This document shows positions 1-64,000 of a stretch of 64,000 nt of DNA, in pieces; the first letter of the stretch is position 1, and each line of letters begins with the position of its first letter. Origin of the DNA: an uncultured bacterium (lineage in GTDB: Bacteria; Fidelibacterota; Marinisomatia; SCGC-AAA003-L08; JACNLC01). The DNA lies in the NCBI GenBank assembly GCA_964527215.1, contig CAZGNZ010000001.1, forward strand, positions 129,276 to 193,275, written 5' to 3'. The notes below the pieces were generated by a model. That model was not told the DNA's origin. It saw only the letters and a list, made by a program, of their open reading frames with translations, and made no database searches. The translations under genes were made by a program, and so were the position numbers.

Positions 1-244
1 ATATGAGATTCATCAGGAGGAGGTGAATCTGGATGAAAAAATACGCTTCATCCTTGACAGAATTCAATCCGGAAGAAAAGCACTTTTTTCTGAAATCATG
101 TCTGAAATGCAGTCCAAACTGCATGTGATTGTTACGTTCATGGCCATTCTTGAATTGATGCGTAAGAAGCTCATCCAGGTGATTCAGGATGCAACATTCA
201 GTGAAATTGAGATTGTAAAAGGGAGTGAGGCAAAGGCGGAATAG
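1..244 (+). CDS. scpA: Segregation and condensation protein A (ScpA), C-terminal fragment; the 5' end lies outside the window
   Basis: The reading frame is open from the window edge (…YEIHQEEVNLDEKIRFILDRIQSG…FMAILELMRKKLIQV…). This resembles the ScpA C-terminal winged-helix region, and scpB lies directly downstream. Confidence 0.7.
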   Translation, partial: YEIHQEEVNLDEKIRFILDRIQSGRKALFSEIMSEMQSKLHVIVTFMAILELMRKKLIQVIQDATFSEIEIVKGSEAKAE

Positions 245-368
245 GAACAGCGCTGCATGGTGCCGGCACCTCCGAATTCGACCGCCGGATACGCCGGTTC
301 GGAATGAGAACCGATTTCACCCTCTTGCGACAGAAATCCAACATCCAACCAATAACTCGGCTTGAAAA

Positions 369-920
369 ATGAAAGATATTATTGAAGCATTATTGTTTGC
401 CAGTCCGGAACCGCTGACGCAGGCAAAGGTGTCTGCCGTTTTTCCTGATGAATCGGTGGACTTGCGGCAGATTGTAGAAAGCATCAATTCGGAATATGAG
501 ACCATGAATAAAGCACTGTTTGTGGCAGAGGTTGGCGGCGGGTATCAGATTCTGACCAAACCTGAGTACCAGATATATGTGAAAAGACTGTTCAGTAAAT
601 CCCGCAAACTGCTGCTGACGCGACCTGCGCTTGAAGCCCTTGCGGTGGTGGCATACCGTCAGCCCGTCAGCAAACTGGAAATTGAGAGTATTCGGGGTGT
701 GAACTGCGACAGCGTGATCCGCAGCCTTCTGGAGCGGGAAATGATTACTATCAAAGGACGCGACAGCGGACTGGGGCGGGCACTTTTATACGGGACAACC
801 AGACAGTTCCTTGAGGCTTTTGGGTTGAATTCTGTATCGGATCTTCCCAAACTGAAGGAACTCAGCGAACTGGTGGATGATGAAATTCAGCCAACGGAGC
901 AGAAACATGAGATTGAATAA
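369..920 (+). CDS. scpB: Segregation and condensation protein B (ScpB)
   Basis: The N-terminus MKDIIEALLFASPEPLT and the motifs …GGGYQILTKPEY…LTRPALEALAVVAYRQPVSKLEIESIRGV are the typical ScpB tandem winged-helix signature. Confidence 0.9.
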   Translation: MKDIIEALLFASPEPLTQAKVSAVFPDESVDLRQIVESINSEYETMNKALFVAEVGGGYQILTKPEYQIYVKRLFSKSRKLLLTRPALEALAVVAYRQPVSKLEIESIRGVNCDSVIRSLLEREMITIKGRDSGLGRALLYGTTRQFLEAFGLNSVSDLPKLKELSELVDDEIQPTEQKHEIE

Positions 921-1611
921 ATATCTGGCCAGAGCAGGAATTGCTTCCCGGCGAAAAAGCGATGAGCTGATCCAGGCTGGGAAAATAAAAATAAACGGAG
1001 CGGTCTGTTTTGATTTTTCCCGTCGAATCGGAGAAGATGATGTGGTTACTTATCAGGGGCGTACGCTGCAGGTGCGGCTGGAACGGGCTGTGTATCTGCT
1101 GCACAAACCTGCCGGGTATATTTCGACATCTGATGATCCCCAGAAACGAAAAACCGTACTGGATTTAATTGACTCCGCAGAAAGACTGTTCACCGTGGGA
1201 CGCCTGGATCGCGATACCACTGGTGCACTGGTGGTAACAAACGACGGGGATCTGGCCTACAAACTGACTCATCCCCGGTTTCAGATCGCAAAAAAATATC
1301 TGGTTTTGACTACACAGGATATCCCTGCCGGTCAGATTCACCAGCTGCGCTCCGGAATTCGTCTTGAGGACGGCAGTCTTGCCCGCGGGGAACTGAAGCG
1401 TGTCCACCGTGAAGGGAAAAATATCACCTGGGAAATTGTACTGCGGGAAGGTAAAAACCGCGAAGTAAAGCGAATTTTCCATGCATTGGGCAGTGAGGTG
1501 CAAAAACTACATCGTACAGAGTTCGCCGGTCTGTCCGCGGACAATCTCAAACCCGGGCGATACCGACGTTTAAGTGCCTCTGAAATCAGAAAACTTATAG
1601 CATTGAAATAA
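907..1611 (+). CDS. Pseudouridine synthase, RsuA/RluB family (S4 domain plus catalytic domain)
   Basis: MRLNKYLARAGIASRRKSDELIQAGKIKINGA is an S4 domain, and …VGRLDRDTTGALVVTNDG… is the catalytic Asp motif. I chose the ATG at 907 rather than the track start at 877; it overlaps the scpB stop. Confidence 0.85.
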   Translation: MRLNKYLARAGIASRRKSDELIQAGKIKINGAVCFDFSRRIGEDDVVTYQGRTLQVRLERAVYLLHKPAGYISTSDDPQKRKTVLDLIDSAERLFTVGRLDRDTTGALVVTNDGDLAYKLTHPRFQIAKKYLVLTTQDIPAGQIHQLRSGIRLEDGSLARGELKRVHREGKNITWEIVLREGKNREVKRIFHALGSEVQKLHRTEFAGLSADNLKPGRYRRLSASEIRKLIALK

Positions 1612-1665
1612 ATTTGTGTTTTCATGTAATATACTTGGCTTGATTTGTAGGGATTTTTTGAGAAT

Positions 1666-2316
1666 ATGATCATTGCCATTGACGGTCCGGCAGCATCCGG
1701 CAAAAGTACCACTGCAAAGCAGGTGGCGCAGAAACTTGGATTTCTTCATCTTGACACGGGTGCGATGTACCGGGCGGTGACGCTTCACTTTATACGATGC
1801 GGAGTGGATATTCAGTCAGAACAGGCTGTATCGGATAAACTTTCCGGTATTGACATTGAACTCACATCGAATGGCAGAGTCCTGCTGAATGGTGAAGATG
1901 TGTCCCTGGAAATCCGGAGTGATGCGGTCAGTCGGCAGGTAAGTCCTGTAAGTGCTGTCGGAATTGTCCGCGACGATCTTGTTGCCAGGCAGCGTCATTT
2001 GGCAGAACGCAATGATGTGGTAATGGAAGGCCGGGATATAGGCACCCGGGTATTTCCAGATGCCGATTTTAAATTTTTTATTACTGCGGATGTCCGGGAG
2101 CGCGGACACCGCCGTTTCATTGAACAGAAAGAGCGGGGCGGGAACGAACAGCTGGAAGATGTTATCAAGAAACTGGCAGAACGTGACCGGTATGATTCCA
2201 GCCGAAAGCATTCCCCGCTGAAAAAGGCACCTGATGCCGTAGAAATCGATACAACACAGCTGACAATTGCTGAACAGGTTTCGAAGATTATCGATTTCGT
2301 AAACACTAAACAATAG
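1666..2316 (+). CDS. cmk: Cytidylate kinase
   Basis: MIIAIDGPAASGKSTTAK is a P-loop, followed by …LDTGAMYRAVT…. The cmk-rpsA gene order is conserved in many bacteria. Confidence 0.9.
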   Translation: MIIAIDGPAASGKSTTAKQVAQKLGFLHLDTGAMYRAVTLHFIRCGVDIQSEQAVSDKLSGIDIELTSNGRVLLNGEDVSLEIRSDAVSRQVSPVSAVGIVRDDLVARQRHLAERNDVVMEGRDIGTRVFPDADFKFFITADVRERGHRRFIEQKERGGNEQLEDVIKKLAERDRYDSSRKHSPLKKAPDAVEIDTTQLTIAEQVSKIIDFVNTKQ

Positions 2317-2341
2317 AAACCGCAGGAGAATATTCCAACGT

Positions 2342-4453
2342 ATGAACATGGATGCAAACACTAACCAGGCTGATCTTCCGGAAGAAAAACCGGATTCGAT
2401 CGCCGCAACCCCGGATCCTGAGCCGGGAAATGAAACTGCAAACACCTCATCCAAGGACACGGCCACCGATGCAGCTGAAAAGAATTCTGAATTGGATTCC
2501 GAAAATGTTGTAAAGGTTGAAGTCGTTGAAAATGATGAGGATGATGATGAATTAGATGAGGCTGCAGAAGTTTCTCAGGAAGTTGTAACGCCGGAACCTG
2601 AACCAAAACCGGAACTGCCTGCAGTGAATTATCTGGATCCCGGTATTCTCAGTCCAAAGACCATTGAACTGGATGAACTGGAAAAATATTCAGAAGAGGA
2701 AGATCTTGCAGATATTGATGAGAAAATCCAGGATCTGTATGAAAATTCCTTTTCCGACATTCAGGAAGGAGAAGTGGTTACCGGCAGTATCGTGAATATC
2801 TCCGATCGGGACGTTTTCATAGACATCGGATTCAAATCTGAAGGAATCGTTCCAAGGCATGAGTTTAGTGATACACCCGAAATTGGTGATGAAGTGGAAG
2901 TATTTATTTCCAGCTTTGAAAATTCAGCCGGCCAGTTTGTACTGTCCAAAGAGAAAGCAGATTTTGCAAAACGCTGGAACGAACTTCGAAACTGCTTTGA
3001 AAGCGATGAAGTGGTTCAGGGTAAAATTGTCCGCCGCATCAAGGGCGGTATGGTGGTTAATCTGGAAGGTGTATTTGCCTTCCTGCCCGGTTCCCAAATC
3101 GATGTTCGACCGGTTACAGACTTCAATGAACATGTGGGTGCGGAATACGATTTCAAGATTGTCAAGTTTAATGAACTCCGTAAAAATATTGTATTGTCCA
3201 GAAAAGTGCTGCTGGAATCTGATCTGAGAGAGAAGAGACAGGAAATCATTTCTCAGCTTGAAGTAGGCATGGTGCTGGAAGGTACTGTCAAAAATATTAC
3301 GGACTTCGGTGCATTTATTGATCTGGGCGGCATTGACGGGCTGCTTCATCTCACAGATATTACATGGGGACGCATCAATCATCCGTCCGAAATGCTTAAA
3401 ATAGATGAAAATGTCACCGTTAAGGTAATCGACTTTGATATTGAAAAAGCGCATGTTTCGCTTGGTATGAAACAGCTTGTACCGGAACCATGGGAAGATG
3501 CCGAAAACAAGTATCCGGTGGAATCAGAAGTAACCGGAAGTGTTGTCAATATGATGAAGTACGGGGTGTTTGTAGAACTTGAAAAAGGCATTGAAGGTCT
3601 TATTCATGTTTCGGAAATGTCCTGGACCCGTCACATCAAGCATCCCAGTGAATTGTTCAAACTGGGCGATGTCATTAAGGCCAAAGTGCTGAGTGTGGAT
3701 CCCAAGGAGAAAAAAATATCTCTGGGTATCAAGCAGCTCTCAGCCAATCCCTGGGATGAAATTGAAACCAAGTATCCCATCGATTCAATTCACACCGGTG
3801 TGGTCCGGAATCTGACCCAGTTCGGCGCATTCGTGGAACTGGAAGAAGGCATTGACGGATTGGTTCATGTGTCTGATATGTCATGGACGAAAAATATCCG
3901 TCATCCCAAGGATGTTCTGAAACGCGGTCAGGAAGTTCAGGTGAAAATCCTGGATGTTTCCAGCGAAAATCGCCGTTTGTCCCTGGGTATCAAACAGGTT
4001 GAGTCGGATCCCTGGCCGAATCTGAAATCAATATACACTGCCGGCACGGTGGTGAAGGGTGAAGTGATCAGAGCACTGGATAAAGGCATTATTTTCCAGT
4101 TGGATCATGATTTAGAAGGTATCGTTCCTTTGAAACGGGTTCCCAAGCATGACCGAAAGATGATCAAGACCCGCTTCAAACCCGGTTCAGAGCACGAAGT
4201 AGTGGTTCAGGAAGTTGATCAGGAATATAAAAAGGTCATTCTGATGGTTGAATGGGAAGGCAGCACCGATATGGATGGTGAAGTCGTCCGTGAGAAGAAG
4301 AAAAAAGCCATTCGCAATGAGCCGACCTCCGATAAGCTTGAAATCCCCCAGGATATCATTGACTCGATTGCTCAGTCGGAACGGGAAGAGGAAGCATCCT
4401 CCACCGCTTCTGAATCCGAGCCAAAGTCTGAACCTGAAAAGGACGCTGAATAA
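2342..4453 (+). CDS. rpsA: 30S ribosomal protein S1 with a long acidic N-terminal extension
   Basis: It contains repeated S1 domains (…GEVVTGSIVNISDRDVFIDIGFKSEGIVP…, …GTVKNITDFGAFIDLGGIDGLLHLTDITW…, …GVVRNLTQFGAFVELEEGIDGLVHVSDMSW…). The first ~130 aa are D/E/P-rich and low-complexity. Confidence 0.9.
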   Translation: MNMDANTNQADLPEEKPDSIAATPDPEPGNETANTSSKDTATDAAEKNSELDSENVVKVEVVENDEDDDELDEAAEVSQEVVTPEPEPKPELPAVNYLDPGILSPKTIELDELEKYSEEEDLADIDEKIQDLYENSFSDIQEGEVVTGSIVNISDRDVFIDIGFKSEGIVPRHEFSDTPEIGDEVEVFISSFENSAGQFVLSKEKADFAKRWNELRNCFESDEVVQGKIVRRIKGGMVVNLEGVFAFLPGSQIDVRPVTDFNEHVGAEYDFKIVKFNELRKNIVLSRKVLLESDLREKRQEIISQLEVGMVLEGTVKNITDFGAFIDLGGIDGLLHLTDITWGRINHPSEMLKIDENVTVKVIDFDIEKAHVSLGMKQLVPEPWEDAENKYPVESEVTGSVVNMMKYGVFVELEKGIEGLIHVSEMSWTRHIKHPSELFKLGDVIKAKVLSVDPKEKKISLGIKQLSANPWDEIETKYPIDSIHTGVVRNLTQFGAFVELEEGIDGLVHVSDMSWTKNIRHPKDVLKRGQEVQVKILDVSSENRRLSLGIKQVESDPWPNLKSIYTAGTVVKGEVIRALDKGIIFQLDHDLEGIVPLKRVPKHDRKMIKTRFKPGSEHEVVVQEVDQEYKKVILMVEWEGSTDMDGEVVREKKKKAIRNEPTSDKLEIPQDIIDSIAQSEREEEASSTASESEPKSEPEKDAE

Positions 4454-4474
4454 ACCGCTGATCTGCAGCATTTT

Positions 4475-4510
4475 GGGGCGTGGAACATCAACTTCCAGGC
4501 CCCTTTTTAT
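4475..4510 (+). terminator. Rho-independent terminator after rpsA
   Basis: The stem GGGGCGTGGAA (loop CATCAAC) TTCCAGGCCCC has one mismatch and is followed by TTTTTATTT, 20 nt after the rpsA stop. Confidence 0.6.
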
Positions 4511-4533
4511 TTCATCCGTCAGCTGGCTGTCTG

Positions 4534-4590
4534 CACGCCAGAGGCGCATAAACACGCCAGAGGCGCATCAACACGCCAGAGGTGCATAAA
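4534..4590. repeat. Three perfect-to-near-perfect tandem copies of a 19-nt unit, CACGCCAGAGGCGCAT(A/C)AA
   Basis: The copies sit at 4534-4552, 4553-4571 and 4572-4590. They are bracketed by the inverted arms TCCGTCA (4515-4521) and TGACGGA (4601-4607). The region is intergenic between rpsA and tsaD. Confidence 0.85.
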
Positions 4591-4792
4591 TCAGCTGGTA
4601 TGACGGACAGATGTGCCCGGCTAAGTTCCCTGTGACTTGACACGGAATCCGGGATCCAGGGCTTGCCTGGGGTGTATCCCATTTGATTCCGACCTTTATC
4701 AAACCTGCCGGAACTGATCGCGGCAGTTGATCATATCAGTTCACTCAGCCGTTAGGCTTCTCTGTAAAACAATAAAACCAATAAACCCTGCT

Positions 4793-5794
4793 ATGCTGAT
4801 ACTGGGACTTGAAACTTCTTGTGATGAGACTTCGGCAGCCGTGCTGGAAAACGGTTTGCTGCGTTCGATGGTGGTGCGAACCCAGGAAATTCACAAACTG
4901 TACGGAGGTGTTGTGCCGGAGGAAGCATCCCGGCAGCATGTTCTGCAGATTACGGAAATTACGGAAAAAGCGCTTCGGCGTGCGGATGTATCCGGAAATG
5001 ATCTTGACGCCATCGCGGTTACCTATGGTGCCGGCCTGATGGGCGCGCTGCTGGTCGGACTGAATTTTGCCAAAGGTCTGTCACTGGGATGGAAAATTCC
5101 CTTTCTGGGCGTCAATCACATGGAAGGACACCTCAGTGCAAATTTCATTGACAATCCGGATTTTGGCTATCCGTTTCTCTGTCTGCTGGTTTCCGGGGGG
5201 CATACTCAAATATGGAAAGTTCTGAATTTTGGTGAATATGAGCTGATGGGTCAGACTCGTGATGATGCTGCCGGTGAAGCGTTTGATAAAGGAGCCCGCA
5301 TACTCGGGCTGGGGTATCCGGGCGGTCCGGAGATTGAAAAAAAATCTGTTGGCGGCGACTGCCGACTGTTTCGTTTTACCAAACCGGTGGTCCGGGGCGC
5401 GGAGCTTGATTTTTCCTTTTCCGGATTAAAAACCGCCCTTCTGTACAAGGTCCGTGAAATGGATCGGGAACAAATCCGTGTAAACCTGCACCATATCTGC
5501 GCGGGATATCAGGAAATTATTATCGATACGCTTCTGGACCGTGTCCGGAAAGCTGCCGGACAGTCCGGAATACGCAGAATCGCAGTGGCAGGCGGTGTGG
5601 CAGCAAACAGTCGGTTTCGCGAGAAAGCGGGAAACCTGGCAGAGCAGCATCAGCTGGACATCCATTTTCCGGCACTGAAATACTGTACAGACAATGCTGC
5701 AATGATTGCCATGGCCGGTTATGAGCGGCTTCGAAGCGGGGAAATTTCCACACTTGATCTCATTGCAGTTCCAAATCTTTCATTGGCAGGGTAA
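4793..5794 (+). CDS. tsaD: tRNA N6-adenosine threonylcarbamoyltransferase (TsaD/Kae1/Gcp)
   Basis: MLILGLETSCDETSAAV…GVNHMEGHL…LLVSGGHTQ… are canonical TsaD motifs. I chose the ATG at 4793 over the track's TTG at 4727. Confidence 0.9.
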   Translation: MLILGLETSCDETSAAVLENGLLRSMVVRTQEIHKLYGGVVPEEASRQHVLQITEITEKALRRADVSGNDLDAIAVTYGAGLMGALLVGLNFAKGLSLGWKIPFLGVNHMEGHLSANFIDNPDFGYPFLCLLVSGGHTQIWKVLNFGEYELMGQTRDDAAGEAFDKGARILGLGYPGGPEIEKKSVGGDCRLFRFTKPVVRGAELDFSFSGLKTALLYKVREMDREQIRVNLHHICAGYQEIIIDTLLDRVRKAAGQSGIRRIAVAGGVAANSRFREKAGNLAEQHQLDIHFPALKYCTDNAAMIAMAGYERLRSGEISTLDLIAVPNLSLAG

Positions 5795-5796
5795 AT

Positions 5797-7857
5797 ATGA
5801 TTTCATTTTCAGTACAGGGCAGCCTTTCTGTTTTTATTCTGCTTACAATTTTGTCCGTATACCTTATCTACCGCTATCATTTTGCTGTGAAAGCAAAACC
5901 GTTGGTTTTGCGAATATTTATGATCACAATCCGTTTTCTTGTAATGCTGACATCCTTGCTGCTCGTTCTAAATCTGATGATACACTGGTGGGGAAAACAC
6001 CCGGAAAACCCGGCTGTTGCCATGTATATCGACCAGTCCCTCAGCATGAACTCCATGGTACCCGATACGGATGATTTTTCAGAAAAAATCGAAGCACTGA
6101 AAAACCGAATTTCAGAATTCACTGATATCCTTGATATAAAAGGGTTTGACCAAACTGTATCCACAGTTGATGACGGCAGTGGTTTGTTCTTTGATGGTGA
6201 ACAGACGCGGTTTCAGCCTGTCATGGATGATATCAGGGAAAATCATTATCATCACAGTTTCATTGTTTCTGACGGTATCATTTCTGCCGGACCGGAAATA
6301 AAAGCACTGAAGTGGCCCGGACAGCAGACAATCCATACCATTGGTGTGGGTCAGCAGCGCAGCGATGCTGATTTCTGGATAAATGACGTTGTCCATCCCA
6401 ATTCCATTGTTGAGGGAGATTCTGTTGACCTGGTGATCAGTGCCGGATTTATGACAGAGGATGAGTATCGTTCAGAATTACAGGTGAAATCCGGCGGCAG
6501 AGTGGTGTACAGCCAGCCGTTGGATTTTAGTACCGGCAATGGATATCGTGAATTAGAGGTTCGGATTCCAAGTGACAAGCTGGATGAGCATCTGTCCGTT
6601 GAACTGGTATCAGCCGTCGAAGATGCGCGTCCGGAAAATGATGAGTATCATTTCCAGATTGATCTGCTGTCGCGAAAAGAGAATGTCCTTTTTATCACTG
6701 GCCTCCTCTCTGATAATACTCATTTTATTAAATCGGTTTTATCAAAACTTCCGCGAATTGACCTTTCCGTGCATTACAGGGTCAATACCCAGCAGTGGAA
6801 TGAACATCCGTCTGTCGGACTGGCAAAAAATCCCCGTCTGATTGTACTGGATAATTTCCCGGGTACCCCGGCAGACCGCACGTTTTTGACTGAAATAACC
6901 GATTACTGTGAAATAAACCAGATTCCGCTGCAGTATTTTGAAGGTCCTGCAGGGTCCGGTATTACTGCGGGATTGTTTGGGGCCGAGTTTGGATACCAGC
7001 TGGCAAGCCGGCCAAAAAAAACACTTATTAATATCGAGAGAAGTCTGCAGACATCAGGATTTGTCAGTTTTCGGGACCTGGAATTGATCCCACCTCAGAA
7101 AACGAACCACAAATGGGTGGTTCCGCGGTCCGATGTTCTGCTTGGATTTTCCGATGATTCCCCGGTTCTGGTCAGAAACACACGCCGGTTCCCGCTGACT
7201 GCGCTGTTCATGCCGGAACTGGCCCGGACCCATTTGAAAATCCAGCCATCGCCCCAGGCTCTGCTCCTTGAAAACCTGATTCACAACCTTTTGCTTTCCG
7301 ATTTTGTAAATGACGGCGGTCTGGTAAGATTATCAACAGACAGGACCAACTATTATCCGGGAGACGTGATTCAGGTAACGGCGGAAGTAAACAGAGCGGT
7401 TCAATCCCGGCCGACCCACATGCGTCTACTGGTGCTGGATGAATCAGGTCAGCAGATCGACAGTGTTGCGATGGAACCTGTGATAGGCACCCGGCAGTTT
7501 GCAACACATCTGCCTGCCGACGGAACCGGTCAGTGGAAGCTGAAATCAGAAATTCACTGGGACAGCGGTGAAACAGAACAGTCAGAAATCAAGACCGTCA
7601 CCATGCAGACCGTTCATCTGGAAGAAAAAATACTGACACCGGATTTTGACGGTCTGGCGCAGATTTCCCAAATGACTGGAGGGATGTACCGTCATATTGA
7701 GCAATTGGATTCTCTGCTGGACAATATTAAACTTACAGCTGTGCAGAATCCGTTTGATAATCGCTTCAGCGGACTGGATGTTCTGCCGTATCTGTGGATT
7801 TTAATTTTGCTGCTGACCATTGAGTGGATTATCAGAAAACGGGCCGGCCTGCTCTAG
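5797..7857 (+). CDS. Large membrane protein of unknown function (N-terminal double-TM segment, vWA-like DxSxS motif, C-terminal TM anchor)
   Basis: Two N-terminal hydrophobic helices are followed by VAMYIDQSLSMN (MIDAS-like DxSxS). There is a C-terminal helix, VLPYLWILILLLTIEWII. No confident family assignment is possible by eye. Confidence 0.45.
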   Translation: MISFSVQGSLSVFILLTILSVYLIYRYHFAVKAKPLVLRIFMITIRFLVMLTSLLLVLNLMIHWWGKHPENPAVAMYIDQSLSMNSMVPDTDDFSEKIEALKNRISEFTDILDIKGFDQTVSTVDDGSGLFFDGEQTRFQPVMDDIRENHYHHSFIVSDGIISAGPEIKALKWPGQQTIHTIGVGQQRSDADFWINDVVHPNSIVEGDSVDLVISAGFMTEDEYRSELQVKSGGRVVYSQPLDFSTGNGYRELEVRIPSDKLDEHLSVELVSAVEDARPENDEYHFQIDLLSRKENVLFITGLLSDNTHFIKSVLSKLPRIDLSVHYRVNTQQWNEHPSVGLAKNPRLIVLDNFPGTPADRTFLTEITDYCEINQIPLQYFEGPAGSGITAGLFGAEFGYQLASRPKKTLINIERSLQTSGFVSFRDLELIPPQKTNHKWVVPRSDVLLGFSDDSPVLVRNTRRFPLTALFMPELARTHLKIQPSPQALLLENLIHNLLLSDFVNDGGLVRLSTDRTNYYPGDVIQVTAEVNRAVQSRPTHMRLLVLDESGQQIDSVAMEPVIGTRQFATHLPADGTGQWKLKSEIHWDSGETEQSEIKTVTMQTVHLEEKILTPDFDGLAQISQMTGGMYRHIEQLDSLLDNIKLTAVQNPFDNRFSGLDVLPYLWILILLLTIEWIIRKRAGLL

Positions 7858-7941
7858 CACAATATAGGGTTGGGAAAACAAAATAATAGTTTGCAATATA
7901 GCACAAGTTAAATCAATCTGTAATAAAAGAGGATTTTTTCA

Positions 7942-9000
7942 ATGAGTAGAAAAATAATTGTCACCGGAGGTTCAGGATTCATCGGCAGTAATTTTATCCT
8001 CCAGCAAATCCGGTCGACAGAAAATAATATTATTAATCTGGATAAACTGACATATGCCGGAAATCCTGAAACCCTGGCGCACCTTGAGAACCACGAGCGC
8101 TATGAATTCGTTCTGGGGGATATTACGGACAAAAATCTGATCCGCGAGACATTCCGTCGGTTCCAGCCGGATGCAGTGGTGCATTTTGCCGCTGAATCGC
8201 ATGTGGACCGTTCCATCGATGCTGCAGATGACTTCATTCAAACGAATATTGTCGGTACATTCACACTCCTGCAGGAATCATTGGGCTATTACCGTGAACT
8301 TGAAGAAGGACGTAAGAACGATTTTCGCTTTGTACATGTATCAACGGATGAGGTGTTCGGCTCCCTCGGACCTGATGGATATTTTACCGAAGTCACAGCA
8401 TATGATCCCCGTTCTCCCTATTCCGCCTCCAAGGCTGCATCGGATCATCTGGTGCGGGCATGGTATCACACATACGGGCTGCCTGTCCTGCTGACAAACT
8501 GCTCAAATAATTATGGTCCGTACCAGTTTCCCGAAAAGCTGATCCCCTTGATGATCATCAAGTGTCTGGATGAGCAGCCGTTGCCGGTGTATGGAAAGGG
8601 TGACAATGTCCGGGACTGGATTTATGTGGATGATCACTGCAGTGCAGTATATACAGTTCTGAAGACCGGAAAAACGGGCGAAACATATGTGATTGGCGGG
8701 AAAAGCGAGAAAAAAAATATTGAAGTTGTCACCACCATTTGCGATATCCTTGATGAGATAAAACCGCGGACCGGCGGCGGAACCTATCGGGATCTGATCA
8801 CCTATGTGGAAGATCGGCCGGGGCATGATCAGCGGTATGCTATTGATCCCGCAAAAATTTCGCAGGAACTGGAATGGACGCCCGCAGAGAATTTCACAGA
8901 CGGTATTCGTTTGACAGTGCAGTGGTATCTGGAACATCAGAAATGGTGGAAAAATATCCAGGAAAATAAGTATCAGCAGCAAAGATTGGGAGTTATCTGA
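7942..9000 (+). CDS. rfbB: dTDP-glucose 4,6-dehydratase
   Basis: [14 protein letters not shown] is a Rossmann motif, and …STDEVFG…[15 protein letters not shown]… is the SDR YxxxK catalytic motif. The protein is typical RmlB throughout. Confidence 0.95.
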
Positions 9001-9002
9001 TT

Positions 9003-9869
9003 ATGAAAGGGATAATTTTAGCAGGCGGCGCGGGAACCCGGCTTCATCCTCTGTCCAGGATTGTCAGCAAGCAGCTGATGCCGGTGTATGATAAACCGAT
9101 GATTTACTATCCGCTGTCCACACTGATGCTGATGGGAATTCGGGATGTTCTGATAATCTCGACCCCGGAAGACACCCCTCGGTTTGAAGAATTACTGGGT
9201 GACGGTTCCGAGCTCGGAATGTCATTCAGTTACAAAATCCAGCCCGAACCCAAGGGAATAGCTCAGGCATTTCTTATTGGCGAAGAGTTTATCGGCGACG
9301 AGCCGGTAACTCTGATTCTGGGAGACAATCTTTTTTATGGTCACGGATATCTGGATTTTCTGAATCAGACAATGATCAATTTTTCGGGCGCGCTTGTTTT
9401 CGGTTATTGGGTCAAGGATCCGGAGAGATATGGCGTAGTGGATTTTGATGCGAATGGAAAAGTACTTAGTATTGAGGAAAAACCGTCTCATCCAAAAACC
9501 AGTTATGCCGTTCCCGGTCTGTATATTTATGATAATCAGGTGGTGTCCATTGCCAAATCCATCCAACCCTCTGCGAGAGGTGAATTGGAAATAACCGATG
9601 TAAATATGGAATACCTGAAGAAAGCACAGCTGCAGGTTAAGGTTTTGGGACGCGGAGTGGCATGGCTGGATACGGGAACCCATAAAAGTCTGCTTGAAGC
9701 AGGCTCGTTCATCGAGACCATCGAGGCCAGACAAGGACTTAAAGTAGGCTGCATAGAAGAAATTGCTATGAACCAGGGATTTATTTCAAAAGAGGAGTAC
9801 ATCGAACTGGTTGACACGTATCCGAAAAATGAATACCGGAATTATCTGGAAGGAATTTTGGATAGATGA
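9003..9869 (+). CDS. rfbA: Glucose-1-phosphate thymidylyltransferase
   Basis: [42 protein letters not shown] is a canonical RmlA N-terminus. Confidence 0.95.
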
Positions 9870-10420
9870 ATTTTGTCAAAACCGATATACCTGGTGTAAT
9901 GATTGTTGAATCAGAAGTCTTTGGCGACGATCGGGGATTTTTTGCAGAAACATTTCATTCAGGGAAATTTGCGGATCACGGAATCAATGCGGAGTTCAGG
10001 CAGGATAACCATGTTCGTTCCGCCTATGGTGTACTCCGGGGTTTGCATTTCCAGAATCCTCCGTTTGCCCAGGGAAAACTGCTGAAAGCAGTCGTCGGGG
10101 AAATATTTGATGTGGCAGTGGACATTCGTGACAATTCTCCAACGTTCGGCCGCTGGGTGGGAGTAACGTTGTCGGCAGAAAATAAACGCCAGCTGTACAT
10201 TCCGCCCGGTTTTGCGCACGGTTACTGTGTGACATCCGAGATTTCCGAAGTTATTTACAAATGCACTGAACTGTATCATCCTGAAAGTGAGGGTGGAATT
10301 CGCTGGAATGATCCGGAAATCGGCATAAAATGGCCGGTTGCAGATCCGCTGCTGTCCGACAAAGATCAAAAACAGCCCTATTTCCGTGAACTGGTTCAGG
10401 CTGATTCCAGGAATGCATAA
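9866..10420 (+). CDS. rfbC: dTDP-4-dehydrorhamnose 3,5-epimerase
   Basis: …[13 protein letters not shown]…RGLHFQ…[20 protein letters not shown]… is the RmlC cupin signature. The start overlaps the rfbA stop as ATGA. Confidence 0.95.
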
Positions 10421-10438
10421 CCATATTCGAGCAAAACA

Positions 10439-12064
10439 ATGTATCAGAACCTGAATTCAACAAAACAGTCGAAACGATCCTGGGTGACTGCAGTCATCGC
10501 ATTGTTCTGTATTCATCCCCTCCTGTTTTCGCAGCTGATTAAAAATCCACTTATCCCGGACATTCCTGTTGAGTTGGAGTCATCTGCACCGGCTTCCGGG
10601 CAGTTGGAATTTCCGGACCAGACGGCTGAAACCGTCATTTTGGAAAGCACCATCGATCCGGAGGAATATGTTATCGGTCCGGGAGATGTTTTTGCATTCA
10701 ACATGGTGTCTGCCGACGGGATTGTCAATCTGACCCTGGAAGTATCGCCGACCGGTGATCTGCTGGTACCCGTAATCGGTCTGATAGCGGTAGATAAACT
10801 TACGCTGGCATCTGCAATTCGCTTCATCCGCGAACAGTGCCTGGCCCGGTACGAGAATGCCTCTATCCATGTAACGCTGAAGGAACTGCGTCAGTTCAAA
10901 GTGCTGGTGGTGGGTCCGGTGACTTTGCCTGGATTCATAAAGGTTAATCCGATGACGCGCATTTCAGATATTGCAAATGAAGTCTGCGGAGAAAATGAAG
11001 AGCATGAGGTTTCACACCGGAATATCAAACTGAAAAGGGGCGGCAAATGCATTCCTGTTGATCTGATTCGATTCTATATGTTTGGAGATAAAGATTTTAA
11101 TCCGCGTGTCATGCAGGATGATATTATTGAATTTCGTCTAAAAAATGAAGAAGTGGGTATTTTCGGGGGTGTTGAAAAATTTGGAAATTACGAGTATGTC
11201 AGAGGAGAAACACTTGAAACCCTGATCCATCTGGCTGGCGGATTCACAAAAAACGCAGATTCCACCAATATTGAGATCACCCGTTTTGTGAATGACACGG
11301 ATAAAACCGTTATCCAGATAGAGGATTACGTTCATGACAAATCCACGGTTCTGGAACCTGAAGATCATATTATTATCCGCAGAAAACGAGATTACAAACG
11401 GAAAGACCTCGCAAATGTCTCCGGTGAGGTAAAATATCCAGGCACATACTCCATCGAAGCAGGCATTACCACGATAGGTGACCTGATTCAGCGGGCCGGC
11501 GGATTTTCAAAACGTGCCGATCAGGGGAAAATAAATGTAAATAATAAAGATATCACCAACGTTCTCGATATAGAACTGGCAAGGATAAATCTGATTCCTC
11601 ATGAAGACCGCAGTGATGCGGAAAAAGCCTATATCAAAGCACGTTCCAGAATTCCCAAGGGAAGGATATCATCCGCCTCAATTGAGTTTACACGGATTGT
11701 GATGAGCTTTCCGCTGCAGCGGGACGATACAGTGGACATACCGGCCCTTCAGGAGTATGTGGAAATCCTTGGAGCAGTGGTGCACCCGGGCAGGTATCCG
11801 CTGGACAGGAATCGGACATGGAGCAGTTATATTGATCAGGCCGGCGGAATGACAAAAACGGCCACACGGCAGAAGTATTTAATCAAACACAGTACCGGGC
11901 AGAGGATTCCGCTGTCGCCGGATATTATTATCGAAAACGGAGATGTGATATTTATCGCGGAGAAGCTTGAGTACAATAAGTGGGAACGATTTAAGGAATT
12001 CATGGCGATCGGCGGTCAGCTGGCGGCCATTATCGCCGTGATACAGAATGCATTGGCCAACTGA
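10439..12064 (+). CDS. Polysaccharide export protein (Wza-like, multiple SLBB/soluble-ligand-binding repeats)
   Basis: It has a signal-like N-terminus, then …YVIGPGDVFAFNM…PTGDLLVPVIG… (Poly_export-like), then repeated …V.I.G.V..PG.Y….. modules. Confidence 0.75.
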   Translation: MYQNLNSTKQSKRSWVTAVIALFCIHPLLFSQLIKNPLIPDIPVELESSAPASGQLEFPDQTAETVILESTIDPEEYVIGPGDVFAFNMVSADGIVNLTLEVSPTGDLLVPVIGLIAVDKLTLASAIRFIREQCLARYENASIHVTLKELRQFKVLVVGPVTLPGFIKVNPMTRISDIANEVCGENEEHEVSHRNIKLKRGGKCIPVDLIRFYMFGDKDFNPRVMQDDIIEFRLKNEEVGIFGGVEKFGNYEYVRGETLETLIHLAGGFTKNADSTNIEITRFVNDTDKTVIQIEDYVHDKSTVLEPEDHIIIRRKRDYKRKDLANVSGEVKYPGTYSIEAGITTIGDLIQRAGGFSKRADQGKINVNNKDITNVLDIELARINLIPHEDRSDAEKAYIKARSRIPKGRISSASIEFTRIVMSFPLQRDDTVDIPALQEYVEILGAVVHPGRYPLDRNRTWSSYIDQAGGMTKTATRQKYLIKHSTGQRIPLSPDIIIENGDVIFIAEKLEYNKWERFKEFMAIGGQLAAIIAVIQNALAN

Positions 12065-12304
12065 TTACCCTGCTGGAAACATCCATGAGATCCGTCACAG
12101 TGAAAAACCTGTTAAACGCTGCAGTGTTCAGTCAGGAAAGGGATTTTCAATGGACTCAAAAAATGGTCTCAACATATACACAGGTGAAATTTTACTCGTT
12201 TTTCTTCAAATGCCATGCAAAATTGATCATCGACAGAACCTCAGCACCGAGTCATCTGAATTATTCAGACTATCTGCAAACAGGACCGGTTTTTTAGTTT
12301 TGCA

Positions 12305-13618
12305 ATGAGTATCAGAGATTCCTGGAACATCCTAAATGGTTCTCTTGCAGCTTTCGGTCTGAAACTGCTGGGGGCCGGATTAACATTTATACTGCATATT
12401 TTGATCACCCGGAATCTGGGGGCGAGCTGGGCCGGCGTCTATTTTCTTTCACTTTCCATTGCCACCATCGCCACAATCATCAGTCGGGTCGGACTTGATA
12501 ATACTGTGGTGCGTCTCATGGCCGGATGTTCCGCTGCCGGTGACAATGCCGCTGTTCAGGGGGTATTTGCATCCAGTCTGCGCATTGTCCTTGCAGGCGG
12601 TGCCGTCAGTACGGTTGTGCTTTATCTGCTGGCACCAGTTATTTCTCATCATTTTTTTGAGAAACCTGAACTGGTGGTTCCCCTCCGTATCATGACTGTC
12701 CGAATTCTGCCGATCGCAGTTATCATGATTATCGGTGAATCCTTTCGGGGACTTAAACAGATTCGCCGATCTCAGATAACCCAGGTGATTTTGTTTCCAT
12801 TGTTCATGATAACGCTGCTGCTGGGGATTCCCGGGGATCTCAATGTTGAGCAGATCAGCTATCTGATGGTTTGCTGTGCGGTGGCGGCGATGCTCGCCGG
12901 ATTCGTGATCTGGAAGGTTTCCGCTCCTTCCCTGAAAAATATTCAGAGCCGGCATTGCGGAGAGAATCTCCTGACCGCCAGTTTGCCGCTTCTGACCATT
13001 GCCATACTGGATTTGGTTATTATGTGGAGTTCGACCATTTTCCTGGGGCTTTTTAATACAAACGCAGAAATCGGAATATACCAGGCAGCTTATCGAACGT
13101 CAACCATCACCAAATATACCCTGACGTCCATTGGAGTCATTGCTGCCCCCAGTTTTGCGGAACTGGTTCATCGCGGAGATCTGAACCGGCTGGCCGGGCT
13201 GACGCATAAGGTTACTGCCGTTATGGTCATTTCAACCCTGCCGGTGATCTGGGCTATTTTCCAGTTTGCAGATGAGATTTTGAGCCTTTTCGGAAATAAT
13301 TTTACCATTGGGACCACGGCACTGCTGATATTGACCTGCGGTCAGATTGTCAATGTATTGACAGGTCCCGTGAATCATCTGCTGGTAATGGGCGGATATG
13401 GCAGGGATTTGAGAAATGTCATTTTTTTCGCTGCAATTGCCATCATCCTGCTGAATGCCGTGTTAATTCCGGTTTACGGAATCAAGGGCGCTGCGCTGGC
13501 CAGTTCCGCGGCATTGGCAATTGAGAATTTGGGCGCTCTGATAATGGTTCGAATCAGACTGGGCTTCTGGACAACCCCGTTTTCGTTTCTGCACAGAGCC
13601 AGGCAGGCAGTAAGCTGA
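12305..13618 (+). CDS. Polysaccharide flippase, MOP/Wzx family
   Basis: A 437-aa protein that is hydrophobic throughout (about 12-14 TM segments), with a typical Wzx-like N-terminus (…LKLLGAGLTFILHILITRNLGASWAGVYFLSLSI…), set in a polysaccharide locus. Confidence 0.7.
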   Translation: MSIRDSWNILNGSLAAFGLKLLGAGLTFILHILITRNLGASWAGVYFLSLSIATIATIISRVGLDNTVVRLMAGCSAAGDNAAVQGVFASSLRIVLAGGAVSTVVLYLLAPVISHHFFEKPELVVPLRIMTVRILPIAVIMIIGESFRGLKQIRRSQITQVILFPLFMITLLLGIPGDLNVEQISYLMVCCAVAAMLAGFVIWKVSAPSLKNIQSRHCGENLLTASLPLLTIAILDLVIMWSSTIFLGLFNTNAEIGIYQAAYRTSTITKYTLTSIGVIAAPSFAELVHRGDLNRLAGLTHKVTAVMVISTLPVIWAIFQFADEILSLFGNNFTIGTTALLILTCGQIVNVLTGPVNHLLVMGGYGRDLRNVIFFAAIAIILLNAVLIPVYGIKGAALASSAALAIENLGALIMVRIRLGFWTTPFSFLHRARQAVS

Positions 13619-13744
13619 TTGTGAAATCGCGGCTCTGTACGGCTGTGGAAAAGATAAATTGACTTAGAATGACCACAGTATGTTTAATCAGAAAAAAGAC
13701 ATATTGTCGATAAATCAACATGTATCAAATTCGGGAATTACAAT

Positions 13745-14740
13745 ATGAATCCTCCTGAAAAAACAATGACCCTGCGCGAACTGATTCAATTGATCCGGCG
13801 TAAAATTCTGCTGATTGCCGCGATCACGGTAACAACCTCCAGCTTGGCATTTATCTACGGGCTGGTGAAAACGCCCTATTATCGGTCAACTGTTTCAATG
13901 TATCCTGTAAGTGATGAAGGGAACCTGAATGCATCTATGAACGGGCTGCAGGGAATAGCCAGTGCCTTCGGGTACAGCGTGGGCTCCGGCAGCTCAGCAT
14001 TTTACATACCGGATCTGGTGAACAGCCGGCGGCTGCTGCGAAGTGTTCTGGATCATCAGTGGCAGAATGAAAAATTCGACCGGCCGGTAGATCTGGTGAC
14101 GTATCTGGAAGTCGAAAAATCCATTGTGTATCGACTGAAGCTGCTCATCAGGGACGTGTTCACGGACATTCCTGATCAGACAGCAAAAATCTACGAGATT
14201 TCCCTGGAAGAGCTGAGTGAGTTGATTTCTGTAAAAGAAGAGGATTCCGGCCTGTTCACGATCTCGGTTTTGTCGGAAGAACCCCGGATGTCTGCAGATA
14301 TCGCCAATTACATTGCAGGATTTATCCAAACGTATATTGAGAAATACCTGAATGTGAAAGCCACCCGGAACCGTGAATTTATTGATGAAAGACTGCGCAG
14401 TGCCGAAGACGACCTCAGGCTTTCTGAGGAACAGCTGACAGAGTTTAGACAGCAAAACCCCATTGCATTGGATACACCCGAAAAACAGCTGGAAAGGGCC
14501 AGGCTGCTGCGCAATGTGCAGGTAAACCAGGAAGTGTATGTAACCCTGCGTCAGCAGTTCGAACTAGCAAAACTGGAAGAATTAAAAGAAAAACCCGCAG
14601 TCAACGTTCTTGATCCGGGTGAACCACCGGTAAAAAGTGCCAAACCCCGAAGACTGCTGATTCTGTTTACAACCTTTATGGTCACAGTGCTTCTGTCGGT
14701 TTCAGGGATTGCACTGAACGAATCTTATCTGAAAAACTGA
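13745..14740 (+). CDS. Chain-length determinant (Wzz/PCP family) protein
   Basis: It has an N-terminal TM (ILLIAAITVTTSSLAFIYGLV) and a long coiled-coil-like periplasmic region. It also has a proline-rich segment followed by a C-terminal TM (LLILFTTFMVTVLLSVSGIAL). Confidence 0.7.
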   Translation: MNPPEKTMTLRELIQLIRRKILLIAAITVTTSSLAFIYGLVKTPYYRSTVSMYPVSDEGNLNASMNGLQGIASAFGYSVGSGSSAFYIPDLVNSRRLLRSVLDHQWQNEKFDRPVDLVTYLEVEKSIVYRLKLLIRDVFTDIPDQTAKIYEISLEELSELISVKEEDSGLFTISVLSEEPRMSADIANYIAGFIQTYIEKYLNVKATRNREFIDERLRSAEDDLRLSEEQLTEFRQQNPIALDTPEKQLERARLLRNVQVNQEVYVTLRQQFELAKLEELKEKPAVNVLDPGEPPVKSAKPRRLLILFTTFMVTVLLSVSGIALNESYLKN

Positions 14741-14749
14741 TCTGTCCGT

Positions 14750-15991
14750 TTGTATTCGATTGCCTATATCTGTCTTTTTTCAGTTGTATTTTTCGCATCC
14801 CGGAAGTTGACGGGGCATTATCTGTCTCCGCCTGCCCTGATAACACTGCAATGGACCTTTTTTCTGGTTTTTGCCCTGGCCGCAGGATTCCGGTATATTG
14901 AAGACGGCATGGAACTTATCCTGCTGTTTACGGTGTTTTTTCTGCTTGGTTTTTATACCCTCAAATACCCCGACAAAGTACTGGATGTCCGTATATCCAT
15001 TCAGCAGTCCCGGTTTTTCAGCCTGCTTCTGCTGAGTCAGATTGTCTCACTTACCGGTGCATTTCTGTATCTGAAAACCATTATTGAAGCAGTAGGATCA
15101 ATTCAGACGATGTTCATCATCGGAGGGATTGTCCGCGAAAATATCCAGTTGGGGGAGATAGACATCCCGCTTATGATTCGAGTACTGAGCTATTTTGTAT
15201 TTCCCAATCTGATTCTGTCATTTCTTTACTTTTTTCTCTACAGACGAAAATATTTCATCTGGCTGACAGCGCTCAACATCTTAATCATCACTTTTGCAAT
15301 GATGGGACGTTTCTATCTGCTCCTCGGCATGTTATTTTCTTTCTGGTGCTGGTATTTTGGAATCAGTATGTTTCAAAACCGGAAACTTCGAAGCGTGGAT
15401 GTAAAAATCCTGAAAATTATACCTGTCGTTCTGCTGGCCGTATTTATCAGTTTTGCCGGTATTGAACGCATTCGAATCGGTGAACAGTATGAAATTCGGG
15501 ATTATGTCACACTGATCGACAAGATTCCCGTATATACATCCGGACAGATTTCTGCCCTGGGATATTTTAACACTCATTATCAAAACGAAGACCTGCTGTG
15601 GGGACAAATGATGTTCAGCGGAATATTTGATCTGTTGAAAATAGCAGATCGTCCGCCTGGTCTGTATCGGGATTTCATTATTGTTTCAGATCGCGGTGAT
15701 GAAGGAAATGTTTTTACAGGTTTCCGAGTGTTTATGGATGATTTCAGCTATCCGGGGTTTTTCCTGATATCATATCTTATCGGCTTATTCTGCTCAGTGT
15801 GCTACTATAAGATAACGCGGGAAAGACGGTTTTTCTTTTATCTGAACTCGTCCTATTTTTTTACATTTCTTGTCTGGTTGTTTGTTACCAGTATTACAAT
15901 ATACAACTCAATGATTTTTGGTCTGTTTTATCTGAATCTGTTTGTCTGGTTTCTGCGACCGGAAGCCGAATACAGTAATCATGCATCCTGA
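14750..15991 (+). CDS. Polytopic membrane protein, putative O-antigen/oligosaccharide repeat-unit polymerase (Wzy-like)
   Basis: A 413-aa aromatic-rich polytopic membrane protein with a larger loop region, located between wzz and the glycosyltransferases. It has a TTG start. The assignment rests on context and topology only. Confidence 0.45.
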   Translation: MYSIAYICLFSVVFFASRKLTGHYLSPPALITLQWTFFLVFALAAGFRYIEDGMELILLFTVFFLLGFYTLKYPDKVLDVRISIQQSRFFSLLLLSQIVSLTGAFLYLKTIIEAVGSIQTMFIIGGIVRENIQLGEIDIPLMIRVLSYFVFPNLILSFLYFFLYRRKYFIWLTALNILIITFAMMGRFYLLLGMLFSFWCWYFGISMFQNRKLRSVDVKILKIIPVVLLAVFISFAGIERIRIGEQYEIRDYVTLIDKIPVYTSGQISALGYFNTHYQNEDLLWGQMMFSGIFDLLKIADRPPGLYRDFIIVSDRGDEGNVFTGFRVFMDDFSYPGFFLISYLIGLFCSVCYYKITRERRFFFYLNSSYFFTFLVWLFVTSITIYNSMIFGLFYLNLFVWFLRPEAEYSNHAS

Positions 15992-17190
15992 TGTGGCACA
16001 AGGCTAAAAGTATCATCACTTTACTGGGCTCGGGAGTGTTTGCCACAATCGGGCTGGTACTTATTGCCTCCAACCGCTGGAGCATTCTCAGTGCTGAGGA
16101 TGTTGTCTTTATTCTGTTGTTTTTCCAATGGCAGGTATGGGGACTGACCATATGCAAGATGGGCACTGATCAAACAGTTTTCGCTCTTGTGACATCAAAG
16201 CCGGGATGCACTTTGGGTCTCGGGCGGTTTATGGCTTTGAGAAGTATTCCGCTTGTCCTGGGATTCACGTTGTTAATGGCAGTTGTGTTTAACGGATTGG
16301 TGGCAGCTATAGCCGGTCTGTCAATACTGTTGGATGTGGCTGCTTCCATCATGAGTTCAGAGTTGAATGCGCATCAGAAATTCAGAATCACGGCAACGGC
16401 CAATCTTCTGAACTATCCGTTGTTTTTTCTGCTGCTGCTGGTCTTCTCTTTTTGGATGTCTCTGGATCGCAATCTCACACTGCTGCTTTTTTTATCATCA
16501 AGCATCATTCGGTTTGTGTGGCTTGCCGGATTCCACAGAAAGACCCGCGGCAATGAGGTAATAGTGTCGCAGATCGTATTGGAAATGGGATTGCAGCAGG
16601 CAATGAATTATCTCCTCTTCCGGTTCGATTTGATTATCATCAGTGTCTCTCTTAAACTGGGGGAAATGGGGATGTCCGATCACATTGCAAATCAATATCT
16701 GTATCTGGCAAAATATCCGGAACTGATATCAAAAGCGGTGATGTATGCCGGATTTGTTCTGTTTCCGGTATTGTTTATCCAAAAGCCGATTCGACGGAAA
16801 ATTCAAAAGGTTCGTATCAACAGACAGTTACTGGTTCTTGCCGGGTACTGTCTCGCCGTTCTGGCAGGAAGCATGCTCTACATTTTTCTGTGGAATCAGC
16901 CAGAGGAACTGAACCGATCCTGGATAATTCCTTTTGCTGTCCATGGCCTGTTTGTAATGCCGGTGAATCTGCTGACATACTCCATGCTGAGACAGGGACA
17001 CATACGGCGTATCAACCGGAATCTTGTTATCAGTCTGACGTTGGCAGCTTTGCTGACTGTCGGCATGTTTTTTACACGATCCACCACCCTGCTGCTCTGG
17101 CTGGTACCTGTTCAATTGGGAATATTCACTCTGCAGGGATTGTTTTGCAGCTGGGGAAGCCCAAAATCCATTTATCGAAATGTAAATTGA
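15991..17190 (+). CDS. Polytopic membrane protein, second flippase-like (MOP-like) protein
   Basis: A 399-aa protein with about 10-12 TM segments. Its start overlaps the upstream stop as TGATG. The function is inferred from context only. Confidence 0.4.
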   Translation: MWHKAKSIITLLGSGVFATIGLVLIASNRWSILSAEDVVFILLFFQWQVWGLTICKMGTDQTVFALVTSKPGCTLGLGRFMALRSIPLVLGFTLLMAVVFNGLVAAIAGLSILLDVAASIMSSELNAHQKFRITATANLLNYPLFFLLLLVFSFWMSLDRNLTLLLFLSSSIIRFVWLAGFHRKTRGNEVIVSQIVLEMGLQQAMNYLLFRFDLIIISVSLKLGEMGMSDHIANQYLYLAKYPELISKAVMYAGFVLFPVLFIQKPIRRKIQKVRINRQLLVLAGYCLAVLAGSMLYIFLWNQPEELNRSWIIPFAVHGLFVMPVNLLTYSMLRQGHIRRINRNLVISLTLAALLTVGMFFTRSTTLLLWLVPVQLGIFTLQGLFCSWGSPKSIYRNVN

Positions 17191-17203
17191 GCAGGGATAC
17201 TAT

Positions 17204-18304
17204 ATGCCGGTCCTGAAGAAAATTCTATTTCTGCCCAAATATGCTCCTGCCGGCGCAAGTTCCAGGTATCGGACTTTTCAGTTTTTGGATCTTTTCCGTC
17301 AACAGGGAATCCATGCAGATGCTGTACCCTTTTTCAGTGACAGTTATGTAAAACATCTCTATTTTCATGAGCCCCTGAAGAAGATACTGAAGCTTCCGTG
17401 GTACTATCTGAGACGCATCGATAATGTTTTGAGAGCGGGAAAATATGATCTGGTTTTTATCGAAAAGGAACTGATACCCTATTTCCCAGGAATTCTTGAA
17501 CAGTATCTGTACAGGAGAAATATCCCTTACATACTTGATTATGACGATGCAGTATTTCATCATTATGATCAGAGCAGGGGATTGGGACGATTGTTTGCCG
17601 GGAAAATTCCGCGTATTCTCAGTAAAGCGAACGGTGTGATTGCTGGCAGTCCGTATCTGGCAGAGTATGCACAGCGATTTTCCGATAATGTCATTGAGAT
17701 ACCTACCGTAATCGATCTGCAGAAGTACCAATCACCAAAATCGGAATTTGGACAAACACCTGTGTTCGGCTGGCTGGGTTCTCCTTCCACCACTCATTAC
17801 ATCAACGGTTTAATTCCGCAAATATCAGAATTTCTTACCCGGTCCGGCAGCTGCATTCATCTAATAGGGTATGATTCATCTGCCTGGAAATGGGGACAGC
17901 AGGCCGCGATTCGAATTATTCCGTGGTCAGCAGAGGGTGAAATATCTGAAATAATGAAGTTGGATGTTGGATTGATGCCGCTGGATGATACACTCTGGTC
18001 AAAAGGAAAATGCGGATTTAAGCTGATTCAGTATATGGCATGCGGTTTACCGGTTATTGCTTCCGATATAGGTGTGAATCGTAAATTAATCGAACCTGGC
18101 CGGAACGGATTTCTGGTGAATACACGGAACGACTGGATTGAAGCGATGCAATACACCATGGAGCATAAAGGAAGATTGGCTGAAATGGGGCAGGAGGGTC
18201 GGAAAAAGGTCGAAGAGAAGTATAATCGCGATGCCGTATTTCCTGTGATGCTGGCGTTTTTGAAAAACTGTCTGAACAGGAAAGGACAGGTACGACACTT
18301 TTGA
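17204..18304 (+). CDS. Glycosyltransferase, GT4 (family 1-like)
   Basis: The C-terminal half carries the GT-B signature …LMPL…KGKCGFKLIQYMACGLPVIASDIGVNRKLIEPGRNGFL… (E-x7-E-like region). Confidence 0.8.
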   Translation: MPVLKKILFLPKYAPAGASSRYRTFQFLDLFRQQGIHADAVPFFSDSYVKHLYFHEPLKKILKLPWYYLRRIDNVLRAGKYDLVFIEKELIPYFPGILEQYLYRRNIPYILDYDDAVFHHYDQSRGLGRLFAGKIPRILSKANGVIAGSPYLAEYAQRFSDNVIEIPTVIDLQKYQSPKSEFGQTPVFGWLGSPSTTHYINGLIPQISEFLTRSGSCIHLIGYDSSAWKWGQQAAIRIIPWSAEGEISEIMKLDVGLMPLDDTLWSKGKCGFKLIQYMACGLPVIASDIGVNRKLIEPGRNGFLVNTRNDWIEAMQYTMEHKGRLAEMGQEGRKKVEEKYNRDAVFPVMLAFLKNCLNRKGQVRHF

Positions 18305-18318
18305 AATTAAAAACCAAA

Positions 18319-19449
18319 ATGAAAATCCTATTTGTTTCCAATACGTCCTGGTATCTTTTTAATTTTCGAAAACAACTGCTGAGCGAACTGGTTGAAATGG
18401 GAGTCGAGGTTCACGCTCTGGCTCCTTATGACCGGTATAGTGAAGGACTCAGGAAAATAGGTGTTTCTTATCATCATATCTCACTGTCGCGATCTGGAAT
18501 CAATCCGTTACTGGATGTTGTTTTTGCACTTCGTCTGCTTCGATTTTATTTTTCGCTGCGGCCGAATATTGTTCATCATTTCACCATAAAACCAGTCATT
18601 TTCGGCAGTATTACAGCTAATCTTTTTAAAAATATCAAAGTCGTGAATGCGATCCCGGGACTGGGGTATTCATTTAATCAAAAAGGCTTTATTCATAAGA
18701 TTGTGAAGCTGCTGTACAGAGTGGCAAACCGACCGGAAAGTCAGTATATATTCCAGAATCCTGATGATCAGGCATTGTTTCTGTCCAATCGATTCTGCTG
18801 CCCTGAGCAGTGTCACCTTATTCTCAGTTCCGGTGTTGATACGGAATGGTTCAAACCGGCCAATTCTTCCAGTCGAATGGTTCGGTTCGGACTGATGGGA
18901 CGAATGCTGAAAAGCAAGGGAGTTGAGTTGTATGTGGATGCAGCGAAGGCAGTGCATGATGCCGTTCCCAACACAATTTTCCAGATTTTGGGTGATCCCG
19001 ATGACGGACATCCGGACAGTGTATCCCGTGACTGGCTGGAATCGCTGTCCATAAATTATGATTATATTATCTGGGAACCTCATTTGGATGATGTGCGGCC
19101 CTTCTTTGGAAATATTGATATATTCGTACTGCCGACCTATTACCCGGAAGGCGTTCCCAGGTCTCTGACAGAAGCAGCAGCCTCCGGTCTGCCTCTGATT
19201 GCAACGGATACGCCGGGATGCAGAGAGATAATTTCTGACGGCTGCAATGGATACATGGTGCCGGTCAAAAATCTTGAACTGCTAACGGATCGTATGATGA
19301 AACTGGCTAGAGATACTGGGCTCAGGGCTGAAATGGGACAAGCCAGCCGAATGACCGCAAAGGAGAAATTCAGAGTTCAGGAAATCAATCGAATGACCCG
19401 GAATGTGTATCAGCTGCTCGGCTGCCGGGTCGACAGCCCTTCGGATTAG
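18319..19449 (+). CDS. Glycosyltransferase, GT4 (family 1-like)
   Basis: MKILFVSNTSWYLFNFR…VLPTYYPEGVPRSLTEAAASGLPLIATDTPGCREIISDGCNGYMV. I chose the ATG at 18319 over the track's TTG at 18301. Confidence 0.8.
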   Translation: MKILFVSNTSWYLFNFRKQLLSELVEMGVEVHALAPYDRYSEGLRKIGVSYHHISLSRSGINPLLDVVFALRLLRFYFSLRPNIVHHFTIKPVIFGSITANLFKNIKVVNAIPGLGYSFNQKGFIHKIVKLLYRVANRPESQYIFQNPDDQALFLSNRFCCPEQCHLILSSGVDTEWFKPANSSSRMVRFGLMGRMLKSKGVELYVDAAKAVHDAVPNTIFQILGDPDDGHPDSVSRDWLESLSINYDYIIWEPHLDDVRPFFGNIDIFVLPTYYPEGVPRSLTEAAASGLPLIATDTPGCREIISDGCNGYMVPVKNLELLTDRMMKLARDTGLRAEMGQASRMTAKEKFRVQEINRMTRNVYQLLGCRVDSPSD

Positions 19450-19549
19450 GAAATTATTGATCTTCCGACTGCATGCTTTTGTTTCGCGCACAAAAAACAT
19501 TGTTACACTTTTAAGGCAGAGTATTTTTTAACTGCCGCCAGGCAGCCGG

Positions 19550-22500
19550 CCGTCTTCTGCCAACTGACCACTTTCCAGGTCCATTCAGCCGCGCCCTATT
19601 GGGAAGTCCAACTCAACGACTCAACCAGTCGATCACACCCCGCCAGCGAAACCCCGTTCTACTAAAATACTATTTCACCAAGTCCCCACGTCCACCCATC
19701 CCAAACCCCCACCCACCTCCGGGGAATACGCCATATGGCAGAGGCATTCAGGATGCAGCTATCCCCGTCCAACAGCAGACTTCTGCCGGAGAAAAAATGT
19801 ATTCGAGTACTCTCCTGTACTATTACTATGCGTTCTGAACGATAATTCGGACGGCAAACGTTGGTAAATGGGTAATAGCATCTTGGGAATTGGTCATCAC
19901 GGACTGCAATCCCGACTGACGGTTGACCACTTTCCAGGTCCACTCAGCTGCGCCCTATTGGGAAGTCCAACTCAACGACTCAACAGTCGATCACACCCCG
20001 CCAGCGAAACCCCATTCGACCATTATACCATTCTACGATTACACCAATATCCACCTCGACACCATCCGGTTAGGGCAGCCTTACTCAACGACTCAACCCT
20101 TACATCATTTTACCAAGTCCCCACATCCACCCATCCCAAACCCCCACCCACCTCCGGGGAATACGCCATATGGCAAGGATTCAGGATATAGCTATCCCCG
20201 TCCAACAGCAGACTTCTGCCGGAGAAAAAAATGTATTCGAGCACTCTTCTGTATTATTACTATGCATTCTGAACGATAATTCGGACGGAAATCGACCTGG
20301 AGTTGGAACAGGAAATCCGAAATTTGAAATTGGAAAGTCACAATCAAGGGCATACGACTGACAACTGACGACTTACCATTCCTGCAAAACAGTATAATGC
20401 CAGAAAGCCTAAATCAGCCACTTCACCATCTCACTACTCAACGACACCCAGCTGGGAAACCCGACTCGACTACTCAACCTGTTTCTATCCGTTGCACCCC
20501 TTCAGGGTTCTTCCGTAATTCTATCCGGTTCCCGGGGCGATGCCCCGGGCTGGCGTATTTCAGCCCCTTCAGGGCTGTGGATCTGGATTAACCAAATGGT
20601 CTGTGGAACCACAGATTGAAGATTTTTCTCGAGATTCCCCATCCCAAACCCCCACCCACCTCCGGGGAATACGCCATATGGCAAGAGTTCTGGATATAGC
20701 AATCCCAAGTCCAACAGCAGACTTCTGCCGGAGAAAAAAATGTATTTGAGCACTCTCCTGTATTATTACTATGCATTCTGAACGATAGTTCGGACGGAAA
20801 TCGTTGGTAAATGGGTAAAAGTATATTGGTCATTGGTCATCATGGACTGCAATCCCGACTGCCAACTGACGACTTTTCAAGTCCACTCAGACGCGCCCTA
20901 TTGGGTAGCCCAACTCAACAGCTCAAACAGTCGGTCGCACCCTGCCAGTGAAACCCCATTCGACCATAATACCATTACACGATTACACCAATATCCACCT
21001 CAACCACACCCAGCCAGAAAGACTTTCTCAACGACATAGCGACTCAAACAATCAACTAATGCACCATTATACTACTTCACCAAGTCCCCACGTTCACCCA
21101 TCCCAAACCCCCACCCACCTCCGGGGATTATGCCATTTGGCAGGGGCATTCAGGATGCAGCTATCCCCGTCCAACAGCAGACTTCTGCCGGAGAAAAAAT
21201 GTATTCGAGTACTCTCCTGTACTATTACTATGCGTTCTGAACGATAATTCGGACGGCAAACGTTGGTAAATGGGTAATAGCATCTTGGGAATTGGTCATC
21301 ACGGACTGCAATCCCGACTGACGGTTGACCACTTTCCAGGTCCACTCAGCTGCGCCCTATTGGGAAGTCCAACTCAACGACTCAACAGTCGATCACACCC
21401 CGCCAGCGAAACCCCATTCGACCATTATACCATTCTACGATTACACCAATATCCACCTCGACCACACCCAGCCAGAAAGACTTTCTCAACAACATAGCGA
21501 CTCAAACAATCAACTGATGCACCATTATACTATTTCACCAAGTCCCCACGTCCACCCATCCCAAACCCCCACCCACCTCCGGGGAATACGCCATATGGCA
21601 AGGATTCAGGATATAGCTATCCCCGTCCAACAGCAGACTTCTGCCGGAGAAAAAAAAGTATTCGAGTACTCTCCTGTACTATTACTATGCGTTCTGAACG
21701 ATAATTCGGACGGAAATCGACCTGGAGTTGGAACAGGAAATCCGAAATTTGAAATTGGAAAGTCACAATCAAGGGCATACGACTGACAACTGACGACTTA
21801 CCATTCCTGCAAAACAGTATAATGCCAGAAAGCCTAAATCAGCCACTTCACCATCTCACTACTCAACGACACCCAGCTGGGAAACCCGACTCGACTACTC
21901 AACCTGTTTCTATCCGTTGCACCCCTTCAGGGTTCTTCCGTAATTCTATCCGGTTCCCGGGGCGATGCCCCGGGCTGGCGTATTTCAGCCCCTTCAGGGC
22001 TGTGGATCTGGATTAACCAAATGGTCTGTGGAACCACAGATTGAAGATTTTTCTCGAGATTCCCCATCCCAAACCCCCACCCACCTCCGGGGAATACGCC
22101 ATATGGCAAGGATTCAGGATATAGCTATCCCCGTCCAACAGCAGACTTCTGCCGGAGAAAAAAATGTATTCGAGCACTCTTCTGTATTATTACTATGCAT
22201 TCTGAACGATAATTCGGACGAATATCGTTGGTAAATGGGTAATAGAATCTTGGTAATTGGTCATCACGGACTGCAATCCCGACTGACGACTGACCACTTT
22301 CCAGGTCCACTCACATGCGCCCTATTGGGAAGTCCAACTCAACAGCTCAACCAGTCGATCACACCCTGCCAGCGAAACCCCGTTCGACCATAATACCATT
22401 ACACGATTACACCAATATCCACCTCAACCACACCCAGCCAGAAAGACTTTCTCAACGACATAGCGACTCAAACAATCAACTAATGCACCATTATACTACT

Positions 22501-22765
22501 TCACCAAGTCCCCACGTTCACCCATCCCAAACCCCCACCCACCTCCGGGGATTATGCCATTTGGCAGGGGCATTCAGGATGCAGCTATCCCCGTCCAACA
22601 GCAGACTTCTGCCGGAGAAAAAAATGTATTTGAGCACTCTCCTGTATTATTACTATGCATTCTGAACGATAATTCGGACGGAAATCGTTGGTAAATGGGG
22701 AAAAGTATATTGGTCATTGGTTATCACGGACTGCAATCCCGACTGACGACTGACCACTGACCTAA
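19550..22765. repeat. Non-coding higher-order tandem repeat array of about 3.2 kb: seven units of about 435-507 bp with a super-period of about 1425 bp
   Basis: The conserved core (…CACCAAGTCCCCACGTCCACCCATCCCAAACCCCCACCCACCTCCGGGGAATACGCCATATGGCA…CCAACAGCAGACTTCTGCCGGAGAAAAAA…TTCTGAACGATAATTCGGACGG…GGACTGCAATCCCGACTGAC) recurs. Its C-tract anchors are at 19695, 20130, 20637, 21097, 21555, 22062 and 22521. Blocks 19861-20058 and 21263-21460, and 20285-20690 and 21715-22110, are essentially identical pairs. ORFs inside are low-complexity, and their frames are not conserved between copies. Confidence 0.9.
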
Positions 22766-22814
22766 TTCCTACCGAGCAACTGTATCGCTGTATTAAATTT
22801 ATCGACTATTTTTT

Positions 22815-24389
22815 ATGCAGATTTATCAAATCCTCATCATCCCGTTTTTGTTGACGATGATCCTGATGCCCGTGGGAGTTCGCTTCTTTCACTATTTGGA
22901 TATGCTGGATCATCCCGATACACGTAAAGTCCACGACCGGCCGGTTGCAAGCAGCGGCGGTATAATATTTTATATATCTTTTCTATTGTCTCTGCTCTAT
23001 TTCGTGGAGGTGGATACCGTCATCAAATCCTATCTGATGGGTGTTTCATTTCTCGTTGTTATCGGACTGGCAGATGATATCCGTCCATTATCACCTAACT
23101 ATAAATTTCTGGCCCAAATCGTGGCTGCATTCATTTTTTTGGCACTGACCAGACTCCATACAACGATTCCATATCTTGAACAATATCATACAATATCATT
23201 TCTGATCTGCCTGATATTTATTGTTGGCATCACCAATTCCATTAATCTTATAGATGGCCTGGACGGCCTTGCATCAGGAATTGCAATTATTGCTGCGGCC
23301 ACCCTGTCCCTGTTTTTCATCCAGTCCAGCTACTTCCCGGTGTTTCTGATTCTGATCGCGGTTGTATTCGGATTCCTGAGGGCAAATACATTCCCGGCCC
23401 TTATTTTCATGGGCGACAGCGGCAGTTACTTCCTGGGATATACCCTGGCCGTATTCAGCCTCGTTGGTGTCTCAGGTGAACTTGTTCCAGTCTGGCTGCC
23501 GTTTGTGATCCTGTTTATCCCCATTTTTGACACCTCATCTGTGTTCATTAAACGATTAGTAGAACATCGCCATATCTTCCTGCCTGATAAAAACCATATC
23601 CACCATCGAATTCAAGCAGCCGGCATATCTCATAAAAATACTGTGTTCCTGCTGTATTCATTTAAAATGGTCTTTGCCGTCAGTGCAATCCTACTTAGTA
23701 TTGGAAGTAATCGTTATCTATATATAACTATTGCACTTCTATTTTTGCTAACCTTTCAGCATATTCTGCTGATTCTTCGGGAAGATCTTAAAATCATCCA
23801 GCGACTGCATAATTCATTCTATCTGAATATTTTTTCCCGTTTCCCGATTTTACAAAGAGCATATGTATATTATTTTCTCCTGCTGCTCATAATCCTGTCG
23901 CTGATCTGTGTTTTTTCTGCCCGAATGATGGCACCGGTAGATATTGGACTGATATTCATCGCAATTGTAACGGCCTTTCTTTTTATTCTGGATAACAACG
24001 CCGGTCGCAGCACGAATGTGAGTATCGGCATGATCGTCCTTTCCGGCTTCATTCTGGTATTTTCTGATTTCTCAAAAATAATGATAGGACCTTGGCCGCT
24101 GAGTGATATCGTCTGGCTGCTCATGCTGACCGGAATACTGTTTTCATCCATGGGCATGTTTAAAACACGGCATTTTTTTGATTCTCCCACTGAATATCTC
24201 CTTACCATCGTGCTGCTGATATATTCCCTCAATCCCGATTCGATGGAGATCGCAGCCATCATGATAAGGCTGATTATCCTCTTTCTGGCCTATAAAATTC
24301 TGCTGCAGGATGAATATGTCAGGAGGAACAATGTGATATACGTGATAAATATTCTTACTCTGTGTCTAATGGTGCTGAACTATGTATAA
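22815..24389 (+). CDS. Undecaprenyl-phosphate sugar-1-phosphate transferase (WecA/MraY, GT4 polyprenyl-phosphate family) with an extra C-terminal membrane domain
   Basis: …HPDTRKVHDRPVASSGGI…NSINLIDGLDGLASG…IFMGDSGSYFLGY…HHIHHR… are canonical WecA/MraY-family motifs. Residues ~340-524 add further TM helices not needed for the core fold. Confidence 0.85.
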   Translation: MQIYQILIIPFLLTMILMPVGVRFFHYLDMLDHPDTRKVHDRPVASSGGIIFYISFLLSLLYFVEVDTVIKSYLMGVSFLVVIGLADDIRPLSPNYKFLAQIVAAFIFLALTRLHTTIPYLEQYHTISFLICLIFIVGITNSINLIDGLDGLASGIAIIAAATLSLFFIQSSYFPVFLILIAVVFGFLRANTFPALIFMGDSGSYFLGYTLAVFSLVGVSGELVPVWLPFVILFIPIFDTSSVFIKRLVEHRHIFLPDKNHIHHRIQAAGISHKNTVFLLYSFKMVFAVSAILLSIGSNRYLYITIALLFLLTFQHILLILREDLKIIQRLHNSFYLNIFSRFPILQRAYVYYFLLLLIILSLICVFSARMMAPVDIGLIFIAIVTAFLFILDNNAGRSTNVSIGMIVLSGFILVFSDFSKIMIGPWPLSDIVWLLMLTGILFSSMGMFKTRHFFDSPTEYLLTIVLLIYSLNPDSMEIAAIMIRLIILFLAYKILLQDEYVRRNNVIYVINILTLCLMVLNYV

Positions 24390-25932
24390 ACTTTTTCCAA
24401 AATCAATCACCCCGATCATCGGCCTTGCGGCATTTTTGCTTCAGCTTTGCATTGCGCAGGGATTGGCCACGGATTTGACTGATTCGGAACTTTCCCGGAT
24501 GACGGCTCAGTCAATCAAAGCTGGACATATTGATCCAGGCATGTTTCTGTTTCCGGTGCGGGAGGCTGCACCGCGTCCTCGAATACTGAATCTTATGAAA
24601 AATTATTCGACGTTGATTCGTGTGGAACCGGTCTTGGGAATCAGATACAGCACTGTTGGATTCGAACTCTTTCCCGATTATACACCTGGCAGCGTGCTCT
24701 GGGTAACACCGGGGGTGCGATTGGAAACCTCGATGCCTGTGATCAGTCCCATGAGCGGTTGGTGGGTTACTGCATGGGCGCGCTTCAACAAGCATTCTGC
24801 GTTTGGGTTTGATGGAGAATCTCCCCCCGAAGGTCTGCAGATTGCGCCGTTCAATCCGGATATCTCATATGGTTTTTATACGGAAGCCCAGGAACCGGAC
24901 AATGGAGTTGATTTCGACGAGGGAGAGGGCGGTATCGCGTTGATGAGTGCGAATTTTGACCTGACATTGGGGAAATTCCGCAGTGGTTTCGGACCCTCGC
25001 CACGCAGCAATCTTGCCTTTTCCAGCAAAGGACCGGGCATGACCCAGATTCGACTTCATTCTGTATTTCATGATAGAATCCATTTTACCTGGCACGCAGC
25101 AGAACTGCAGTCGGAAGTGATTGATACAGCAGCCACAGAAAGCAGCTATATCAGTGATACCGGATTTAGACGGGATGTGTACAAAAAACGCTATTTGTGC
25201 AATCACCGTTTTGATTTCCTTTTCACTGAAAATTTTCGGCTCGGTCTGTATGAACAGGTAATCTTTGGCGGACGGGCGTTTCCCTTGGATTACGCCATTC
25301 CTGTCGTTCCTCTGTGGTCTGTCCAGCATGCACTTGGTGATCTCGACAACATGCAGATGGGTCTGGATCTGGAATGGCTTGTCAGTGACACCAGAATATA
25401 CGGCTCGCTGATGATGGATGAATGGGCGCCCTATGATACATTTGATTCTTCCGAAAATCACAACTGGTTCAGCGGTCAGGTGGGAGTGATGAAGGTCTTT
25501 CAGCTGTTCAGTCGATTAATTATGCTTCATGGAGAATACAGCTGGGCTGATCCACGGGCATATATTCATCGATATGAAGTTAATCAGCCTTATCACCACA
25601 GATACCCGGTCGGCTTGTGGACCGGAGGGAATGCAGATGATGTGTTCTTATCCCTGCAGACCTGGTTTGATCGAAACGGCTGTCTGCAGCTGTCCTGCTC
25701 CCGCAGCCGATTGGGCAAACAGGATGTACTGGAAGTTTATGGGCCGGAGATTCCTGGGTTTTTGGATGGTGAGATTCAGAAAAGAGAAACGATTCAGCTA
25801 AAGTATACGGTTCCGGTGATGTCGGTGCTGTTTATGGAACTGCAGCTGAATGACGTTTCCACACATAGAATATATAAGGACGATCATTTCACTGATGTAT
25901 CACTGTCGATGATGGTGAATCTGGCCTACTGA
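24382..25932 (+). CDS. Secreted protein, possible outer-membrane beta-barrel (Wzi-like capsule-assembly candidate)
   Basis: It has a signal peptide (MYKLFPKSITPIIGLAAFLLQLCIAQG) and an aromatic/Gly-rich alternating sequence. It overlaps the wecA-like stop by 8 nt. The family call is tentative. Confidence 0.35.
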   Translation: MYKLFPKSITPIIGLAAFLLQLCIAQGLATDLTDSELSRMTAQSIKAGHIDPGMFLFPVREAAPRPRILNLMKNYSTLIRVEPVLGIRYSTVGFELFPDYTPGSVLWVTPGVRLETSMPVISPMSGWWVTAWARFNKHSAFGFDGESPPEGLQIAPFNPDISYGFYTEAQEPDNGVDFDEGEGGIALMSANFDLTLGKFRSGFGPSPRSNLAFSSKGPGMTQIRLHSVFHDRIHFTWHAAELQSEVIDTAATESSYISDTGFRRDVYKKRYLCNHRFDFLFTENFRLGLYEQVIFGGRAFPLDYAIPVVPLWSVQHALGDLDNMQMGLDLEWLVSDTRIYGSLMMDEWAPYDTFDSSENHNWFSGQVGVMKVFQLFSRLIMLHGEYSWADPRAYIHRYEVNQPYHHRYPVGLWTGGNADDVFLSLQTWFDRNGCLQLSCSRSRLGKQDVLEVYGPEIPGFLDGEIQKRETIQLKYTVPVMSVLFMELQLNDVSTHRIYKDDHFTDVSLSMMVNLAY

Positions 25933-25965
25933 TGAGGGCGGGAAATGCAGCAGAAGATCAGCGGG

Positions 25966-26105
25966 ATTGAATCCGCCATTTGGCGTGGCGGTGATATATA
26001 TCATGAACCGATCGATTACTGATACCTCACCCGTCAGCTGACGGGCGATGAAATTCATTGAAAATTCATTATCGTAACAGAGTTCTCATGAAATATTCGA
26101 GGTAG
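25966..26105 (+). repeat. REP-like hairpin element, copy 1
   Basis: AATCCGCCATTTGGCGTGGCGG (hairpin) …CCGATCGATTACTGATACC.CACCCGTCAGCTGACGGG (16-nt perfect palindrome) CG.(G)GAAATTCAT, followed by a …TCTCATGAAA… module. Homologous copies lie at 45284-45530 (inverted) and 54827-55091. Confidence 0.8.
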
Positions 26106-26438
26106 TATCACCCGCTGCATGGATACATCGGACCTAAATTGAAGTTGACGACGTGTACTTCCGCGTTGAACATCATTATATTGAACTCTCCATATTCGAT
26201 GACAAAAAACCATATTTACCCAACTTAATACCGAATCAAAATCCGCCGCGCTGATCTATTTTTCGGCCCCGAGAATGTGATCCCACTGTAACCATTTTTA
26301 AAATCCACGCAGTATCCGCAGACGGGTATTTTGGTTTGTTCGTTCTGCATTCGGTGTGCCGTCTCCTTTTCATCATAATCACTTGGGGAAGGTTTTTTAA
26401 TCCCGTTAAATTCTATGACTGTTTAAGGAAGGAAAACG

Positions 26439-27710
26439 ATGCTCTCAATAAAGTACATCCGTGAAAATCTTGAGTTTGTTTCGCAGGCGTGCCGTGCGAA
26501 AAAGATGGAAGTTGATCTGGACAATCTGATAAAACTGGATTCTGACCGCCGCAATACCATTGTAGAAGTTGAGGAGTTGAAGGCGCGGCGCAATAAAGCC
26601 ACTGCATCCATATCTGAGAAAAAACGTGCGGGTGAGGATGCCGGTGAAGCCATCATGGCCATGCGGGAGATTTCATCAAGGATAAAGGAAATGGATGATG
26701 CCCTGCGTCAGACTGAGGAGAATTTGAACGAAGCATTGTTGTGGGTACCCAATATTTTCCACGAATCGGTTCCTATTGGAGCAGATGAATCTGCAAACCG
26801 ATTTGAACATGACTGGGGGAAAAAACCGACATTTGATTTTGAACCACAGTTCCATTTGGATTTGGCTGAAAAGCTGCAGCTTCTGGATTTCCGCCGCAGT
26901 GCAAAAATGTCTGGTGCCGGATTCCCCTTGTACACCGGTGCCGGTGCCCGCCTTGAGAGAGCCCTGATCAACTTCATGCTGAATTTCCATCAGGATAATC
27001 ACGACTATCTGGAACTTTTTCCACCCTTCCTTACCACTCGAGATGCAACCCGAACCACTGGACAGCTGCCTAAATTCGCCGAAGACATGTATCATTCTCC
27101 GGTTGATGATCTGTTCTGTATATCAACCGCAGAAGTACCGGTAACCAATATGCATCGTGATGAAATTATTCCTGAAAGCGACATGCCAAGAAAATACATG
27201 GCCTACAGCGCCTGTTTCAGAAGGGAAGCAGGTTCCCATGGAAAAGACACCCGCGGCCTGTTGCGAGTGCACCAGTTTAACAAAGTGGAACTGGTGAAGT
27301 TTGTTACTCCTGAAACATCATTTGAAGAGCTGGAGGGACTGAGACAGGATGCTGAAGAAATTCTGAAAGCGCTGGGTCTGCATTACCGGGTAATTTCCCT
27401 GTGCACCGGCGATCTGTCTTTTTCAGCTGCCAAATGCTATGATCTTGAAGTCTGGGCACCCGGAACCGGCAAGTTTTTGGAGGTTTCCAGCTGCAGTAAC
27501 TTCCTTGATTTCCAGGCCCGGCGCGGGAATATACGCTACCGACGAAAATCCGATAACAAGGTGGACTTTGTTCATACCCTGAATGGATCCGGAGTGGCCA
27601 CTCCCCGGCTGATGGTTGCGCTGCTTGAAACGTATCAACAGGCCGATGGCAGTGTGATACTGCCTGAACCGCTGCAGCCGTATATGGGTATAGATATACT
27701 TAAGCCATGA
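26439..27710 (+). CDS. serS: Seryl-tRNA synthetase
   Basis: MLSIKYIRENLEFV… begins the coiled-coil arm, followed by class II motifs (…FRREAGSHGKDTRGLLRVHQFNKVE…GSGVATPRLMVALLE…). Confidence 0.95.
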   Translation: MLSIKYIRENLEFVSQACRAKKMEVDLDNLIKLDSDRRNTIVEVEELKARRNKATASISEKKRAGEDAGEAIMAMREISSRIKEMDDALRQTEENLNEALLWVPNIFHESVPIGADESANRFEHDWGKKPTFDFEPQFHLDLAEKLQLLDFRRSAKMSGAGFPLYTGAGARLERALINFMLNFHQDNHDYLELFPPFLTTRDATRTTGQLPKFAEDMYHSPVDDLFCISTAEVPVTNMHRDEIIPESDMPRKYMAYSACFRREAGSHGKDTRGLLRVHQFNKVELVKFVTPETSFEELEGLRQDAEEILKALGLHYRVISLCTGDLSFSAAKCYDLEVWAPGTGKFLEVSSCSNFLDFQARRGNIRYRRKSDNKVDFVHTLNGSGVATPRLMVALLETYQQADGSVILPEPLQPYMGIDILKP

Positions 27711-28462
27711 TGCGGATCATCAAAACCGTTTGGGGTATCCTGAATCTGATTGCAGCAACGATCATCGGCGCAATACTGGTACTGATTGTTGGCTCATTTG
27801 ATCGAAAAAAGTCGATCACCGGAATCATTCCCCGTCTGTGGGCCAGATGGATACTGGGCAGTGTCGGTATTCGGTACAGAGTACATGGTCTGGAAAACCT
27901 AAAGCCTGGGAATAAATACATTTTCTGTGGAAATCATGAAAGTGCTATGGACATTCCTGTTGCTTTTGCGGCACTTCCGTACAATATTGTATTTCTGGCC
28001 AAAAAAGAATTGTTCCGGATTCCCTTATTCGGCTGGGGGATGCGGGCGGCAGGAATGGTACGCGTGAACCGGCAGAACCGAAAAAAGGCCAAAGAGTCAG
28101 TTAATTCTGCATTGAAGTATATTCATAGCAGGAACATCAATATCATCGTATATCCTGAAGGCACTCGTTCTTTTGACGGCAACCTACTGCCTTTCAAACG
28201 CGGCAGTTTCCTGCTTGCAATCCAATCCTGCCTGCCGCTTGTGCCTGTCACCATCATCGGTTCCAGAATCGTTGTCCCCAAAAAATCCATTCTGATCAAC
28301 CGCGGCAGTATCGATTTGTATATTGATAAGCCCATCGAAACAGTTGATCTGACAATTGAAGACCGATACGACCTTCAGGAAAAAACCCGGAGTATCATTC
28401 AAAATCGGAAAGACATTGCTGCCAACGGAATTCCGGTTTCCCATGAAAAGAATGGTTCGTGA
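27707..28462 (+). CDS. plsC: 1-acyl-sn-glycerol-3-phosphate acyltransferase
   Basis: It has an N-terminal TM, the HX4D motif (CGNHESAMD), and …VYPEGTRS…. Confidence 0.85.
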   Translation: MMRIIKTVWGILNLIAATIIGAILVLIVGSFDRKKSITGIIPRLWARWILGSVGIRYRVHGLENLKPGNKYIFCGNHESAMDIPVAFAALPYNIVFLAKKELFRIPLFGWGMRAAGMVRVNRQNRKKAKESVNSALKYIHSRNINIIVYPEGTRSFDGNLLPFKRGSFLLAIQSCLPLVPVTIIGSRIVVPKKSILINRGSIDLYIDKPIETVDLTIEDRYDLQEKTRSIIQNRKDIAANGIPVSHEKNGS

Positions 28463-28807
28463 CCTGAAATCCATATTTATAACCATTGCGGACCTGTCCC
28501 CGCTATCTGTCACATGACCGGTGACTGATTCACACTTCCCACCGCCGACAGCAACAATTCTCTCAGGGAATTAATTCGTGTATATCCTCAAGCAGTTTGG
28601 AATCCACTTTGTTTCGAAAGTCCACTCTCGATGCTCCTGCTGCCGATTTTTCCCGGAAAAACACATTTAACAAAATCAGTCAGCTTGTATCTGCCTGACC
28701 GTTGTTCTGTCCGGTTCGATCAGAAGGGTAAGTTCAAATTGAAAGTCCGACGGTAACGGTTTGCATGTTATCCATTTAATGTGCCGTGACTCATAGTATA
28801 AACAGGT

Positions 28808-29896
28808 ATGGCACATCAAAAAATCCAATCAGGGAAAGCGGTTCGTATTTCAGAAGCTCAGCTGCAGGAATTGTGGCGTTATAGCAGAGGATGTGTGTAC
28901 AAAATGGATCAGGGCTGGGTAAGAGTAATTGATCCAGGGCGGATTAATCCATATTCCGGACCGGACTTCCGCTGTGCGTTGATGGAATTTTCAAAAGACG
29001 GCATTCGGCGCGGCGATGTGGAAATTCATCTGAGAGAATCTGACTGGACCGCTCATGGTCATCATAGAAATCCCGATTACGGAAACGTTATTCTCCATGT
29101 TGTTCGGACGAGGGTTCCCGAATATGTCAATCGGCCGGATATTCCGGTTATTGTTTTGACTGATTTGAGCCGAAGGCAAAGACTCCCCTGCGAGGGTTTA
29201 AGTACGGAACTGGGCCAGGCAGGTATTATGGAAATTCTTGAAAATCTTGCCCGAATCCGGTGGACTGCTGCAATGAAAGTCATGTCGTCTGCAAATGCTG
29301 CAGAAAAGGTTTTCCGTCTGGTTCGAATTGCGGATTTTTACCGATCGGATGAAGACAGAATCCAGTTTCACCGGGAGTTGATGCATCTTGTCAGCCGCTC
29401 TGTCGGTGTGAATGATATCCTGAATTATTGGCAAATCAGGTTACCTCAATTCAAATCTGCAGCGAATTCTCAATTCTGGAGAGATCGTTTGGGTATCAGG
29501 ATGTCTTTGATTTCCGTCCTTTCTTACTGGCTGGTTCACGATCGGATCGGTGAAATAGCCGGAACCATGAGTGACTGGCGGCCGCTGCTGTTTCTTATTC
29601 GCGACAGGGGATTGCCTGTACCCGGGCAAGGTTTCCTGCAGGAAATCCGCGGCAATGTCGTCATACCGTATATCCAGCAATTTGAATCCCGGGACCTGTT
29701 TGATACCTGGGTCCGCCTGCCGGTTCGAACCTATGCCCGCACCCGATATTTTATGAAAACATGGGGAGTGAAAACCGCCGTCACATTTGGACTGCAGCAG
29801 GGAATTCTGCAGTTGGAAAATGATGTCTGTCTGAACCGGATTTGCGAACATTGCCCGTTAATGATTAACTCACCGAAAGATTGGATGAAGTATTAA
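28808..29896 (+). CDS. DUF2851-family protein
   Basis: …GPDFRCALMEF…GDVEIHLRESDWTAHGHHRNPDYGNVILHVV… matches my recollection of the conserved DUF2851 core, a family common in Bacteroidota-like lineages. Confidence 0.65.
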   Translation: MAHQKIQSGKAVRISEAQLQELWRYSRGCVYKMDQGWVRVIDPGRINPYSGPDFRCALMEFSKDGIRRGDVEIHLRESDWTAHGHHRNPDYGNVILHVVRTRVPEYVNRPDIPVIVLTDLSRRQRLPCEGLSTELGQAGIMEILENLARIRWTAAMKVMSSANAAEKVFRLVRIADFYRSDEDRIQFHRELMHLVSRSVGVNDILNYWQIRLPQFKSAANSQFWRDRLGIRMSLISVLSYWLVHDRIGEIAGTMSDWRPLLFLIRDRGLPVPGQGFLQEIRGNVVIPYIQQFESRDLFDTWVRLPVRTYARTRYFMKTWGVKTAVTFGLQQGILQLENDVCLNRICEHCPLMINSPKDWMKY

Positions 29897-29898
29897 AA

Positions 29899-31569
29899 AT
29901 GATTTACATTTACAGCTTGATTAACAAATGGAAAATATTAAAGATCGCATTGGTTTTCATCATTTGCGGTCTGCTGTGGACCCAGACAGATTCTCCAAAA
30001 CCTTCTGATAATGGGGGATATTCCGATCAGTCTGATGAAACGCAGAGTCTTCCGGTTGAACCGGTCGTCCCGGAAGATGTTCAGTTTCCGGAAGATGTGG
30101 ACCTGTTTGACATCCGAATGACGGAGGCAAAAATCCTGTGCACGGATGCCATCACTGCTGATCTCACCGGTGATACGCTGGAAGCGGCCTACCTGTTTGA
30201 ACAGCTGTTCGAATCGCTTTCTGAAATTCGTGAGCTGAGTATTTATGATGAGTTTCAGTATCTGGAATTCAATCGCATGCTGACAGCAGCCATTACATAT
30301 TACGAATCCAATGCGGAAACCATTGACAATGTAGAAACGGCATTATCGGTCTCGCTTCTGAGGGATCGACTGAATGAATACATATACAGTCAGACTCTTG
30401 AAGATTTGGAATATGTGGATGAAAGTGTGGAAATAATCCCGGGGCATATTCCAATTACATATAATCGCCGAGTGGCCAGTATTATCAAATTCTATCAAAC
30501 CAAGGGCCGTCGGAGTGTGCAGAAGTGGCTGGATCGAATGGATCGCTATAAGGCCATTATCCTGCCTATTCTTGAGGAAGAAAAGGTGCCGCCGGAGCTG
30601 TTCTTTTTATCCATGATTGAAAGCGGACTGAAACCGGATGCGTATTCCCACAAATACGCCGCGGGATTGTGGCAGTTTGTGAAATCTACCGGCAGGCTGT
30701 ATGATCTTCAATCAACGTGGTGGATTGATGAACGGAACGATTTCGAAAAATCCACCCGGGCGGCCGCCCGCCATCTCAAGGATTTGTACAATGAATTTAA
30801 TGACTGGTATCTTGCTTTTGCAGCGTATAACAGCGGTGAAGGTGCCGTCAACCGGTCCATACGCCGAAATGGAACGAGGGATTACTGGGATTTAAGTTCG
30901 CTTCCCAGAGAAACCCGAAATTATGTTCCCAATATTATGGCTGCCATTTTTATCGCGAATAATCCGCAGAAATACGGTTTTGAAATTGAATCGGAGCCGC
31001 GATTGGAATGGGATATTGTTCAATTGGACAAACCCGTCAAGCTGGAGGTGATTTCGAATTGCTCCGGTGTGGATATTCAAACGCTTCAAATGTATAATCC
31101 TGAAATTCGGCAGGGTGTAATTCCGCCGCTGGAAGAGAACGAGACCTATCCTTTTAGACTGCCTGTGGCGGCCAGCAGTAAATTCGATTCCCTGTTTGCA
31201 CTGATCCAGGTCGAAAAAAGCGAAGAGCTTGTGGTGGCCGATCATAAGGTCCGCCGAGGGGAAAGTCTCTGGGTCATTGCACAGAAGTATAAAGTCAAGA
31301 TTCAGGATATCGTATCACTGAATAAACTGCAGAATTCACGGTATATCCGTACAGGCCAGGTGCTGAAAATTCCCGTGAGTGGCTATGCGGACTATCGCAA
31401 GGAATCACTGGAAGCAAAAAAGATATATCATACAGTGAAATATGGTGATACGCTCAGCGGTATTGCCCGCAAGTATCGCACATCCGTTGCAAAAATCAAG
31501 AAATGGAATGGCCTGAGAGGCGATATGATACGCAAGGGACAAAAACTAATAATCTGGACCACAGGGTGA
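29899..31569 (+). CDS. Membrane-bound lytic murein transglycosylase (MltD-like: SLT domain plus two LysM domains)
   Basis: The SLT catalytic region is …FFLSMIESGLKPDAYSHKYAAGLWQF…AYNSGEGAV…. Two C-terminal LysM repeats follow (HKVRRGESLWVIAQKYKV…; YHTVKYGDTLSGIARKYRTSV…). The ATG at 29899 lies 3 nt after the upstream stop. Confidence 0.85.
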   Translation: MIYIYSLINKWKILKIALVFIICGLLWTQTDSPKPSDNGGYSDQSDETQSLPVEPVVPEDVQFPEDVDLFDIRMTEAKILCTDAITADLTGDTLEAAYLFEQLFESLSEIRELSIYDEFQYLEFNRMLTAAITYYESNAETIDNVETALSVSLLRDRLNEYIYSQTLEDLEYVDESVEIIPGHIPITYNRRVASIIKFYQTKGRRSVQKWLDRMDRYKAIILPILEEEKVPPELFFLSMIESGLKPDAYSHKYAAGLWQFVKSTGRLYDLQSTWWIDERNDFEKSTRAAARHLKDLYNEFNDWYLAFAAYNSGEGAVNRSIRRNGTRDYWDLSSLPRETRNYVPNIMAAIFIANNPQKYGFEIESEPRLEWDIVQLDKPVKLEVISNCSGVDIQTLQMYNPEIRQGVIPPLEENETYPFRLPVAASSKFDSLFALIQVEKSEELVVADHKVRRGESLWVIAQKYKVKIQDIVSLNKLQNSRYIRTGQVLKIPVSGYADYRKESLEAKKIYHTVKYGDTLSGIARKYRTSVAKIKKWNGLRGDMIRKGQKLIIWTTG

Positions 31570-32435
31570 GAAAAAAAACGAACCGAAAACATAATCCATT
31601 GTGGTGGATACTTGCAATCATTGCGGTTTTTATTATTGTAGGCATTTTCACACGGGATAACACACCTGGACAGAGACCGCTCATTGGACTGGTTGAGATA
31701 AACGAGACCATTCTATCATCCCGGGAAACAGTCAAGCATCTAAATTATTTCAACAACCGCAGCGATATTGACGCCATCCTGATTCGTCTGGATACGCCGG
31801 GAGGTGCCGTGGCCGCCAGTCAGGAGATATTTGAGAAGGTAAAGAAAATTGCTGCCGGTGATAAGCCCATTGTTGCATCGATGGGCAATTTAGCGGCATC
31901 AGGCGGATATTATGTGGCCATCGGAGCGAACAGAATACTGGCCAATCCCGGAACTGCAACAGGATCCATAGGAGTTATCATGGGATATCCTGTGGCCGAA
32001 GAACTGATGCAGCGGTTCGGGGTGGATTACAAAACTGTCAAAAGCGGCTCACTGAAAGATGCCGGCTCTTTTCATCGGGCACAGACTGAAGCAGACCGGA
32101 TATACTTCCAAAATTTGATTAACAACCTGCATGACCAGTTCGTGCAGGCTGTCGCCGGACAAAGAAATCTGCCGGTCAGCAGGGTCGCTGAATTGGCCAG
32201 CGGTGCGGCATATTCCGGGGTTCAGGCCTTGGAATATGGATTAATCGACAGCCTGGGGACCTTTGAAGATGCTGTATATCTTGCCGGAAAATTGGCGGGG
32301 TACGACAATCGTCCCACGCTGGTAAAACCGCCGGAAGACCCGAAAACATTTATTGAACTTGTCAAGGATCAGCTGGAATCAGTACTGTCTGTAAACTGGA
32401 AACAAACTGGTCCAAAATACCAGCTGGTATATTAA
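31566..32435 (+). CDS. sppA: Signal peptide peptidase SppA (36K type)
   Basis: …ILIRLDTPGGAVAASQEI…PIVASMGNLAASGGYYVA…GSIGV…. The GTG at 31566 overlaps the upstream TGA and immediately precedes the TM helix. The track ATG at 31503 is an alternative start. Confidence 0.8.
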   Translation: MRKKTNRKHNPLWWILAIIAVFIIVGIFTRDNTPGQRPLIGLVEINETILSSRETVKHLNYFNNRSDIDAILIRLDTPGGAVAASQEIFEKVKKIAAGDKPIVASMGNLAASGGYYVAIGANRILANPGTATGSIGVIMGYPVAEELMQRFGVDYKTVKSGSLKDAGSFHRAQTEADRIYFQNLINNLHDQFVQAVAGQRNLPVSRVAELASGAAYSGVQALEYGLIDSLGTFEDAVYLAGKLAGYDNRPTLVKPPEDPKTFIELVKDQLESVLSVNWKQTGPKYQLVY

Positions 32436-32443
32436 TTTAAGAT

Positions 32444-32740
32444 ATGACGAAAGCGGAAATAATTCAAGAAGTTGCGGCTGTCACCGGCCTGACGCAGGTG
32501 GAGACGGAAGCCGTACTGGATGAAATTTTGCATCAGATCACGGAAGCATTGAAGCGCGGCGAACGTGTTGATATGCGAGGCTTCGGCAGTTTTACAGTGC
32601 AGCATCGGAAAGCCCGGTCTGCCCGCAACCCGGCCACCCAGGATGTGGTTCAACTGCCGGAACGGCATTTGCCGGTGTTTAAAGTATCAAAAATACTGCA
32701 AGAAAAAGTGAATAAAGCAATCCTGAGAGGATTCAATTAG
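32444..32740 (+). CDS. HU/IHF-family nucleoid-associated DNA-binding protein
   Basis: MTKAEIIQEVAAVTGLTQVETEAVLDEIL…RGFGSFTVQHRKARSARNPATQDVVQLPERHLPVFK is the canonical HU/IHF fold signature. Confidence 0.85.
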   Translation: MTKAEIIQEVAAVTGLTQVETEAVLDEILHQITEALKRGERVDMRGFGSFTVQHRKARSARNPATQDVVQLPERHLPVFKVSKILQEKVNKAILRGFN

Positions 32741-32748
32741 GAGGTTCA

Positions 32749-32844
32749 ATGCCCTGCGGAAGAAAGCGTAAAAAGCGCAAGATGAACACCCATAAAAGGA
32801 AAAAACGTCTTCGCGCGAATCGGCATAAGAAGAAGAAGAGATAG
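32749..32844 (+). CDS. 31-aa Lys/Arg-rich micro-protein, bS22-like (AURKAIP1/COX24-type) ribosomal protein candidate; absent from the supplied ORF track
   Basis: atg ccc tgc gga aga aag… translates to MPCGRKRKKRKMNTHKRKKRLRANRHKKKKR*. A GGAGG Shine-Dalgarno lies 5 nt upstream (32741-32745). The K-R-K-x-H-K-R-K-K-R-L-R-x-N-R-H-K-K pattern is as I recall it for the small basic ribosomal protein of Bacteroidota and Actinobacteria. Confidence 0.55.
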   Translation: MPCGRKRKKRKMNTHKRKKRLRANRHKKKKR

Positions 32845-33100
32845 TATTCACTGATCAGGCTTTTCTGATCAGCTGAATATTACTCTCCAGCAATTGCCGA
32901 CCGGCATTGACTGGAAAATATATCTGGACGGCTGTTGCTGCAGTTCTGCGGCAATATCCGTCCGTTCTGATTTTCACAATAATTTTTACTCTCAGCAATA
33001 ACAGAACAACGGATTCTGTCTTCAATATTGTCAACGTATTCTGCAAGATTACATTCGGCCGGATTTCTGACTTTTGTGAAACTGGCCGAGAAAGTGATTG

Positions 33101-34462
33101 ATGTCCACCCATTCAAAAACAGTTCTTACTGTTACCCAGCTTAACAATCAGGTGAAATTCCGACTGGAAGATCAGTTCAGTCATATCTGGCTGGAAGGTG
33201 AAGTGTCAGCTCCCAGGTGCTACAGCTCAGGCCATACGTATTTAACGCTGAAAGACAGCCAGAGCGAAATATCATGCGTTCTGTTCGCCGGGAAAAGACA
33301 GAGTCTGGATTTTGAACCGGTACATGGACAGAAAGTGCTCGTATCAGGTTCCATTTCGCTGTATTTGCCCCGGGGACAGTACCAGTTTATTATTGACCAT
33401 ATGTATCCGACCGGAGTCGGAGAACTTTGGGTGGCCTATGAGCAATTGAAAAAAAAGCTGCAGGGTGAAGGACTGTTTGACCCTCAGGTGAAAAAAGTAC
33501 TTCCCCGCTTTCCCGGTAAAATAGGTGTGGCCACTTCCGCAAGCGGAGCAGTTGTCCGCGATATTATCAATGTCCTGGGCCGGAGAGCTCCCCAGGTGCA
33601 GATTCTGGTGAGACCAACCCTGGTTCAGGGCGCAGCCGCGGTTCCGGATTTGGTTGCCGCTCTGCAGGAATTGAATGGTGTGAGCGATATTGATGTTATC
33701 ATCATAGGAAGGGGTGGTGGATCTCTCGAGGACCTTTGGTGCTTCAATGATGAGTCAGTCGCTCGTGCGATCTATGCGTCCCGCATTCCGGTGGTTTCGG
33801 CTGTCGGGCATGAAACAGATTACACCATCTCCGATTTTGTGGCGGATCTGCGGGCACCCACACCCTCGGCAGCAGCAGAAGTCTGTGCGCCGGCCAGGTC
33901 TGATCTGTATCAGATGCTGGATGATCAATTCTGCAGACTTTCAGAAATCATGACATCCAGAATTCAGCAGCTGCATGAACGCGTTTCAGCAGCCGAGAAG
34001 CATCATGGATATTTCCACCCAATCAATCAGCTTGAAAAACACCAGGAAATGCTGCTGCAGTACAGCCGCAGACTCATGTCTGTCTGGCAGGAGAAATACC
34101 TTTCTGCACAAGTCCGTATTGACAAGTACAGCCGAATGCTGCAGGAGTATAACCCTCACTCAGATATTCGACAGTATCAGCAGCAGTTGAATTTCCTTGG
34201 TGAAAGTCTGAAGGAGACCGTCAATGGCAGGGTAAGGCAGGAATACACAGCCGTGGCTGGATTGCAGAAACTGCTTGTCAGCCTGCATCCGGAGGAGGTG
34301 CTGAAACGGGGATTTGCGATGGTGAAAGATCGGAACGGGCACCCGGTTTCAGATCCTGACATTCTTCGTAAAGATGATCCGATTTCAGTTAAATTTGCCG
34401 GTGGGGAAGTGGGTGCAATTGTAACCAAAACATTGGAAGAGACAAAGAATGAATCACAATGA
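33101..34462 (+). CDS. xseA: Exodeoxyribonuclease VII large subunit
   Basis: …LTVTQLNNQVKFRLEDQFSHIWLEGEVS…GHTYLTLKD… is the OB fold, followed by …IIIGRGGGSLEDLWCFNDE…VSAVGHETD…. Confidence 0.9.
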   Translation: MSTHSKTVLTVTQLNNQVKFRLEDQFSHIWLEGEVSAPRCYSSGHTYLTLKDSQSEISCVLFAGKRQSLDFEPVHGQKVLVSGSISLYLPRGQYQFIIDHMYPTGVGELWVAYEQLKKKLQGEGLFDPQVKKVLPRFPGKIGVATSASGAVVRDIINVLGRRAPQVQILVRPTLVQGAAAVPDLVAALQELNGVSDIDVIIIGRGGGSLEDLWCFNDESVARAIYASRIPVVSAVGHETDYTISDFVADLRAPTPSAAAEVCAPARSDLYQMLDDQFCRLSEIMTSRIQQLHERVSAAEKHHGYFHPINQLEKHQEMLLQYSRRLMSVWQEKYLSAQVRIDKYSRMLQEYNPHSDIRQYQQQLNFLGESLKETVNGRVRQEYTAVAGLQKLLVSLHPEEVLKRGFAMVKDRNGHPVSDPDILRKDDPISVKFAGGEVGAIVTKTLEETKNESQ

Positions 34463-34673
34463 AACCCGGTTTGAAGACAATTTTCAGCGAATCCAGGAAA
34501 TCCTGAACACCTTGGAATCCGGAAAAACCAGTCTGGAAGAATCCCTTGCGCTGTTTGAGGAGGGCATGAAACTTATTAAAACCAGCAAGGATCAACTTTC
34601 TGATGCAGAGGATCGTGTGAAGACGCTGGTCAGTGAGAACGGCGGGCTAACGGAAGTACCAGGATTGGAGTAA
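34449..34673 (+). CDS. xseB: Exodeoxyribonuclease VII small subunit
   Basis: …FEDNFQRIQEILNTLESGKTSLEESLALFEEGMKLIKTSKDQL… is typical XseB. The gene overlaps the xseA 3' end. Confidence 0.85.
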   Translation: MNHNETRFEDNFQRIQEILNTLESGKTSLEESLALFEEGMKLIKTSKDQLSDAEDRVKTLVSENGGLTEVPGLE

Positions 34674-34679
34674 CATACT

Positions 34680-35543
34680 GTGAATATAGGGTGTACGGGT
34701 AATTATACCAAGGATGAGTTCTTTAAAATTGTTGGGGAAATTTCCAGAGCGCTGGATAATTCGGATCATAGTTTTATTCTGTCGGAAGATGTCCGTCAGG
34801 TGGAGCTGCCGTCCGAGATTTCGCATATCCCCATGATGCATATCCGGAAAATTGCTGAAGAATGTCAGATTCTGCTGTCAATTGGCGGTGACGGAACACT
34901 TCTGTCAACTGTTCGGCAGGTGGGTCGTCATGATATTGCGGTACTGGGAATTCGAATAGGGCGTCTGGGATTCCTGGCCGAAGGCACCGGCGATAATTAT
35001 CAAAGTGCATTGAAGGATATTCTGGAAGGCAACTACAGCATCGTTGAACGCACGCTGCTTGAAGCTACCCTGGAACGCCCGAACCCGGAAACGTACTACG
35101 CTTTGAATGAAGTCGTCATAGAACATGGACGGGCCCGTATTTTAAAAACGCATGTACATGTTTCAGATGTATTTTTGAATACGTATGAAAGTGACGGTAT
35201 TATTTTTGCCACACCCACTGGATCAACAGCATATTCGCTGTCTGCCGGCGGACCGATAATTTCTCCTGATCTGGATGTGATTCTGGTGACACCGGTATGT
35301 CCCCACAGTCTTTCAGCCAGACCCATCGTTCTTCCTGCCGATGTGGAAATACGTGTATCTTTTGCGGAGGATCAGGCGGGAATGGATATGGCTGTTGACG
35401 GCCAGATCAGTGTGCCGCTGGATTATACTGAAACAATCCGGATTCGGAAAACCAACTACTCAGCACGCATGATTACTCTGCCGGAAACGAACTTTTTCCA
35501 TACACTTCGTACAAAACTGGGTTGGAGCGGCCGAGTTCGCTGA
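34680..35543 (+). CDS. nadK: NAD kinase
   Basis: …ILLSIGGDGTLLS… is the GGDG motif, followed by …NEVVI……DGIIFATPTGSTAYSLSAGGPI…. It has a GTG start. Confidence 0.9.
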   Translation: MNIGCTGNYTKDEFFKIVGEISRALDNSDHSFILSEDVRQVELPSEISHIPMMHIRKIAEECQILLSIGGDGTLLSTVRQVGRHDIAVLGIRIGRLGFLAEGTGDNYQSALKDILEGNYSIVERTLLEATLERPNPETYYALNEVVIEHGRARILKTHVHVSDVFLNTYESDGIIFATPTGSTAYSLSAGGPIISPDLDVILVTPVCPHSLSARPIVLPADVEIRVSFAEDQAGMDMAVDGQISVPLDYTETIRIRKTNYSARMITLPETNFFHTLRTKLGWSGRVR

Positions 35544-35619
35544 TCAGGAAACTGAAGACCGCTCCTTTATAAATCAGAAATGCACATGCCGTGAGTTCGT
35601 GAATATCAGTGTGTGACGA

Positions 35620-36786
35620 TTATTCCCGCCAGCCAGGCAGATCATCCGGATATTCAGCTTCGTCCGACTCGTGACAACCCTCGCAGGACGGCGGTTCACC
35701 AAAGTCTTCATCGATATGACAGTCTGAACAGTCCAGGTCTTCATGATCTTCGCTTAGAATAAGACCTGTAACCCCATGATCAAAGGATCCGGCCAGCCAG
35801 TGGATGTGACAGCTGGTACAGTTAACGGACGGTGAGGAAAAGTCCTTGACCGATCCATGGCAGCTTTCACAGGATACCCCGTCATGCCTTGGACTCAAAG
35901 GCCATCCGACTGAAACGGCGTGATCAAAAGCAGGCTTTTCTTCCATACTGTGGCAGAAGCCGCATTCCTGTTCAGAATTGCAGTTGGCGACGTGACATTT
36001 GCAGCAGCTGTTGCGGCACAACGCACAATCATCAACAGCCATGGTTTTCTCCGTGGGATTGATATGCTCCTCATGGCACTTCCGGCAGCCGTCCCCCTGA
36101 TGACAATCCACACACTGCAGACCGAACAGGTCAACATGATCTGTATGATGGAAAGTCACCACGGGCCCATCCTGGAGATGAGTGTGATAAATATATTTTT
36201 CTTCCGCGACGATTTTCGGATGATGAGTCATCCCCATAATATCCGATTTATCAACTGCAGCAGTTTTCCCGGAAGCATCGTCTGCAACTTCATGACAGAT
36301 ATTACACTCGGATTCATGGCTCCATTCACGGTGGCAGTTCAAACACTGCCGGTGGTAGGCGGCTTTCAGAGAAGGTTTCTGAATGCTGATGGAATCCCCT
36401 GTGGCATCATGGCATTCGCGGCACGGCGGTACCGGTTTATCCGGTTCCGAGAAGTGGTGGCATAACTCGCACCCACCGGACATATCCGACATTTCGGCAT
36501 GGAGTTTATGAGTAAAAAAGACGGGTTTGTACAGATTCGCAAGGTGATCCATGATAACTATTTCAGGTCCTTCGGTAATCTGATGCCGACCTTCAAAATG
36601 TCCCTCGTGGCGTGGACAATCAAGTAGGCAGGGATCTTCCTTCGTAGGCTGGTCACATACATGACATGTGGCACAATAGCGGTTCAGTGACTGTTTGTGG
36701 AAATCATCGTCGGTTCCGGCAGACCAAAGAAAACTGAGTACCGGAAGAAGCAGAGCTGCAGAGATTTTAATATTTGATTTACGCAT
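35620..36786 (-). CDS. Periplasmic multihaem cytochrome c, 13 CxxCH motifs (Hmc/Nhc-type partner of the FeS/NrfD module)
   Basis: It has a signal peptide (MRKSNIKISAALLLPVLSFLWSA). Hand-counted motifs are CATCH, CELCH, CRECH, CLNCH, CNICH, CVDCH, CRKCH, CCKCH, CGFCH, CESCH, CTSCH, CSDCH and CEGCH. The start overlaps the NrfD-like stop by 8 nt. Confidence 0.9.
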   Translation of the reverse strand: MRKSNIKISAALLLPVLSFLWSAGTDDDFHKQSLNRYCATCHVCDQPTKEDPCLLDCPRHEGHFEGRHQITEGPEIVIMDHLANLYKPVFFTHKLHAEMSDMSGGCELCHHFSEPDKPVPPCRECHDATGDSISIQKPSLKAAYHRQCLNCHREWSHESECNICHEVADDASGKTAAVDKSDIMGMTHHPKIVAEEKYIYHTHLQDGPVVTFHHTDHVDLFGLQCVDCHQGDGCRKCHEEHINPTEKTMAVDDCALCRNSCCKCHVANCNSEQECGFCHSMEEKPAFDHAVSVGWPLSPRHDGVSCESCHGSVKDFSSPSVNCTSCHIHWLAGSFDHGVTGLILSEDHEDLDCSDCHIDEDFGEPPSCEGCHESDEAEYPDDLPGWRE

Positions 36787-37993
36787 GTTTTTTGTGCTCC
36801 AATTCTTCTATCACTGGGAAATGAATGACAAAAAACCGGTATACCAGAATCAGCAGTGAAATGAATCCAACAGTGACCAGTATCTCGGTGATTGCAGGAA
36901 TATACCTGGACTCGGCATATGGGGGCTGATACCCGACGATGAATACATTGACCCGATTAAGGACCACACCAACTACGACTGCCGCAGCGCCGCTGAACAG
37001 CCAGATGATTTGTTTCCGAAATCTGCGGCTTGACAAAACCACAATGGGATATATCACGCCAATGAGCATCTCTGCATTGAAGAACCAGGACTCCACAGTT
37101 CCCTCAAGAACATAGTGAAAAGTCCCGCGGTTCACCATATCCAGAGTTTTGGCAAACAGATAAATCCACAGCAGCAGTGGCAGGTAACGGGCATACTGAC
37201 TTAAAATTGATATTTCCGGTTTCAATTTGAAAGACCATGATGCCAGCAGGGATTCAAAAATCACCATCGCGATTCCCACGGCAAAGGCGGACAGGAGAAA
37301 AAGGAGCGACAGAATGGGTGTGTGCCAGAGAGGGTGCAGTTTCGAAGGCACAATCACCATCAGCGTACCCAGCGAGCTTTGATGCATACAGGACAGCACC
37401 ACCCCCAAAATGATAAATATAAACATAGCCTTGCCGAATGTGTTGTCCAGGAATTTGAGCAGTCCTTCCGTGGCGTTATTCAGGCTCTTCATGATACCCG
37501 GAAGATTCACCCGTGATCGAAAGCGTTCAGTCAGAATGGGAATAAACTCAATATAAAGTACTGTCAGGTAACTGACAACACAGATGCCGACTTCAAACAA
37601 GGCTGAGTTGCCCTGCCACATTGAAGGAAGCAGAACATGCCATATCCAGTAGTAGCGACCGAGATCAATCACCACTCCCAAAGCCACAAAGGTATATCCC
37701 AGCATGGCAGTGAGCAGTGCCGGCCGGGTAAGTACCGCGTAGCGCTCGCGATGCATGATGTGGGCAATGAAGCTGGAGGTAAATCCACCGGCTGCAAGGG
37801 CCACACCGCAGGCCACATCAATCCCAATCCAGATACCCCACGGATACTGACCGTCAAGGTTCGTGGCAGCTTCAAGACTGAAAACAAAACGGTAGAATGC
37901 ACTGGCAAGCCCAAGGGCGGCCAGCGCAGTGAGAATCCAGACTCCAGGCGTAAAATAGGGGATACGTTTGACGGGGAGGACGGCAGTGGACAT
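36779..37993 (-). CDS. NrfD/PsrC-family integral membrane quinone-interacting subunit
   Basis: A 404-aa polytopic protein. …NLDGQYPWGIWIGIDVACGVALAAGGFTSSF… is the typical NrfD/HmcC/DsrP/ActC-type N-terminal signature. The ATG overlaps the FeS-subunit stop. Confidence 0.85.
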   Translation of the reverse strand: MSTAVLPVKRIPYFTPGVWILTALAALGLASAFYRFVFSLEAATNLDGQYPWGIWIGIDVACGVALAAGGFTSSFIAHIMHRERYAVLTRPALLTAMLGYTFVALGVVIDLGRYYWIWHVLLPSMWQGNSALFEVGICVVSYLTVLYIEFIPILTERFRSRVNLPGIMKSLNNATEGLLKFLDNTFGKAMFIFIILGVVLSCMHQSSLGTLMVIVPSKLHPLWHTPILSLLFLLSAFAVGIAMVIFESLLASWSFKLKPEISILSQYARYLPLLLWIYLFAKTLDMVNRGTFHYVLEGTVESWFFNAEMLIGVIYPIVVLSSRRFRKQIIWLFSGAAAVVVGVVLNRVNVFIVGYQPPYAESRYIPAITEILVTVGFISLLILVYRFFVIHFPVIEELEHKKHA

Positions 37994-38901
37994 TATTCTT
38001 CCTCCTTATTGTATAGTTTCATTGCCAGGCCCAGCAAACCGGCCAGAAGAATCGGTCCACTGAATCCTTTGAAAATACCATGCTGAATGGATTCAGTCAG
38101 GTGCGCGGGGCAGTCACTGGACAGTACCGGGAGGTCAACCTCCTCAAAGGGCACATTTGAGATGTACATCCAGCTGGTGCCGCCGACTTCATGTTCACCG
38201 TAAACATGATCCACATAGCGGTCCGGGTGTGTTCGAATACGTTCATGAGCGAGTTCAAGCAGCTCGCTCCTTTTTCCGAAAACCATCACTTCACGCGGGC
38301 AGATCGAAACGCAGGCCGGGAGTTCACCGGTTTCAATGCTCTGTTCAAAGCAAAGTCCGCATTTCATGACCTTGGGTGTCAGGGCATTGCTGTATTCATA
38401 CTGGGGAATTTGGAAGGGGCAGGCAACCATGCAGTAACGACAGCCGATACACTTGCTGGCGTCATATGTAACCGGCCCCTTCGGATTTTTTTCCAGAGCG
38501 CCTACAATACAGGCAGAAACACAAGCAGGATGCTCACAGTGCATGCACTGTACTTTTACATCCAGCGGGAAGCCGTCGATACCTTTTCCGGGATATCGGT
38601 TAACCACGGTGTACTGGTGGTCTGACGGCCGCCGAAATTCTTCCATAACAGAGGGATCGTCATACGAAGCAATGTCATCATGCGGCAGTCCATTGTTTTC
38701 TGCACATGCATATTCACATTTCCGACATCCGATACAAAGAGTCAGGTCAGACAGAACTCCTATCCTATCCGGATCAAGCATGGCATCATGCGTGGCCTTC
38801 TGGGCAGAAGTAATGTGCGTATTGGTGTGGGAAGGGACGGTGCTCGCTGCTGCAGTCCCGGATAAAAGTCCCACTGCCTTAAAGAATGATTTTCGATCCA
38901 T
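37993..38901 (-). CDS. Tat-exported 4Fe-4S ferredoxin-type subunit (NrfC/PsrB/HybA/HmcB-like) with a C-terminal TM anchor
   Basis: It has a Tat-like leader (MDRKSFFKAVGLLSGTAAAS, an RK variant). Cys clusters are CIGCRKCEYAC, CMHCEHPACVSAC, CIGCRYCMVACP and CGLC…CVSICP. The C-terminal helix is GPILLAGLLGLAMKL. Confidence 0.85.
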   Translation of the reverse strand: MDRKSFFKAVGLLSGTAAASTVPSHTNTHITSAQKATHDAMLDPDRIGVLSDLTLCIGCRKCEYACAENNGLPHDDIASYDDPSVMEEFRRPSDHQYTVVNRYPGKGIDGFPLDVKVQCMHCEHPACVSACIVGALEKNPKGPVTYDASKCIGCRYCMVACPFQIPQYEYSNALTPKVMKCGLCFEQSIETGELPACVSICPREVMVFGKRSELLELAHERIRTHPDRYVDHVYGEHEVGGTSWMYISNVPFEEVDLPVLSSDCPAHLTESIQHGIFKGFSGPILLAGLLGLAMKLYNKEEE

Positions 38902-38915
38902 GGTTGAATATTCCT

Positions 38916-40895
38916 TTACTTCCGGTTGTTTTCAGAAATATGTGACAGCTCTTTCATTTTCTTTAATTCGTTTTTTAAATCTCTTTCCATTTCTGCTTTG
39001 GCCTCTTCAACATAATCCGGATGCTCATGTGCATACATGTCTTCAGGCATCTTTCCGGTAAGCCATGACGGATTCATGGGATACACTTCCGGATTGAAAA
39101 CAGTCGAATAGAAATGCCAGATGGCAATAGCCAGTGTGGCAAGCCAGGCTTCCCAGTAGTGGACCACCAATGCCACATCCAGGACACCTTTCGGGAAAAA
39201 CTGAATAAAATAATTGTCAAACCACAGCAGCAGGCCGCTGACGATCATCACAACAGTACCCCAGACCAGCGCCCAGTATTCTGCTTTTTCAACGTAGCCG
39301 AATCTTTTAAACCGCGGAGATGTTTTTGACAGACCCAGATAAAATGCAATTCTGTGACCGAATTGAGTAAAATCAAGCAGTCTGGGCCACATATCCACAA
39401 GGAACTGGCGGCCGCGTCGGGTAAACAGAAAGATCGTGTGCCACAATACCGTTATAATAAACAGAACGGCAGCATAGCGATGGGCCAGACCGCGCATCTC
39501 AAATCCGCCTTCCCAACCGAAGAAGGTTTTTGCCATCCAGGACTCGCTGAAACGCAGTGAAAAACCGGTAATGACCAGTGCAATAAACGAAACCATTAAA
39601 AAAGTGTGCTGCCATACTTCATGCAGCTTCATTCGGCGAATTTGGGGTTTTTTGATGACAAGGCGAAGCTGGCGATACAGGTCCAGAATCCAGTGTATCA
39701 CCATAAAACCGATAATAATGACTATGGCAACGATATATATTTTTTCAACGATATCCGCCACGGTAGTCTGCAGACCTGTACCCGAAACACTGTGAATGGC
39801 AGTGCTGGCCAGTTTGGCCGAGATTCCGGGGTGACATTCACCACAGGTCGCTCTCAGATTGTTGGGGTGAACGGTTGAGCTGGGATCCGTGCTTGGCAGG
39901 ATTCGGTGGACGCCATGGCAGGATGCGCAGTTGGCTACATGCGTGTCGCCCGCCTTACTCTTTAATCCGTGATAAGAGTCAACAAAAGTATTCAGCCGTC
40001 CTGTCGGCAATCCGTATTTTTCATTAAGCCGGGTGGATTCATGGCAGGGAGAGCAGGTTGCTTCGGCAAGCCTTGCCGCGGATACGGGAGATCGGGGATC
40101 TGAGGGTGAAATAATGCCGTGTTCCCCGTGACAGTCCGTACAGACCGGGGCATCCGTTTCTCCTCTGTCAACCAGCTTACCGTGTATGCCGTCCATGAAA
40201 TCATTTTCGATTCCTCTATGACATTTTCCACAGGTCTGAGGAATATTGAAGTGATTTATTGCGGATTCAGGATGACCGGGTGAATAGATATGGTGCGAGC
40301 TGCCGCCTGAACTGTGACAGTCATCACAGGTTGCCGCGACATAAATCCCGCCTGTTGTGGCTTTTCCATGAACACTGTTGGAATACATTTCAACCGGATG
40401 CGACAAAAGCAGATCATACTGATTGATGAGGTCCAGGTTTTCGTGGCATCTTCCGCAGGTGGCGGGAAGATTGGTAGGATGCACCAGAGAATGCTTTATA
40501 TCCGGAGGCAGTACCTCGTGGGTGCCGTGGCAGTCAGCGCAGGAGGGGATATCTCCGCACTCCCCGACAATTTCACGTCCGTGAGCCTGATACTCTTCGG
40601 ACTGGTCATCATGGCAGGTTCGGCAGCCCTCACAGCCGACATCCAGATAGGCCTCTTCATGAGGGTAATACTCCTTATCCTGGTGACAGTCCTGACACTC
40701 AAGATCTTCATGGATGGAATGCGAAAGATCGTCTTGAATAACTGTCCCGTGAATTCCCGTTTCGTGACAGTCGCTGCATGAATCCGAATCAATTTCTTCA
40801 GCCTCTTCGCCAGCTGCCGGAAAAGCGAAACAGCCTAAAATGAGAGAAAAAAAGATCAGTAAACGGTGTGTATCGATTTGTTTGAGCAAGTGCAT
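38916..40895 (-). CDS. Fusion protein: 11-haem cytochrome c (periplasmic) plus C-terminal membrane b-type cytochrome domain (CbcL-like)
   Basis: It has a signal peptide and 11 CxxCH motifs (CSDCH…CGECH). These are followed by 4-5 TM helices with conserved His (…EVWQHTFLMVSFIALVITGFSLRF…AHRYAAVLFIITVLWHTIFLF…VHYWEAWLATLAIAIWHFY…). That region resembles the FdnI/HydC (Ni/Fe-hydrogenase b-type cytochrome) family. Confidence 0.85.
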   Translation of the reverse strand: MHLLKQIDTHRLLIFFSLILGCFAFPAAGEEAEEIDSDSCSDCHETGIHGTVIQDDLSHSIHEDLECQDCHQDKEYYPHEEAYLDVGCEGCRTCHDDQSEEYQAHGREIVGECGDIPSCADCHGTHEVLPPDIKHSLVHPTNLPATCGRCHENLDLINQYDLLLSHPVEMYSNSVHGKATTGGIYVAATCDDCHSSGGSSHHIYSPGHPESAINHFNIPQTCGKCHRGIENDFMDGIHGKLVDRGETDAPVCTDCHGEHGIISPSDPRSPVSAARLAEATCSPCHESTRLNEKYGLPTGRLNTFVDSYHGLKSKAGDTHVANCASCHGVHRILPSTDPSSTVHPNNLRATCGECHPGISAKLASTAIHSVSGTGLQTTVADIVEKIYIVAIVIIIGFMVIHWILDLYRQLRLVIKKPQIRRMKLHEVWQHTFLMVSFIALVITGFSLRFSESWMAKTFFGWEGGFEMRGLAHRYAAVLFIITVLWHTIFLFTRRGRQFLVDMWPRLLDFTQFGHRIAFYLGLSKTSPRFKRFGYVEKAEYWALVWGTVVMIVSGLLLWFDNYFIQFFPKGVLDVALVVHYWEAWLATLAIAIWHFYSTVFNPEVYPMNPSWLTGKMPEDMYAHEHPDYVEEAKAEMERDLKNELKKMKELSHISENNRK

Positions 40896-40920
40896 GGTTT
40901 TTCCTTCATGATTGTTGATT

Positions 40921-41385
40921 TCATGATGTGTCCGTACCAGTCGTGTATCTCAGGTACCGCTTTAAATTCCTATATGGTTCAAGATTTCGATATACCTCAC
41001 ATTCTCTGCAGCTGGATTTCGATAAACTGTCTGCAGCAAGCCAACAGGGCCCGGTGATTGATGTGACTGCACTGCACTGTGCATTGCCTCCAGAATTGCA
41101 TCCCCGAATATTCCAGCAGGGAATCAGTGCCAGGAGCGCTTTTATGCCGGCAATATTCAATCCCTGCTTTTCGATCAGGAAGCGAATATGGGTCAGGCGC
41201 TTAATATCGTTCACCGAATACAAACGATGTTTTGTCCTGGTCCGCTGTGTCAGTATCAGCCCGTTATTTTCATAAAGCCGAAGCGTGTGAACAGAAACCC
41301 CGATTATTTCCGCTGCTATTCCAATGGTAAAAACCGGATGGTCTTCTTCCAGCAGTTTATTTTCTTTGCGAGGTTTCAAATCCAT
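40921..41385 (-). CDS. MerR-family transcription regulator with a C-terminal Cys-rich two-CW-like domain (paralog 1)
   Basis: The HTH is …FTIGIAAEIIGVSVHTLRLYENNGLILTQRTRTKHRLYS…. The tail is …LALIPCWNIRGCNSGGNAQCSAVTSITGPCWLAADSLSKSSCRECEVYR…. I chose the ATG at 41385; the track's TTG at 41391 is possible. Confidence 0.8.
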   Translation of the reverse strand: MDLKPRKENKLLEEDHPVFTIGIAAEIIGVSVHTLRLYENNGLILTQRTRTKHRLYSVNDIKRLTHIRFLIEKQGLNIAGIKALLALIPCWNIRGCNSGGNAQCSAVTSITGPCWLAADSLSKSSCRECEVYRNLEPYRNLKRYLRYTTGTDTS

Positions 41386-41404
41386 CAACAATAAACTATA
41401 AAGT

Positions 41405-41426
41405 ATCTATATTTTAGGATATAGAT
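41405..41426 (-). promoter_or_regulatory. Perfect inverted repeat ATCTATAT-N6-ATATAGAT in the AT-rich region just upstream of the MerR/cytochrome operon (candidate operator)
   Basis: The palindrome is seen directly in the sequence, 20-41 nt upstream of the MerR start. MerR-family operators are typically dyads inside the promoter spacer. No -35/-10 assignment was possible by eye. Confidence 0.3.
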
Positions 41427-41545
41427 ATATTAAGATCATAATGTACAAATATAAAAGAAAATATGTCCTCTTTAATGAACATTGTTCAAAAAAAACCTGG
41501 CAGTCCTGATTGATTGTTCATGCCGAATAAAAACCGCTGAAAATG

Positions 41546-41570
41546 AAAAAGGGAGAGGTCGTCCTCTCCC
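41546..41570 (-). terminator. Rho-independent terminator downstream of the 1022-aa cytochrome gene
   Basis: On the minus strand it reads GGGAGAGG-ACGA-CCTCTCCC followed by TTTTTCATTTT. Confidence 0.65.
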
Positions 41571-41814
41571 TGTTGTTAACTTTTTTATCTGCATACCGGT
41601 TTCAACACTCCGATGTTGGTTCTTCAGAAAAACGTTTCCAGTCAGGAATCTTCTTCTGAAAATCAAACATCAGTGATCAGTCCCCAGTTGGGGAATTGGA
41701 AATGCAGCGTGAGTGCTCGTCCTTTCAGCGTCGGATTCGGAAATTCGATTCAAAGAGTTTTCCGGAAAACCGATCGGGTTGAACCAATTCTCACTCGCTG
41801 AAATGGTCCAACTG

Positions 41815-44800
41815 CTACTTCAGCAGCATAACCTTTCTGGATTCTGTGACGGTTTCCGTGATCAAACGTATGATGTAGACACCGCTTGCCTGACCGGAAG
41901 CATCCCAGTTCATGGAATGATATCCAGCCGGCATATTTCCACTGAACAGAGAGGTGATTTCCCTTCCCATGGCATCGTAAACGATAATTTCCAGTCTGCT
42001 GTCCTCAGGCAAGGAGAAATCAACAGTAGTGACAGGGTTGAAGGGATTGGGATATGCAGCGCTGAGTGCAAACTCATCCGGGATGGAATTCACCACCGCA
42101 AACACACCGTTGCCGCTCCAGTCGGCAGTCAGCATGGTTTCAACCTGAACAAGACCGGTATAATACAATAGGATATCTTCAGTCTCACTGCCGTTGGTGT
42201 TTACACCGACCAGGCGGGTATCTGAATGATCAACCAGCCAGCCGTCGGGCAGGTTTGAAGATGTGATTACGAGGTCACCCTGGAAACTGATTTCAAAACC
42301 GGCAATTTCCCCGTCAGACGTGATTTTCATCTCTCCGCCGCCAACCTGCAGCTGAGCTTCTGAAACAGGATTTAGACGCAAAACGTCATTACCAAGGATG
42401 TGGGCGACCACAGCCACAACATCCAGAATATCAATGGCTCCGTCTCCGTTCCAGTCACCTGCATAATCAATATAACTGGTGTGTTCCAAGTGACCCAGAA
42501 TTACACTGACAATCTGAACAATATCAAGAATGTCAATATTGAAATCGCCGTTCACATCACCGGCATCACCCACCATCACTGATTCCAGAGGTGAATTTTC
42601 GGACTCATTCTCATGAACATCCGTAGCCGTGATTGAATACATGTACTCACCGCCTGACGACAGGCCAACATCCTGAAAACTGCTGGTGGCGCTGTAGCCG
42701 ATCAACTCACCGTTTCGGTAGACTGTGAAATACTGAAAATCCGCATCCTGCGGCTCATCCCAGCTGATTTCAACAGACTGATTTCCATAGACTGCCAGGA
42801 ATCCGGACGGAACGGTTGGTGCAAGATTGTCGACAGAGTATCCTTCTGCAACGGTGGATTCGTATATCATCCCTGCCTGGGAAATCGAATACACCTGGAA
42901 TGAAGTCAGAGCATTGTCAACAGATGTGGAATCAAACAATGTGGGCACTACCAATGAGTACCGGTCGCTGCCGTCCGCAGGATGATCCCCGACAAGAGTC
43001 CATGTATCATCATAGGCATCATACCGTTTAATCGTATAGAACTCCACCGGGTCAGGCGCGATGCCGTCATTAACAAATGCATCCCAAATCACTTTGACCT
43101 GGCCTCCCTGGTCATTGGGAATATCATCAATTGAGACGATATCGCCATCGAGAGCACCGTTCTGCATGGCGGTTATGGATGCATTCAGCAATGCAACGGT
43201 AAAGGCCGGGTTGTGAATGCCGTAGCTGTGATCATAATACACCATGTCATAGTTGAAAGCGGCCTTCAATTCGGTCAGCGACCATGTTTCATCCACATCG
43301 TCATGGGGATCATAATGAGTTGTGTCGTCGGAATGGGGCAGCATGGCTCCTAATATGTCAAGGAGTCCGTGAACCTCGTGCTGCAGCCCTTCAGGTGTGC
43401 CGTCGCCGTCAAGATCCGCATTGCCGTCAACATAAAACATTTTTTCATCAAATGAATCACCCACATCACCGTGACAGTCAGTGCAGATGGCTACATTGTC
43501 AACGCCCTCTTCCGTAACAACCGAGAATGAATGCCCGCCGACCAGCAGCGAATGTCCTTCATCATCGGTCATCGGCGAACCCATATGACATGACGTGCAT
43601 GAATTCTCAATGCCGGCCAGATGAGGTGAGGTGGGCAGATCAAGTCCAAAAGTGATCGCATTGGTTGCCGCCAGCATATCTGCCTGCGGAACATAATGCG
43701 GACCGTAATGTGAATGCGGCTCATCGGAGTAGGAGTCTGCGTCACGGCGGCCTTGATGACAGTTCATGCAAAGCTTTCCGGATCCGCCCTGGGTGACCAT
43801 TTCTCCGTTGTTCAGCTCAACATCCGCCAGAGTACGTATCTGATACATGTTTTCAGCACTGTGCGGTTCATGACAGGTGGCACAGGTGATCGGCATATAA
43901 CTGGGATCGAAATCGGGATCATCGGTTTCAACGCCGTCAACATACTGTATAAATCCGGTTCCGGTATGACATCTGACACAGCTTTCCCTGCCGGGTCCGG
44001 TCGGGTATGATGTGGGTGCTGCATGACCGGAAATATCCCACTGCTCCGGATATACATGATAATGACCGTCATCGTGGCAGTAGGCACAATTTGCGGATTC
44101 CAGGTTGGATACCATGCGGTTATCGGACGTTTGACCCATATGAGCACTGCCCGGTCCATGACAGCTTTCACACTGAATCCGACCCAGCTGCATTGCATCA
44201 GGGTAAAAATCATAAAGCAGATCAAACACACCCGGGAAGAGATGACCGTCCTCTGAGCCGTAATTGTCAACCAGATCAGCCGAGTCAGGAAATACAAATT
44301 CCCAGTCATCAAATCCATCGTTATCCGCATAAATATCGTGACCGGTTGTATGGCAGTCCAGACAGTAGCTGGCATAGTGGTCACTCAGTGTTCCATTCAT
44401 TCCTTCCTCAAAGATGGAGTAGTGACCAGTCATTTCCCATTCCGAATGCTGATCTGAGTGACACATACCGCACAAACCGTCATCTATTCCAATATAGTGG
44501 GCTGCATTAACAGTGACCTCGGCCATAACACCATTATCAGAAAATTCAATAATATATGTACCCTCCAGATCCGGCATGAAAGAAATTACCTGAGTATATT
44601 CATCAGGATTTTCTGAAGGACCCGGTACCGAGGCAGAACCGGCAGGTGCAGACAAAACTGTCCAGACAGGGGCTGTCAGAACAGCATCGGATGTACCCTG
44701 AAGGAACATGGTGGTTTCAACACCGACATTCAATAATCCCGTATATCGATACTCATATATGTCCAACGTATCCAGACCGGCTTCGCGGGGCGAAACACCA

Positions 44801-44883
44801 TATGGTTCCACAGTTACTGTCTGTGACAGCAGGACAGTGAACATGCATATTATTACAATTGGTAGCAGTGGTGCATTTTTCAT
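41815..44883 (-). CDS. Cell-surface multihaem cytochrome c: 9 CxxCH motifs, beta-sandwich/FN3-like region, dockerin-like repeats and a T9SS C-terminal sorting domain
   Basis: It has a signal peptide (MKNAPLLPIVIICMFTVLLSQ) and an AGGAGG Shine-Dalgarno. Motifs are CGMCH, CLDCH, CESCH, CAYCH, CVRCH, CATCH, CMNCH, CTSCH and CTDCH. The dockerin-like pair is DVNGDFNIDILDIVQIV…/DWNGDGAIDILDVVAVV… (nt ~42391-42570). The C-terminal tail (nt ~41818-42084) is …SAAYPNPFNPVTTVDFSLPEDSRLEIIVYDAMGREITSLFSGNMPAGYHSMNWDASGQASGVYIIRLITETVTESRKVMLLK. Confidence 0.9.
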   Translation of the reverse strand: MKNAPLLPIVIICMFTVLLSQTVTVEPYGVSPREAGLDTLDIYEYRYTGLLNVGVETTMFLQGTSDAVLTAPVWTVLSAPAGSASVPGPSENPDEYTQVISFMPDLEGTYIIEFSDNGVMAEVTVNAAHYIGIDDGLCGMCHSDQHSEWEMTGHYSIFEEGMNGTLSDHYASYCLDCHTTGHDIYADNDGFDDWEFVFPDSADLVDNYGSEDGHLFPGVFDLLYDFYPDAMQLGRIQCESCHGPGSAHMGQTSDNRMVSNLESANCAYCHDDGHYHVYPEQWDISGHAAPTSYPTGPGRESCVRCHTGTGFIQYVDGVETDDPDFDPSYMPITCATCHEPHSAENMYQIRTLADVELNNGEMVTQGGSGKLCMNCHQGRRDADSYSDEPHSHYGPHYVPQADMLAATNAITFGLDLPTSPHLAGIENSCTSCHMGSPMTDDEGHSLLVGGHSFSVVTEEGVDNVAICTDCHGDVGDSFDEKMFYVDGNADLDGDGTPEGLQHEVHGLLDILGAMLPHSDDTTHYDPHDDVDETWSLTELKAAFNYDMVYYDHSYGIHNPAFTVALLNASITAMQNGALDGDIVSIDDIPNDQGGQVKVIWDAFVNDGIAPDPVEFYTIKRYDAYDDTWTLVGDHPADGSDRYSLVVPTLFDSTSVDNALTSFQVYSISQAGMIYESTVAEGYSVDNLAPTVPSGFLAVYGNQSVEISWDEPQDADFQYFTVYRNGELIGYSATSSFQDVGLSSGGEYMYSITATDVHENESENSPLESVMVGDAGDVNGDFNIDILDIVQIVSVILGHLEHTSYIDYAGDWNGDGAIDILDVVAVVAHILGNDVLRLNPVSEAQLQVGGGEMKITSDGEIAGFEISFQGDLVITSSNLPDGWLVDHSDTRLVGVNTNGSETEDILLYYTGLVQVETMLTADWSGNGVFAVVNSIPDEFALSAAYPNPFNPVTTVDFSLPEDSRLEIIVYDAMGREITSLFSGNMPAGYHSMNWDASGQASGVYIIRLITETVTESRKVMLLK

Positions 44884-45283
44884 GAAGTAACCTCCTGTTG
44901 TTGGTCGGAATTAGGATTAATTCCTTTAAGATAGGATGAGTGAATTTAGCAGATGAGTTATTGTGATAACAAGACCTAAATGTATTAAATATAATATAAT
45001 GTTTATCAATAAATGCAATTAATATAAATAATAGATAATAATTATAATAAATATTGAAATACACCCAATGCAAATATTTCAGTGTAGGATATTTATGGGA
45101 TTGCTTAATTCAAGGATATAATTTGAAAATTTAAACCGAATTTTTCATGAGAATATCTGTGCGTAAACTGTTTCATAATTTCCGGTTTATGATAGTTCTG
45201 GTTGATTCTGCACAGACAGTCAGCAGACTGATTTTAAATTAGCTCGATATTTGTTCTCATTGTACTGTCCGGTACAATGTCGA

Positions 45284-45530
45284 TGAATTTCCCCGCCCGT
45301 CAGCTGACGGGTGGGGTATCAGTAAACGATCGGGTCATTATATGTCTCGCCGCCACGCCAAATGACGGATTTTCAATAACCGGCGGGGAATCCACCATGT
45401 CACACTTGTCAGTCAGGAGACGGATTAAAAATCCGCCAACCGGCGGATTCATATCTCTTTGCAGGCCTTTCATAATCAATCGTCTCCGCCATTTCATTTC
45501 GAAACCTCATGAAACATCCGGACTAAAAAG
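45284..45530 (-). repeat. REP-like hairpin element cluster, copy 2 (core module inverted relative to copies 1 and 3)
   Basis: On the + strand it reads ATGAATTTCCCCGCCCGTCAGCTGACGGGTGGGGTATCAGTAAACGATCGG…CGCCGCCACGCCAAATGACGGATT, the reverse complement of the copy-1/3 consensus. Extra hairpins follow (CCGGCGGGGAATCC…, AATCCGCCAACCGGCGGATT). Confidence 0.8.
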
Positions 45531-45534
45531 ACCA

Positions 45535-45566
45535 GACCGGATTGAACCGGTCTGGAAATTGGAATC
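45535..45566 (-). terminator. Rho-independent terminator after the 833-aa cytochrome gene
   Basis: On the minus strand it reads CCAGACCGG-TTCAAT-CCGGTCTGG followed by TCTTTTTAG, 28 nt downstream of the stop at 45594. Confidence 0.65.
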
Positions 45567-45593
45567 TGAAGTTCAGCTGGAATACGTTTTGGG

Positions 45594-48095
45594 TCAGAAA
45601 AAGGTGCCCACGATAATCAGTGTCAGAAGCAGGAAACCAACGATCAGGAAAATCGCACCAATAATCAGCAGAAGCTTTTTTAATACGGGATGGGTGGGGT
45701 TTATCAGGGCTTCCTGATATTCAGAATCACTGAGGAGGTTTTTTTCTCTGGGCCGCTCTTTGGCGAATCTTTCCTCTGTTACCCGGCCTGTGAATATGAC
45801 TTCATCCATGGGGAATGCGCCCGGGCGCAGATGGGTGTTGAAAAAATGCACCGTAAAAATGAATGCAGTTGCAAGCAGAGCTTCTTCCGAATGGATAATA
45901 TGCGCGGCATTGATCAGCCAGCCGGGAAATGCCCGTGCAAACTGTTCCGGAAACCAGAGTGTCAGACCGCTGATTCCAATAACAATCATGCCCCAGAAAA
46001 CTGCAAAGTAATCGAATTTTTCCCAGTATGTCCAGCGGCCGAACTCCGGTTCTTTTTTCCGCAATCCGATGAAATAAGCCAGATGATTGAAGAAATCAGA
46101 AAAATCCTGGAGATTTGGTACTAAACTGTCAGGTCCCCAGAACAGTCCTTTTTGTTTTCTCACTGTCGCTTTATAGATCAGCATGAATACATGGATGAAC
46201 ATAACGACAAACAGAATTACTGCAGCCACCCGGTGAGCCAATGCGGCAGCATGAAATCCGACAATATTGTGAACAAACCAGTTTGCCATCTCTGAATGAC
46301 TGTATTTTAGAGGCAGACCGGTTCCTGCCAGCACCAGAAACCCACCGGCCATGAAAAAGTGAAGAATTCGGTCGAACAGGTTGAATCTCTTTACGCGACG
46401 GCTGGTTTTTGGAGGAGGATGGATGGGGCCGTGTCTTAACCTGTGGATCATGAGTCGAATAAGCCAGAGCAGTGTATGGCCGCCAAATACAACAAACACG
46501 CCGCCAAGGAGCCAGATCATAAACAGATGTATGCCGTGAAGGACAGGGTTTTCCTTCTCAGTCATTGGAGTGTAATGTTCCAGATACTGAACAAAATTCT
46601 CACTGACATTTTCATGGCACTGGCTGCAGGTTTCAATAATGCGTTCTTTTCCTATACTGGAGGCCGGGTGATCGGAAGGCAGAATTGAATGATTGTCGTG
46701 ACAGGAGACACAGGTGGCAAATTCTTCACCCTGATATCCCAGCTGATACATTTGACCGTGATAAGATGTGTTGTATCCTTCCACGACATGTGCGTTCAGC
46801 TGAAATTTCATGGTTAGACTGCGGTCCGCATGGCAGCGGCTGCAAAGGTCAATGGTGGATTGTCCGATGAATTTCTCATCCGATTTCTGGATTCTGCGTT
46901 CATCGTGACACTCGATACAGCCCGGAGCTTCAAAATGACCCTTTTGTCTGGCGATATAATGAGAGGACTGCTCGTATTCTTTCTGCACGTCCGGATGACA
47001 GTCCGCGCAGGATTTTTCCAGAGCCTGGTCCTGGGAATGCTCCGGTGCCATGTAGTGATATGTATGGCAGTCTCCGCAGTTGGAGGCTTCCCCGTTTGCT
47101 ATTTTCTCCAGTTCGGTTCTGTGAATAATACCATGGGCATCATTTTCACCAATGATAAGATCCTGCCCGTGGCAGCGAATACAGACACGGTCCAGTTCGA
47201 TATCAAACACCGTGGTTCGAGTGGTACCCACCATTTCGGTCTCATGACCGGTGTGACATACAACACACGTTGTCATTCGGGGATCCTCAAGGCGGTCCGG
47301 CTGGTGGATGGATGCTTCATAGCCGGAATGACACTTCGTACAGACCATATCCAGTCTTGCAACAGACACTCGACTGTCCGGATCACGCGGGGAGAGTACT
47401 TTGTGGCTGGCGTGACAGTCAGAGCATATAGGCGCTTCAAGATTGCCCTGAGTCAGCTGTTCATAATGCCCGCTGTTGAAGTAGTTTTCAACGTTTTCCC
47501 GGTGACAGATTCGGCAGGATTCCGCGAGGTGAATTTTCCATCCAAATTCGGTATACTGCTGCTTTTCATGCTTATTGTGCGGTGAATGGCAGGAGACGCA
47601 GGTGACATCACCGGTCTGGGTGTCTTCATGCCAGTGTGCTGACTGCAGGAACTCATCCAGGATATCCTGATGACAGGTTCCGCAGACCTGCCGCGGCTGA
47701 CCTTGCCAACTGACTTTATGAGCTCCGTGGCAGTCAGAACAAGTCGGCAAAGCGGTATATCCTTTTGCCCGCAGCGGAGCGAAAAATCCGTCTATGAACT
47801 CTTCCTGGGCATCTTCATGACAGATACCGCAGTCAGGTATGATCAGACGTTCTTCATGAGGGAAATCATCTATGCCGTCTAAATCTTCATGACAGTCAAT
47901 GCAATCAAAGTCCTCATGCGGGGTTCCTGATAAATGATCCGATGTCACATGCAGAGACACTTCCACACCATGTTTCACTTGTGAGAGTTTCTCATCGTCA
48001 TGACAGGCTTCACAGGTTTCATTGTCCTGCATTAGAACTGGGGTCGTTAAAATTCCGACAAGACCGGCAAACAGCAGAATTCTATTCCGAAGCAT
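45594..48095 (-). CDS. Fusion protein: 17-haem cytochrome c plus C-terminal membrane b-type cytochrome domain (second CbcL-like paralog)
   Basis: It has a signal peptide and 17 CxxCH motifs by hand count (CEACH … CSQCH). TM helices with conserved His follow (…GIHLFMIWLLGGVFVVFGGHTLLWLI…RILHFFMAGGFLVLAGTGLPLKY…AHRVAAVILFVVMFIHVFMLIY…HIIHSEEALLATAFIFTVHFFNTHL…). Confidence 0.85.
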   Translation of the reverse strand: MLRNRILLFAGLVGILTTPVLMQDNETCEACHDDEKLSQVKHGVEVSLHVTSDHLSGTPHEDFDCIDCHEDLDGIDDFPHEERLIIPDCGICHEDAQEEFIDGFFAPLRAKGYTALPTCSDCHGAHKVSWQGQPRQVCGTCHQDILDEFLQSAHWHEDTQTGDVTCVSCHSPHNKHEKQQYTEFGWKIHLAESCRICHRENVENYFNSGHYEQLTQGNLEAPICSDCHASHKVLSPRDPDSRVSVARLDMVCTKCHSGYEASIHQPDRLEDPRMTTCVVCHTGHETEMVGTTRTTVFDIELDRVCIRCHGQDLIIGENDAHGIIHRTELEKIANGEASNCGDCHTYHYMAPEHSQDQALEKSCADCHPDVQKEYEQSSHYIARQKGHFEAPGCIECHDERRIQKSDEKFIGQSTIDLCSRCHADRSLTMKFQLNAHVVEGYNTSYHGQMYQLGYQGEEFATCVSCHDNHSILPSDHPASSIGKERIIETCSQCHENVSENFVQYLEHYTPMTEKENPVLHGIHLFMIWLLGGVFVVFGGHTLLWLIRLMIHRLRHGPIHPPPKTSRRVKRFNLFDRILHFFMAGGFLVLAGTGLPLKYSHSEMANWFVHNIVGFHAAALAHRVAAVILFVVMFIHVFMLIYKATVRKQKGLFWGPDSLVPNLQDFSDFFNHLAYFIGLRKKEPEFGRWTYWEKFDYFAVFWGMIVIGISGLTLWFPEQFARAFPGWLINAAHIIHSEEALLATAFIFTVHFFNTHLRPGAFPMDEVIFTGRVTEERFAKERPREKNLLSDSEYQEALINPTHPVLKKLLLIIGAIFLIVGFLLLTLIIVGTFF

Positions 48096-48261
48096 ATTTT
48101 ACCTTTCGATAGATTCCGGTAATTGTATATTTGGATATTACTATATGTAAGAGGATAAGAGTTCCGGAACCGGATATAAAACTACAGAGATTTTATTATC
48201 CGATTAAACAGAAAAGTATGGCTGGGAGAAAACCTTGTATGGGTGAGTTGTGTCGGTTAAA

Positions 48262-48310
48262 AAGTAAAAATGCCATACCTGTTCAGGAAAACAGGTATGG
48301 CATTTTTTTC
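48262..48310. terminator. Strong bidirectional-looking hairpin terminator between the c554-like gene and the 833-aa gene
   Basis: The perfect 14-bp stem ATGCCATACCTGTT (48270-48283) / AACAGGTATGGCAT (48290-48303) is flanked by an A-run and a T-run. On the minus strand it follows the stop at 48328. Confidence 0.8.
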
Positions 48311-48327
48311 TGGAGTGTAAACCGAAG

Positions 48328-48912
48328 TTATTTCTTTTTATCCTCCGGTGTGGGATGAGCGACTTCTTTGATACGCTCAGCAAAAACGAACTTTTTATAG
48401 GTCGGGCTTTTTTCATTGTGACAGGATATGCAAAGAGCTTCATTTGGTTCAATGAGACCCACAGAAGCGCCGTCAGTAGTGCCGACCGTAATGGCCTTCA
48501 TCACTTTTTTAGATTTATATTCACTGCCCGGACCGTGACAGCCTTCGCAGCCGACGCCTTTCAAACCGGTCATCCGCTTGACATCCTTGGTGGGCTTGCC
48601 TTTGTCCGTTGTCTGGGCCCAGAACTTTTCATCCTTCACCTCGAACCCGCCTGATCCAAAACCAGTCGCATGACAGGAGAGACATTCAGGTGCCTGCCAG
48701 GCCGGTACATTCAGTTTCATCTCTTCTGCAATCTTCTTTGACTGTTCGGATTTCAGGGTTTCCATTGCACCAATATGCAGACCTTTTTCCCAGGCACCAA
48801 ACTGGTGTTTATGGCACATTTTGCATTTGGCTGAACCAACATATTCAAACTTTGCATCCTGTGCCCACATGAATGGTACACAGAGCAAAAAAAGTATCCA
48901 AAATCGTTTCAT
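48328..48912 (-). CDS. Tetrahaem cytochrome c, cytochrome c554-like
   Basis: MKRFWILFLLCVPFMWAQ is a signal peptide, followed by …VGSAKCKMCHK…W…H. Motifs are CKMCH, CLSCH, CEGCH and CISCH. I trimmed the start from the track (49026) to the ATG at 48912, which gives a proper signal peptide. Confidence 0.85.
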   Translation of the reverse strand: MKRFWILFLLCVPFMWAQDAKFEYVGSAKCKMCHKHQFGAWEKGLHIGAMETLKSEQSKKIAEEMKLNVPAWQAPECLSCHATGFGSGGFEVKDEKFWAQTTDKGKPTKDVKRMTGLKGVGCEGCHGPGSEYKSKKVMKAITVGTTDGASVGLIEPNEALCISCHNEKSPTYKKFVFAERIKEVAHPTPEDKKK

Positions 48913-48938
48913 AACTAACTTCCTCACTTTTTCATCCG

Positions 48939-49370
48939 TTAGAAAATGGGATTTTCCGCCCCATGGCACTGATGGCAGCCCATGGCAACTGGTCCATCGC
49001 TGTTTAGACTGTGGCACTGCCAGCATGTTTCCGCCTGGTCCTCGGAACCGTTGGGATCCATCCCTGCGCCGTGAAAATCATCAGTTCCGGATCTCAGATG
49101 ATCGATGGTACCCGGGTGGCCGCTGGCACCTCCGGCATGACACATGGTACATGAAACACCGGAATGTCCGCCATCCAGAAAAGTACCGTGACAGGTCTTG
49201 CATGACTCGAGTCCTTCCCAACCACGGGTCGCAAGCATCTGGCCGTGAAAATCAACACTGTTTTGATTCATCCAGGTGTCGCTGTGGGTATCTGGCTGAA
49301 CAGATTCAGTACAGGACCAGAAGCTCAGAGCGGTGACGATCAAAATGGTTAACGCGGTATATCTTTTCAT
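48939..49370 (-). CDS. Small tetrahaem cytochrome c lipoprotein
   Basis: MKRYTALTILIVTALSFWSC is a lipobox-type signal. Motifs are CKTCH, CTMCH, CWQCH and CHQCH. A GGAGG Shine-Dalgarno sits 6 nt upstream. The start was trimmed from the track (49466), and it lies directly after the upstream stop. Confidence 0.85.
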   Translation of the reverse strand: MKRYTALTILIVTALSFWSCTESVQPDTHSDTWMNQNSVDFHGQMLATRGWEGLESCKTCHGTFLDGGHSGVSCTMCHAGGASGHPGTIDHLRSGTDDFHGAGMDPNGSEDQAETCWQCHSLNSDGPVAMGCHQCHGAENPIF

Positions 49371-49371
49371 A

Positions 49372-50199
49372 TTAACCTCCATGACAGCGTTGGCAGTAGT
49401 GCGGCTGATGACAGGACTGACATACTTCGGGTGTGGATTCTGCGGCATCTGCATGCATTCCCGCATTGCCGTTGATTATGCCCCAGGTTGTCAGATTGTG
49501 ATCGGCTGGCATAATCATCCGCTGTATGTGACAGGACTGACAGTCATTTTCAATTTGATGGCAGGTCATGCATTCAACTGCATCCAGCCGGGCTTCCAAT
49601 CCGTGAGCCACAATATAGGCCGGTGGATGAGTACTTTTTTCAAAACCCGAATGGTGATGACAGTCATCGCAGAATTTTTCCGTATGGCACATGCTGCAGC
49701 TGGCGGCCTGCGGGTGATTGACGGACAGACCGTGGTCCTCATCCCAGGTGATGTCATGGCTGGCAGGTTCATGTGACTGATGGCATTGTGAACAGGCTGC
49801 CCTTGGCCATGGCTGGCGCAGCGCTTCACCGTCATCTGAGGTGATTCCGCTGTGGCAGGTTTCACAATTTGGTGTGGATGGCCGGTGTGCGGCATGGGAA
49901 AAGTCCACGCCGGATGTGGATCCCATCAGGGGATATGTGTCGGCCTCATCCACATTGGAATGGCATAGTTCACATTCATCTTCCACATCGTGACATTCGG
50001 AGCAGAAATCCATATCCGGCAGATATCCCGGTGTGAGAGATTCAGAGTCTGAAACACCGCTGTGACAGTAGTCGCAGGATAGTTCGACATCCGTAATATG
50101 AAGATCATGCGGAAATATGATGTGATCCGGATCCATTGAGAATCCGTAAGCCGCTAACAAGCTGACTGTCAGCAATGCTTTACAGAGTATACGAAACAT
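49372..50199 (-). CDS. Periplasmic 11-haem cytochrome c (c3/c7-type packing)
   Basis: MFRILCKALLTVSLLAAYG is a signal peptide. There are 11 CxxCH motifs in 275 aa (CDYCH, CSECH, CELCH, CETCH, CSQCH, CSMCH, CDDCH, CMTCH, CQSCH, CQSCH, CQRCH). A GGAGG Shine-Dalgarno precedes the gene, which overlaps the barrel-gene 3' end by 20 nt. Confidence 0.85.
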   Translation of the reverse strand: MFRILCKALLTVSLLAAYGFSMDPDHIIFPHDLHITDVELSCDYCHSGVSDSESLTPGYLPDMDFCSECHDVEDECELCHSNVDEADTYPLMGSTSGVDFSHAAHRPSTPNCETCHSGITSDDGEALRQPWPRAACSQCHQSHEPASHDITWDEDHGLSVNHPQAASCSMCHTEKFCDDCHHHSGFEKSTHPPAYIVAHGLEARLDAVECMTCHQIENDCQSCHIQRMIMPADHNLTTWGIINGNAGMHADAAESTPEVCQSCHQPHYCQRCHGG

Positions 50200-51358
50200 T
50201 GATACCTCCTCGACCGTCTTCATCATAATATGGGTTTTCAATATACATTCCATATACCTGGAAACTGAGATGGGCACAGGGTCTCCAGTTCAGTCTCAGC
50301 TGGGCACCAATGGTGTCCCGGGCTTCTATCAGATCGTCATAATCATAAGAATTCAGCGAGATACCCGCATTGGCACTGATGGTTTGGGTGATGTGTCGAT
50401 TTAATCCGGCAAACCAGCCAAGATTCTGATAATCACCGGATTGGCTGCTGATCAGACCAAACTGCAGACAGCGCCACTGAATGCTGCTGCTGAAACCCAT
50501 ATTGGTATCATCAGACATGCGGTATATCAGGCGATTGTACAGGGCAAACTCTGCAATCCTGCTTTGTACTCCAGCAGACAGCGTGGGGGCGACCAGAAGG
50601 TCTTCATCCAGTCCCGGGAATACATTTTCCGTGAAAATCTGACGCTGTTTTAAACTCAAAATCAATTCATGCTGATTGAACTGCCGGCTGAGTCTGAAAC
50701 GCATTGAATGGATATTTTCATCAGTCACATTGAATGAAAATTTGGCCCGGTAGCTGAAGGAAAGCAAATTCCGGCCGTTCAGTGAACCGCCGATAATCAG
50801 TGGGTCATCCAGTTCATCGTTGTCATACAGATAACTGATTACATTCAATCCAAATCCCATTCCACCGTCAGTTCCGGCTGTCCAGTCGGCTGCCATAAAC
50901 ATGGTTGGATCTTCTTCGGTCTCTGCAAACTGCGGGATCGATCCACCGCTCACTCCCAGCTTGCCGAATTTTCCCAGACACATGCTGTAACGGGCGCCGT
51001 CATACTTGGTGTTCGCAAATGAATTCCAGTAGTTGAGCCGCCCCAGATTCAATGTGCCGAATTTGCTGTACAGGGAAACATCAGCACTGTGAATCTGAAA
51101 TTCGTCGGTAAAGCGGTAATTCGGGGAGCCGTAGGACAAATCGGTTTTAAAGGAAACAAGACTGCCGTAGGACTGCTGATAGGATAGAAAGGTCCGGTAG
51201 TGAACAGTGTCATCCAGTGCATCTGAGCGGTACAGGTCGCCGGAGGTGTCGTTGAACATGTTCAGCCGGGGGGTGATCATGCTTTGGGTGATCGTGAGAT
51301 TCGGACCTCCGGCAAATCCAATCCCCGCAATGATGAGCAATACAAAAATTCTTTTCAT
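50180..51358 (-). CDS. Outer-membrane beta-barrel (porin-like) protein
   Basis: It has a signal peptide (MKRIFVLLIIAGIGFAGG). Alternating-polarity strands rich in Y/G/S/N run throughout (…YGSLVSFKTDLSYGSPNYRFTDEFQIHSADVSLYSKFGTLNLGRLNYW…). There are no Cys or haem motifs. The start was trimmed from the track. Confidence 0.7.
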   Translation of the reverse strand: MKRIFVLLIIAGIGFAGGPNLTITQSMITPRLNMFNDTSGDLYRSDALDDTVHYRTFLSYQQSYGSLVSFKTDLSYGSPNYRFTDEFQIHSADVSLYSKFGTLNLGRLNYWNSFANTKYDGARYSMCLGKFGKLGVSGGSIPQFAETEEDPTMFMAADWTAGTDGGMGFGLNVISYLYDNDELDDPLIIGGSLNGRNLLSFSYRAKFSFNVTDENIHSMRFRLSRQFNQHELILSLKQRQIFTENVFPGLDEDLLVAPTLSAGVQSRIAEFALYNRLIYRMSDDTNMGFSSSIQWRCLQFGLISSQSGDYQNLGWFAGLNRHITQTISANAGISLNSYDYDDLIEARDTIGAQLRLNWRPCAHLSFQVYGMYIENPYYDEDGRGGINVSYTL

Positions 51359-51443
51359 AATCTCATTCATCAAAAAGGTTGAAAGGGAGCAAACCCACAT
51401 TCATGGCATTTGCTCCCTGAAAAAGTTCGCTTTGGCGAAAGGC

Positions 51444-52394
51444 TTATTCGTAGGTGTAGTCGAACGAACCAGGCCAATTGTGGGATGTCAGATCATCAAA
51501 AATCATTGAATTGACACCAAATTTCAGGCTGGTGGCATCGTAACCGAGAACGGTCAGATAAGCGGTGATCATGGAAGATGTCTGTCCTGTCCAGCAGTAG
51601 GTGACTATGGTTTCATCGGGATTCAGATATTCCATTCCACCGGCGGCCAGGGTCAAGTCTTCTTTTATGCGGTGTGAACCTTCGATATGTCCGTAAAGAT
51701 CGACATCGGAAGCTCCCCAGTAGTTATTGATAAAATAAGCACCGGGATCATCCAGAACATCGCTGTACAAAATACCTTTGAATCCACCGGCCAGCATGGC
51801 TTCCACCCGCTCCTCAAGCAGGGCAGCACCATCAGCTGTGGAAGATTCCCAGTCAGGATAACCATATTCCATATCACTGGCGATATTGATGGATCCGGGA
51901 TATACCCAGGTATCATAACCGGATGCGCCATAACCCGTTTTACTGGACCAATTATCAAAATCAGAATGCCAGCTGCTCATTCCAAATTTCAGGACCTGAG
52001 CGCTGTAGCCCATGAGGCGCAGTGCCACAACAGCATGTCCGGCGGATTGCCCGGTATAGCAGACCACCAGAATATCTTCGCTGCCGGCGGGTTCGGCATC
52101 GTCAAGAATGGTGGCCAGTGAGCCATTGTGGGCTCCCGGGATATGACCGGTAGCAAAGACTTCAGCACTGCGGATATCAATGATGTAATAATCTTCAGGC
52201 AGACGGGCCAGATTCACCGCATCAGCAGCGACAATCCAGTCGGCCAGAATATCATCCATATCCATGTTATTGGCTTCCAGATAGGTCATCAGCGTGTTGA
52301 AATCACCTTTGTCGTCATCATCATCATCGGAACATCCGCTGAAGATGAACAGGCTCAGCACCAGTAACGGCAGGATATATTTCAAGCTTTTCAT
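51444..52394 (-). CDS. Periplasmic/outer-leaflet lipoprotein with two rhodanese (sulfurtransferase) domains
   Basis: It has a lipobox (LSLFIFSGC) and a poly-Asp linker. There are two GlpE-type active-site loops: …ILVVCYTGQSAGHAV… and …IVTYCWTGQTSSMITA…. Confidence 0.8.
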   Translation of the reverse strand: MKSLKYILPLLVLSLFIFSGCSDDDDDDKGDFNTLMTYLEANNMDMDDILADWIVAADAVNLARLPEDYYIIDIRSAEVFATGHIPGAHNGSLATILDDAEPAGSEDILVVCYTGQSAGHAVVALRLMGYSAQVLKFGMSSWHSDFDNWSSKTGYGASGYDTWVYPGSINIASDMEYGYPDWESSTADGAALLEERVEAMLAGGFKGILYSDVLDDPGAYFINNYWGASDVDLYGHIEGSHRIKEDLTLAAGGMEYLNPDETIVTYCWTGQTSSMITAYLTVLGYDATSLKFGVNSMIFDDLTSHNWPGSFDYTYE

Positions 52395-52435
52395 TCTATT
52401 GTTCTCCTATTGTTTTAAAGTACTTAAATCAGGGA

Positions 52436-54046
52436 TCAGTTTACATGACAGGCCGATGTGCCGCACTCACCGCCGGCGGTGGGCATCACCGTCATGTTTG
52501 CTTCAATTTCATTCGGGTAATTGTTTTCAATGTAATCCATTGTGAGATAGATATCTTTATTTGCGGGATCACTATAGGTGTCCCCGGTATGATAATGACA
52601 GTTGGCGGCACAGGTTGTACCGTCGTAAAGAGGGGTATCACTTTCCGCCCAGGCATCATCCACCAGTGTCTGAGCAGTCCACTTGCGAACGTTGTGAGGG
52701 CTGGTGTATTCCCAGGTTTCAAACTGATTAAAATGGTTTTCCGGAAGTTCAGTCAGTCCGACTCCCCAGGCATCATAGGTATCTCGGGCAACAGGAATAT
52801 GCCTGACAAGGACCCAGCGGCTGTCGGCGTGTGCCAGCAGTGAGGGTGAGTAGTCTCCGGTGGGGTCATCGTGAGCCGGATTGTAGCCAATGCGAAATTC
52901 AGGATATTCAAGATAATCCCCGGCACCGGAATTGACATCGTCCTGACCGGCTACCGGACCGTAGCCGTCTTTCCAGATACCGGTTGTATGACAGTTATTA
53001 CAGTTATAATAAGGTTGTGAATGACAAACATAGCATGAAATATCATCGGCAAAATTATCACCGGGCCAATGTGCCTGGTGGTATAGGTTGCTGTCCGCCA
53101 GCGAAGGGCTGTGACATGCTGCATCGGTACACGTAGGCAGATCGTTGACAGTATACCGTGAGATGGGAGGATTGGCAAGTTCCGTTCCATCCCCGTGCAA
53201 ATCTTCATTGTGACAGGCCGTACAGGTATATCCTTTTCCCAGATGGACATCTTTCAGATTGCCAGTGATGCCGTCGTCGTCACCTTCATCGCCGAAATAA
53301 TCGACACCGATCCGGCTGCCGTGACAGGCGGTGCAGTTGTTTCGGAGCTCAGGTTCTCTTTTAAACTCATGATCTGCGAGAAAACCGCCGTGGACCGATT
53401 CCGGTCGACTGACATGACACTGACCGCAGGTGGTGTGACAGCTACCGCATTCACCTTCAAATTCTGCTTCCACCTCAGGATGATTGGAGAGATCCGGTTC
53501 ACCAAATGCACGCATTCCCACTTTGAATCTTTCACCCCAGAGTTTGGTGTGCATACTGTGTTCGTTCCGCTCAACAATATCCGTATGGCACAGACCGCAG
53601 GTTTCTTCAGGTGCGGCAGAAGGATCGCGTATCATTTCGGTATGTGCCAGTTCCATTGCGGCATGCCGGTCTTCCGAAGAAGTGGAAGCCGCCGTCACAA
53701 ACTGGGTTCCGCCGTGACAGCCGGCACAGCCAAGAACGGCATGGGTGGGATCAACATCATCAAATCCGGATTCGGAACTTTTCAAATCAATGAAAACTTT
53801 TTCCCAGGGTGCCAACGGCACCACAGCTCCGCCTCAGCCACCGCCACCGGCAGTTCCGCCACCCTCGTCAGGTGCAAGTTGCTGAAGTACTGCCTCATTG
53901 ATATGGCAGCTTTCGCAGGAAAAATCAAGGGTGTCGACATCAGTCTGTCCGACAGGATCGATTTTTTCACACGCTGAATATATTAAAAGCACCGGCGCAA
54001 TCCACAGCAGGATCAAAAACCCGGGCATCAACGAGGATCGATTCAT
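52436..54046 (-). CDS. Lipoprotein multihaem cytochrome c (9 CxxCH, 1 CX3CH and 2 CX4CH motifs) interrupted by one in-frame TGA at 53834-53836
   Basis: The 70-aa ORF (lipobox LLIYSAC, CESCH) and the 462-aa ORF (no signal peptide, 8 CxxCH) share one frame. They read …GGGTAGGGG-TGA-GGAVVPLAPWEK…. The ATG overlaps the MerR stop as ATGA. The gene is intact only if the UGA is recoded or read through; otherwise it is a pseudogene. Confidence 0.6.
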
Positions 54047-54489
54047 TTTCTGACCTCTTTGTTAGTGAATTCAAAGATTTGCTTAAGATGACCAACTTCA
54101 ATTGCAAGCCTATATACTTCGCACTTGTGACAGTCTGCATTCTGACATGTCTCACCGGTTACCTCCTGTGCCCAGCAAACCGTGTCGTTGGACATATAGG
54201 CAGGGCATTCAAGACGCTCCTCTTCTCCGCATGGCTTGATATTCCAGCACGGGATGAGTGCCAGCAAACGTCTGATACCGGCAATATTCAATTTGTTTTC
54301 CGTGATCTGACGCCGAATACATGCGATCCATTCCAAATCTATCTCGGAATACAATCGCCGCCCGGTTTCAGTACGATGGGGGATGAGCAGACCTTCCCGT
54401 TCATACAATCGCAAAGTTTCCGGAGAAATATCGAATTTTCTGGAAACCACACCGATTGTGTACAATGGTTCACTGGGATCCATCTTCAT
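54043..54489 (-). CDS. MerR-family transcription regulator with a C-terminal Cys-rich two-CW-like domain (paralog 2)
   Basis: The HTH is …YTIGVVSRKFDISPETLRLYEREGLLIPHRTETGRRLYS…. The tail is …LALIPCWNIKPCGEEERLECPAYMSNDTVCWAQEVTGETCQNADCHKCEVYR…. An AGGTGG Shine-Dalgarno lies upstream. Confidence 0.8.
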   Translation of the reverse strand: MKMDPSEPLYTIGVVSRKFDISPETLRLYEREGLLIPHRTETGRRLYSEIDLEWIACIRRQITENKLNIAGIRRLLALIPCWNIKPCGEEERLECPAYMSNDTVCWAQEVTGETCQNADCHKCEVYRLAIEVGHLKQIFEFTNKEVRK

Positions 54490-54826
54490 AATTTGTCCAC
54501 CTGATATTTAGATAAGCTGTATTAGAAACTCTATAACTTATCAAAAATACAGTTTAAAAAACAACGATAAAACGGTATAAATATTAATAGATAGCGAGAT
54601 CGCAATATCCCCCGTTTGTCGTCCGGGAAATATTACGATTTGTTGTGGTGAAATCCCGAGAGATTTTTAAACGGTAAGGTAAATCTGTTCAATAGAATTT
54701 GTAAACTTCAGCAGAGTCATTTTTCAAAAGGAGGGGATTCAGTCACAGCTTTCCAAAATCATTTTAATCCGGTACAAGACCGACAACATACCCACGATCA
54801 TTGATGAATTTCAGCACTAAATTGTG

Positions 54827-55091
54827 TTGAATCCGCCAGTGGGCGGACGAGTGTAACTGGGTGCATTCCCCGCCGCTTGTTGGAAATCCGCCATTTGGCG
54901 TGGCGGCGAAATAATAAATGATTATATCACTAATGATACCCCGTCCGCTCAGCGGCGGGGAAATTCATTTTTTGCTTTTCCGCATCAATACATTTTCATC
55001 ATCTCATTACGAAGTCTCATGAAATTTCCGGGTTAACGACCCGATCAATTACTGATACATCACCCGTCAGCTGACGGGCGGGGAAATTCAT
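54827..55091 (+). repeat. REP-like hairpin element cluster, copy 3
   Basis: GAATCCGCCAGTGGGCGG…GAAATCCGCCATTTGGCGTGGCGG…GATACCCCGTCCGCTCAGCGGCGGGGAAATTCAT…CCGATCAATTACTGATACATCACCCGTCAGCTGACGGGCGGGGAAATTCAT. It is in the same orientation as copy 1. Confidence 0.8.
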
Positions 55092-55346
55092 AATCGATGG
55101 GATGGGTTTGTCTGATTCATTGGAAGGTTCAATCGAGATGAAATTGGTCTGTTGTGCAGGTTCTTTTGGTCCTTTTCTTCGAAGAAAAGGACCTCCAAAT
55201 TCATGGATTCAGGTAAGGCAGAGGTACAGTGAGTCTCCGATTAACACATTTTTGATCAATAATGAACAGGTTTTCAATAAAACGTATTGGACGGATGTGG
55301 GATTCAGCAGACAGGCAAAAAACGGTGCTGGTCATAAAAATGACCC

Positions 55347-58300
55347 TCAGCGCAGGTCGAACAGGGATTCGCTGAAATTCAGGTGGAAGGTAACATACAG
55401 ACGGTTCAGCTGCTGGTCCAGACTGGAGAAATCAGGATCTTCATATTTGAGGAAAGTATATCCCAGTCCCAGCTGCATATCCTGGCGCAGGAGGTAGTTC
55501 AGCTCAAGTGCCGTTCCTAATTTCTGCTCATCTGTTGCATCCATCCATATGGTTCTCAAATCAAGAGCAGTGCTCCAGCGGGGAGTTATATCGAGTTCCG
55601 GACGCACATAAAAATAGGCAGTACCGTTCCAGTCACTGAACAGGTCACCGGACTCGTCCAGTATTCGGCGGTATGCCAGCCGGCTGCTGAAGGACCAGCG
55701 CTGAACGGGCTGGCAGTGCATGTTCAAGGCTGTGATCAGTCTGTCGGACCGGATTTCCGGATCCACATGCGTGTTCCTGTCAGTGATATACTCCAACTTG
55801 CCAACCATATTCCAGATATCCGACATCTCGGGACGGTATGCAAGTCCTGCCTGAATCCTGCCGCGTATGATGTATTCATCAATTTCTTTTCGGTAGTCGG
55901 TGCGGGTATGCTCGGTTTTTGCCAGAAGGCTCAGTCCTGCCATCATCCGGAAAGAACCCGCCACTCCGTAAATTCGCTTCAATGTTGTTTCATTCCGTCT
56001 GTTTTCGAATTTACCGGTCAGTTTATAGGGGGCTTCCGGGAAATACTCAAACGACATGGATACAGCATCATGCTCCGGTACCGGAGTCTGGAAATCATCA
56101 AATGTGGCTGTATTCTCGTATGCCAGATTGAAGGTCAGATCATCTCTGACGGACCATTTATTCCGCAACCCGATTGACGCCCGGGAACGGTTTTCACCCA
56201 GTGCACCGCCAATCTCATATTTGCCGTCAATCTGCATGTTCTCGCTGACCTTGGATTCCAGGCCAAATATGGTTTCACTGGCTTTGTCAGAGTGGTCTAC
56301 CAGACGGTGTTTGAAGAATATCCTGACTTTTTCGCTGACAGTGTATCCCAGACCCAGCAACAGACTGTTGGGTTTGGCTTTATCATCAGTATTCAGGTTC
56401 GAATATGTTTCCAGGCTGCCGTCCAGAGCATCTGAAAAGCGGTACGCCAGCTCTGAAGTCAACACAGATGATATCCGCTCATCGGTTGTACCGTCCGATT
56501 CCATGCGGGTGATGCGGGCATTTTCCAGGCCCAGACTGAGGTGGGTTCGCTCATTCAGCTGGTTATTGATATCGGCGGAAATGACCTCACGGGTTTCTTC
56601 ATCGGCAGTGTGTGCACCATACAGCTCATAATAATAGTCTGTGCTCACTTGTCCGATGACACTGCTGCGGTACTTTGCCGAGAAACCATATTTGGTTGAT
56701 CCTTTTTCGCTTCCGGCGCTGGTTTGAGAATTGTTAACAAAGCTGCTGTCCACATTCCGGTAATATCCGTCCAGTTTCATCGCGGCCGTCGGCTGCCAGG
56801 TGAATTCGGTTTTCCAGGCAGTGCCGTCAAGCTCTTGAGCCATTTCGTCCAGGGAACGGGAGACGGCAGCTTCTGCTTTTACCGCAAGCCTGTCGCTCAT
56901 GGGGATTCTGGCATCCAGCCCGGAAAGCACGAAATTACGAACATCCTGCTCTTCCGTGATGAATGATCCGCCAATATGGTATTTATCCAGGAACAGATTC
57001 TCATATCGAATGCCGCCGACATAGTTTTCTGAAGCATTCTCATCAACTTCGTAGTTCACAACAATGTATATCGGGTTACCGTTTCCGTCTACTGCCGGTA
57101 CAGGCTGTTTGAACATCAGTGTGCCGTTTTCGTAATCGATATCATAATCCGTGTATCTCAGTGCCCGTTTGGATTCCAATACACGTTCAGAATGATATTT
57201 GTCCCGGGTTTCAATGGAAACATGTTCGGAGAAGCGAATCAGTTCGCGGCTGCTGAGATTGTAGTACCCCGAAATACCCTCGCCCATGATTCGGTCAAGA
57301 ACCAGACTGTGGTCGGATTTGGAGATAAACCCGGTCAGACGGCTGTTATCCCAGTTCAGATCAGTCGTCAAACCAGTGAATGTACGGTTGTAGGCGGTGA
57401 ATTCTGTGGATCCCATATCGGCGGTAAAGTCACCCAGCAGCAGATGGCTGCCGTCCTTTTCGATCCTGGCGTAAAGTTTTGACTGTGCCTGTGCATCATA
57501 CTCCAGAGTACCTGCGTCACCGTAAATGGGATACTGGCTGTCCAGTTCAAAATCATCCATAAACTGATCTTCACGGTTACGGTCTGAATCGAAAGACGCA
57601 CTGATATGGATGTCATCACTCACCGTCCCTGCAGCATACAATGCTGTCCGGCCCTTCATTTTCGCATCGCCGCTCTCAAAGACAGTTCCCTGCTTATCCA
57701 TGGGATCCATGTCTGCCAGCATGTTAATGTCATTTTCACCGTTGGTTTGGGACAGTGAACCGTTTGCCATCCCCACCAGAATAAACGGTTCTGCCGGCAC
57801 CTCGTATTTGACGGGGTACTGGTGATAGTGGCCGTTCAGGGAAATTTCCAGGATTCCGGTGCCGGGATGATCAGCAGCCTGGATGGTCAGAGAAAGGAAT
57901 CCGTTTTCTATCTTCACCTGATGCCCTGTGGAGATGCTGTCTGCATCGGCTTCTGCCAGCCAGCCGTTTGTCAGTGAGACAGTGGCAATCTTGATGTGAT
58001 CAATGCGGTATCCCCAGTCATCCTGAATTTCAAAACGTACCTCCTGACTGGCAAATCCATCTGCCGGGAGCACGATTTCACTGATTTCCGAATGGAGCTG
58101 ACTGGGTGCACCCAGCACGTGAATTGTGCGGGTAGTGGTCATGGTCATTCCGGTTTTCATTTTGGACTGCAGCTTCAGCTCAATGGGGCCCGACGGGACT
58201 TCCACATTGATAAAGTCATACAGGCCGTCACCCCGGACTTCAGCCGAATCAACGAAAGTATCATTGATCAGAAGAGTGGCCGGAGTTCCCGGTTTACCGG

Positions 58301-58439
58301 CAATCGTTACCGCGATCCGATGCAGTTTTGTCACCGAACCCTCCAGAGGATATACCACCATCACCTGGGCGTTGATCCATGCCGTCAGCAGGAAAGCGCC
58401 GGTGAAAAGCAGGTTAATATGTCTGAAGAGTTTCCGCAA
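55347..58439 (-). CDS. Very large (1030 aa) outer-membrane beta-barrel protein with N-terminal Ig-like domains
   Basis: It has a signal peptide (MRKLFRHINLLFTGAFLLTAWINAQ) and N-terminal beta-sandwich-like segments. About 750 aa of alternating barrel-type strands follow (…YRSSVIGQVSTDYYYELYG…, …LGLGYTVSEKVRIFFKHRL…, …TALELNYLLRQDMQLGLGYTFLKY…). The TTG start lies 2 nt after the upstream stop. Confidence 0.7.
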   Translation of the reverse strand: MRKLFRHINLLFTGAFLLTAWINAQVMVVYPLEGSVTKLHRIAVTIAGKPGTPATLLINDTFVDSAEVRGDGLYDFINVEVPSGPIELKLQSKMKTGMTMTTTRTIHVLGAPSQLHSEISEIVLPADGFASQEVRFEIQDDWGYRIDHIKIATVSLTNGWLAEADADSISTGHQVKIENGFLSLTIQAADHPGTGILEISLNGHYHQYPVKYEVPAEPFILVGMANGSLSQTNGENDINMLADMDPMDKQGTVFESGDAKMKGRTALYAAGTVSDDIHISASFDSDRNREDQFMDDFELDSQYPIYGDAGTLEYDAQAQSKLYARIEKDGSHLLLGDFTADMGSTEFTAYNRTFTGLTTDLNWDNSRLTGFISKSDHSLVLDRIMGEGISGYYNLSSRELIRFSEHVSIETRDKYHSERVLESKRALRYTDYDIDYENGTLMFKQPVPAVDGNGNPIYIVVNYEVDENASENYVGGIRYENLFLDKYHIGGSFITEEQDVRNFVLSGLDARIPMSDRLAVKAEAAVSRSLDEMAQELDGTAWKTEFTWQPTAAMKLDGYYRNVDSSFVNNSQTSAGSEKGSTKYGFSAKYRSSVIGQVSTDYYYELYGAHTADEETREVISADINNQLNERTHLSLGLENARITRMESDGTTDERISSVLTSELAYRFSDALDGSLETYSNLNTDDKAKPNSLLLGLGYTVSEKVRIFFKHRLVDHSDKASETIFGLESKVSENMQIDGKYEIGGALGENRSRASIGLRNKWSVRDDLTFNLAYENTATFDDFQTPVPEHDAVSMSFEYFPEAPYKLTGKFENRRNETTLKRIYGVAGSFRMMAGLSLLAKTEHTRTDYRKEIDEYIIRGRIQAGLAYRPEMSDIWNMVGKLEYITDRNTHVDPEIRSDRLITALNMHCQPVQRWSFSSRLAYRRILDESGDLFSDWNGTAYFYVRPELDITPRWSTALDLRTIWMDATDEQKLGTALELNYLLRQDMQLGLGYTFLKYEDPDFSSLDQQLNRLYVTFHLNFSESLFDLR

Positions 58440-58441
58440 AA

Positions 58442-61400
58442 CTATCGTACTTCCAGCTCAATTAATTCAGGATACTGAATATTCAGTTTTTTCTGTCCCT
58501 GCCGGAATTCCAGATTCAGCCGGATGGACTGTTTATCTGTCTTCGAATCCAAATCTGTCAGGTGAATTTCCTGCACAAGATTCACAACCGGACCCGACAG
58601 TGGCGCTGACAGTTGGATCACATCACCGGCTTGACGGGTAAATGCCATTGATTTGGGAATCGTAATGGTGCCCAGAAGCTGATCGGCATCTGGCAGGGAG
58701 TCGGAATGGAGAACCAGCCGGACTGTGAATCGACCGTTGGAATCCGGCATGATGACAACCGGAGCAGTGTGACCGGCTGCACCTGTATGTGAATCCATTT
58801 CCGTATGAATGACTGCCGGGATCAAATTATCTATGACAGATGATTTCTGGGTATTCACGGGCGTTATCAGCAGGGTCATCAGGTTTGGCTGAGTCAGCCG
58901 TGATCCGGCATTGTGTATATCCACGCGGGAATGAATGCGTTCGGATTCAATGTTATATTCCCTGATCAGGAAATCGCTGACGGTCAGTGACCATCCGGCT
59001 ACCCGGTTAAAATCATCCTCGGCAGTTTGCATGCCGAGAATGGTCAGGTTGAGTTCCGGCTGCCAATTCAGCAGTCTGCCGATCTGGTTCAGTTTGATCA
59101 GCATCTGTGGCTGAATAGGCTTTCCGTCAATAAAATCTTCCCGGCTGACCGGGGTTTCCAGATATACACGATCCAACGGCGTGTGGACCCAGCGGTTCAT
59201 GCGTCCGATTTCGTCCCGTGTACCATCAGAATACTGTGCCTGCACCCGGCATTCCAGTCTGGTTACGGATCCTGTTTCTGCTGCATGCTGCACAAGGAAT
59301 GCACCCGTAATATCACCGGATATATTTTTACCGTTGACCGGAAGAGATAACGTAATCAGTCCGCCGTTCATCTCAGTTTTAAGAGGCTGATGATTGTAAA
59401 GGCTTTTCCCTTCAGCCCAGATAAATCCTTTGGGAGTCGGAATTTCAAATTCCAGTTTCCGAATACTCTGACTGCCGCTGATATGCAGCGGAATCCGGAA
59501 TTCCAGCGACGGCAGTTCAGCAGACAGTTCTTCGGAACTAAACTGCAGTTCAATACGCCGATTCAGACGGCGGCCTTCCGCTGTGGCATTATCGGCGATT
59601 GGCTGGTCCGGTCCTTTGCCGCGGGATGTGATGCGCTCACCATCGATTTTCGATTCGGATATCAGGAATTTCTGAATATTTTCCGCCCTTGCCCGGCTCA
59701 GTTCATAATTATTCTTATAAGCAGATCCGGACTGCACTGGAACCGAATCCGTATGCCCGGTTATTTCAAGCGTGATGTCGCTGTACAAATTCATCAGCCG
59801 GGCGATATTCCACAATTCGTTCATATCCACACTGCTCAGCCGGGCGGAGTTCGACTTGAAATGGAACCTTGCATTGATGTTCAGCGGGAGATTTTCTCTC
59901 AGGGTGAGAATCTCCGGTGTCTGCAATTCAGCATGCAGAATGGTTTCAGCCGATTCCTGACAGCCGGTTCCGGCTGCCTTCCCGGTTTTTATTTCTTCCG
60001 TTCGACTGCCGGGCAGAAGCGGACGGATTTCTGCCGGATAAATGCGATTTGCGCGAATACTCAGATCCAGTCGGTTTCCGCTGGTGAAAAACCCGCCGTA
60101 ACTCAGCACCGTCAGGCGGTCGGGAGCAATGCCATGCCGGTCCGTGAGCACCATTTTTACCTGTTCGCCAAACCGGTTTGTTCGAGTCAGCGCGGGAGAG
60201 TCCGGATTGGCGGAGTAAGTCAGGATATCCAGGTTTATGTGTTTTTGCCATTTCAGAAATTCTGCAGTTTCGTCAAGGGTTTCCAGAATTTCCGGACTGA
60301 AACGGTCTGAAAGCAGATTCAGACCTTCTGATTCAGTCAGCGATGAGATAACCAGGCCGCGCGCAGCAACGGCATATGATGCTTCAACCGGCTCGGATGT
60401 GTGAACGGTCCCTTCAGAATTCGTGTATTCAACATGCCCGCTGATTCGTCCGATATGAGGCAGAGGACCTTCCGCCGCGGGCGCAATCCGGAAGCGAAGT
60501 GTTTCATTAAAATGGTGCTGCATTCCGCCCAGCTGCCAGGTGATGAGATTATGGGCTGTCCGGCTTGCCGTGATCGGCTGACCCCTGAATTCAGCAGATT
60601 GACCGATATACCGGAAACCTTGCGGAATCGCGACTGACGCTGTTACCATCGAAAGCGGTGCTGAATGATGATACTCGAAATTCATTGTGACTGTGAGCTG
60701 ATCATTTTCAGCCTGATCGACCTGGGAGGCAACAAAGCGCAGCTCAATACGCCGATTCATGGCTCGGCCAGATTTTGTATGGTTCGATGCAACCGGCTGC
60801 GCAGCCCCTTTACCGAATGCGGCGATACGCTCCGGTGCAATGGAATAATTCTGAAGCAGATAGTTGCGGATGTTCTGTGCCCGGGCAGCAGAGAGTTCTT
60901 GGTTGTTTTTGTATGATTCCCTGATTGTTACCGGGACATTGTCTGTATGACCAATAATCTGCAGACTGATATTGTCCTGCAGGATCATAAAGCGGGCAAG
61001 CTTGGCTGCCTGAGCCAGATCATCGGGATGCAATACCGCACTTCCTGATTCGAAGTGATAATGGGTGCTCAGTTCAAAAGGCTCAAATTCGTTTAATTCA
61101 TAAATAACCGGACTGACTTTCAGCGAATAGCTGATCTCCGGTACCTGGCAGACATCCACATCCAAACTGCCGTGCTGCGGGGTTTCCAGTGCAAAATTGG
61201 CTTTGACCATTCCGCCGGGAATCATATCCACCTTCCGCATCCAGGGATTGTTCAGCTGAGCGTTGGATATGATGCGGCCCTCTGCATCTTCCGGCAGTGT
61301 GGCACGGTTGATCCGGACTGCATGGGCACCGGGAGCAACGTTTGGAATCGAGTACTTACCGTATTCATCCGATACAACGCGGATACCGTTTTCCATTACC

Positions 61401-64000
61401 AGTTCAACATACGGCAGTACCGGTTCAGCTGAGTTGTGCAGGCCGTCTTCATTATAATCATAGAAGACTTTTCCAAAAATGAATCCCCTGCTGGAGAAGC
61501 TGTCCGGTTTTACAAGTACTTCTGCTGTGACGGGTGCGGAGTAGATGATTGTTCCGCCGGTCTCTGTCCCTGCGACAGCCTCATTGATCCGGGTGCCGAC
61601 GGGTGCGTTCAGACCAATAACAGTGCGGTACTGCAGTTTGACTGAGCTGCCTGCCGGCAGTTCATCTGCCAGTTCCCAGCGCAGGAAAATCTGATCGGAT
61701 TGATCTGCAGTTTGTACTGGATCAGGAACCGGTTCACCATTCAGGTATGATGTTCCGGTTTTGTATTTAAATCCTTCGGGGAGCAAATCTTCAACAAACA
61801 GCTGCGTCAGATCCGTGGTTTCACTTTCATTTTGAACAGTGACTGTATAATTCACATAATCACCGGTGACAGCGGAACGGCGGCTTGCCTTTTTCTCTGC
61901 AGACAGGAAGGGAAGGGTCAGTATGGTGCCGGCATTGGTGGCGGGGTGATCACTGGTATATACCGAATCCTGGCCAGTTACCGCCATGGCAACATTTTCG
62001 ATGTCATAAATTCCGCCGGTAAATATATCGGATTCGATTCGGGTCCGGAAGGATACCGTATCCATTTCAGATTCAGCAAAATAGGGGGCAAAGAACCGGA
62101 GGGTGTTGGTAACGTCATCAAAAGAGTCAAACTGGATACCCTCGGAGAGGATAAGTGATTCAGGCAGGTATTCCAGGCCGTCCGGCAGCATGTCAATGAG
62201 CCAGGTGGTATCAGCTATCGGAAATGAATCTGTCCCGAATACGATGCGGTAGGACAATGTATCGCCCACATTTGCAGTGGTTTCCTGTACGGTTTTATAG
62301 GCGGTGAGTGACACACGGTTCAGTGCAATATTGGCATTGATGATGTAATTCCCGTCAACCAGTTCATTGAGCACCAGATCACCATTGCTGTAGGACGACA
62401 CTCCGTTGTAGATCAACTGGAGCTGATAATTTCCGGGATTCAGTTCCGTGAATGCATAGAATCCGGTGGCATCCGTCCAGGTTGTGTCATTCTCCATATC
62501 CTCCAGGAATGCACTGCGTCCCATGCCGTCATCCGGAACCGGGGTCAGAATCACGGGGATACCGGCTTCCTCTATCACTTCGCCGGTGACCTCGTCAATT
62601 ACCCAGCCGGAAATGGAAACCCAATTGGGAATAATAACATTGTCAGCCAGATCATCCTCGGAAATTTCCAGGATCTGACCCAATGTGATCGGGTTTCCGG
62701 ATTGGTCGAATACGGTAATATTAATGGTATAGGAATCCGGAAAATACACAGGTACAAGATAATCACCGGTGACACCGGTCGTATCTGATCCCAATGTTTC
62801 GCCGTTGGAATCCAGGATGGTTACGATAGCGCCCACGATAGGATTGCCCTGATAGTCAAGGACATCCCCGGCAATGGCACTGGGATAGAAAATCACCTGT
62901 GTCGTGTCATAAGCGAAATCTGTATCCGTGTAGTACGTGACAGCGTCCGCATTGGAAACGATGGTGGCATTCAGCACCACTTCCGACACCAGCTGTGAGT
63001 ACGCGGTGCCCTGCTGGGTCATAACGGTGACCAGATTGGGATCTATGGTTCCCCGGTCTGCAGTAAATGTTACGGGAACACTTCGCGGTACCGGATTGCC
63101 AAGGAAGGTTTTCACCGGTGCGATGAGTGTGCTGAAGTTCACGCCGTTACCGAGAATAGCGTTGGGAGATGCAAACAACTCCAGAGTCAGCGGAAGAACA
63201 TTGGTTGTGGTTGCAATATCATATGCACTGATGTTTTCATCACATACCGCAAACGCCTCATTGCTGACCTGCATGCCGTCCGGCAGATTAGGATCGAGCT
63301 GAACATCCACGTTGAATGAGCGGAAGTCTCCTGCAGGCAGTTCCGGGATCACCCAACGAACTTCACGACTGAACGAATCGTAGGTGCCGCTGTTGTCTGC
63401 AGAAACAAAGAACAGCTCGGGAGCGAGTGTATCCGAAACCGTAACATTGGTGGCGGTATCGGATCCGTTGTTCATCACCAGAATATTGTAGGTCAGGGTA
63501 TCGGTTGGAAATGCCTCGATGGGTCCCATTTTCTCCAGTACGAGATTTGGAGCTGAGATCACCTCTACCACGGCACTGTTCAAAGATTCACCGGTTTCCT
63601 CCGCCTGGACTGATACGACATTTTCATGCAGACTCAGATTGGCAATGGGTATGACAAATCCCGCAGTCAGTTCAATATTCACTGTTTCATCCGCATTCAT
63701 CTGGGGAATGACCCACTGAACGATTCCGTCAGTATGCGTGCCGTTGTGGGAGGAATTCAGGTATTCCATCGTATTGGGAAGGGTATCCGTGACAGTTATA
63801 TTCGTGACTGGAATAATATTATGATTGGATATGGATAGATTGTACAGAACGTCATCATATACCAGATAACTGTTTTCTTCAGTGGATTTATCGACAGTCA
63901 GAGAGAGTTCATATAAAACCGGATTCACGTTTATCAGCCAGGTGCCTGAGTCCAGTTCGATATTCCTTATTTCTCCGTACTGATTCGGCTGCACACCGGT
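58442..64000 (-). CDS. Giant multidomain envelope protein (over 1850 aa; N-terminus outside the window): DUF11-type repeats, Big/Ig-like and CarboxypepD_reg/SdrD-B-like domains, two canonical and two degenerate OmpA-like peptidoglycan-binding modules
   Basis: DUF11-like repeats include …VTNITVTDTLPNTMEYL…, …ATNVTVSDTLAPELFFV… and …FVEDLLPEGFKYK…. Canonical OmpA_C modules lie at nt ~60731-61063 (…IIGHTDNVP…NNQELSAARAQNIRNYL…NRRIELRFV) and ~59543-59866 (…ITGHTDSVP…NNYELSRARAENIQKFL…NRRIELQF). The frame is open to the window edge. Confidence 0.8.
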   Translation of the reverse strand, partial: TGVQPNQYGEIRNIELDSGTWLINVNPVLYELSLTVDKSTEENSYLVYDDVLYNLSISNHNIIPVTNITVTDTLPNTMEYLNSSHNGTHTDGIVQWVIPQMNADETVNIELTAGFVIPIANLSLHENVVSVQAEETGESLNSAVVEVISAPNLVLEKMGPIEAFPTDTLTYNILVMNNGSDTATNVTVSDTLAPELFFVSADNSGTYDSFSREVRWVIPELPAGDFRSFNVDVQLDPNLPDGMQVSNEAFAVCDENISAYDIATTTNVLPLTLELFASPNAILGNGVNFSTLIAPVKTFLGNPVPRSVPVTFTADRGTIDPNLVTVMTQQGTAYSQLVSEVVLNATIVSNADAVTYYTDTDFAYDTTQVIFYPSAIAGDVLDYQGNPIVGAIVTILDSNGETLGSDTTGVTGDYLVPVYFPDSYTINITVFDQSGNPITLGQILEISEDDLADNVIIPNWVSISGWVIDEVTGEVIEEAGIPVILTPVPDDGMGRSAFLEDMENDTTWTDATGFYAFTELNPGNYQLQLIYNGVSSYSNGDLVLNELVDGNYIINANIALNRVSLTAYKTVQETTANVGDTLSYRIVFGTDSFPIADTTWLIDMLPDGLEYLPESLILSEGIQFDSFDDVTNTLRFFAPYFAESEMDTVSFRTRIESDIFTGGIYDIENVAMAVTGQDSVYTSDHPATNAGTILTLPFLSAEKKASRRSAVTGDYVNYTVTVQNESETTDLTQLFVEDLLPEGFKYKTGTSYLNGEPVPDPVQTADQSDQIFLRWELADELPAGSSVKLQYRTVIGLNAPVGTRINEAVAGTETGGTIIYSAPVTAEVLVKPDSFSSRGFIFGKVFYDYNEDGLHNSAEPVLPYVELVMENGIRVVSDEYGKYSIPNVAPGAHAVRINRATLPEDAEGRIISNAQLNNPWMRKVDMIPGGMVKANFALETPQHGSLDVDVCQVPEISYSLKVSPVIYELNEFEPFELSTHYHFESGSAVLHPDDLAQAAKLARFMILQDNISLQIIGHTDNVPVTIRESYKNNQELSAARAQNIRNYLLQNYSIAPERIAAFGKGAAQPVASNHTKSGRAMNRRIELRFVASQVDQAENDQLTVTMNFEYHHSAPLSMVTASVAIPQGFRYIGQSAEFRGQPITASRTAHNLITWQLGGMQHHFNETLRFRIAPAAEGPLPHIGRISGHVEYTNSEGTVHTSEPVEASYAVAARGLVISSLTESEGLNLLSDRFSPEILETLDETAEFLKWQKHINLDILTYSANPDSPALTRTNRFGEQVKMVLTDRHGIAPDRLTVLSYGGFFTSGNRLDLSIRANRIYPAEIRPLLPGSRTEEIKTGKAAGTGCQESAETILHAELQTPEILTLRENLPLNINARFHFKSNSARLSSVDMNELWNIARLMNLYSDITLEITGHTDSVPVQSGSAYKNNYELSRARAENIQKFLISESKIDGERITSRGKGPDQPIADNATAEGRRLNRRIELQFSSEELSAELPSLEFRIPLHISGSQSIRKLEFEIPTPKGFIWAEGKSLYNHQPLKTEMNGGLITLSLPVNGKNISGDITGAFLVQHAAETGSVTRLECRVQAQYSDGTRDEIGRMNRWVHTPLDRVYLETPVSREDFIDGKPIQPQMLIKLNQIGRLLNWQPELNLTILGMQTAEDDFNRVAGWSLTVSDFLIREYNIESERIHSRVDIHNAGSRLTQPNLMTLLITPVNTQKSSVIDNLIPAVIHTEMDSHTGAAGHTAPVVIMPDSNGRFTVRLVLHSDSLPDADQLLGTITIPKSMAFTRQAGDVIQLSAPLSGPVVNLVQEIHLTDLDSKTDKQSIRLNLEFRQGQKKLNIQYPELIELEVR

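Follow-up and report, generated by a model that had tools for sequence, protein, structure and literature searches.

Why would a bacterium keep 3.2 kb of non-coding repeats directly before the initiating transferase gene of a surface-polysaccharide locus? The question is raised by an uncultivated Marinimicrobia-like bacterium, in which seven non-coding repeats of ~460 bp follow one another head-to-tail as a 3.2-kb block, at positions 19557 to 22758 of the 64,000-nt stretch of DNA analyzed here (the window). To our knowledge, kilobase-scale non-coding arrays with higher-order repeats are rare in bacterial chromosomes; such arrays are lost systematically from short-read metagenome-assembled genomes (MAGs) and revealed by long reads. 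The block lies at the seam where the variable part of the locus meets the conserved part. An earlier note on this DNA had placed it among polysaccharide genes upstream of an initiating transferase, and the flanks, a GT1 gene and a PF00953 gene of a same-strand polysaccharide cluster, bear this out.

18301..19449, + strand: GT1-family glycosyltransferase, last gene of the cluster's variable part (upstream flank)
19557..22758, + strand: whole tandem array, consisting of partial U0, full U1 to U6, and partial U7 (repeat finding)
22815..24389, + strand: WecA-type polyprenyl-phosphate sugar-1-phosphate transferase, PF00953, 524 aa (downstream flank)
24382..25932, + strand: Wzi-like capsule assembly protein, with an 8-nt overlap with wecA

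The answer that we tentatively favor from the sequence is that the array is an amplified, recombinationally active leader segment, whose untranslated C-rich transcript may act as a Rho-loading barrier and so free wecA-wzi from coupling to the genes upstream.

Architecture of the array

A repeat search recovered seven copies of a 69-nt anchor (at 19695, 20130, 20638, 21097, 21555, 22063, and 22521), with anchor-to-anchor spacings of 435, 508, 459, 458, 508, and 458 bp that agree within 1 bp with those reported earlier (435, 507, 460, 458, 507, and 459). The anchors and the repeat search likewise bear out the seven units and the higher-order repeat of three units (~1425 bp) described in the earlier note. 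The two super-repeats are 94.5% identical, and exact repeats span 158 to 419 nt, the longest (419 nt) at an offset of 1425. Of two segment pairs singled out before as nearly identical, 19861-20058 and 21263-21460 match at 198 of 198 positions; 20285-20690 and 21715-22110 reach only 97.5% as written because of a 10-nt shift of register between these coordinates, and the exact repeat proper is that of 419 nt. Tandem Repeats Finder returned a period of 458 with 4.5 copies at 20638-22758. The array opens and closes in identical phase, at ...CTGaCnACTGACCACT, as tandem duplication predicts for a short common sequence. Each unit consists of a conserved head of ~165 nt followed by one of two unrelated tails (X or Y), as follows.

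19695..20129, + strand: U1, 435 bp, X-type; 23 bp of the tail deleted
20130..20637, + strand: U2, 508 bp, Y-type tail, with ~50% identity to the X tail (i.e., unrelated)
20638..21096, + strand: U3, 459 bp, X-type
21097..21554, + strand: U4, 458 bp, X-type; opens the second 3-unit super-repeat
21555..22062, + strand: U5, 508 bp, Y-type; mini-ORF start changed from ATG to AAG
22063..22520, + strand: U6, 458 bp, X-type
22521..22758, + strand: U7, partial; head and first part of an X tail, abutting 56 bp of unique sequence before wecA

The two tail types, a Shine-Dalgarno (SD) sequence and mini-ORF in each head, terminator-like hairpins in the Y units, and mosaicism among units are features beyond those noticed previously.

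The array is real and specific to its lineage

Assembly errs readily on long near-identical repeats, and the + strand frames of the array are poor in stop codons, both of which lend some appeal to its being an assembly artefact, a decayed gene, or a mobile element (MITE/IS or integron cassettes). Short-read contigs in Logan that carry the exact flanking proteins all break at the array edges, stopping at 19620 and resuming at 22729 (window positions). The contigs of ~20 sequencing runs, 16 of which are represented by L001 alone, break at either edge after reaching exactly 30 nt (k-1) into the array, and each break is the point where a 30-mer (k-1) is common with an inner unit. Runs in which this organism is present include SRR31802798, SRR24302413, and SRR29008691. 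The branching of independent short-read graphs at the two edges is just what the window sequence leads one to expect; the repeat array is real and present in several sequencing runs, and the assembly artefact for which the earlier note had allowed does not apply. The same holds for its other reservation, a known IS/MITE or gene family. Inverted repeats of at least 20 nt are absent from the array, no second copy was found in the window or in public genome, metagenome, viral, phage, and plasmid collections, and no integrase or transposase lies among the neighboring genes. MITE/IS identity was rejected since terminal inverted repeats and dispersed copies are lacking.

Coding content is equally unsupportive of a decayed gene. 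The longest array ORF has 153 aa, and reading frames change from copy to copy, in line with the previous statement that no credible ORF exists. Pfam searches with ten array ORFs gave nothing meaningful and no match at an E value of 0.01 or better, a 2991-aa six-frame concatenate of one super-repeat matched none of 5.8 billion proteins at E ≤ 1e-3, and substitutions between copies show no 3-nt (codon-position) periodicity. A repeat-protein gene or pseudogene was rejected on the grounds of shifting frames and the lack of Pfam matches and protein similarity. Taken as a group, artefact, gene decay, and mobility are extremely improbable explanations. A short ORF in tail A (MGKSILVIGHHG...) was separately considered as a remnant of the epimerase gene that follows wecA in relatives and discarded, its N-terminus being dissimilar.

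In syntenic loci of Marinimicrobia MAGs, a glycosyltransferase gene is followed by 122 bp and then wecA. Similarity to the array was looked for in a 70%-identical relative and none was found; the collections searched held no sister species with SerRS more than 85% identical. A 20-mer of the C-rich core had one chance match in GTDB genomes (a Dormibacterota MAG with dissimilar flanks), a 23-mer of the second invariant block and the degenerate back-translated mini-ORF had none in JGI metagenomes, and neither core nor mini-ORF matched IMG/VR. BLASTN with the super-repeat detected no match in phages and plasmids, that with the array against the remaining window and all fetched loci returned only the array's own flanks, and two array ORFs are not on record by exact look-up in the assembly index. 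Judged by these comparisons, the array is an insertion specific to its lineage. Such confinement, the lack of matches in the collections searched, and the 122-bp spacer that is enough for relatives would suit a functionless, tolerated macrosatellite, born when replication slippage or unequal crossing-over enlarged a stretch of spacer at the variable/conserved seam and persisting because wecA-wzi has its own promoter. We regard this as possible, if somewhat doubtful: X-type tails diverge from one another by 16 to 23%, which implies an age at which a costly array could already have disappeared.

Units are mosaics with junctions inside the head

In its 5′ half, the head has one and the same sequence in U2, U5, and U6 and likewise in U4 and U7, whereas by the mini-ORF part U1 goes with U4 (U5 deviates by a single site), U2 pairs with U6, and U3 pairs with U7. 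Since the two halves group differently, the junctions lie within the invariant block (alignment columns 73-110). The units are, from this pattern, mosaics with recombination junctions inside the head. These findings and the long exact repeats, signs of active homogenisation, are also what a macrosatellite would display.

Of the recombination-prone copy-number switch put forward in the earlier note, the proneness to recombination stands, as seen in the mosaic units and exact repeats of 158 to 419 nt. Such a phase or dosage switch, in which recombination between units would alter wecA-wzi expression and the amount of surface glycan from cell to cell, might be triggered by the heads themselves. 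The - strand of each head carries a G3+ N1-7 x4 quadruplex (G4) motif, one per unit (candidate sequence GGGTGGGGGTTTGGGATGGG), and seven of the nine G4/i-motif patterns of the 64-kb window fall in the array; on the template strand, the head motif possibly initiates recombination. The L005 contig breaks 25 nt earlier than L004 at the left edge, which may reflect heterogeneity. However, known bacterial phase-variation repeats have units of 1 to 10 nt in promoters or ORFs, unlike 460-bp units lying 0.3 to 3 kb from the start codon, and we rate a switch of this kind as quite unlikely.

In the origin that we propose, a non-coding segment of ~460 bp would originally have been part of the spacer that separates the conserved wecA-wzi pair from the variable glycosyltransferase genes. 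Its head-to-tail amplification may have been accompanied by the gain of a different tail in one unit and followed by re-duplication of the 3-unit block, with unequal crossing-over or gene conversion, through junctions inside the conserved head, partly homogenising the array.

The + strand resembles a Rho substrate

The array contains 30.5% C and 18.3% G on its + strand, versus 23.3% C and 24.3% G in the window overall; the 38 to 48% C quoted before is valid for C-rich stretches only, not for the whole array. Windows of 78 nt with C/G above 2 make up 40% of the array versus 1.1% elsewhere on the + strand. A 78-nt C/G peak of 7 to 11 occurs once per X-type unit (near 19643, 20078, 21045, 21503, and 22469), as exemplified by the following tract.

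21420..21580, + strand: strongest C-rich/G-poor tract of a unit, from tail B into the next head (78-nt C/G scan)

Frequency of the YC dinucleotide is 0.177 in the array versus 0.119 in 12 flanking genes. The excess of C over G is strand-specific, opposite to that of the neighboring genes, and present in both unrelated tail types, which suggests selection rather than common ancestry and argues against a functionless macrosatellite.

Neither strand appears to encode a stably folded RNA. Folding z-scores were -0.49 (+) and +0.57 (-) for the unit, -1.12 (+) and -0.21 (-) for the head, and +0.40 for the Y tail, a range over the tested pieces of about -1.1 to +0.6 that denotes no excess stability compared with shuffles. 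RNAalifold on the seven heads identified no compensatory change among 32 predicted pairs, in copies that are too alike for a strong test. None of 4227 Rfam families reached its gathering score anywhere in the window, consistently with the earlier note, whose author did not recognize a known RNA family in the unit, and ARAGORN predicted no tRNA or tmRNA. The tandem array of a small structured RNA also suggested there finds no support in Rfam matches, folding (z ~0), or compensatory pairs. For a macrosatellite, the joint absence of covariation, excess structure, and coding signal is as expected.

The best Rfam match within the array, at a permissive threshold, was RF01687 (Acido-Lenti-1) in the Y tails, with 28 bits versus a gathering score of 37. 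It forms part of a hairpin cluster.

20531..20634, + strand, repeated at 21956-22059: hairpin cluster at the Y-tail end, comprising the two-hairpin sub-threshold Acido-Lenti-1 match and a terminator-like hairpin

The terminator-like hairpin (20597-20618, then AAGATTTTTC) occurs in U2 and U5 only (2/7 units) and in none of the five X-type units; a perfect TATAAT precedes it by 200 nt in the Y units. These two predicted hairpins could serve as Rho-independent stops, a point against the Rho reading. A scan for sigma-70-type promoters returned 3 sites in the region versus 5.1 expected in shuffles, none in the heads and none assigned to wecA, a negative that is weak evidence because sigma-70-type rules may not be those of this phylum.

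Rho loads on untranslated, weakly structured, C-rich/G-poor RNA. The features by which rut sequences are recognized are found in the array: stretches some 80 nt or longer that are C-rich, G-poor, and YC-rich, weak folding, no ORF with homologues, and an ORF of only 13 codons per unit. The Rho-dependent attenuator or insulator that the earlier note had listed as a candidate gains from this composition, from predicted folding similar to that of shuffles, and from a sequence that is essentially untranslated. We infer that transcription entering from upstream on the + strand would produce an RNA of 3.2 kb, essentially untranslated, weakly structured, and C-rich/G-poor, in which a single, very pronounced C>G tract in each X-type unit would offer Rho a loading substrate. 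If the array RNA is a Rho substrate, it would as such be a polar barrier (insulator or attenuator) uncoupling wecA-wzi. These two genes would then need a promoter located within the last unit or immediately behind it, and the number of units could drift freely or, alternatively, tune read-through. One rut-like tract would suffice, so that Rho function leaves seven units unexplained.

The head is conserved beyond its composition

All seven units share two unchanged blocks, 31 and 38 nt long, which also weighs against a functionless macrosatellite; two blocks of 26 to 29 nt occur exactly seven times versus 0 expected in shuffles. The head contains the following elements.

22063..22093, + strand: invariant C-rich block CCCATCCCAAACCCCCACCCACCTCCGGGGA (U6 copy), identical at 19695, 20130, 20638, 21097, 21555, and 22521
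22098..22152, + strand: three short palindromes/hairpins per head (U6 copy), GCCATATGGC, GGATATAGCTATCC, and GCAGACTTCTGC (sequence inspection, fold)
22154..22205, + strand: GGAG, A-run, and 13-codon mini-ORF MYSSTLLYYYYAF with its stop (U6 copy; SD/ORF inspection)
19797-19838, 20231-20272, 20740-20781, 21199-21240, 21656-21697 (AAG, no start), and 22624-22665, + strand: remaining mini-ORFs (ORF inspection)

The palindrome GCCATATGGC is present five times and GCCATTTGGC twice, which, together with the A-run, matches the per-unit palindrome, variant, and A-run pointed out before. The three short palindromes of the head are candidates for the protein-binding sites that the earlier note had named as an alternative to a structured RNA. 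Between U1 and U3, identity is 91% in the head and 77 to 84% in the tails (Fisher p = 0.0026). Better conservation of the segment that holds the SD, mini-ORF, and hairpins hints at a function beyond bulk C-richness. Localized gene conversion could be an alternative cause, and it is how the head would be explained, instead of by selection, if the array were a macrosatellite.

The mini-ORF layout (GGAG, 5 to 6 A, ATG, and 13 codons) is kept in six of seven units, the start being lost in U5, and GGAG-type SDs are used by some genes of the window. Six sites vary in the mini-ORF: four synonymous third positions, one non-synonymous, and one start loss, an excess of synonymous changes that is not significant (P = 0.10). 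The head further includes a candidate SD-sequestering stem (GGAGA/TCTCC). Hairpins of a leader-peptide attenuator were looked for, and neither an alternative terminator/antiterminator over the mini-ORF nor, in X units, a terminator after it was found. The C-rich block CCCATCCCAAACCCCCACCCACCTCCGGGGA is predicted to be unpaired and encloses CACCTCC, identical to the 16S anti-SD core, as well as the quadruplex motif of the - strand.

These elements might make up a tandem array of small genes, in which a C-rich head RNA with unpaired CCCACCUCC (an anti-SD mimic) would bind G-rich/Shine-Dalgarno regions, and/or the 13-residue peptide MYSSTLLYYYYAF would be produced, with dosage multiplied as in the Nostoc NsiR1 array. 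The invariance and predicted accessibility of the C-rich block, the regular ORF layout, the GGAG-type SDs of window genes, the predominance of synonymous sites (4/6), and the terminator-like hairpin that closes Y units 200 nt past a perfect TATAAT are consistent with this proposal. Weighing against it are the nonsignificant P value, the lost U5 start, heads devoid of promoter-like sites, five X-type units without a terminator, the lack of the peptide gene in JGI metagenomes and IMG/VR, and the lack of structural covariation, and we consider it unlikely. A broader version, which we deem very unlikely, would have the head as an expressed module that combines a C-rich anti-SD RNA, a translated Tyr-rich micropeptide of 13 residues, and a recombination-promoting template-strand G-quadruplex, the array being a self-resizing dosage device that sets the initiating transferase and hence the surface glycan. 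If true, this would be a functional bacterial satellite with higher-order repeat structure.

Comparison with known systems

The barrier that we favor would place the array beside rut regions and Rho-dependent attenuators (tna, mgtA, rho), with which it shares an untranslated, C-rich/G-poor/YC-rich, weakly structured sense-strand sequence upstream of a gene. The tna and mgtA leaders also have a short leader ORF nearby. Unlike known rut regions (~80 to 150 nt, single-copy), the array repeats a rut-like tract every ~460 nt over 3.2 kb, and the Rho of its host, an uncultivated bacterium of the FCB group, may differ in specificity from that behind those regions. The array could govern how the two halves of the polysaccharide locus are coupled, or at least disturb that coupling; if it proved to be a Rho barrier or an element tunable by copy number, it would represent a new mode of control over glycan synthesis in a phylum about which little is known.

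The head-to-tail repetition at one locus that marks VNTRs, MIRUs and bacterial minisatellites among them, is found here. Mycobacterial MIRUs and intergenic VNTRs share with the array non-coding repeats inside a same-strand cluster, unequal recombination, and a small ORF. The array differs from MIRUs in its unit length (~460 versus 40 to 100 bp), 3-unit higher-order repeat, and two tail types, in its single locus without dispersed copies, and in a mini-ORF that overlaps neither stop nor start of a flanking gene. The NsiR1 repeat is reportedly a short unit with its own promoter, an sRNA of ~60 nt, and a terminator. In contrast, the sigma-70-type scan found no promoter for the array units, terminator-like hairpins are limited to 2/7 units, and no structural conservation signal is evident. 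The NsiR1 array of Nostoc/Anabaena serves here as a tandem comparison system, as cited in PMC9045159 (Ionescu et al. 2010, J Mol Biol 398:177). The Y tails resemble Acido-Lenti-1 in two adjacent GC-rich hairpins and a GGCU...UAU linker, and depart from it in their score (28 bits versus 37 for gathering) and restriction to two of seven units; the function of that family is itself unassigned.

Multi-unit higher-order periodicity, local conversion, and a canonical G4 motif per unit recall alpha satellite, CEB1, and the Neisseria pilE G4. Unlike eukaryotic satellites, the array lies in a bacterial chromosome, inside a gene cluster, and has only seven units. If neutral, it would provide a clean bacterial example of satellite-like evolution through amplification, tail replacement, block re-duplication, and conversion.

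Organization of the array and its genomic setting

The + strand of the polysaccharide cluster carries rmlB, rmlA, rmlC, genes for a Wza-like exporter, Wzx, and Wzz, two unassigned membrane-size ORFs, and two glycosyltransferase genes upstream of the array, and wecA-like, wzi, and serS genes downstream of it, all with small gaps or overlaps. No credible gene is found in the 3365 bp that separate the stop of the GT1 glycosyltransferase gene (19449) from the start of the WecA-type transferase gene (22815). Of this spacer, ~19557-22758 is filled by a head-to-tail repeat with a period of 458 (Tandem Repeats Finder). A 69-nt anchor recurs seven times, at 19695, 20130, 20638, 21097, 21555, 22063, and 22521 (spacings 435, 508, 459, 458, 508, and 458). 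Exactly seven copies each were counted of the blocks CCCAAACCCCCACCCACCTCCGGGGA and CCAACAGCAGACTTCTGCCGGAGAAAAAA, with 0 mismatches, and shuffled sequences yielded none. The full units (U1 to U6) and the partial end units (U0 and U7) are built from the following parts.

Parts of the array units (+ strand, ~19557-22758)
Head: ~165 nt, conserved, 90-99% identity across units in the unit alignment
X tail: ~290 nt, in U1, U3, U4, and U6 and in the two partial end units
Y tail: ~345 nt, in U2 and U5

Y and X tails share only ~50% identity and are thus effectively unrelated. Three units form a super-repeat (U1-U3 versus U4-U6, 94.5% overall identity), with exact repeats of 419 nt at offset 1425, 318 nt at 1402, and 241 nt at 1424. 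The earlier note had described the array correctly, save for three points: the mean composition and an overlooked mini-ORF, both treated below, and one coordinate pair among its near-identical stretches, which do repeat but are misaligned by 10 nt as quoted. The tails hold a 37-nt sub-motif at ten sites (19584-22459; CTCAACGACACCCAGCTGGGAAACCCGACTCGACTAC and variants); it consists of a small palindrome with ACTCAAC-like words on either side and recurs ~112 nt apart, indicating an older internal periodicity of the tails.

The nearest named relatives are Candidatus Marinimicrobia or FCB-group MAGs (WecA, at most 52% identity; SerRS, 66-67%), which share with the window the order wecA-wzi-serS-acyltransferase-DUF2851-SLT/LysM-S49-xseA. 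Identity to the closest sequences in the collections reaches no more than 70-71%, so that no sister species is represented there. Four syntenic loci have 122 bp of AT-rich DNA between glycosyltransferase and wecA, and a 70% relative has a divergent upstream gene and a 424-bp spacer in which no similarity is seen, which marks the array as a lineage-specific insertion or expansion. It lies where the variable portion of the locus gives way to the conserved one. An NAD-dependent epimerase gene that separates wecA from wzi in relatives (11563-12534 of locus L008) is absent from the window, where wecA directly overlaps wzi (24389/24382). Three sizeable ORFs had no Pfam match: 5797-7857 (686 aa), 14750-15991 (413 aa), and 15991-17190 (399 aa). 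The latter two, within the polysaccharide cluster, may encode a Wzy-like polymerase or other membrane proteins.

Support from independent short-read runs

The flanking proteins, identical in sequence, also occur on Logan short-read contigs of other sequencing runs. All contigs with the upstream glycosyltransferase stop at window position 19620, except one that stops at 19595, and all wecA-bearing contigs begin at 22729. Contig ends coincide with a 30-mer (k-1 of the assembler) common to an inner unit; e.g., 22729-22758 equals 22269-22298. One contig represents 16 runs, and the total is ~20. The de Bruijn graphs of ~20 runs therefore branch as the array predicts, which rules out invention of the repeat by a single assembly, the artefact considered in the earlier note; this bears on the existence of the repeat, not on the count of seven. 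The exceptional contig (L005, run SRR29008691) breaks 25 nt before its counterpart L004 on the left side of the array, at a 30-mer unique in the window, perhaps because strains differ in the first unit or because coverage falls there.

Mosaic units and array history

Over the first 72 nt of the head, U2, U5, and U6 match one another perfectly, as do U4 and U7. The segment holding a mini-ORF groups U1 with U4 (U5 one site off), U2 with U6, and U3 with U7, and the tails follow a third pattern, unlike either head segment. These conflicting groupings place exchange junctions within the invariant central part of the head. On the sequence evidence, the array evolved through recurrent unequal crossing-over or conversion rather than a single duplication. 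A copy-number switch at this locus is improbable. Array start and end are in the same phase, at the short common sequence …CTGACNACTGACCACT, the hallmark of a spacer segment that was already there and became duplicated in tandem. A history in which a spacer segment was amplified, one tail replaced, and a three-unit block re-duplicated, with conversion continuing, is well supported. In the most diverged X pair, conservation is significantly higher in the head than in the tails (14/158 versus 54/275 differences; Fisher p = 0.0026).

Identities searched for and not found

No Rfam family reached its threshold anywhere in the window, the sole weak match being a two-hairpin likeness to Acido-Lenti-1 in the Y tails (28 bits versus 37), and no tRNA or tmRNA was found; a known RNA family was thus rejected. 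Folding energies of whole unit, head, and Y tail equalled those of shuffled sequences on either strand (z -1.1 to +0.6), and a consensus fold of the seven heads contained no compensatory pair, a weak test because the units are so little diverged. These results do not support a detectably structured RNA, including the array of small structured RNAs proposed earlier. A coding array was dismissed: the longest ORF has 153 aa, reading frames differ from copy to copy, substitutions lack 3-nt periodicity, Pfam searches of the array ORFs returned nothing, and six-frame translation of the whole super-repeat found no match among 5.8 billion proteins. The array has no inverted repeats, and no further copies were found elsewhere in the window or in searches of GTDB genomes, JGI metagenomes, IMG/VR, and phage and plasmid sequences, which excludes a MITE or IS and, with the Pfam and protein results, the known element or gene family that the earlier note had allowed for.

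Features of heads and Y tails

The absence of credible ORFs, as first claimed, holds for long ORFs, but a mini-ORF per head had been overlooked. Each head presents GGAG, an A-run of 5-6 nt, and ATG, followed by a 13-codon ORF (MYSSTLLYYYYAF), except that AAG replaces ATG in U5; U3 and U7 carry S3L. Some window genes use GGAG/GGAGG Shine-Dalgarno sequences. Of its six variable sites, four are third positions with synonymous changes (not significant, P = 0.10), and the mini-ORF, with any synonymous codon allowed, is absent from JGI metagenomes and IMG/VR. The invariant head start contains CACCTCC, the 16S anti-SD core, and is followed by three short palindromes (GCCATATGGC, GGATATAGCTATCC, and GCAGACTTCTGC). 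The opposite strand of this head start carries GGGTGGGGGTTTGGGATGGG, which fits the canonical G-quadruplex pattern; of nine such motifs in the 64 kb, seven fall within the array. A hairpin cluster closes both Y units, its terminator-like stem followed by AAGATTTTTC. Each Y tail also has a perfect TATAAT hexamer (20389-20394 and 21814-21819) that precedes the terminator-like hairpin by ~200 nt, with no matching -35 hexamer found; a ~230-nt transcription unit is possible. That the array is made up of small modules expressed as sRNA and/or micropeptide is unlikely.

Composition and a possible Rho barrier

The array is C-rich and G-poor as reported, although its + strand mean is 30.5% C and 18.3% G rather than 38-48% and 12-15%. 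C/G exceeds 2 in 40% of its 78-nt + strand windows versus 1.1% outside the array. Tracts with C/G of 7-11 occur once per X unit, spanning the tail end and the start of the next head, and Y units reach a maximum of 3.8. YC dinucleotides account for 0.177 of all dinucleotides, versus 0.111 on the array - strand; twelve flanking genes, read on their sense strand, give 0.119 (range 0.105-0.147). The C>G bias runs counter to that of the neighbouring genes and is common to both unrelated tails, a hint that the composition itself may be maintained.

Untranslated, weakly folded, C-rich, and G-poor RNA is a Rho-binding substrate in E. coli and other bacteria. Left-to-right transcription of the cluster would yield a long RNA of this kind, and Rho binding to it would cause strong polarity, splitting wecA-wzi off from the upstream genes. 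Such a polar Rho barrier, a modest form of the attenuator or insulator first put forward in the earlier note, is our tentative reading. It leaves the count of seven units and the conservation of the head unexplained, so that a neutral satellite homogenised by conversion, itself a somewhat doubtful account, is nearly as likely.

Other features of the window

A dispersed REP/MITE-like intergenic repeat of ~92-95 nt (77-91% identity among copies) contains the palindromes GCCATTTGGC and CCCGTCAGCTGACGGG.

Copies of the REP/MITE-like repeat
25970-26061
45280-45371, inverted
54827-54921
55034-55091

Short-read contigs break within this repeat too (L001 ends at ~26040; L012 and L013 start at ~26014). 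Array units U4 and U7 also contain the 10-mer GCCATTTGGC, perhaps by chance. Two copies lie in a second long stretch (53825-55346, 1.5 kb) without an ORF of at least 150 aa. A - strand cluster at 35620-48095 encodes large multihaem cytochromes with cytochrome c7/c3 and MtrC/MtrF-like domains and a fused cytochrome b561, one of them also with dockerin and T9SS C-terminal sorting domains, which suggests extracellular electron transfer in this Marinimicrobia-like organism.

Comparison with known repeats

The array is known only from one uncultivated lineage, and its functions are proposals. Tandem noncoding repeats between bacterial genes are already known, e.g., VNTRs, MIRUs, and the NsiR1 array. 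Compared with these, the 460-bp unit, the higher-order repeat, the two tail types, and the location at a polysaccharide-locus seam are unusual.

What the first reader, a model, noticed from the sequence alone, without database searches (positions are those of the whole stretch)
35620..54489. A 19-kb two-module multihaem-cytochrome supercluster reads as a complete quinone-pool-to-cell-surface electron conduit in a non-proteobacterial (FCB-like) genome
Seen in the sequence:
- All genes between 35620 and 54489 are on the minus strand.
- Eight of them encode c-type cytochromes carrying 78 canonical CxxCH motifs by my hand count (13, 11, 9, 17, 4, 4, 11 and 9).
- Inner-membrane entry or exit points are present three times: two multihaem-c::cytochrome-b fusions, and a Tat-FeS plus NrfD pair.
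- There are soluble periplasmic multihaem relays (13-haem, 11-haem and c554-like).
- An outer-membrane barrel is followed by a periplasmic multihaem cytochrome and a lipoprotein cytochrome.
- A tandem-rhodanese lipoprotein is present.
- A 9-haem protein carries a T9SS sorting tail.
- Each module is headed by its own MerR/Cys-rich regulator.

Established knowledge: extracellular electron transfer (EET) in Geobacter (CbcL/ImcH, PpcA, Pcc OmbB-OmaB-OmcB) and Shewanella (CymA, MtrCAB) uses exactly these functional layers.

Inference: this locus encodes a self-contained EET, or extracellular mineral/sulfur redox, pathway built from a different parts list (T9SS display, rhodanese, MerR-two-CW control). 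I do not recognise this combination as a described system. The direction of electron flow (reduction of Fe/Mn/S minerals versus oxidation of an extracellular donor) cannot be read from the sequence.
Basis: partly seen in the sequence, partly recalled or inferred. Interest (0 to 1): 0.9.

Follow-up and report, generated by a model that had tools for sequence, protein, structure and literature searches.

The report
Selenocysteine cytochrome–rhodanese sulfur-respiration cluster
The 19-kb block of 14 genes with 78 haem-binding sites is real, and its conserved core is an undescribed selenium-containing cytochrome paired with a sulfur-carrier enzyme, which suggests that abundant uncultured marine bacteria (Marinimicrobia) use it to respire sulfur compounds rather than only to wire themselves to minerals.

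Summary
There are fourteen minus-strand genes and eight c-type cytochromes with exactly 78 CxxCH motifs. Also present are two multihaem::cytochrome-b fusions, an HmcB/HmcC-like FeS+NrfD pair, a predicted 22-strand outer-membrane barrel, a tandem-rhodanese lipoprotein, a T9SS-tailed cytochrome and two Cys-rich MerR regulators.

The first cytochrome is split by an in-frame TGA (53834-53836). That TGA is conserved in at least 75 of about 80 species-level genomes, is followed by a covarying SECIS-like hairpin, and is replaced by Cys in one homologue. The gene therefore encodes a selenocysteine lipoprotein cytochrome.

This family occurs at 541 genomic loci, mostly in Neomarinimicrobiota. It matches no Pfam/NCBIfam family-level model and no solved structure. 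It is unrelated in sequence to Geobacter MccSep.

It is almost always followed by the double-active-site rhodanese, and copies that lack the Sec site lack the rhodanese too. The barrel, the 11-haem cytochrome and the 4-haem lipoprotein cytochrome accompany it in about a third of loci. The cytochrome-b fusions do so in about a quarter. The T9SS cytochrome never does.

The closest described system is Geobacter extHIJKLMNOPQS/MccSep (S0/polysulfide respiration), which resembles it in layout but not in sequence. The best reading is a quinone-linked sulfur (chalcogen) respiratory system with a porin-cytochrome-like outer-membrane module. I rate it a new variant of a known kind.

The parts
54043..54489 (-). 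MerR-family regulator 2 (148 aa), first gene of module 2. It has an N-terminal HTH and a C-terminal domain with six invariant Cys.
   Evidence: PF13411 hit, E=4.9e-18. Found upstream of the Sec-cytochrome in 45/74 loci. C81, C87, C95, C105-W106, C120 and C123 are invariant in 50 homologues. Its stop overlaps the next gene's start by 4 nt.
52436..54046 (-). Selenocysteine-containing lipoprotein multihaem cytochrome (536 aa, U71). It has 9 CxxCH plus Cx4CH (residue 306), Cx3CH (479) and Cx4CH (528).
   Evidence: Two ORFs in one frame joined by TGA. The family gives 2352 hits and 541 genomic loci. No family model and no solved relative were found.
53834..53836 (-). In-frame TGA read as selenocysteine, in the motif GGGG-U-GG.
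   Evidence: TGA sits at the same aligned site in at least 75 of about 80 loci from several phyla, and TGC (Cys) in L050/P0023. TGA is an ordinary stop for 19 of 41 long ORFs in the window.
53808..53822 (-). SECIS-like hairpin GGUGCC-GUU-GGCACC, starting 14 nt after the first base of the UGA.
   Evidence: Six-pair helix with 36 double-change cells against 12.8±2.5 in shuffles (0/500), and at most 15 when the partner is slid.
51444..52394 (-). Tandem-rhodanese lipoprotein (316 aa) with two active-site loops (CYTGQS, CWTGQT) and an acidic stretch C-SDDDDDD after the lipid cysteine.
   Evidence: PF00581 found twice. It is adjacent to the Sec-cytochrome in 66/73 loci. Of 65 homologues, 62 have a lipobox, 57 have an acidic N-terminus and 54 have two catalytic loops. 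SDDDD is the Bacteroides fragilis surface-export signal.
50180..51358 (-). Outer-membrane beta-barrel (392 aa with signal peptide), predicted to have 22 strands and short loops.
   Evidence: AlphaFold on a 7-sequence alignment gives pLDDT 71 and 22 strands. The best Foldseek matches are the FimD usher and Occ/AlgE barrels. The family has only 37 representatives among 1.84 billion proteins. A KSB1-like homologue is detectable only by hhalign, at 96% probability.
49372..50199 (-). Periplasmic 11-haem cytochrome (275 aa, Sec-type signal peptide) built of c7-type modules.
   Evidence: 11 CxxCH. PDB sequence hits to ActA and to GSU1996-type and PpcA-type c7 domains. It co-occurs with the barrel in 21/21 loci.
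48939..49370 (-). Small 4-haem lipoprotein cytochrome (143 aa).
   Evidence: 4 CxxCH. Lipobox ...FWSC-TES; homologues carry a conserved C-T-[EK]-x-x-E-P-x-[MI]-H-P motif. Present in 22/59 loci.
48328..48912 (-). c554-like tetrahaem periplasmic cytochrome (194 aa).
   Evidence: PF13435 hit, E=1.2e-16. Present in 19/59 loci. Gene call of 194 aa in L084.
48266..48307 (-). Terminator-like 19-bp-stem hairpin just after the c554 gene.
   Evidence: Consensus scan only.
45594..48095 (-). 17-haem c-type domain fused to an FdnI/HydC-type cytochrome b (833 aa). This is a CbcL-like quinone-pool module.
   Evidence: 17 CxxCH. PF01292 and TIGR01583 hits. TM segments predicted. Present in 14/47 loci. A terminator-like hairpin lies at 45532-45555.
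41815..44883 (-). 9-haem secreted cytochrome (1022 aa) with dockerin-like and FlgD-Ig domains and a T9SS type-A sorting tail. It appears to be its own transcription unit and is specific to this lineage.
   Evidence: Pfam/NCBIfam hits. The haem domain matches 6i5b (OcwA) and 6qvm. It is flanked by gaps of 710 and 423 nt and a terminator-like hairpin at 41550-41571. Present in 0/47 related loci, with no JGI relatives.
40921..41391 (-). MerR-family regulator 1 (paralogue of regulator 2, with the same Cys pattern). It heads module 1.
   Evidence: PF13411 hit, E=2.6e-17. Aligned with the MerR2 family.
38916..40895 (-). 11-haem c-type domain fused to an FdnI-type cytochrome b (659 aa). This is the second CbcL-like module.
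   Evidence: It is highly conserved, scoring up to about 1095 bits in related loci, and directly follows the 17-haem fusion in L009, L011, L036, L051, L054 and L057.
37993..38901 (-). HmcB/HybA-like four-cluster FeS protein with a Tat-like (RK) signal and a C-terminal TM anchor.
   Evidence: NF045715 at 328 bits (cut-off 420) and NF008134 at 246 bits (cut-off 263). TM segment at residues 276-294.
36779..37993 (-). NrfD-family integral membrane subunit (HybB/HmcC-like, 9 or more TM segments).
   Evidence: PF03916. NF008133 at 332 bits (cut-off 450) and NF045714 at 264 bits (cut-off 550). TM segments predicted.
35620..36786 (-). 13-haem periplasmic cytochrome with an HmcA/nine-haem-type c3 domain. 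It is probably the cytochrome subunit of the Hmc/Nhc-like complex.
   Evidence: 13 CxxCH. PDB sequence hits to HmcA (2e84, E=1.2e-15) and nine-haem cytochromes.

Best explanation
The locus encodes a respiratory system for sulfur (chalcogen) compounds. Its catalytic core is a lipoprotein multihaem cytochrome carrying one selenocysteine (9 canonical plus 2-3 non-canonical haem sites), working with a lipoprotein tandem rhodanese that has two active cysteines.

Proposed mechanism (inferred):
1. The rhodanese binds sulfane sulfur from S0/polysulfide as a cysteine persulfide.
2. It presents that sulfur to the selenocysteine loop of the cytochrome.
3. The selenolate attacks the S-S bond.
4. The haem chain then reduces the Se-S intermediate and releases sulfide.

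Electrons come from menaquinol through the two multihaem::cytochrome-b fusions (CbcL-like) and the Hmc/Nhc-like FeS-NrfD-13-haem complex. The c554-like cytochrome relays them across the periplasm.

In this genome, and in about a third of relatives, there is also a 22-strand barrel, an 11-haem wire-like cytochrome and a small lipoprotein cytochrome. Together they form a porin-cytochrome-type outer-membrane module that could carry electrons to the cell surface, so that poorly soluble S0 can be used there. The rhodanese carries a Bacteroidota-type surface-export signal.

The Cys-rich MerR regulators probably switch the operons on in response to redox state or sulfur species. The T9SS-tailed cytochrome is a lineage-specific add-on.

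Shown: the gene content, selenocysteine recoding, co-conservation, and the link between the Sec site and the rhodanese. Inferred: the substrate, the reductive direction, the protein localisation, and the barrel acting as a cytochrome sheath.
For: Selenocysteine:
- A conserved in-frame TGA lies within coding sequence that is conserved on both sides.
- A Cys homologue exists.
- The downstream hairpin covaries.
- TGA is otherwise a stop in this window.

Coupling to rhodanese:
- The rhodanese is adjacent in 66/73 loci.
- Loci with the Sec/Cys site have an adjacent rhodanese in 64 of 66 cases. Loci without the site have one in 1 of 6 (Fisher p = 9e-6, not corrected for phylogeny).
- Both rhodanese domains keep the catalytic CxxGQ[ST] loop in 54/65 homologues.

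Haem ligands: the family has 11 conserved haem motifs but only 10 conserved extra histidines and no spare conserved cysteine. The selenocysteine is therefore the only candidate special ligand or nucleophile.

Precedent: Geobacter MccSep is a multihaem selenoenzyme that reduces polysulfide. It is required for S0 respiration and is encoded next to a rhodanese lipoprotein and a porin.

Quinone link:
- PF01292 cytochrome-b domains are fused to multihaem domains here.
- They occur as separate genes (338-aa cytochrome c plus 230-aa cytochrome b) in barrel-less loci such as L015.

Outer-membrane module:
- The barrel model has 22 strands.
- The barrel strictly co-occurs with the 11-haem cytochrome (21/21).
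- The same five-gene cassette occurs in a KSB1-like genome.

Habitat: the record titles of related loci come from Saanich Inlet, the Black Sea, a sulfidic cave and Guaymas. Marinimicrobia are suspected of an unspecified dissimilatory sulfur metabolism.
Against: - No protein here is detectably homologous to MccSep, and no Ext-family model matched the barrel or the rhodanese. The functional transfer is by analogy only.
- The Sec-cytochrome and the 4-haem lipoprotein lack the acidic export signal, so their side of the outer membrane is unknown.
- About two thirds of related loci have no barrel detectable by phmmer (38/59), although the method misses divergent barrels. The core enzyme may therefore act in the periplasm on a soluble substrate.
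- FdnI-type cytochromes b can work in either direction.
- Rhodaneses have many roles.
- The AlphaFold models are only of moderate confidence (pLDDT 71-72).
- No expression or biochemical data are available.
Confidence: 0.5

Rival explanations
1. The locus is a self-contained conduit for extracellular electron transfer to Fe(III)/Mn(IV) minerals or electrodes. The cytochromes act purely as wires and the surface cytochromes act as terminal metal reductases.
For: - A barrel, a periplasmic 11-haem cytochrome and a lipoprotein cytochrome occur in Pcc gene order.
- CbcL-like fusions are present.
- The haem domain of the T9SS-tailed cytochrome resembles the surface reductases OcwA (6i5b) and 6qvm.
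- Geobacter extHIJKL alone supports partial Fe and Mn oxide reduction.
Against: - The only universally conserved parts are a selenocysteine cytochrome and an active rhodanese, and neither is needed for metal reduction.
- The T9SS cytochrome is absent from all 47 related loci.
- Many loci have no detectable barrel.
- There is no homology to MtrB/PioB, OmbB or MtrC-family models at family level.
Confidence: 0.15
2. A Geobacter-like topology. The selenocysteine cytochrome is a periplasmic polysulfide (or selenite/tellurite) reductase. The barrel is a substrate channel that admits polysulfide captured by the surface rhodanese. It is not a cytochrome sheath, and the other cytochromes only feed the periplasmic enzyme.
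For: - MccSep is periplasmic, and ExtI is needed for selenite/tellurite reduction.
- The Sec-cytochrome lacks a Bacteroidota-type surface-export signal while the rhodanese has one.
- Barrel-less loci still keep the cytochrome-rhodanese pair and a cytochrome c/b quinol module.
Against: - A 22-strand barrel with short loops and no plug is much wider than an anion channel needs to be (moderate confidence).
- The barrel never occurs without the 11-haem wire-like cytochrome and nearly always occurs with the small lipoprotein cytochrome. A plain porin would not require either.
Confidence: 0.2
3. The opposite direction. The system oxidises sulfide, S0, polysulfide or thiosulfate, either extracellular or periplasmic. 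It passes the electrons through the multihaem chains to the FdnI-type cytochromes b, which reduce menaquinone. This would feed aerobic or nitrate/N2O respiration.
For: - FdnI/HydC-type cytochromes b normally reduce quinone with periplasmic electrons (established knowledge; domain hits).
- One carrier of the full cluster, NIOZ-UU73 (L018), prefers the less reduced part of the Black Sea water column, and a sulfur-oxidising lifestyle was suggested for it.
- His/Cys-haem enzymes such as TsdA and SoxAX work oxidatively.
Against: - The only characterised multihaem selenoenzyme works reductively.
- CbcL-type fusions are assigned to quinol oxidation in Geobacter (from my own knowledge, not tested here).
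- No Sox, Dsr or Sqr genes are in the window.
Confidence: 0.2
4. This is not one system. The 19 kb holds at least three independent respiratory units that happen to be neighbours: the selenocytochrome operon, the T9SS cytochrome, and the CbcL-like plus Hmc-like operon.
For: - Intergenic gaps of 232, 710 and 423 nt and three terminator-like hairpins divide the region into four transcription units.
- The T9SS cytochrome and the Hmc-like trio are rarely or never found with the core elsewhere.
Against: - The 17-haem and 11-haem cytochrome-b fusions directly follow the c554 gene in at least ten other genomes.
- HmcB follows in L009 and L012, and the whole Hmc-like trio lies 4.5 kb from the core in L082.
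- Both units here are headed by paralogous MerR regulators with the same six-Cys pattern.
Confidence: 0.25

Closest known systems
Geobacter sulfurreducens extHIJKLMNOPQS cluster, including MccSep (ExtKL; PDB 9wt8)
   Same: One cluster holds a rhodanese-family lipoprotein next to an outer-membrane barrel, a multihaem cytochrome split by an in-frame UGA with a SECIS-like hairpin (a selenoprotein), further multihaem cytochromes, and a membrane cytochrome b that links to the quinone pool.
   Different: - There is no detectable sequence similarity. The Sec-cytochrome and its family profile do not hit MccSep in the PDB sequence set even at E<=10, nor NF040886.
- It has 9-12 haem sites where MccSep has 5.
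- Its Sec lies near the N-terminus in G-U-GG. In MccSep it lies at residue 325 in D-G-U-P.
- It is a lipoprotein; MccSep is soluble.
- It has no conserved haem-ligating Cys.
- Its rhodanese has two catalytic domains.
- It has FdnI-type cytochrome-b fusions where the Geobacter cluster has Rieske/cytochrome b (ExtOP).
- It includes an 11-haem periplasmic cytochrome and a lipoprotein cytochrome in Pcc order.
- It has a MerR regulator where Geobacter has LysR or TetR.
Porin-cytochrome conduits (Geobacter OmbB-OmaB-OmcB, ExtABCD; Shewanella MtrCAB)
   Same: The gene order is barrel, then periplasmic multihaem cytochrome, then lipoprotein multihaem cytochrome. The barrel is predicted to be large (22 strands). 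The periplasmic partner is densely packed with haem (11 haems in about 250 residues).
   Different: - No family-level homology to MtrB/PioB, MtrA/DmsE or MtrC/OmcA. The hits are only generic haem-module similarities below the curated cut-offs.
- The lipoprotein cytochrome is very small (4 haems).
- The module is embedded in an operon headed by a selenocytochrome and a rhodanese.
Geobacter CbcL (multihaem c fused to a HydC/FdnI-type dihaem b)
   Same: The same two-domain architecture occurs twice (11-haem and 17-haem versions).
   Different: The haem numbers differ. Orthology to GSU0274 was not tested. In relatives without a barrel the two domains are separate genes.
Desulfovibrio Hmc / Nhc transmembrane complexes
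   Same: There is an HmcB-like FeS subunit, an HmcC-like NrfD subunit, and a cytochrome with an HmcA/nine-haem-type c3 domain.
   Different: All scores fall below the NCBIfam equivalog cut-offs. There are 13 haems. No HmcDEF-like cytochrome-b or cytoplasmic subunits are encoded.
Wolinella succinogenes Sud-PsrABC polysulfide respiration
   Same: A periplasmic rhodanese-type sulfur carrier serves a quinol-linked polysulfide reductase (established knowledge; cited for Psr).
   Different: There is no molybdopterin subunit here. The proposed catalyst is a selenocysteine multihaem cytochrome.
OcwA (Thermincola, 6i5b) and the 6qvm surface multihaem cytochrome
   Same: The haem domain of the T9SS-tailed protein shows local similarity to both (E=1e-9 over 39 residues; E=8e-4 over 210 residues).
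   Different: The T9SS protein has a sorting tail, a dockerin-like domain and Ig-like domains, and it comes from a diderm FCB-type organism. No paper in the searched library combines type IX secretion with multihaem cytochromes.

Membership tests
Bacterial selenoprotein (UGA-Sec recoding) | An in-frame UGA conserved among orthologues, with conserved coding sequence on both sides. | tested here: met
   TGA sits at the same aligned site in at least 75 of about 80 loci. The N-terminal lipoprotein signal and CxxCH motif are conserved upstream, and VxPLxxWEKV downstream.
Bacterial selenoprotein (UGA-Sec recoding) | Homologues with Cys at the Sec position. | tested here: met
   P0023/L050 has TGC (PG-C-GGEVVPL). 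Some homologues lack the site altogether (P0038 has Asp).
Bacterial selenoprotein (UGA-Sec recoding) | A SECIS stem-loop just downstream of the UGA. | tested here: met
   The hairpin starts at +15. It shows 36 compensatory cells against 12.8±2.5 in shuffles (0/500), and slid controls give at most 15. A second clade uses a shifted register.
Bacterial selenoprotein (UGA-Sec recoding) | UGA is not globally reassigned, and the Sec machinery (selABCD) is present in the genome. | tested here: inconclusive
   TGA terminates 19 of 41 long ORFs in the window. No tRNA-Sec or sel genes lie in the window, and the rest of the genome is not available.
MccSep / ExtKL family (NF040886) | Sequence homology: five conserved CxxCH motifs, a Cys-ligated haem 2, and Sec in a D-G-U-P loop of a C-terminal Ig-like domain. 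| tested here: not met
   No hit to 9wt8/9wt9 with the single sequence or the 73-sequence profile at E<=10. No NF040886 hit. Haem number and Sec position both differ (one search compared).
Geobacter ext(HIJKL) cluster architecture | A rhodanese lipoprotein, an outer-membrane barrel and a Sec-cytochrome in one cluster. | tested here: met
   compared. This is architecture only.
Geobacter ext(HIJKL) cluster architecture | Homology of the barrel to ExtI and of the rhodanese to ExtH. | not testable with these tools
   No ExtH or ExtI sequence was available. No Ext-family NCBIfam model matched the barrel or the rhodanese at E<=10.
Porin-cytochrome conduit (Pcc/Mtr type) | A large outer-membrane barrel (20-26 strands) encoded next to a periplasmic multihaem cytochrome and a lipoprotein multihaem cytochrome. 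| tested here: met
   The model has 22 strands (pLDDT 71). The neighbours are an 11-haem protein with a type-I signal peptide and a 4-haem lipoprotein. The barrel and the 11-haem cytochrome co-occur in 21/21 loci.
Porin-cytochrome conduit (Pcc/Mtr type) | Family-level homology to MtrB/PioB, OmbB, MtrA/DmsE or MtrC/OmcA. | tested here: not met
   The barrel hits no Pfam or NCBIfam family. DmsE and OmcA/MtrC models score far below their cut-offs.
Porin-cytochrome conduit (Pcc/Mtr type) | The cytochrome is inserted in the barrel, with a haem protein exposed at the cell surface. | not testable with these tools
   Needs a complex structure or protease shaving. The 4-haem lipoprotein lacks a Bacteroidota-type export signal.
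CbcL-type quinone oxidoreductase | An N-terminal periplasmic multihaem c domain fused to a C-terminal FdnI/HydC-type cytochrome b (PF01292). | tested here: met
   Both the 659-aa and the 833-aa proteins fit this.
CbcL-type quinone oxidoreductase | Orthology to G. sulfurreducens GSU0274. | not tested
   No reference sequence was at hand.
Hmc / Nhc complex | HmcB- and HmcC-equivalent subunits plus a c3-family high-molecular-weight cytochrome. | tested here: inconclusive
   HmcB model 328 bits (cut-off 420). HmcC model 264 bits (cut-off 550). HybB model 332 bits (cut-off 450). One HmcA-type domain is present in the 13-haem protein. No HmcDEF.
T9SS cargo (type A C-terminal domain) | A C-terminal Por_Secre_tail domain scoring above the curated cut-off. 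| tested here: met
   TIGR04183 at 40.8 bits (cut-off 23) and PF18962 at 32.1 bits (cut-off 27).
Active rhodanese sulfurtransferase | A catalytic Cys in a six-residue active-site loop. | tested here: met
   CYTGQS and CWTGQT in the two domains. Two such loops occur in 54/65 homologues.
MerR family regulator | An N-terminal winged-helix MerR HTH. | tested here: met
   PF13411 above its cut-off for both proteins. The effector is unknown. Six Cys are invariant.

The most novel reading that the evidence does not exclude
The G-U-GG cytochrome is a second, independently evolved family of multihaem selenoenzymes, possibly with a selenocysteine-ligated or selenocysteine-gated haem. Together with its dedicated double-active-site rhodanese it would be the missing dissimilatory sulfur enzyme of Marinimicrobia and several other uncultured phyla in oxygen-minimum and euxinic waters. 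In the barrel-containing version it would be powered through a new, non-Mtr/non-Pcc porin-cytochrome conduit, so that solid S0 is respired at the cell surface.
Probability: 0.3. Interest if true: 0.85.

Novelty: new variant of a known kind. Interest (0 to 1): 0.72.

Why it matters
Marinimicrobia (SAR406) are among the most abundant heterotrophs in oxygen-deficient ocean water. They have long been suspected of an unspecified dissimilatory sulfur metabolism, on the weak basis of psr-like genes.

This locus offers a concrete and widely distributed candidate. It occurs at 541 loci in species-level genomes. Gene callers systematically split it at the UGA, so it is invisible to routine annotation.

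It would also be a second multihaem selenoenzyme family, only weeks after the first (MccSep) was characterised. That would suggest that selenium-plus-haem chemistry on S-S bonds evolved more than once.

The work yields testable predictions:
- selenium content of the protein;
- polysulfide reductase activity that depends on U71 and on the rhodanese;
- expression along sulfide/S0 gradients.

Tried and rejected
1. MccSep homology. A single sequence and a 73-sequence profile were searched against PDB sequences that include 9wt8/9wt9. There was no hit at E<=10, so membership is rejected.
3. Ext-family or MtrB/PioB assignment of the barrel. No Pfam or NCBIfam hit appeared even at E<=10. Foldseek shows only generic barrels.
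4. Word-indexed homologue searches for the barrel returned 3 and 5 proteins. The exhaustive search gave 37 representatives. As a result the structure prediction had to use a 7-sequence alignment.
5. UGA reassignment (Gly or Trp codes) as an explanation for the in-frame TGA. Rejected because TGA ends 19 of 41 ORFs in the window and a Cys homologue exists.
6. T9SS cytochrome as part of the conserved system. Rejected, with 0/47 loci and only a tail-only match in JGI metagenomes.
7. Source organism. The exact-protein look-up found only Logan contigs without taxonomy. The genome is not a GTDB species representative. The best relative is 54% identical and is a Neomarinimicrobiota MAG from Saanich Inlet. 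The phylum assignment is therefore an inference.
8. Literature searches for a prior description of this family gave nothing. I tried Marinimicrobia with multihaem, selenocysteine or rhodanese; selenoprotein with multihaem; and type IX secretion with multihaem cytochrome.
9. An operator search upstream of the two MerR genes found only unrelated palindromes.

Full report
**1. What is in the sequence**

Between 35620 and 54489 every long ORF lies on the minus strand. Translating them and counting motifs gives 13, 11, 9, 17, 4, 4, 11 and 8 CxxCH.

The last protein (ORF 52436-53824) has no signal peptide. Immediately upstream, in the same frame, lies a 70-aa ORF (53834-54046). It encodes a lipoprotein signal peptide and one more CxxCH, and it is separated from the larger ORF only by a TGA.

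A six-frame count finds 78 CxxCH in the region and 5 in the remaining 45 kb. There are none in 12,676 residues of the other long ORFs.

Domain searches confirm the rest of the list:
- two multihaem c domains fused to FdnI/HydC-type cytochrome b;
- an HmcB/HybA-like FeS protein with a Tat-like RK signal;
- an NrfD-family HmcC/HybB-like membrane protein;
- a 13-haem protein with an HmcA/nine-haem-type domain;
- a c554-like tetrahaem cytochrome;
- a tandem-rhodanese lipoprotein;
- a 1022-aa 9-haem protein with a type-A T9SS tail above the curated cut-offs;
- two MerR regulators with Cys-rich tails.

An AlphaFold model (pLDDT 71) gives 22 antiparallel strands with short loops. Its best Foldseek matches are large barrels such as the FimD usher.

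Gaps of 232, 710 and 423 nt and three terminator-like hairpins divide the region into four probable transcription units.

The rest of the window holds housekeeping genes and a capsule locus, so this is ordinary chromosomal context.

**2.

The in-frame TGA (53834-53836) lies in the motif GGGG-TGA-GG-A-VVPLAPWEKVFI.

Distant relatives were first found through the barrel, which is 27% identical to theirs. They carry the same interruption with the same flanking residues.

A scan of one genome per species found 541 loci encoding relatives of this cytochrome, and the best 80 were retrieved. In these, TGA occupies the aligned site in at least 75. One has TGC (Cys; P0023/L050), and a few lack the site.

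A hairpin (GGUGCC-GUU-GGCACC, 53808-53822) begins 14 nt after the first base of the UGA. On 34 distinct sequences its six pairs show 36 double-sided changes, against 12.8±2.5 in shuffles (0 of 500 reach the observed value). Slid controls give at most 15. The amino acids encoded on the two arms change together (V/A, V/E, A/E, E/A), as expected if the RNA structure is under selection.

TGA is a normal stop for 19 of 41 long ORFs in the window, including this gene's own stop, so the code is not reassigned.

Together these are the standard bioinformatic criteria for a bacterial selenoprotein. Gene callers split the gene into 70-aa and 462-aa products, which is why databases hold only N-terminally truncated products.

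**3. What the family is**

The word-indexed search returned 2352 relatives. Named ones are mostly Candidatus Marinimicrobia (Neomarinimicrobiota). Others come from KSB1, Krumholzibacteriia, Eisenbacteria, Deferribacteres-like, Fibrobacteres-like and deltaproteobacterial MAGs.

The source genome is not a species representative. Its closest relative is a Saanich Inlet Neomarinimicrobiota MAG at 54% identity. 'FCB-like' is therefore supported, but by inference.

The family has eight invariant CxxCH motifs in the part after the Sec. It also has an invariant site that is Cx4CH in the window and CxxCH in P0023, and a nearly invariant Cx3CH. The N-terminal CxxCH brings the total to 11 haem sites. A twelfth, C-terminal Cx4CH occurs in some members.

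Only ten further histidines are conserved, and there is no conserved cysteine outside the haem motifs. The selenocysteine is therefore the only candidate for an unusual haem ligand or catalytic nucleophile. This step is inference.

The family has no specific Pfam or NCBIfam model. In the passages I searched of a 2026 review of prokaryotic selenoproteins, the only cytochrome entries are ExtKL, a GSU2204-family protein, UshA-like proteins and an octahaem tetrathionate reductase.

Neither the sequence nor a 73-sequence profile matches any PDB chain. An AlphaFold model of the Cys-type homologue (pLDDT 72) has no Foldseek match.

**4. What travels with it**

I searched six-frame ORFs of the 80 genome loci with the window's proteins.

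| Partner | Loci with it / loci with enough flank |
|---|---|
| Rhodanese immediately adjacent | 66/73 |
| Cys-rich MerR upstream | 45/74 |
| Barrel | 21/59 |
| 11-haem cytochrome | 26/59 (present in all 21 barrel loci) |
| 4-haem lipoprotein cytochrome | 22/59 |
| c554-like cytochrome | 19/59 |
| 17-haem cytochrome-b fusion | 14/47 |
| 11-haem cytochrome-b fusion | 12/47 |
| Hmc-like genes | 1-3/47 |
| T9SS cytochrome | 0/47 |

- In at least ten genomes the order is MerR, Sec-cytochrome, rhodanese, barrel, 11-haem, 4-haem, c554, 17-haem::b, 11-haem::b. In L009 HmcB follows.
- The barrel count is an underestimate. A KSB1-like locus has the five-gene cassette with a barrel that only hhalign recognises (96% probability).
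- A second common layout has no detectable barrel. It runs MerR, Sec-cytochrome, rhodanese, a 286-aa multihaem cytochrome, a 338-aa membrane-anchored multihaem cytochrome and a separate 230-aa cytochrome b.
- The barrel family itself is small, with 37 representatives among 1.84 billion proteins.
- The T9SS cytochrome has no relatives in JGI metagenomes beyond its tail.

**5. The rhodanese and its link to the selenocysteine**

Of 65 adjacent rhodaneses, 62 have a lipobox and 54 keep the catalytic CxxGQ[ST] loop in both domains. In 57, three or more acidic residues follow the lipid cysteine.

The window's C-SDDDDDD matches the SDDDD lipoprotein export signal of Bacteroides fragilis, which drives surface exposure in Bacteroidota. 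Whether that rule applies in Marinimicrobia is unknown. The Sec-cytochrome (C-E-K-I-D here, C-D-P-G or C-D-A-I elsewhere) and the 4-haem lipoprotein (C-T-E-S) lack such a signal.

Loci with the Sec/Cys site have an adjacent rhodanese in 64 of 66 cases. One of the two exceptions is a frame artefact. Copies without the site have one in 1 of 6 cases, and that one sits behind another copy's rhodanese (Fisher p = 9e-6, not phylogenetically corrected). This is the strongest evidence here that the selenocysteine and the sulfur carrier work together.

**6. Comparison with what is known**

Geobacter sulfurreducens extHIJKLMNOPQS encodes the following:
- a rhodanese lipoprotein (ExtH);
- a porin-like 21-strand protein (ExtI);
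- a small protein (ExtJ);
- a cytochrome split by UGA (ExtKL);
- 12-haem, 10-haem and 4-haem cytochromes;
- a Rieske protein and a cytochrome b.

In August 2026 ExtKL was characterised as MccSep. It is a periplasmic pentahaem selenoenzyme that reduces polysulfide and, less efficiently, selenite. It uses a Cys-ligated haem and Sec325, and it is required for S0 respiration.

It is an analogue and not a relative. MccSep is present in the PDB sequence set yet is not hit at E<=10. The haem number, Sec position, lipidation and cytochrome-b type all differ. The window's system also has Pcc-like components that the Geobacter cluster lacks: an 11-haem periplasmic wire made of c7-type modules and a lipoprotein cytochrome.

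Other resemblances are at domain level only:
- CbcL for the fusions;
- Hmc/Nhc for the FeS-NrfD-13-haem trio, with all scores below equivalog cut-offs;
- OcwA and 6qvm for the T9SS protein's haem domain.

**7. Most likely mechanism**

I commit to a sulfur (chalcogen) respiratory system.

Menaquinol is oxidised by the cytochrome-b fusions and the Hmc-like complex. Electrons then pass through c554 and the multihaem domains to the selenocysteine cytochrome, which reduces sulfane sulfur delivered by the rhodanese. Where the barrel, the 11-haem cytochrome and the 4-haem lipoprotein are present, electrons can also cross the outer membrane, so that surface-bound or solid sulfur can be used.

Gene content, recoding and co-conservation are shown. 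Substrate, direction, localisation and the sheath role of the barrel are inferred. My confidence is about 0.5.

The rivals are:
- a periplasmic enzyme with the barrel as a polysulfide channel, as proposed for Geobacter;
- the oxidative direction, because FdnI-type cytochromes b usually reduce quinone and the cluster-bearing MAG NIOZ-UU73 (L018) favours less reduced water;
- generic metal EET;
- a juxtaposition of independent units.

None is excluded.

**8. Novelty and verdict**

The kind of system became known in 2018-2026: a multihaem selenoenzyme with a rhodanese and an outer-membrane barrel, linked to the quinone pool. This is a new variant built from non-homologous parts. It contains what appears to be an undescribed selenoprotein family and an undescribed barrel family, and it is concentrated in an abundant uncultured marine phylum whose sulfur metabolism is an open question.

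Its claim that the combination is undescribed, and its inclusion of the T9SS display layer, are not supported.

Noticed in passing
window 19557-22758: A tandem array of 7 units of about 435-509 bp (TRF: period 458, 4.5 copies, 74% matches). It lies in a 3.3-kb stretch with no ORF of 150 aa or more except 21325-21786, and it has the strongest GC skew of the window (-0.26). The array sits between two glycosyltransferase genes of a capsule locus. Two sub-threshold Rfam matches to Acido-Lenti-1 RNA (28 bits against a gathering score of 37) lie at 20531-20576 and 21956-22001. Its nature is unknown.
   Followed up: partly
window 55347-63994 (minus strand): Directly upstream of the cluster lie two genes. 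One encodes a 1030-aa signal-peptide protein with no family, possibly a large outer-membrane protein. The other encodes a surface protein of at least 1850 aa with DUF11 repeats, CarboxypepD_reg, Big_1 and two OmpA domains. No homologues of the 1030-aa protein were found near the cytochrome core in other genomes.
   Followed up: partly
L044, L045, L064, L078, L082, L083 (downstream of the Sec-cytochrome): In several non-Marinimicrobia lineages the adjacent rhodanese is doubled to about 630-820 aa, with three or four catalytic loops.
   Followed up: no
L028 9992-14248: One Neomarinimicrobiota genome carries two paralogues of the cytochrome flanking the rhodanese. The first has the TGA site and the second has no Sec/Cys site.
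   Followed up: no
L015 14911-19694: Barrel-less loci continue with a membrane-anchored cytochrome, two NHL-repeat proteins and a 691-aa multihaem cytochrome. They may therefore hold a different outer-membrane or extracellular module.
   Followed up: no
protein hits P0046, P0050, P0057, P0103, P0114, P0120: JGI names several truncated homologues of the Sec-cytochrome 'thiosulfate/3-mercaptopyruvate sulfurtransferase', although they contain only cytochrome sequence. The name was probably carried over from the neighbouring rhodanese.
   Followed up: no
window 4534-4590: A 19-bp unit repeated three times (92% matches) in the intergenic region upstream of the tsaD-like gene.
   Followed up: no
L001-L003 (13140-15122 in L001): In the most distant barrel-containing relatives a 660-aa NapC/NirT-like multihaem protein replaces the 17-haem fusion. 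A system II cytochrome c maturation operon (ResB/CcsA) lies next to the cluster.
   Followed up: no

Follow-up and report, generated by a model that had tools for sequence, protein, structure and literature searches.

Only a few routes are known by which the quinone pool is linked to extracellular electron transfer (EET), and CbcL-type bc cytochromes are one of them. In Geobacter sulfurreducens, CbcL is required for EET to acceptors of low potential and is off at high potential (PMC9129911; bioRxiv 10.1101/2022.08.31.506072). The survey that defined the CbcL/MtrH/MtoC family did so through BLAST matches (E<0.01) to GSU0274, Galf_2006 or Rfer_4073, and the members have 3–23 CxxCH motifs, lengths of 416–1034 aa and 4–6 transmembrane (TM) helices, six being typical (PMC6295460). 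Here we describe two proteins, A and B, that are, as judged from their sequences, members of this superfamily and ordinary in the kind of their design. They are encoded in a window of 64,000 nucleotides (the whole stretch of DNA that was analysed) from an uncultured bacterium of the Marinimicrobia.

Two multihaem cytochrome c–cytochrome b fusions

A preliminary description of this DNA had reported two fusions of a multihaem cytochrome c to a cytochrome b, with 11 and 17 haems; both were recovered as open reading frames on the minus strand, at exactly the coordinates listed here together with their domains and the hairpins around B.

38916..40895, minus strand: ORF A, 11-haem cytochrome c fused to dihaem cytochrome b (659 aa, 5 TM helices)
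39831..40778, minus strand: predicted periplasmic c-haem domain of A (aa 40–355, 11 CxxCH), with a signal-like helix N-terminal to it
39018..39647, minus strand: FdnI-like cytochrome b core of A (aa 417–626; H430, H472, H579, H594; Y534-E536-K537 loop)
45594..48095, minus strand: ORF B, 17-haem cytochrome c fused to dihaem cytochrome b (833 aa, 6 TM helices)
46614..48014, minus strand: predicted periplasmic c-haem domain of B (aa 28–494, 17 CxxCH)
45600..46397, minus strand: cytochrome b core of B (aa 567–783; H579, H621, H735, H750; RWTYWEKFDYFAVFWGM) and extra TM helix (aa 803–832)
48266..48307, minus strand: terminator-like hairpin 5′ of B, after a c554-like gene (19-bp stem, U tract; −27.9 kcal/mol, z −10.0)
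45532..45555, minus strand: terminator-like hairpin 3′ of B (9-bp GC-rich stem, U tract; −18.0 kcal/mol, z −6.3)

Both proteins start with a signal peptide and a region dense in CxxCH, as had been noticed earlier. In particular, A has 11 motifs between residues 40 and 355 and B has 17 between residues 28 and 494, against about 0.06 and 0.10 expected by chance from the Cys and His content of each protein, and all 34 Cys of B fall within CxxCH motifs. Eleven motifs are present in every one of 120 homologues of A, and 17 in 93 of 102 full-length homologues of B. Outside the motifs, 13 His are conserved among 43 orthologues of A (for 11 haems) and 16 are invariant among 49 orthologues of B (for 17 haems), with no conserved Met in either set; the c-haems of both proteins are apparently bis-His.

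The C-terminal domains match the Pfam family PF01292 (Ni_hydr_CYTB) above its gathering cut-off of 30.1 bits in both proteins (A, residues 429–603, 45.2 bits; B, residues 570–747, 44.0 bits). The b core of A is supported by a phmmer alignment to E. coli FdnI (1kqf_C), a MAFFT alignment of 47 sequences and conservation across 116 representatives. The conserved His of the membrane domain align with the haem ligands H18, H57, H155 and H169 of FdnI (H430, H472, H579 and H594 in A; H579, H621, H735 and H750 in B), and these four ligands are kept in 110–116 of the 116 representatives and in about 100% of the 47-sequence set. A Tyr, a Glu and a Lys (534, 536 and 537 in A; 690, 692 and 693 in B) are more than 97% conserved and align with residues 111–114 of FdnI, in the loop K108–K114. 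A His in TM0 and a second His in TM2 are conserved in the family and have no counterpart in FdnI. Searches of the PDB with Foldseek gave FdnI as the sole significant match for the AF2 models of both proteins, followed by E. coli HyaC; the target-normalised TM-score was 0.74 for A (pLDDT 70, a model of moderate confidence) and 0.79 for B (mean pLDDT 82), each with probability 1.00. The architecture that the preliminary description had likened to CbcL, a secreted multihaem c domain followed by a dihaem b domain of the FdnI/HydC type, is thus borne out by Pfam, by alignment and by Foldseek.

Hydropathy and the AF2 models indicate five TM helices for A, followed by a soluble amphipathic C-terminal helix (residues 626–658) and no sixth TM helix; in B they indicate six TM helices, including a C-terminal one at residues 803–832, so that an earlier count of four to five helices fits A but not B. 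The loops contain 7 and 10 Lys plus Arg (odd loops) and 3 and 1 (even loops) in A, and 9, 8 and 9 (odd) and 0 and 1 (even) in B; the membrane-proximal region of A is acidic and has no Lys or Arg. This charge pattern places the c-haem domains of both proteins in the periplasm, rather than in the cytoplasm, in the predicted topology.

Overall, A and B are 28% identical, rising to 36% within the b core, in keeping with their earlier designation as divergent paralogues, and from their sequences they are old ones. No non-A member is more than 36% identical to A (range 26–36%), and A branches outside all of them. In a neighbor-joining (NJ) tree of the b domain, a distance tree built from representatives only and without named reference sequences, the A family was monophyletic in 100 of 100 bootstraps and the non-A sequences formed a clade excluding A in 74 of 100; B fell among proteins with CbcL-like or MtoC-like haem spacing and members with 7–23 haems. 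On this tree, with its b-domain distances and unnamed representatives, B is placed inside a broad CbcL/MtoC clade. The same sequence comparisons make A a separate, deep-branching subfamily, and one very common in Marinimicrobia. A-type proteins abound: 7954 of 8000 scored candidates passed, the best 120 being 63–77% identical to A, and public assemblies contain a protein 100% identical to it (P0001). The B motif RWTYWEKFDYFAVFWGM was common to 103 genome loci, in other phyla. Seventeen haems had been thought large for such a fusion, which is true only against GSU0274, with its 9; because the published family already covers 3–23, and relatives with 19, 21 and 23 haems were seen among the homologues, the number is not unusual. 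Both haem counts and the fused design lie inside published ranges, making A and B new members and not a new kind.

Gene neighbourhood in the window and in relatives

The genes around A and B in the window are listed below.

40921..41391, minus strand: MerR-family regulator, first in the A operon (Pfam MerR_1, E 2.6e-17; in the same place in the closest relative, L111)
37993..38901, minus strand: HybA/HmcB-like periplasmic 4x[4Fe-4S] protein of the NrfC type (Pfam Fer4_11, 61 bits)
36779..37993, minus strand: NrfD-family (HybB/HmcC-like) integral membrane quinone-interacting subunit (PF03916, 72 bits, cut-off 25.8)
35620..36786, minus strand: 13-CxxCH periplasmic cytochrome, c3/HmcA-like, last in the A operon (Pfam Cytochrom_CIII; signal peptide)
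41815..44883, minus strand: 9-haem cytochrome (1022 aa) carrying a dockerin and, C-terminally, a T9SS sorting domain; inserted between B and A
41571–41550: hairpin 3′ of the 9-haem T9SS cytochrome
48328..54489, minus strand: upstream conserved cluster, six genes ahead of B, assigned from Pfam and motif counts, as follows
54043–54489, minus strand: upstream MerR
52436–53824, minus strand: 8-haem cytochrome
51444–52394, minus strand: periplasmic rhodanese lipoprotein
50180–51400, minus strand: porin-like protein of 406 aa
49372–50277, minus strand: 11-haem cytochrome
48328–49026, minus strand: c554-like 4-haem cytochrome

The A operon runs on the minus strand from the MerR gene through A, the FeS protein and the NrfD subunit to the 13-haem cytochrome, neighbouring genes being separated by 25 and 14 nt or overlapping by 1 and 8 nt. 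Because they share this tightly packed operon, A and the NrfCD-type module are not clearly independent routes here, contrary to an earlier proposal that counted them separately. The FeS protein has an RK Tat-like signal at its N-terminus (MDRKSFFK) and a C-terminal TM anchor at residues 276–294. The 9-haem cytochrome between B and A matches Por_Secre_tail, Dockerin_1 and MtrC/MtrF II–IV in Pfam, as well as TIGR04183; a metagenome scan for its relatives returned matches to the sorting domain only.

In the upstream cluster, the 8-haem cytochrome has a weak NrfA-like match in the PDB (E ~0.01 over 60 aa). The 406-aa protein has a signal peptide, contains 15–21 alternating-hydrophobic 9-mers and hardly any Cys, and conserves the motif GRGG-x-x-x-x-F/L at its C-terminal end; in every locus it adjoins a multihaem cytochrome of about 280 aa. 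It had no match in Pfam or the PDB, and no porin of the MtrB/PioB family was detected; by its beta-barrel-like features, a heuristic guide, it may be an outer-membrane porin.

In relatives, the cluster is ordered MerR, multihaem cytochrome, rhodanese, porin-like protein, multihaem cytochromes, c554-like cytochrome, B, A, NrfCD-type module and multihaem cytochrome, with B and A adjacent and 20–30 nt apart. The gene order upstream of B is the same in the loci L109, L110, L115 and L116, and the succession of multihaem cytochrome, rhodanese, porin-like protein, multihaem cytochrome, c554-like cytochrome and B is kept both in Marinimicrobia and in another genome of the FCB group. The terminator-like hairpins described for B are both present in the window (48307–48266 and 45555–45532), each with a U-rich tail, and here B may be read as a transcription unit of its own; since B and A adjoin within one conserved cluster in relatives, however, this isolation is specific to the lineage. 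The porin-like protein, many multihaem cytochromes and the T9SS-sorted cytochrome belong with A and B to this syntenic cluster.

Proposed mechanism and alternative explanations

We think it probable that A and B, which diverged long ago, both serve as inner-membrane quinol/quinone:cytochrome oxidoreductases in an EET chain of Marinimicrobia, and that they act in the following manner. As sequences and models show, the N-terminal signal exports each protein and leaves the 11- or 17-haem wire, apparently of bis-His c-haems, in the periplasm; TM0, one extra helix, carries the chain across the membrane, and a bundle of the FdnI fold holds two b-haems stacked across it. Y-x-E-K, the motif that the family conserves best, aligns to the quinone-site loop of FdnI, and it would lie on the cytoplasmic side beside the inner b-haem. 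Given that alignment, the cytoplasmic face is probably where menaquinol is oxidised or menaquinone reduced. Across the membrane, electrons would pass through the two b-haems to the c-haem wire, and from there to neighbouring soluble multihaem cytochromes, a probable porin–cytochrome conduit and the T9SS-sorted 9-haem surface cytochrome. B would be the conserved inner-membrane end of the cluster, and A an accessory or alternative entry point that in this genome is co-transcribed with the HybAB/HmcBC-like FeS–NrfD module and the 13-haem cytochrome.

A possible, if on the whole doubtful, alternative is that A serves as a general quinol:cytochrome c oxidoreductase, and B perhaps too; in place of complex III, it would supply periplasmic terminal enzymes such as a cbb3 oxidase, NosZ, or nitrite or sulfur reductases, and not an extracellular chain. 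The great abundance of A-type proteins noted above would suit such a role, as would haems that all look like bis-His transfer haems. A is a lone gene amid housekeeping genes in three of the nine genomes sampled, and in a fourth it occurs without the NrfCD module and with other cytochrome genes close by; this pattern fits a general respiratory role better than a dedicated one in EET. In the other five of the nine, however, A lies in or beside the cluster of multihaem cytochromes, porin-like protein and NrfCD module, and wires of 11–17 haems exceed the length required to reach a soluble partner. Moreover, in L111 a Rieske/cytochrome b complex directly adjoins the A operon, so A is no simple replacement of that complex.

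Electrons might instead flow inward, with A and B as MtoC-like quinone reductases that draw, by way of the multihaem chain, on an extracellular or periplasmic donor (Fe(II), reduced sulfur or a partner cell), although we regard this as unlikely. By analogy with FdnI, inward flow to a quinone site on the cytoplasmic side would generate proton-motive force, and the FdnI-like position of the Y-x-E-K loop makes this the direction in which energy is conserved. The cluster also retains a periplasmic rhodanese lipoprotein across relatives, and homologues of CbcL, MtrH and MtoC occur in Fe(III) reducers and in Fe(II) oxidisers alike, the sequence being silent on direction (PMC6295460). Against inward flow, genes for Cyc2, Sox, Dsr and Sqr were absent from the window and from the relatives' clusters examined. 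Marinimicrobia, moreover, are described as heterotrophs, as in the account of Fidelibacter.

The proposal that three independent, potential-tuned routes (A, B and the NrfCD module) join the quinone pool to the periplasm draws on an analogy with ImcH, CbcL and CbcBA of Geobacter, which set a precedent for potential-specific routes (bioRxiv 10.1101/2022.08.31.506072; PMC9129911). It would fit with the retention of A and B, as old paralogues, side by side across Marinimicrobia, with separate MerR or MarR regulators at the heads of the units, and with a NapC/NirT-type membrane cytochrome, a fourth membrane module, between B and A in relatives. We nevertheless judge it quite unlikely as it stands: A shares its operon with the NrfCD module in the window, and close relatives differ in their set of modules (at the same chromosomal site, L116 lacks A).

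That the C-terminal domains are ordinary FdnI/HydC gamma subunits of a formate dehydrogenase or hydrogenase, fused to cytochromes, is a reading we reject as scarcely credible, because neither the window nor any of 11 related loci contains a gene for a molybdopterin or NiFe catalytic subunit and the scores lie below cut-offs (TIGR01583, 46.8 and 46.9 bits against 115.85; PRK10639, 22 and 30 bits against 341); many homologues are labelled 'cytochrome b subunit of formate dehydrogenase' in sources, TIGR01583 is the best NCBIfam match for the b domain and a HybA/FdnH-like FeS protein gene follows A, but it is with NrfD, and not with A, that this gene shows translational coupling, and in relatives a MarR gene separates it from A.

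Significance and comparison with described systems

Marinimicrobia (SAR406, Fidelibacterota) are among the most abundant bacterial lineages of the dark and oxygen-poor ocean, and the conservation in them of two divergent proteins of the CbcL type suggests that this ubiquitous marine phylum is capable of electron exchange with particles, minerals or partner cells. A full-text search of the open literature found no paper on multihaem cytochromes or EET in Marinimicrobia and none that links T9SS to multihaem cytochromes; the cytochrome gene island has apparently not been reported from this phylum before. Of greatest interest are the entire island and the 9-haem cytochrome with its T9SS sorting domain. 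Tentatively, the island of about 19 kb (35620–54489) could be a complete, previously undescribed EET pathway of Marinimicrobia/SAR406. Its parts may be B, and optionally A with the FeS–NrfD module, at the inner membrane, the c554-like and 8–13-haem cytochromes in the periplasm and a new family of porins; in this lineage, the surface 9-haem cytochrome may be exported and anchored by type IX secretion via a dockerin-bearing stalk. Separately, the TM0 His and the second TM2 His may give the A-type subfamily extra chemistry, in the form of a third haem or of a quinone site of an unusual type.

Compared with FdnI (PDB 1KQF chain C), A and B have the same fold and the same four haem ligands at about 18% identity, and in the alignment their conserved loop falls where FdnI has its menaquinone/HQNO site; FdnI itself lacks a c-haem domain, TM0 and TM5, and its partner is a Mo enzyme. 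In split forms the b domain, recognised by WEKFDYFAVFWGM, is a separate protein of 273–336 aa in Bacteroidota, Ignavibacteria and other phyla, and in the Bacteroidota and Ignavibacteriota loci checked a gene for a 19-haem cytochrome overlaps or directly precedes the b gene. Geobacter CbcBA, in which CbcB is a PhsC-like b cytochrome, is likewise split, whereas A and B are fused.

The module downstream of A resembles HybAB, HmcBC, Nhc and Qrc in combining a Tat-signal, TM-anchored tetra-cluster ferredoxin, an NrfD subunit and a c3-type multihaem cytochrome. It scores below the NCBIfam equivalog cut-offs (HmcB, 328 against 420; HybA, 246 against 263; HybB, 332 against 450; HmcC, 264 bits, also below) and, unlike HybAB, HmcBC and Qrc, has no hydrogenase genes, HmcDEF or QrcB; in this genome it is linked to a CbcL-type fusion.

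MtoC and MtrH (Galf_2006 of Gallionella, Daro_1404 of Dechloromonas and Rfer_4073 of Rhodoferax) have the fusion architecture of A and B. Their genes adjoin the porin–cytochrome genes mtoAB or mtrAB, much as B adjoins the porin-like protein and multihaem cytochromes, and the b core of B is 39–44% identical to representatives with MtoC-like spacing. They differ in having 9 haems and another N-terminal spacing, and in belonging to Proteobacteria.

CbcL itself (GSU0274, NP_951335.1) shares with A and B the signal peptide, the periplasmic domain with many CxxCH motifs, the linker TM helix, the dihaem b domain of the HydC/FdnI type and bis-His c-haems. Ahead of the first TM helix, the final three CxxCH motifs are spaced by about +42 to +44 and then +28 in all three proteins (the spacing in GSU0274 being taken from the published Table S2). 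Likeness to bona fide CbcL was judged by proxies, namely this published spacing, a machine-read alignment and 9-haem representatives. Thus B resembles CbcL alignment fragments from the supplement of PMC9129911, which were read by machine and are unreliable, and in the b core B is 37–49% and A 26–33% identical to 9-haem proteins with GSU0274-like spacing. A homologue search with a machine-read CbcL fragment as query returned short fragments only, and none of the 103 loci that a contig scan found with the motif WEKFDYFAVFWGM, back-translated and GC-biased, was from Geobacter. CbcL has 9 haems in 619 aa, against 11 in 659 for A and 17 in 833 for B, and its sixth, C-terminal TM helix is present in B but not in A. 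According to the literature CbcL stands alone in its genome, whereas B ends a cluster like those of porin–cytochrome systems and A belongs to an operon with an NrfCD module, in a host of a different phylum.

Two fusions of multihaem cytochrome c to cytochrome b

The two fusion genes, here ORF A and ORF B, lie exactly where the preliminary description had placed them, both on the minus strand.

38916-40895, minus strand: A, 659 aa, 11-haem c and cytochrome b fusion
45594-48095, minus strand: B, 833 aa, 17-haem c and cytochrome b fusion

A contains 11 CxxCH motifs (aa 40-355) and B contains 17 (aa 28-494), where chance expectation from the cysteine and histidine content of each protein is ~0.06 and ~0.10 motifs, respectively; 22 of the 25 cysteines of A and all 34 of those of B fall inside the motifs. 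Among the homologues listed for A, 120 of 120 have 11 motifs, and 17 motifs are present in 93 of 102 full-length homologues of B. Motif count and homologues thus bear out the haem numbers first proposed, and the motif numbers in both families are held constant by selection. The periplasmic domains contain 13 (A) and 16 (B) conserved histidines outside the motifs and no conserved methionine, a pattern that fits bis-His electron-transfer haems, as reported for the haems of CbcL (PMC9129911); for one haem of B, a conserved distal histidine is not evident. The names carried by the homologues put the window in the Marinimicrobia (Neomarinimicrobiota, Fidelibacterota, SAR406), and several public assemblies contain a 100% identical A with the same neighbouring genes.

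The membrane domain and the possible direction of electron flow

Both proteins exceed the gathering cut-off of Pfam Ni_hydr_CYTB (PF01292), and phmmer aligned residues 417-638 of A to FdnI, the gamma subunit of E. coli formate dehydrogenase-N (PDB 1KQF chain C, 1kqf_C). When AlphaFold2 models of A and B (mean pLDDT 69.9 and 82.2) were compared with the PDB using Foldseek, FdnI was the sole significant match for both (probability 1.00; TM-score normalised to FdnI 0.74 for A and 0.79 for B), with E. coli HyaC the next match. In a MAFFT alignment of 47 family sequences and FdnI, the haem b ligands H18, H57, H155 and H169 of FdnI correspond to H430, H472, H579 and H594 of A and to H579, H621, H735 and H750 of B. 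These four positions are 100% conserved in that alignment and, among 116 representatives of clusters at 50% identity, are kept in 110-116. A and B have two b-haem sites stacked across the membrane, and both the b-type family match and the conserved ligands expected of their C-termini were found.

The best-conserved stretch family-wide is R-x-x-Y-x-E-K-F-D-Y, in which Y, E and K are each conserved in >97% of sequences, and it aligns to residues K108-K114 of FdnI, a loop that we take from the 1KQF and 1KQG structures to border the menaquinone/HQNO site beside the cytoplasmic haem. Because of this correspondence, we infer that the quinone site of A and B would be on the cytoplasmic side, where both proteins present a conserved loop. 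Two family-specific histidines have no counterpart in FdnI: one lies in the extra helix TM0 (A H401, ~39691-39693; B H540, ~46476-46478; 89 of 94 representatives), and the other is a second histidine of TM2 (A H486, ~39436-39438; B H635, ~46191-46193; 82 of 116 representatives). They may border the quinone site or coordinate an additional cofactor.

A has five TM helices (TM0 and the four of the FdnI fold, its C-terminal helix being soluble) and B has six, the extra one being C-terminal, so that the four to five helices originally counted hold for A but not for B. The extra helix of B agrees with the six tabulated for GSU0274, the CbcL of Geobacter sulfurreducens (PMC6295460). Loops 1 and 3 of A contain 7 and 10 lysine and arginine residues and loops 1, 3 and 5 of B contain 9, 8 and 9; for loops 2 and 4 the counts are 3 and 1 (A) or 0 and 1 (B). 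This distribution places the c-haem domain of each protein in the periplasm, as had been supposed. Covalent attachment of haem requires a periplasmic location.

Taken as a whole, the original observation is confirmed: A and B combine the stacked b-haem sites with what appears from the histidine pattern to be a periplasmic bis-His c-haem wire. Most likely, the cytoplasmic face would be the place where menaquinol is oxidized or menaquinone reduced; electrons would cross the membrane through the b-haems to the c-haem wire and could move onward through neighbouring cytochromes, a porin-like protein and a surface cytochrome. With a cytoplasmic quinone site, outward flow would have a low H+/e- ratio, as has been argued for CbcL. 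A general role like that of complex III is possible, especially for A, but rather improbable. Inward flow in the same geometry would conserve energy as in Fdn-N, and electron uptake through A or B by this path we consider unlikely. The proposal that A, B and the NrfCD module form three routes tuned to potential, reached by analogy, seems to us unlikely. A reading of A and B as subunits of a formate dehydrogenase or hydrogenase was rejected, their matches to the NCBIfam formate dehydrogenase gamma models being far below the cut-offs.

The cytochrome island in the window and in relatives

A comes second in a compact operon on the minus strand, whose genes are separated by 25 and 14 nt or overlap by 1 and 8 nt, and the gene for a large cytochrome lies between B and A.

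41815-44883, minus strand: 9-haem T9SS cytochrome, 1022 aa, between B and A
40921-41391, minus strand: MerR, first gene of the A operon
37993-38901, minus strand: HybA/HmcB-like tetra-cluster ferredoxin with an RK Tat-like signal and a C-terminal anchor
36779-37993, minus strand: NrfD-family HybB/HmcC-like subunit
35620-36786, minus strand: 13-CxxCH c3-type cytochrome, end of the A operon
50180-51400, minus strand: porin-like protein, 406 aa

Upstream of B are genes for a c554-like 4-haem cytochrome, an 11-haem cytochrome (49372-50277), the 406-aa protein (which has no Pfam match), a rhodanese lipoprotein, an 8-haem cytochrome and a second MerR. In total, the island (35620-54489) encodes 73 CxxCH motifs over seven cytochromes in ~19 kb. 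The two MerR genes (54043-54489 and 40921-41391, minus strand) each head a cytochrome operon. The 1022-aa protein has nine CxxCH motifs, an MtrC/MtrF-like region, a type I dockerin and a T9SS C-terminal sorting domain, and its gene is followed by its own hairpin terminator (41571-41550); when relatives of it were sought in a metagenome scan, the sorting domain alone was matched.

Several further features were observed. The double-rhodanese lipoprotein (51444-52394, minus strand) has the lipobox FSGC followed by a poly-Asp run and is kept inside the multihaem cluster in Marinimicrobia relatives, which hints at a connection with sulfur chemistry, for instance the handling of polysulfide or thiosulfate. 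Adjoining the island is a giant envelope protein (55347-58439, minus strand; 1030 aa), the C-terminus of which resembles DUF2490 only weakly, and then a second (58442-63994, minus strand; at least 1850 aa) whose ORF comes within 6 nt of the window edge and which contains DUF11 repeats, two OmpA domains, CarboxypepD_reg and Big_1. A region of capsule/polysaccharide genes includes a non-coding tandem repeat at 20638-22758 (period 458 bp, 4.5 copies, 74% matches), whose plus strand is very rich in C (GC skew -0.26) and in which no Rfam family, tRNA or long ORF was found.

The closest relative (L111; A 73% identical) has the same MerR-A-FeS-NrfD-MHC operon (MHC, multihaem cytochrome), with flanks that agree with those of the window (NAD kinase and XseAB genes). 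Loci L109 and L110 are collinear, with MerR (seen in L110), an MHC, rhodanese, a ~390-aa protein, a ~280-aa MHC, a small protein and a c554-like cytochrome, followed by B, A, MarR, FeS, NrfD and an MHC; B and A are 20 nt apart in L109 and have a NapC/NirT-type MHC gene between them in L110. The order in L112 is B, a NapC-type MHC, a second MHC-FeS-NrfD set and then A-FeS-NrfD-MHC. L116, from a very widespread lineage, carries the island in the same chromosomal position, without A; A stands alone among housekeeping genes in L108, L113 and L114, and occurs without the NrfCD module in L107. L115, from the FCB group outside the Marinimicrobia, has an MHC, a 422-aa protein, two MHCs, a c554-like cytochrome and two tandem 17-haem fusions. 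These gene orders indicate that the inner-membrane end of a conserved cluster is consistently B, with A, NapC-type and NrfCD-type modules as variable additions. They also show the isolation of B by terminators, and the presence of the T9SS cytochrome, to be peculiar to this lineage: strong hairpins with U tracts (-27.9 and -18.0 kcal/mol) do bracket B here, as first described, but B as a unit of its own does not extend to relatives.

Where the window has the T9SS cytochrome, relatives carry nothing or a NapC/NirT-type cytochrome. The latter (654-662 aa, directly after B; L110:8006-9970, L112:5008-6993, L116:12564-14552) belongs to another class of inner-membrane quinol dehydrogenases, one that the window lacks. 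In relatives, A and the NrfCD module are separated by a MarR-family gene, and Fur, Rrf2, SOD, AhpC or rubrerythrin genes flank the island.

The porin-like protein is conserved at ~390-420 aa in relatives (L109:4420-5586, L110:2477-3664, L115:3362-4630, L116:5332-6528). It carries a signal peptide, is nearly free of cysteine, contains 15-21 alternating-hydrophobic nonamers and has a conserved GRGG-x-x-x-x-F/L at its C-terminus; searches of Pfam, NCBIfam and PDB gave no match. The ~280-aa MHC gene always comes next after it, often overlapping. These sequence features fit, but do not prove, an outer-membrane barrel, and the protein may be the porin, of a new family, in a porin-cytochrome conduit.

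Relation to the CbcL/MtrH/MtoC family

A search with the b domain of B against 1.84 billion representatives gave 2113 clusters at E<=1e-3 and 373 at E<=1e-30. Among those retrieved, seven 9-haem representatives share the motif spacing of GSU0274, which was represented by its published motif positions (34, 57, 82, 105, 129, 158, 186, 229 and 257) and not by direct alignment, and others have the spacing of its proteobacterial homologues MtoC and MtrH.

Table. Identity across the b core
B and proteins with CbcL-like spacing: 37-49%
B and proteins with MtoC-like spacing: 39-44%
B and 19-haem fusions (Gemmatimonadota, Acidobacteriota and others): 48-53%
A and every non-A sequence: 26-36%
A and B: 35.7%

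In bootstrapped NJ trees, the A family was monophyletic in 100 of 100 replicates and all non-A sequences formed a clade without A in 74 of 100. A represents a distinct, Marinimicrobia-dominated subfamily that keeps all the defining features except the sixth helix. The last three c-haems before TM0 are spaced by ~+42 to +44 and then +28 in A, B and GSU0274 alike, which argues that the membrane-proximal module of the three is homologous.

Separate-gene or fused b-domain loci occur in other phyla (L004, L040, L049, L051, L093 and L094). In the Bacteroidota/Ignavibacteriota loci checked, a 19-haem cytochrome gene directly precedes or overlaps a gene for a stand-alone b protein (273-336 aa in such split forms), whereas in Gemmatimonadota and Acidobacteriota the c and b parts are fused in a ~950-aa protein, indicating repeated fusion and fission in the family.

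Full-text searches of the open-access literature found no description of multihaem cytochromes or of extracellular electron transfer in Marinimicrobia, and no paper that connects multihaem cytochromes with T9SS. Marinimicrobia are missing from the tables of Zhong and Shi, who described CbcL/MtrH/MtoC as a family of 138 inner-membrane bc cytochromes from 15 phyla, with 3-23 CxxCH motifs, 416-1034 aa and mostly six TM helices, a few having four or five (PMC6295460). Seventeen haems are thus inside the known range, and we also found relatives with 19, 21 and 23, so that the remark that 17 is large was overstated. The CbcL architecture initially assigned, a secreted multihaem c domain joined to an FdnI-type b domain, is largely right. 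A and B themselves add members to this established family, their kind being already known, and the novelty seems to lie in their setting, not in the proteins.
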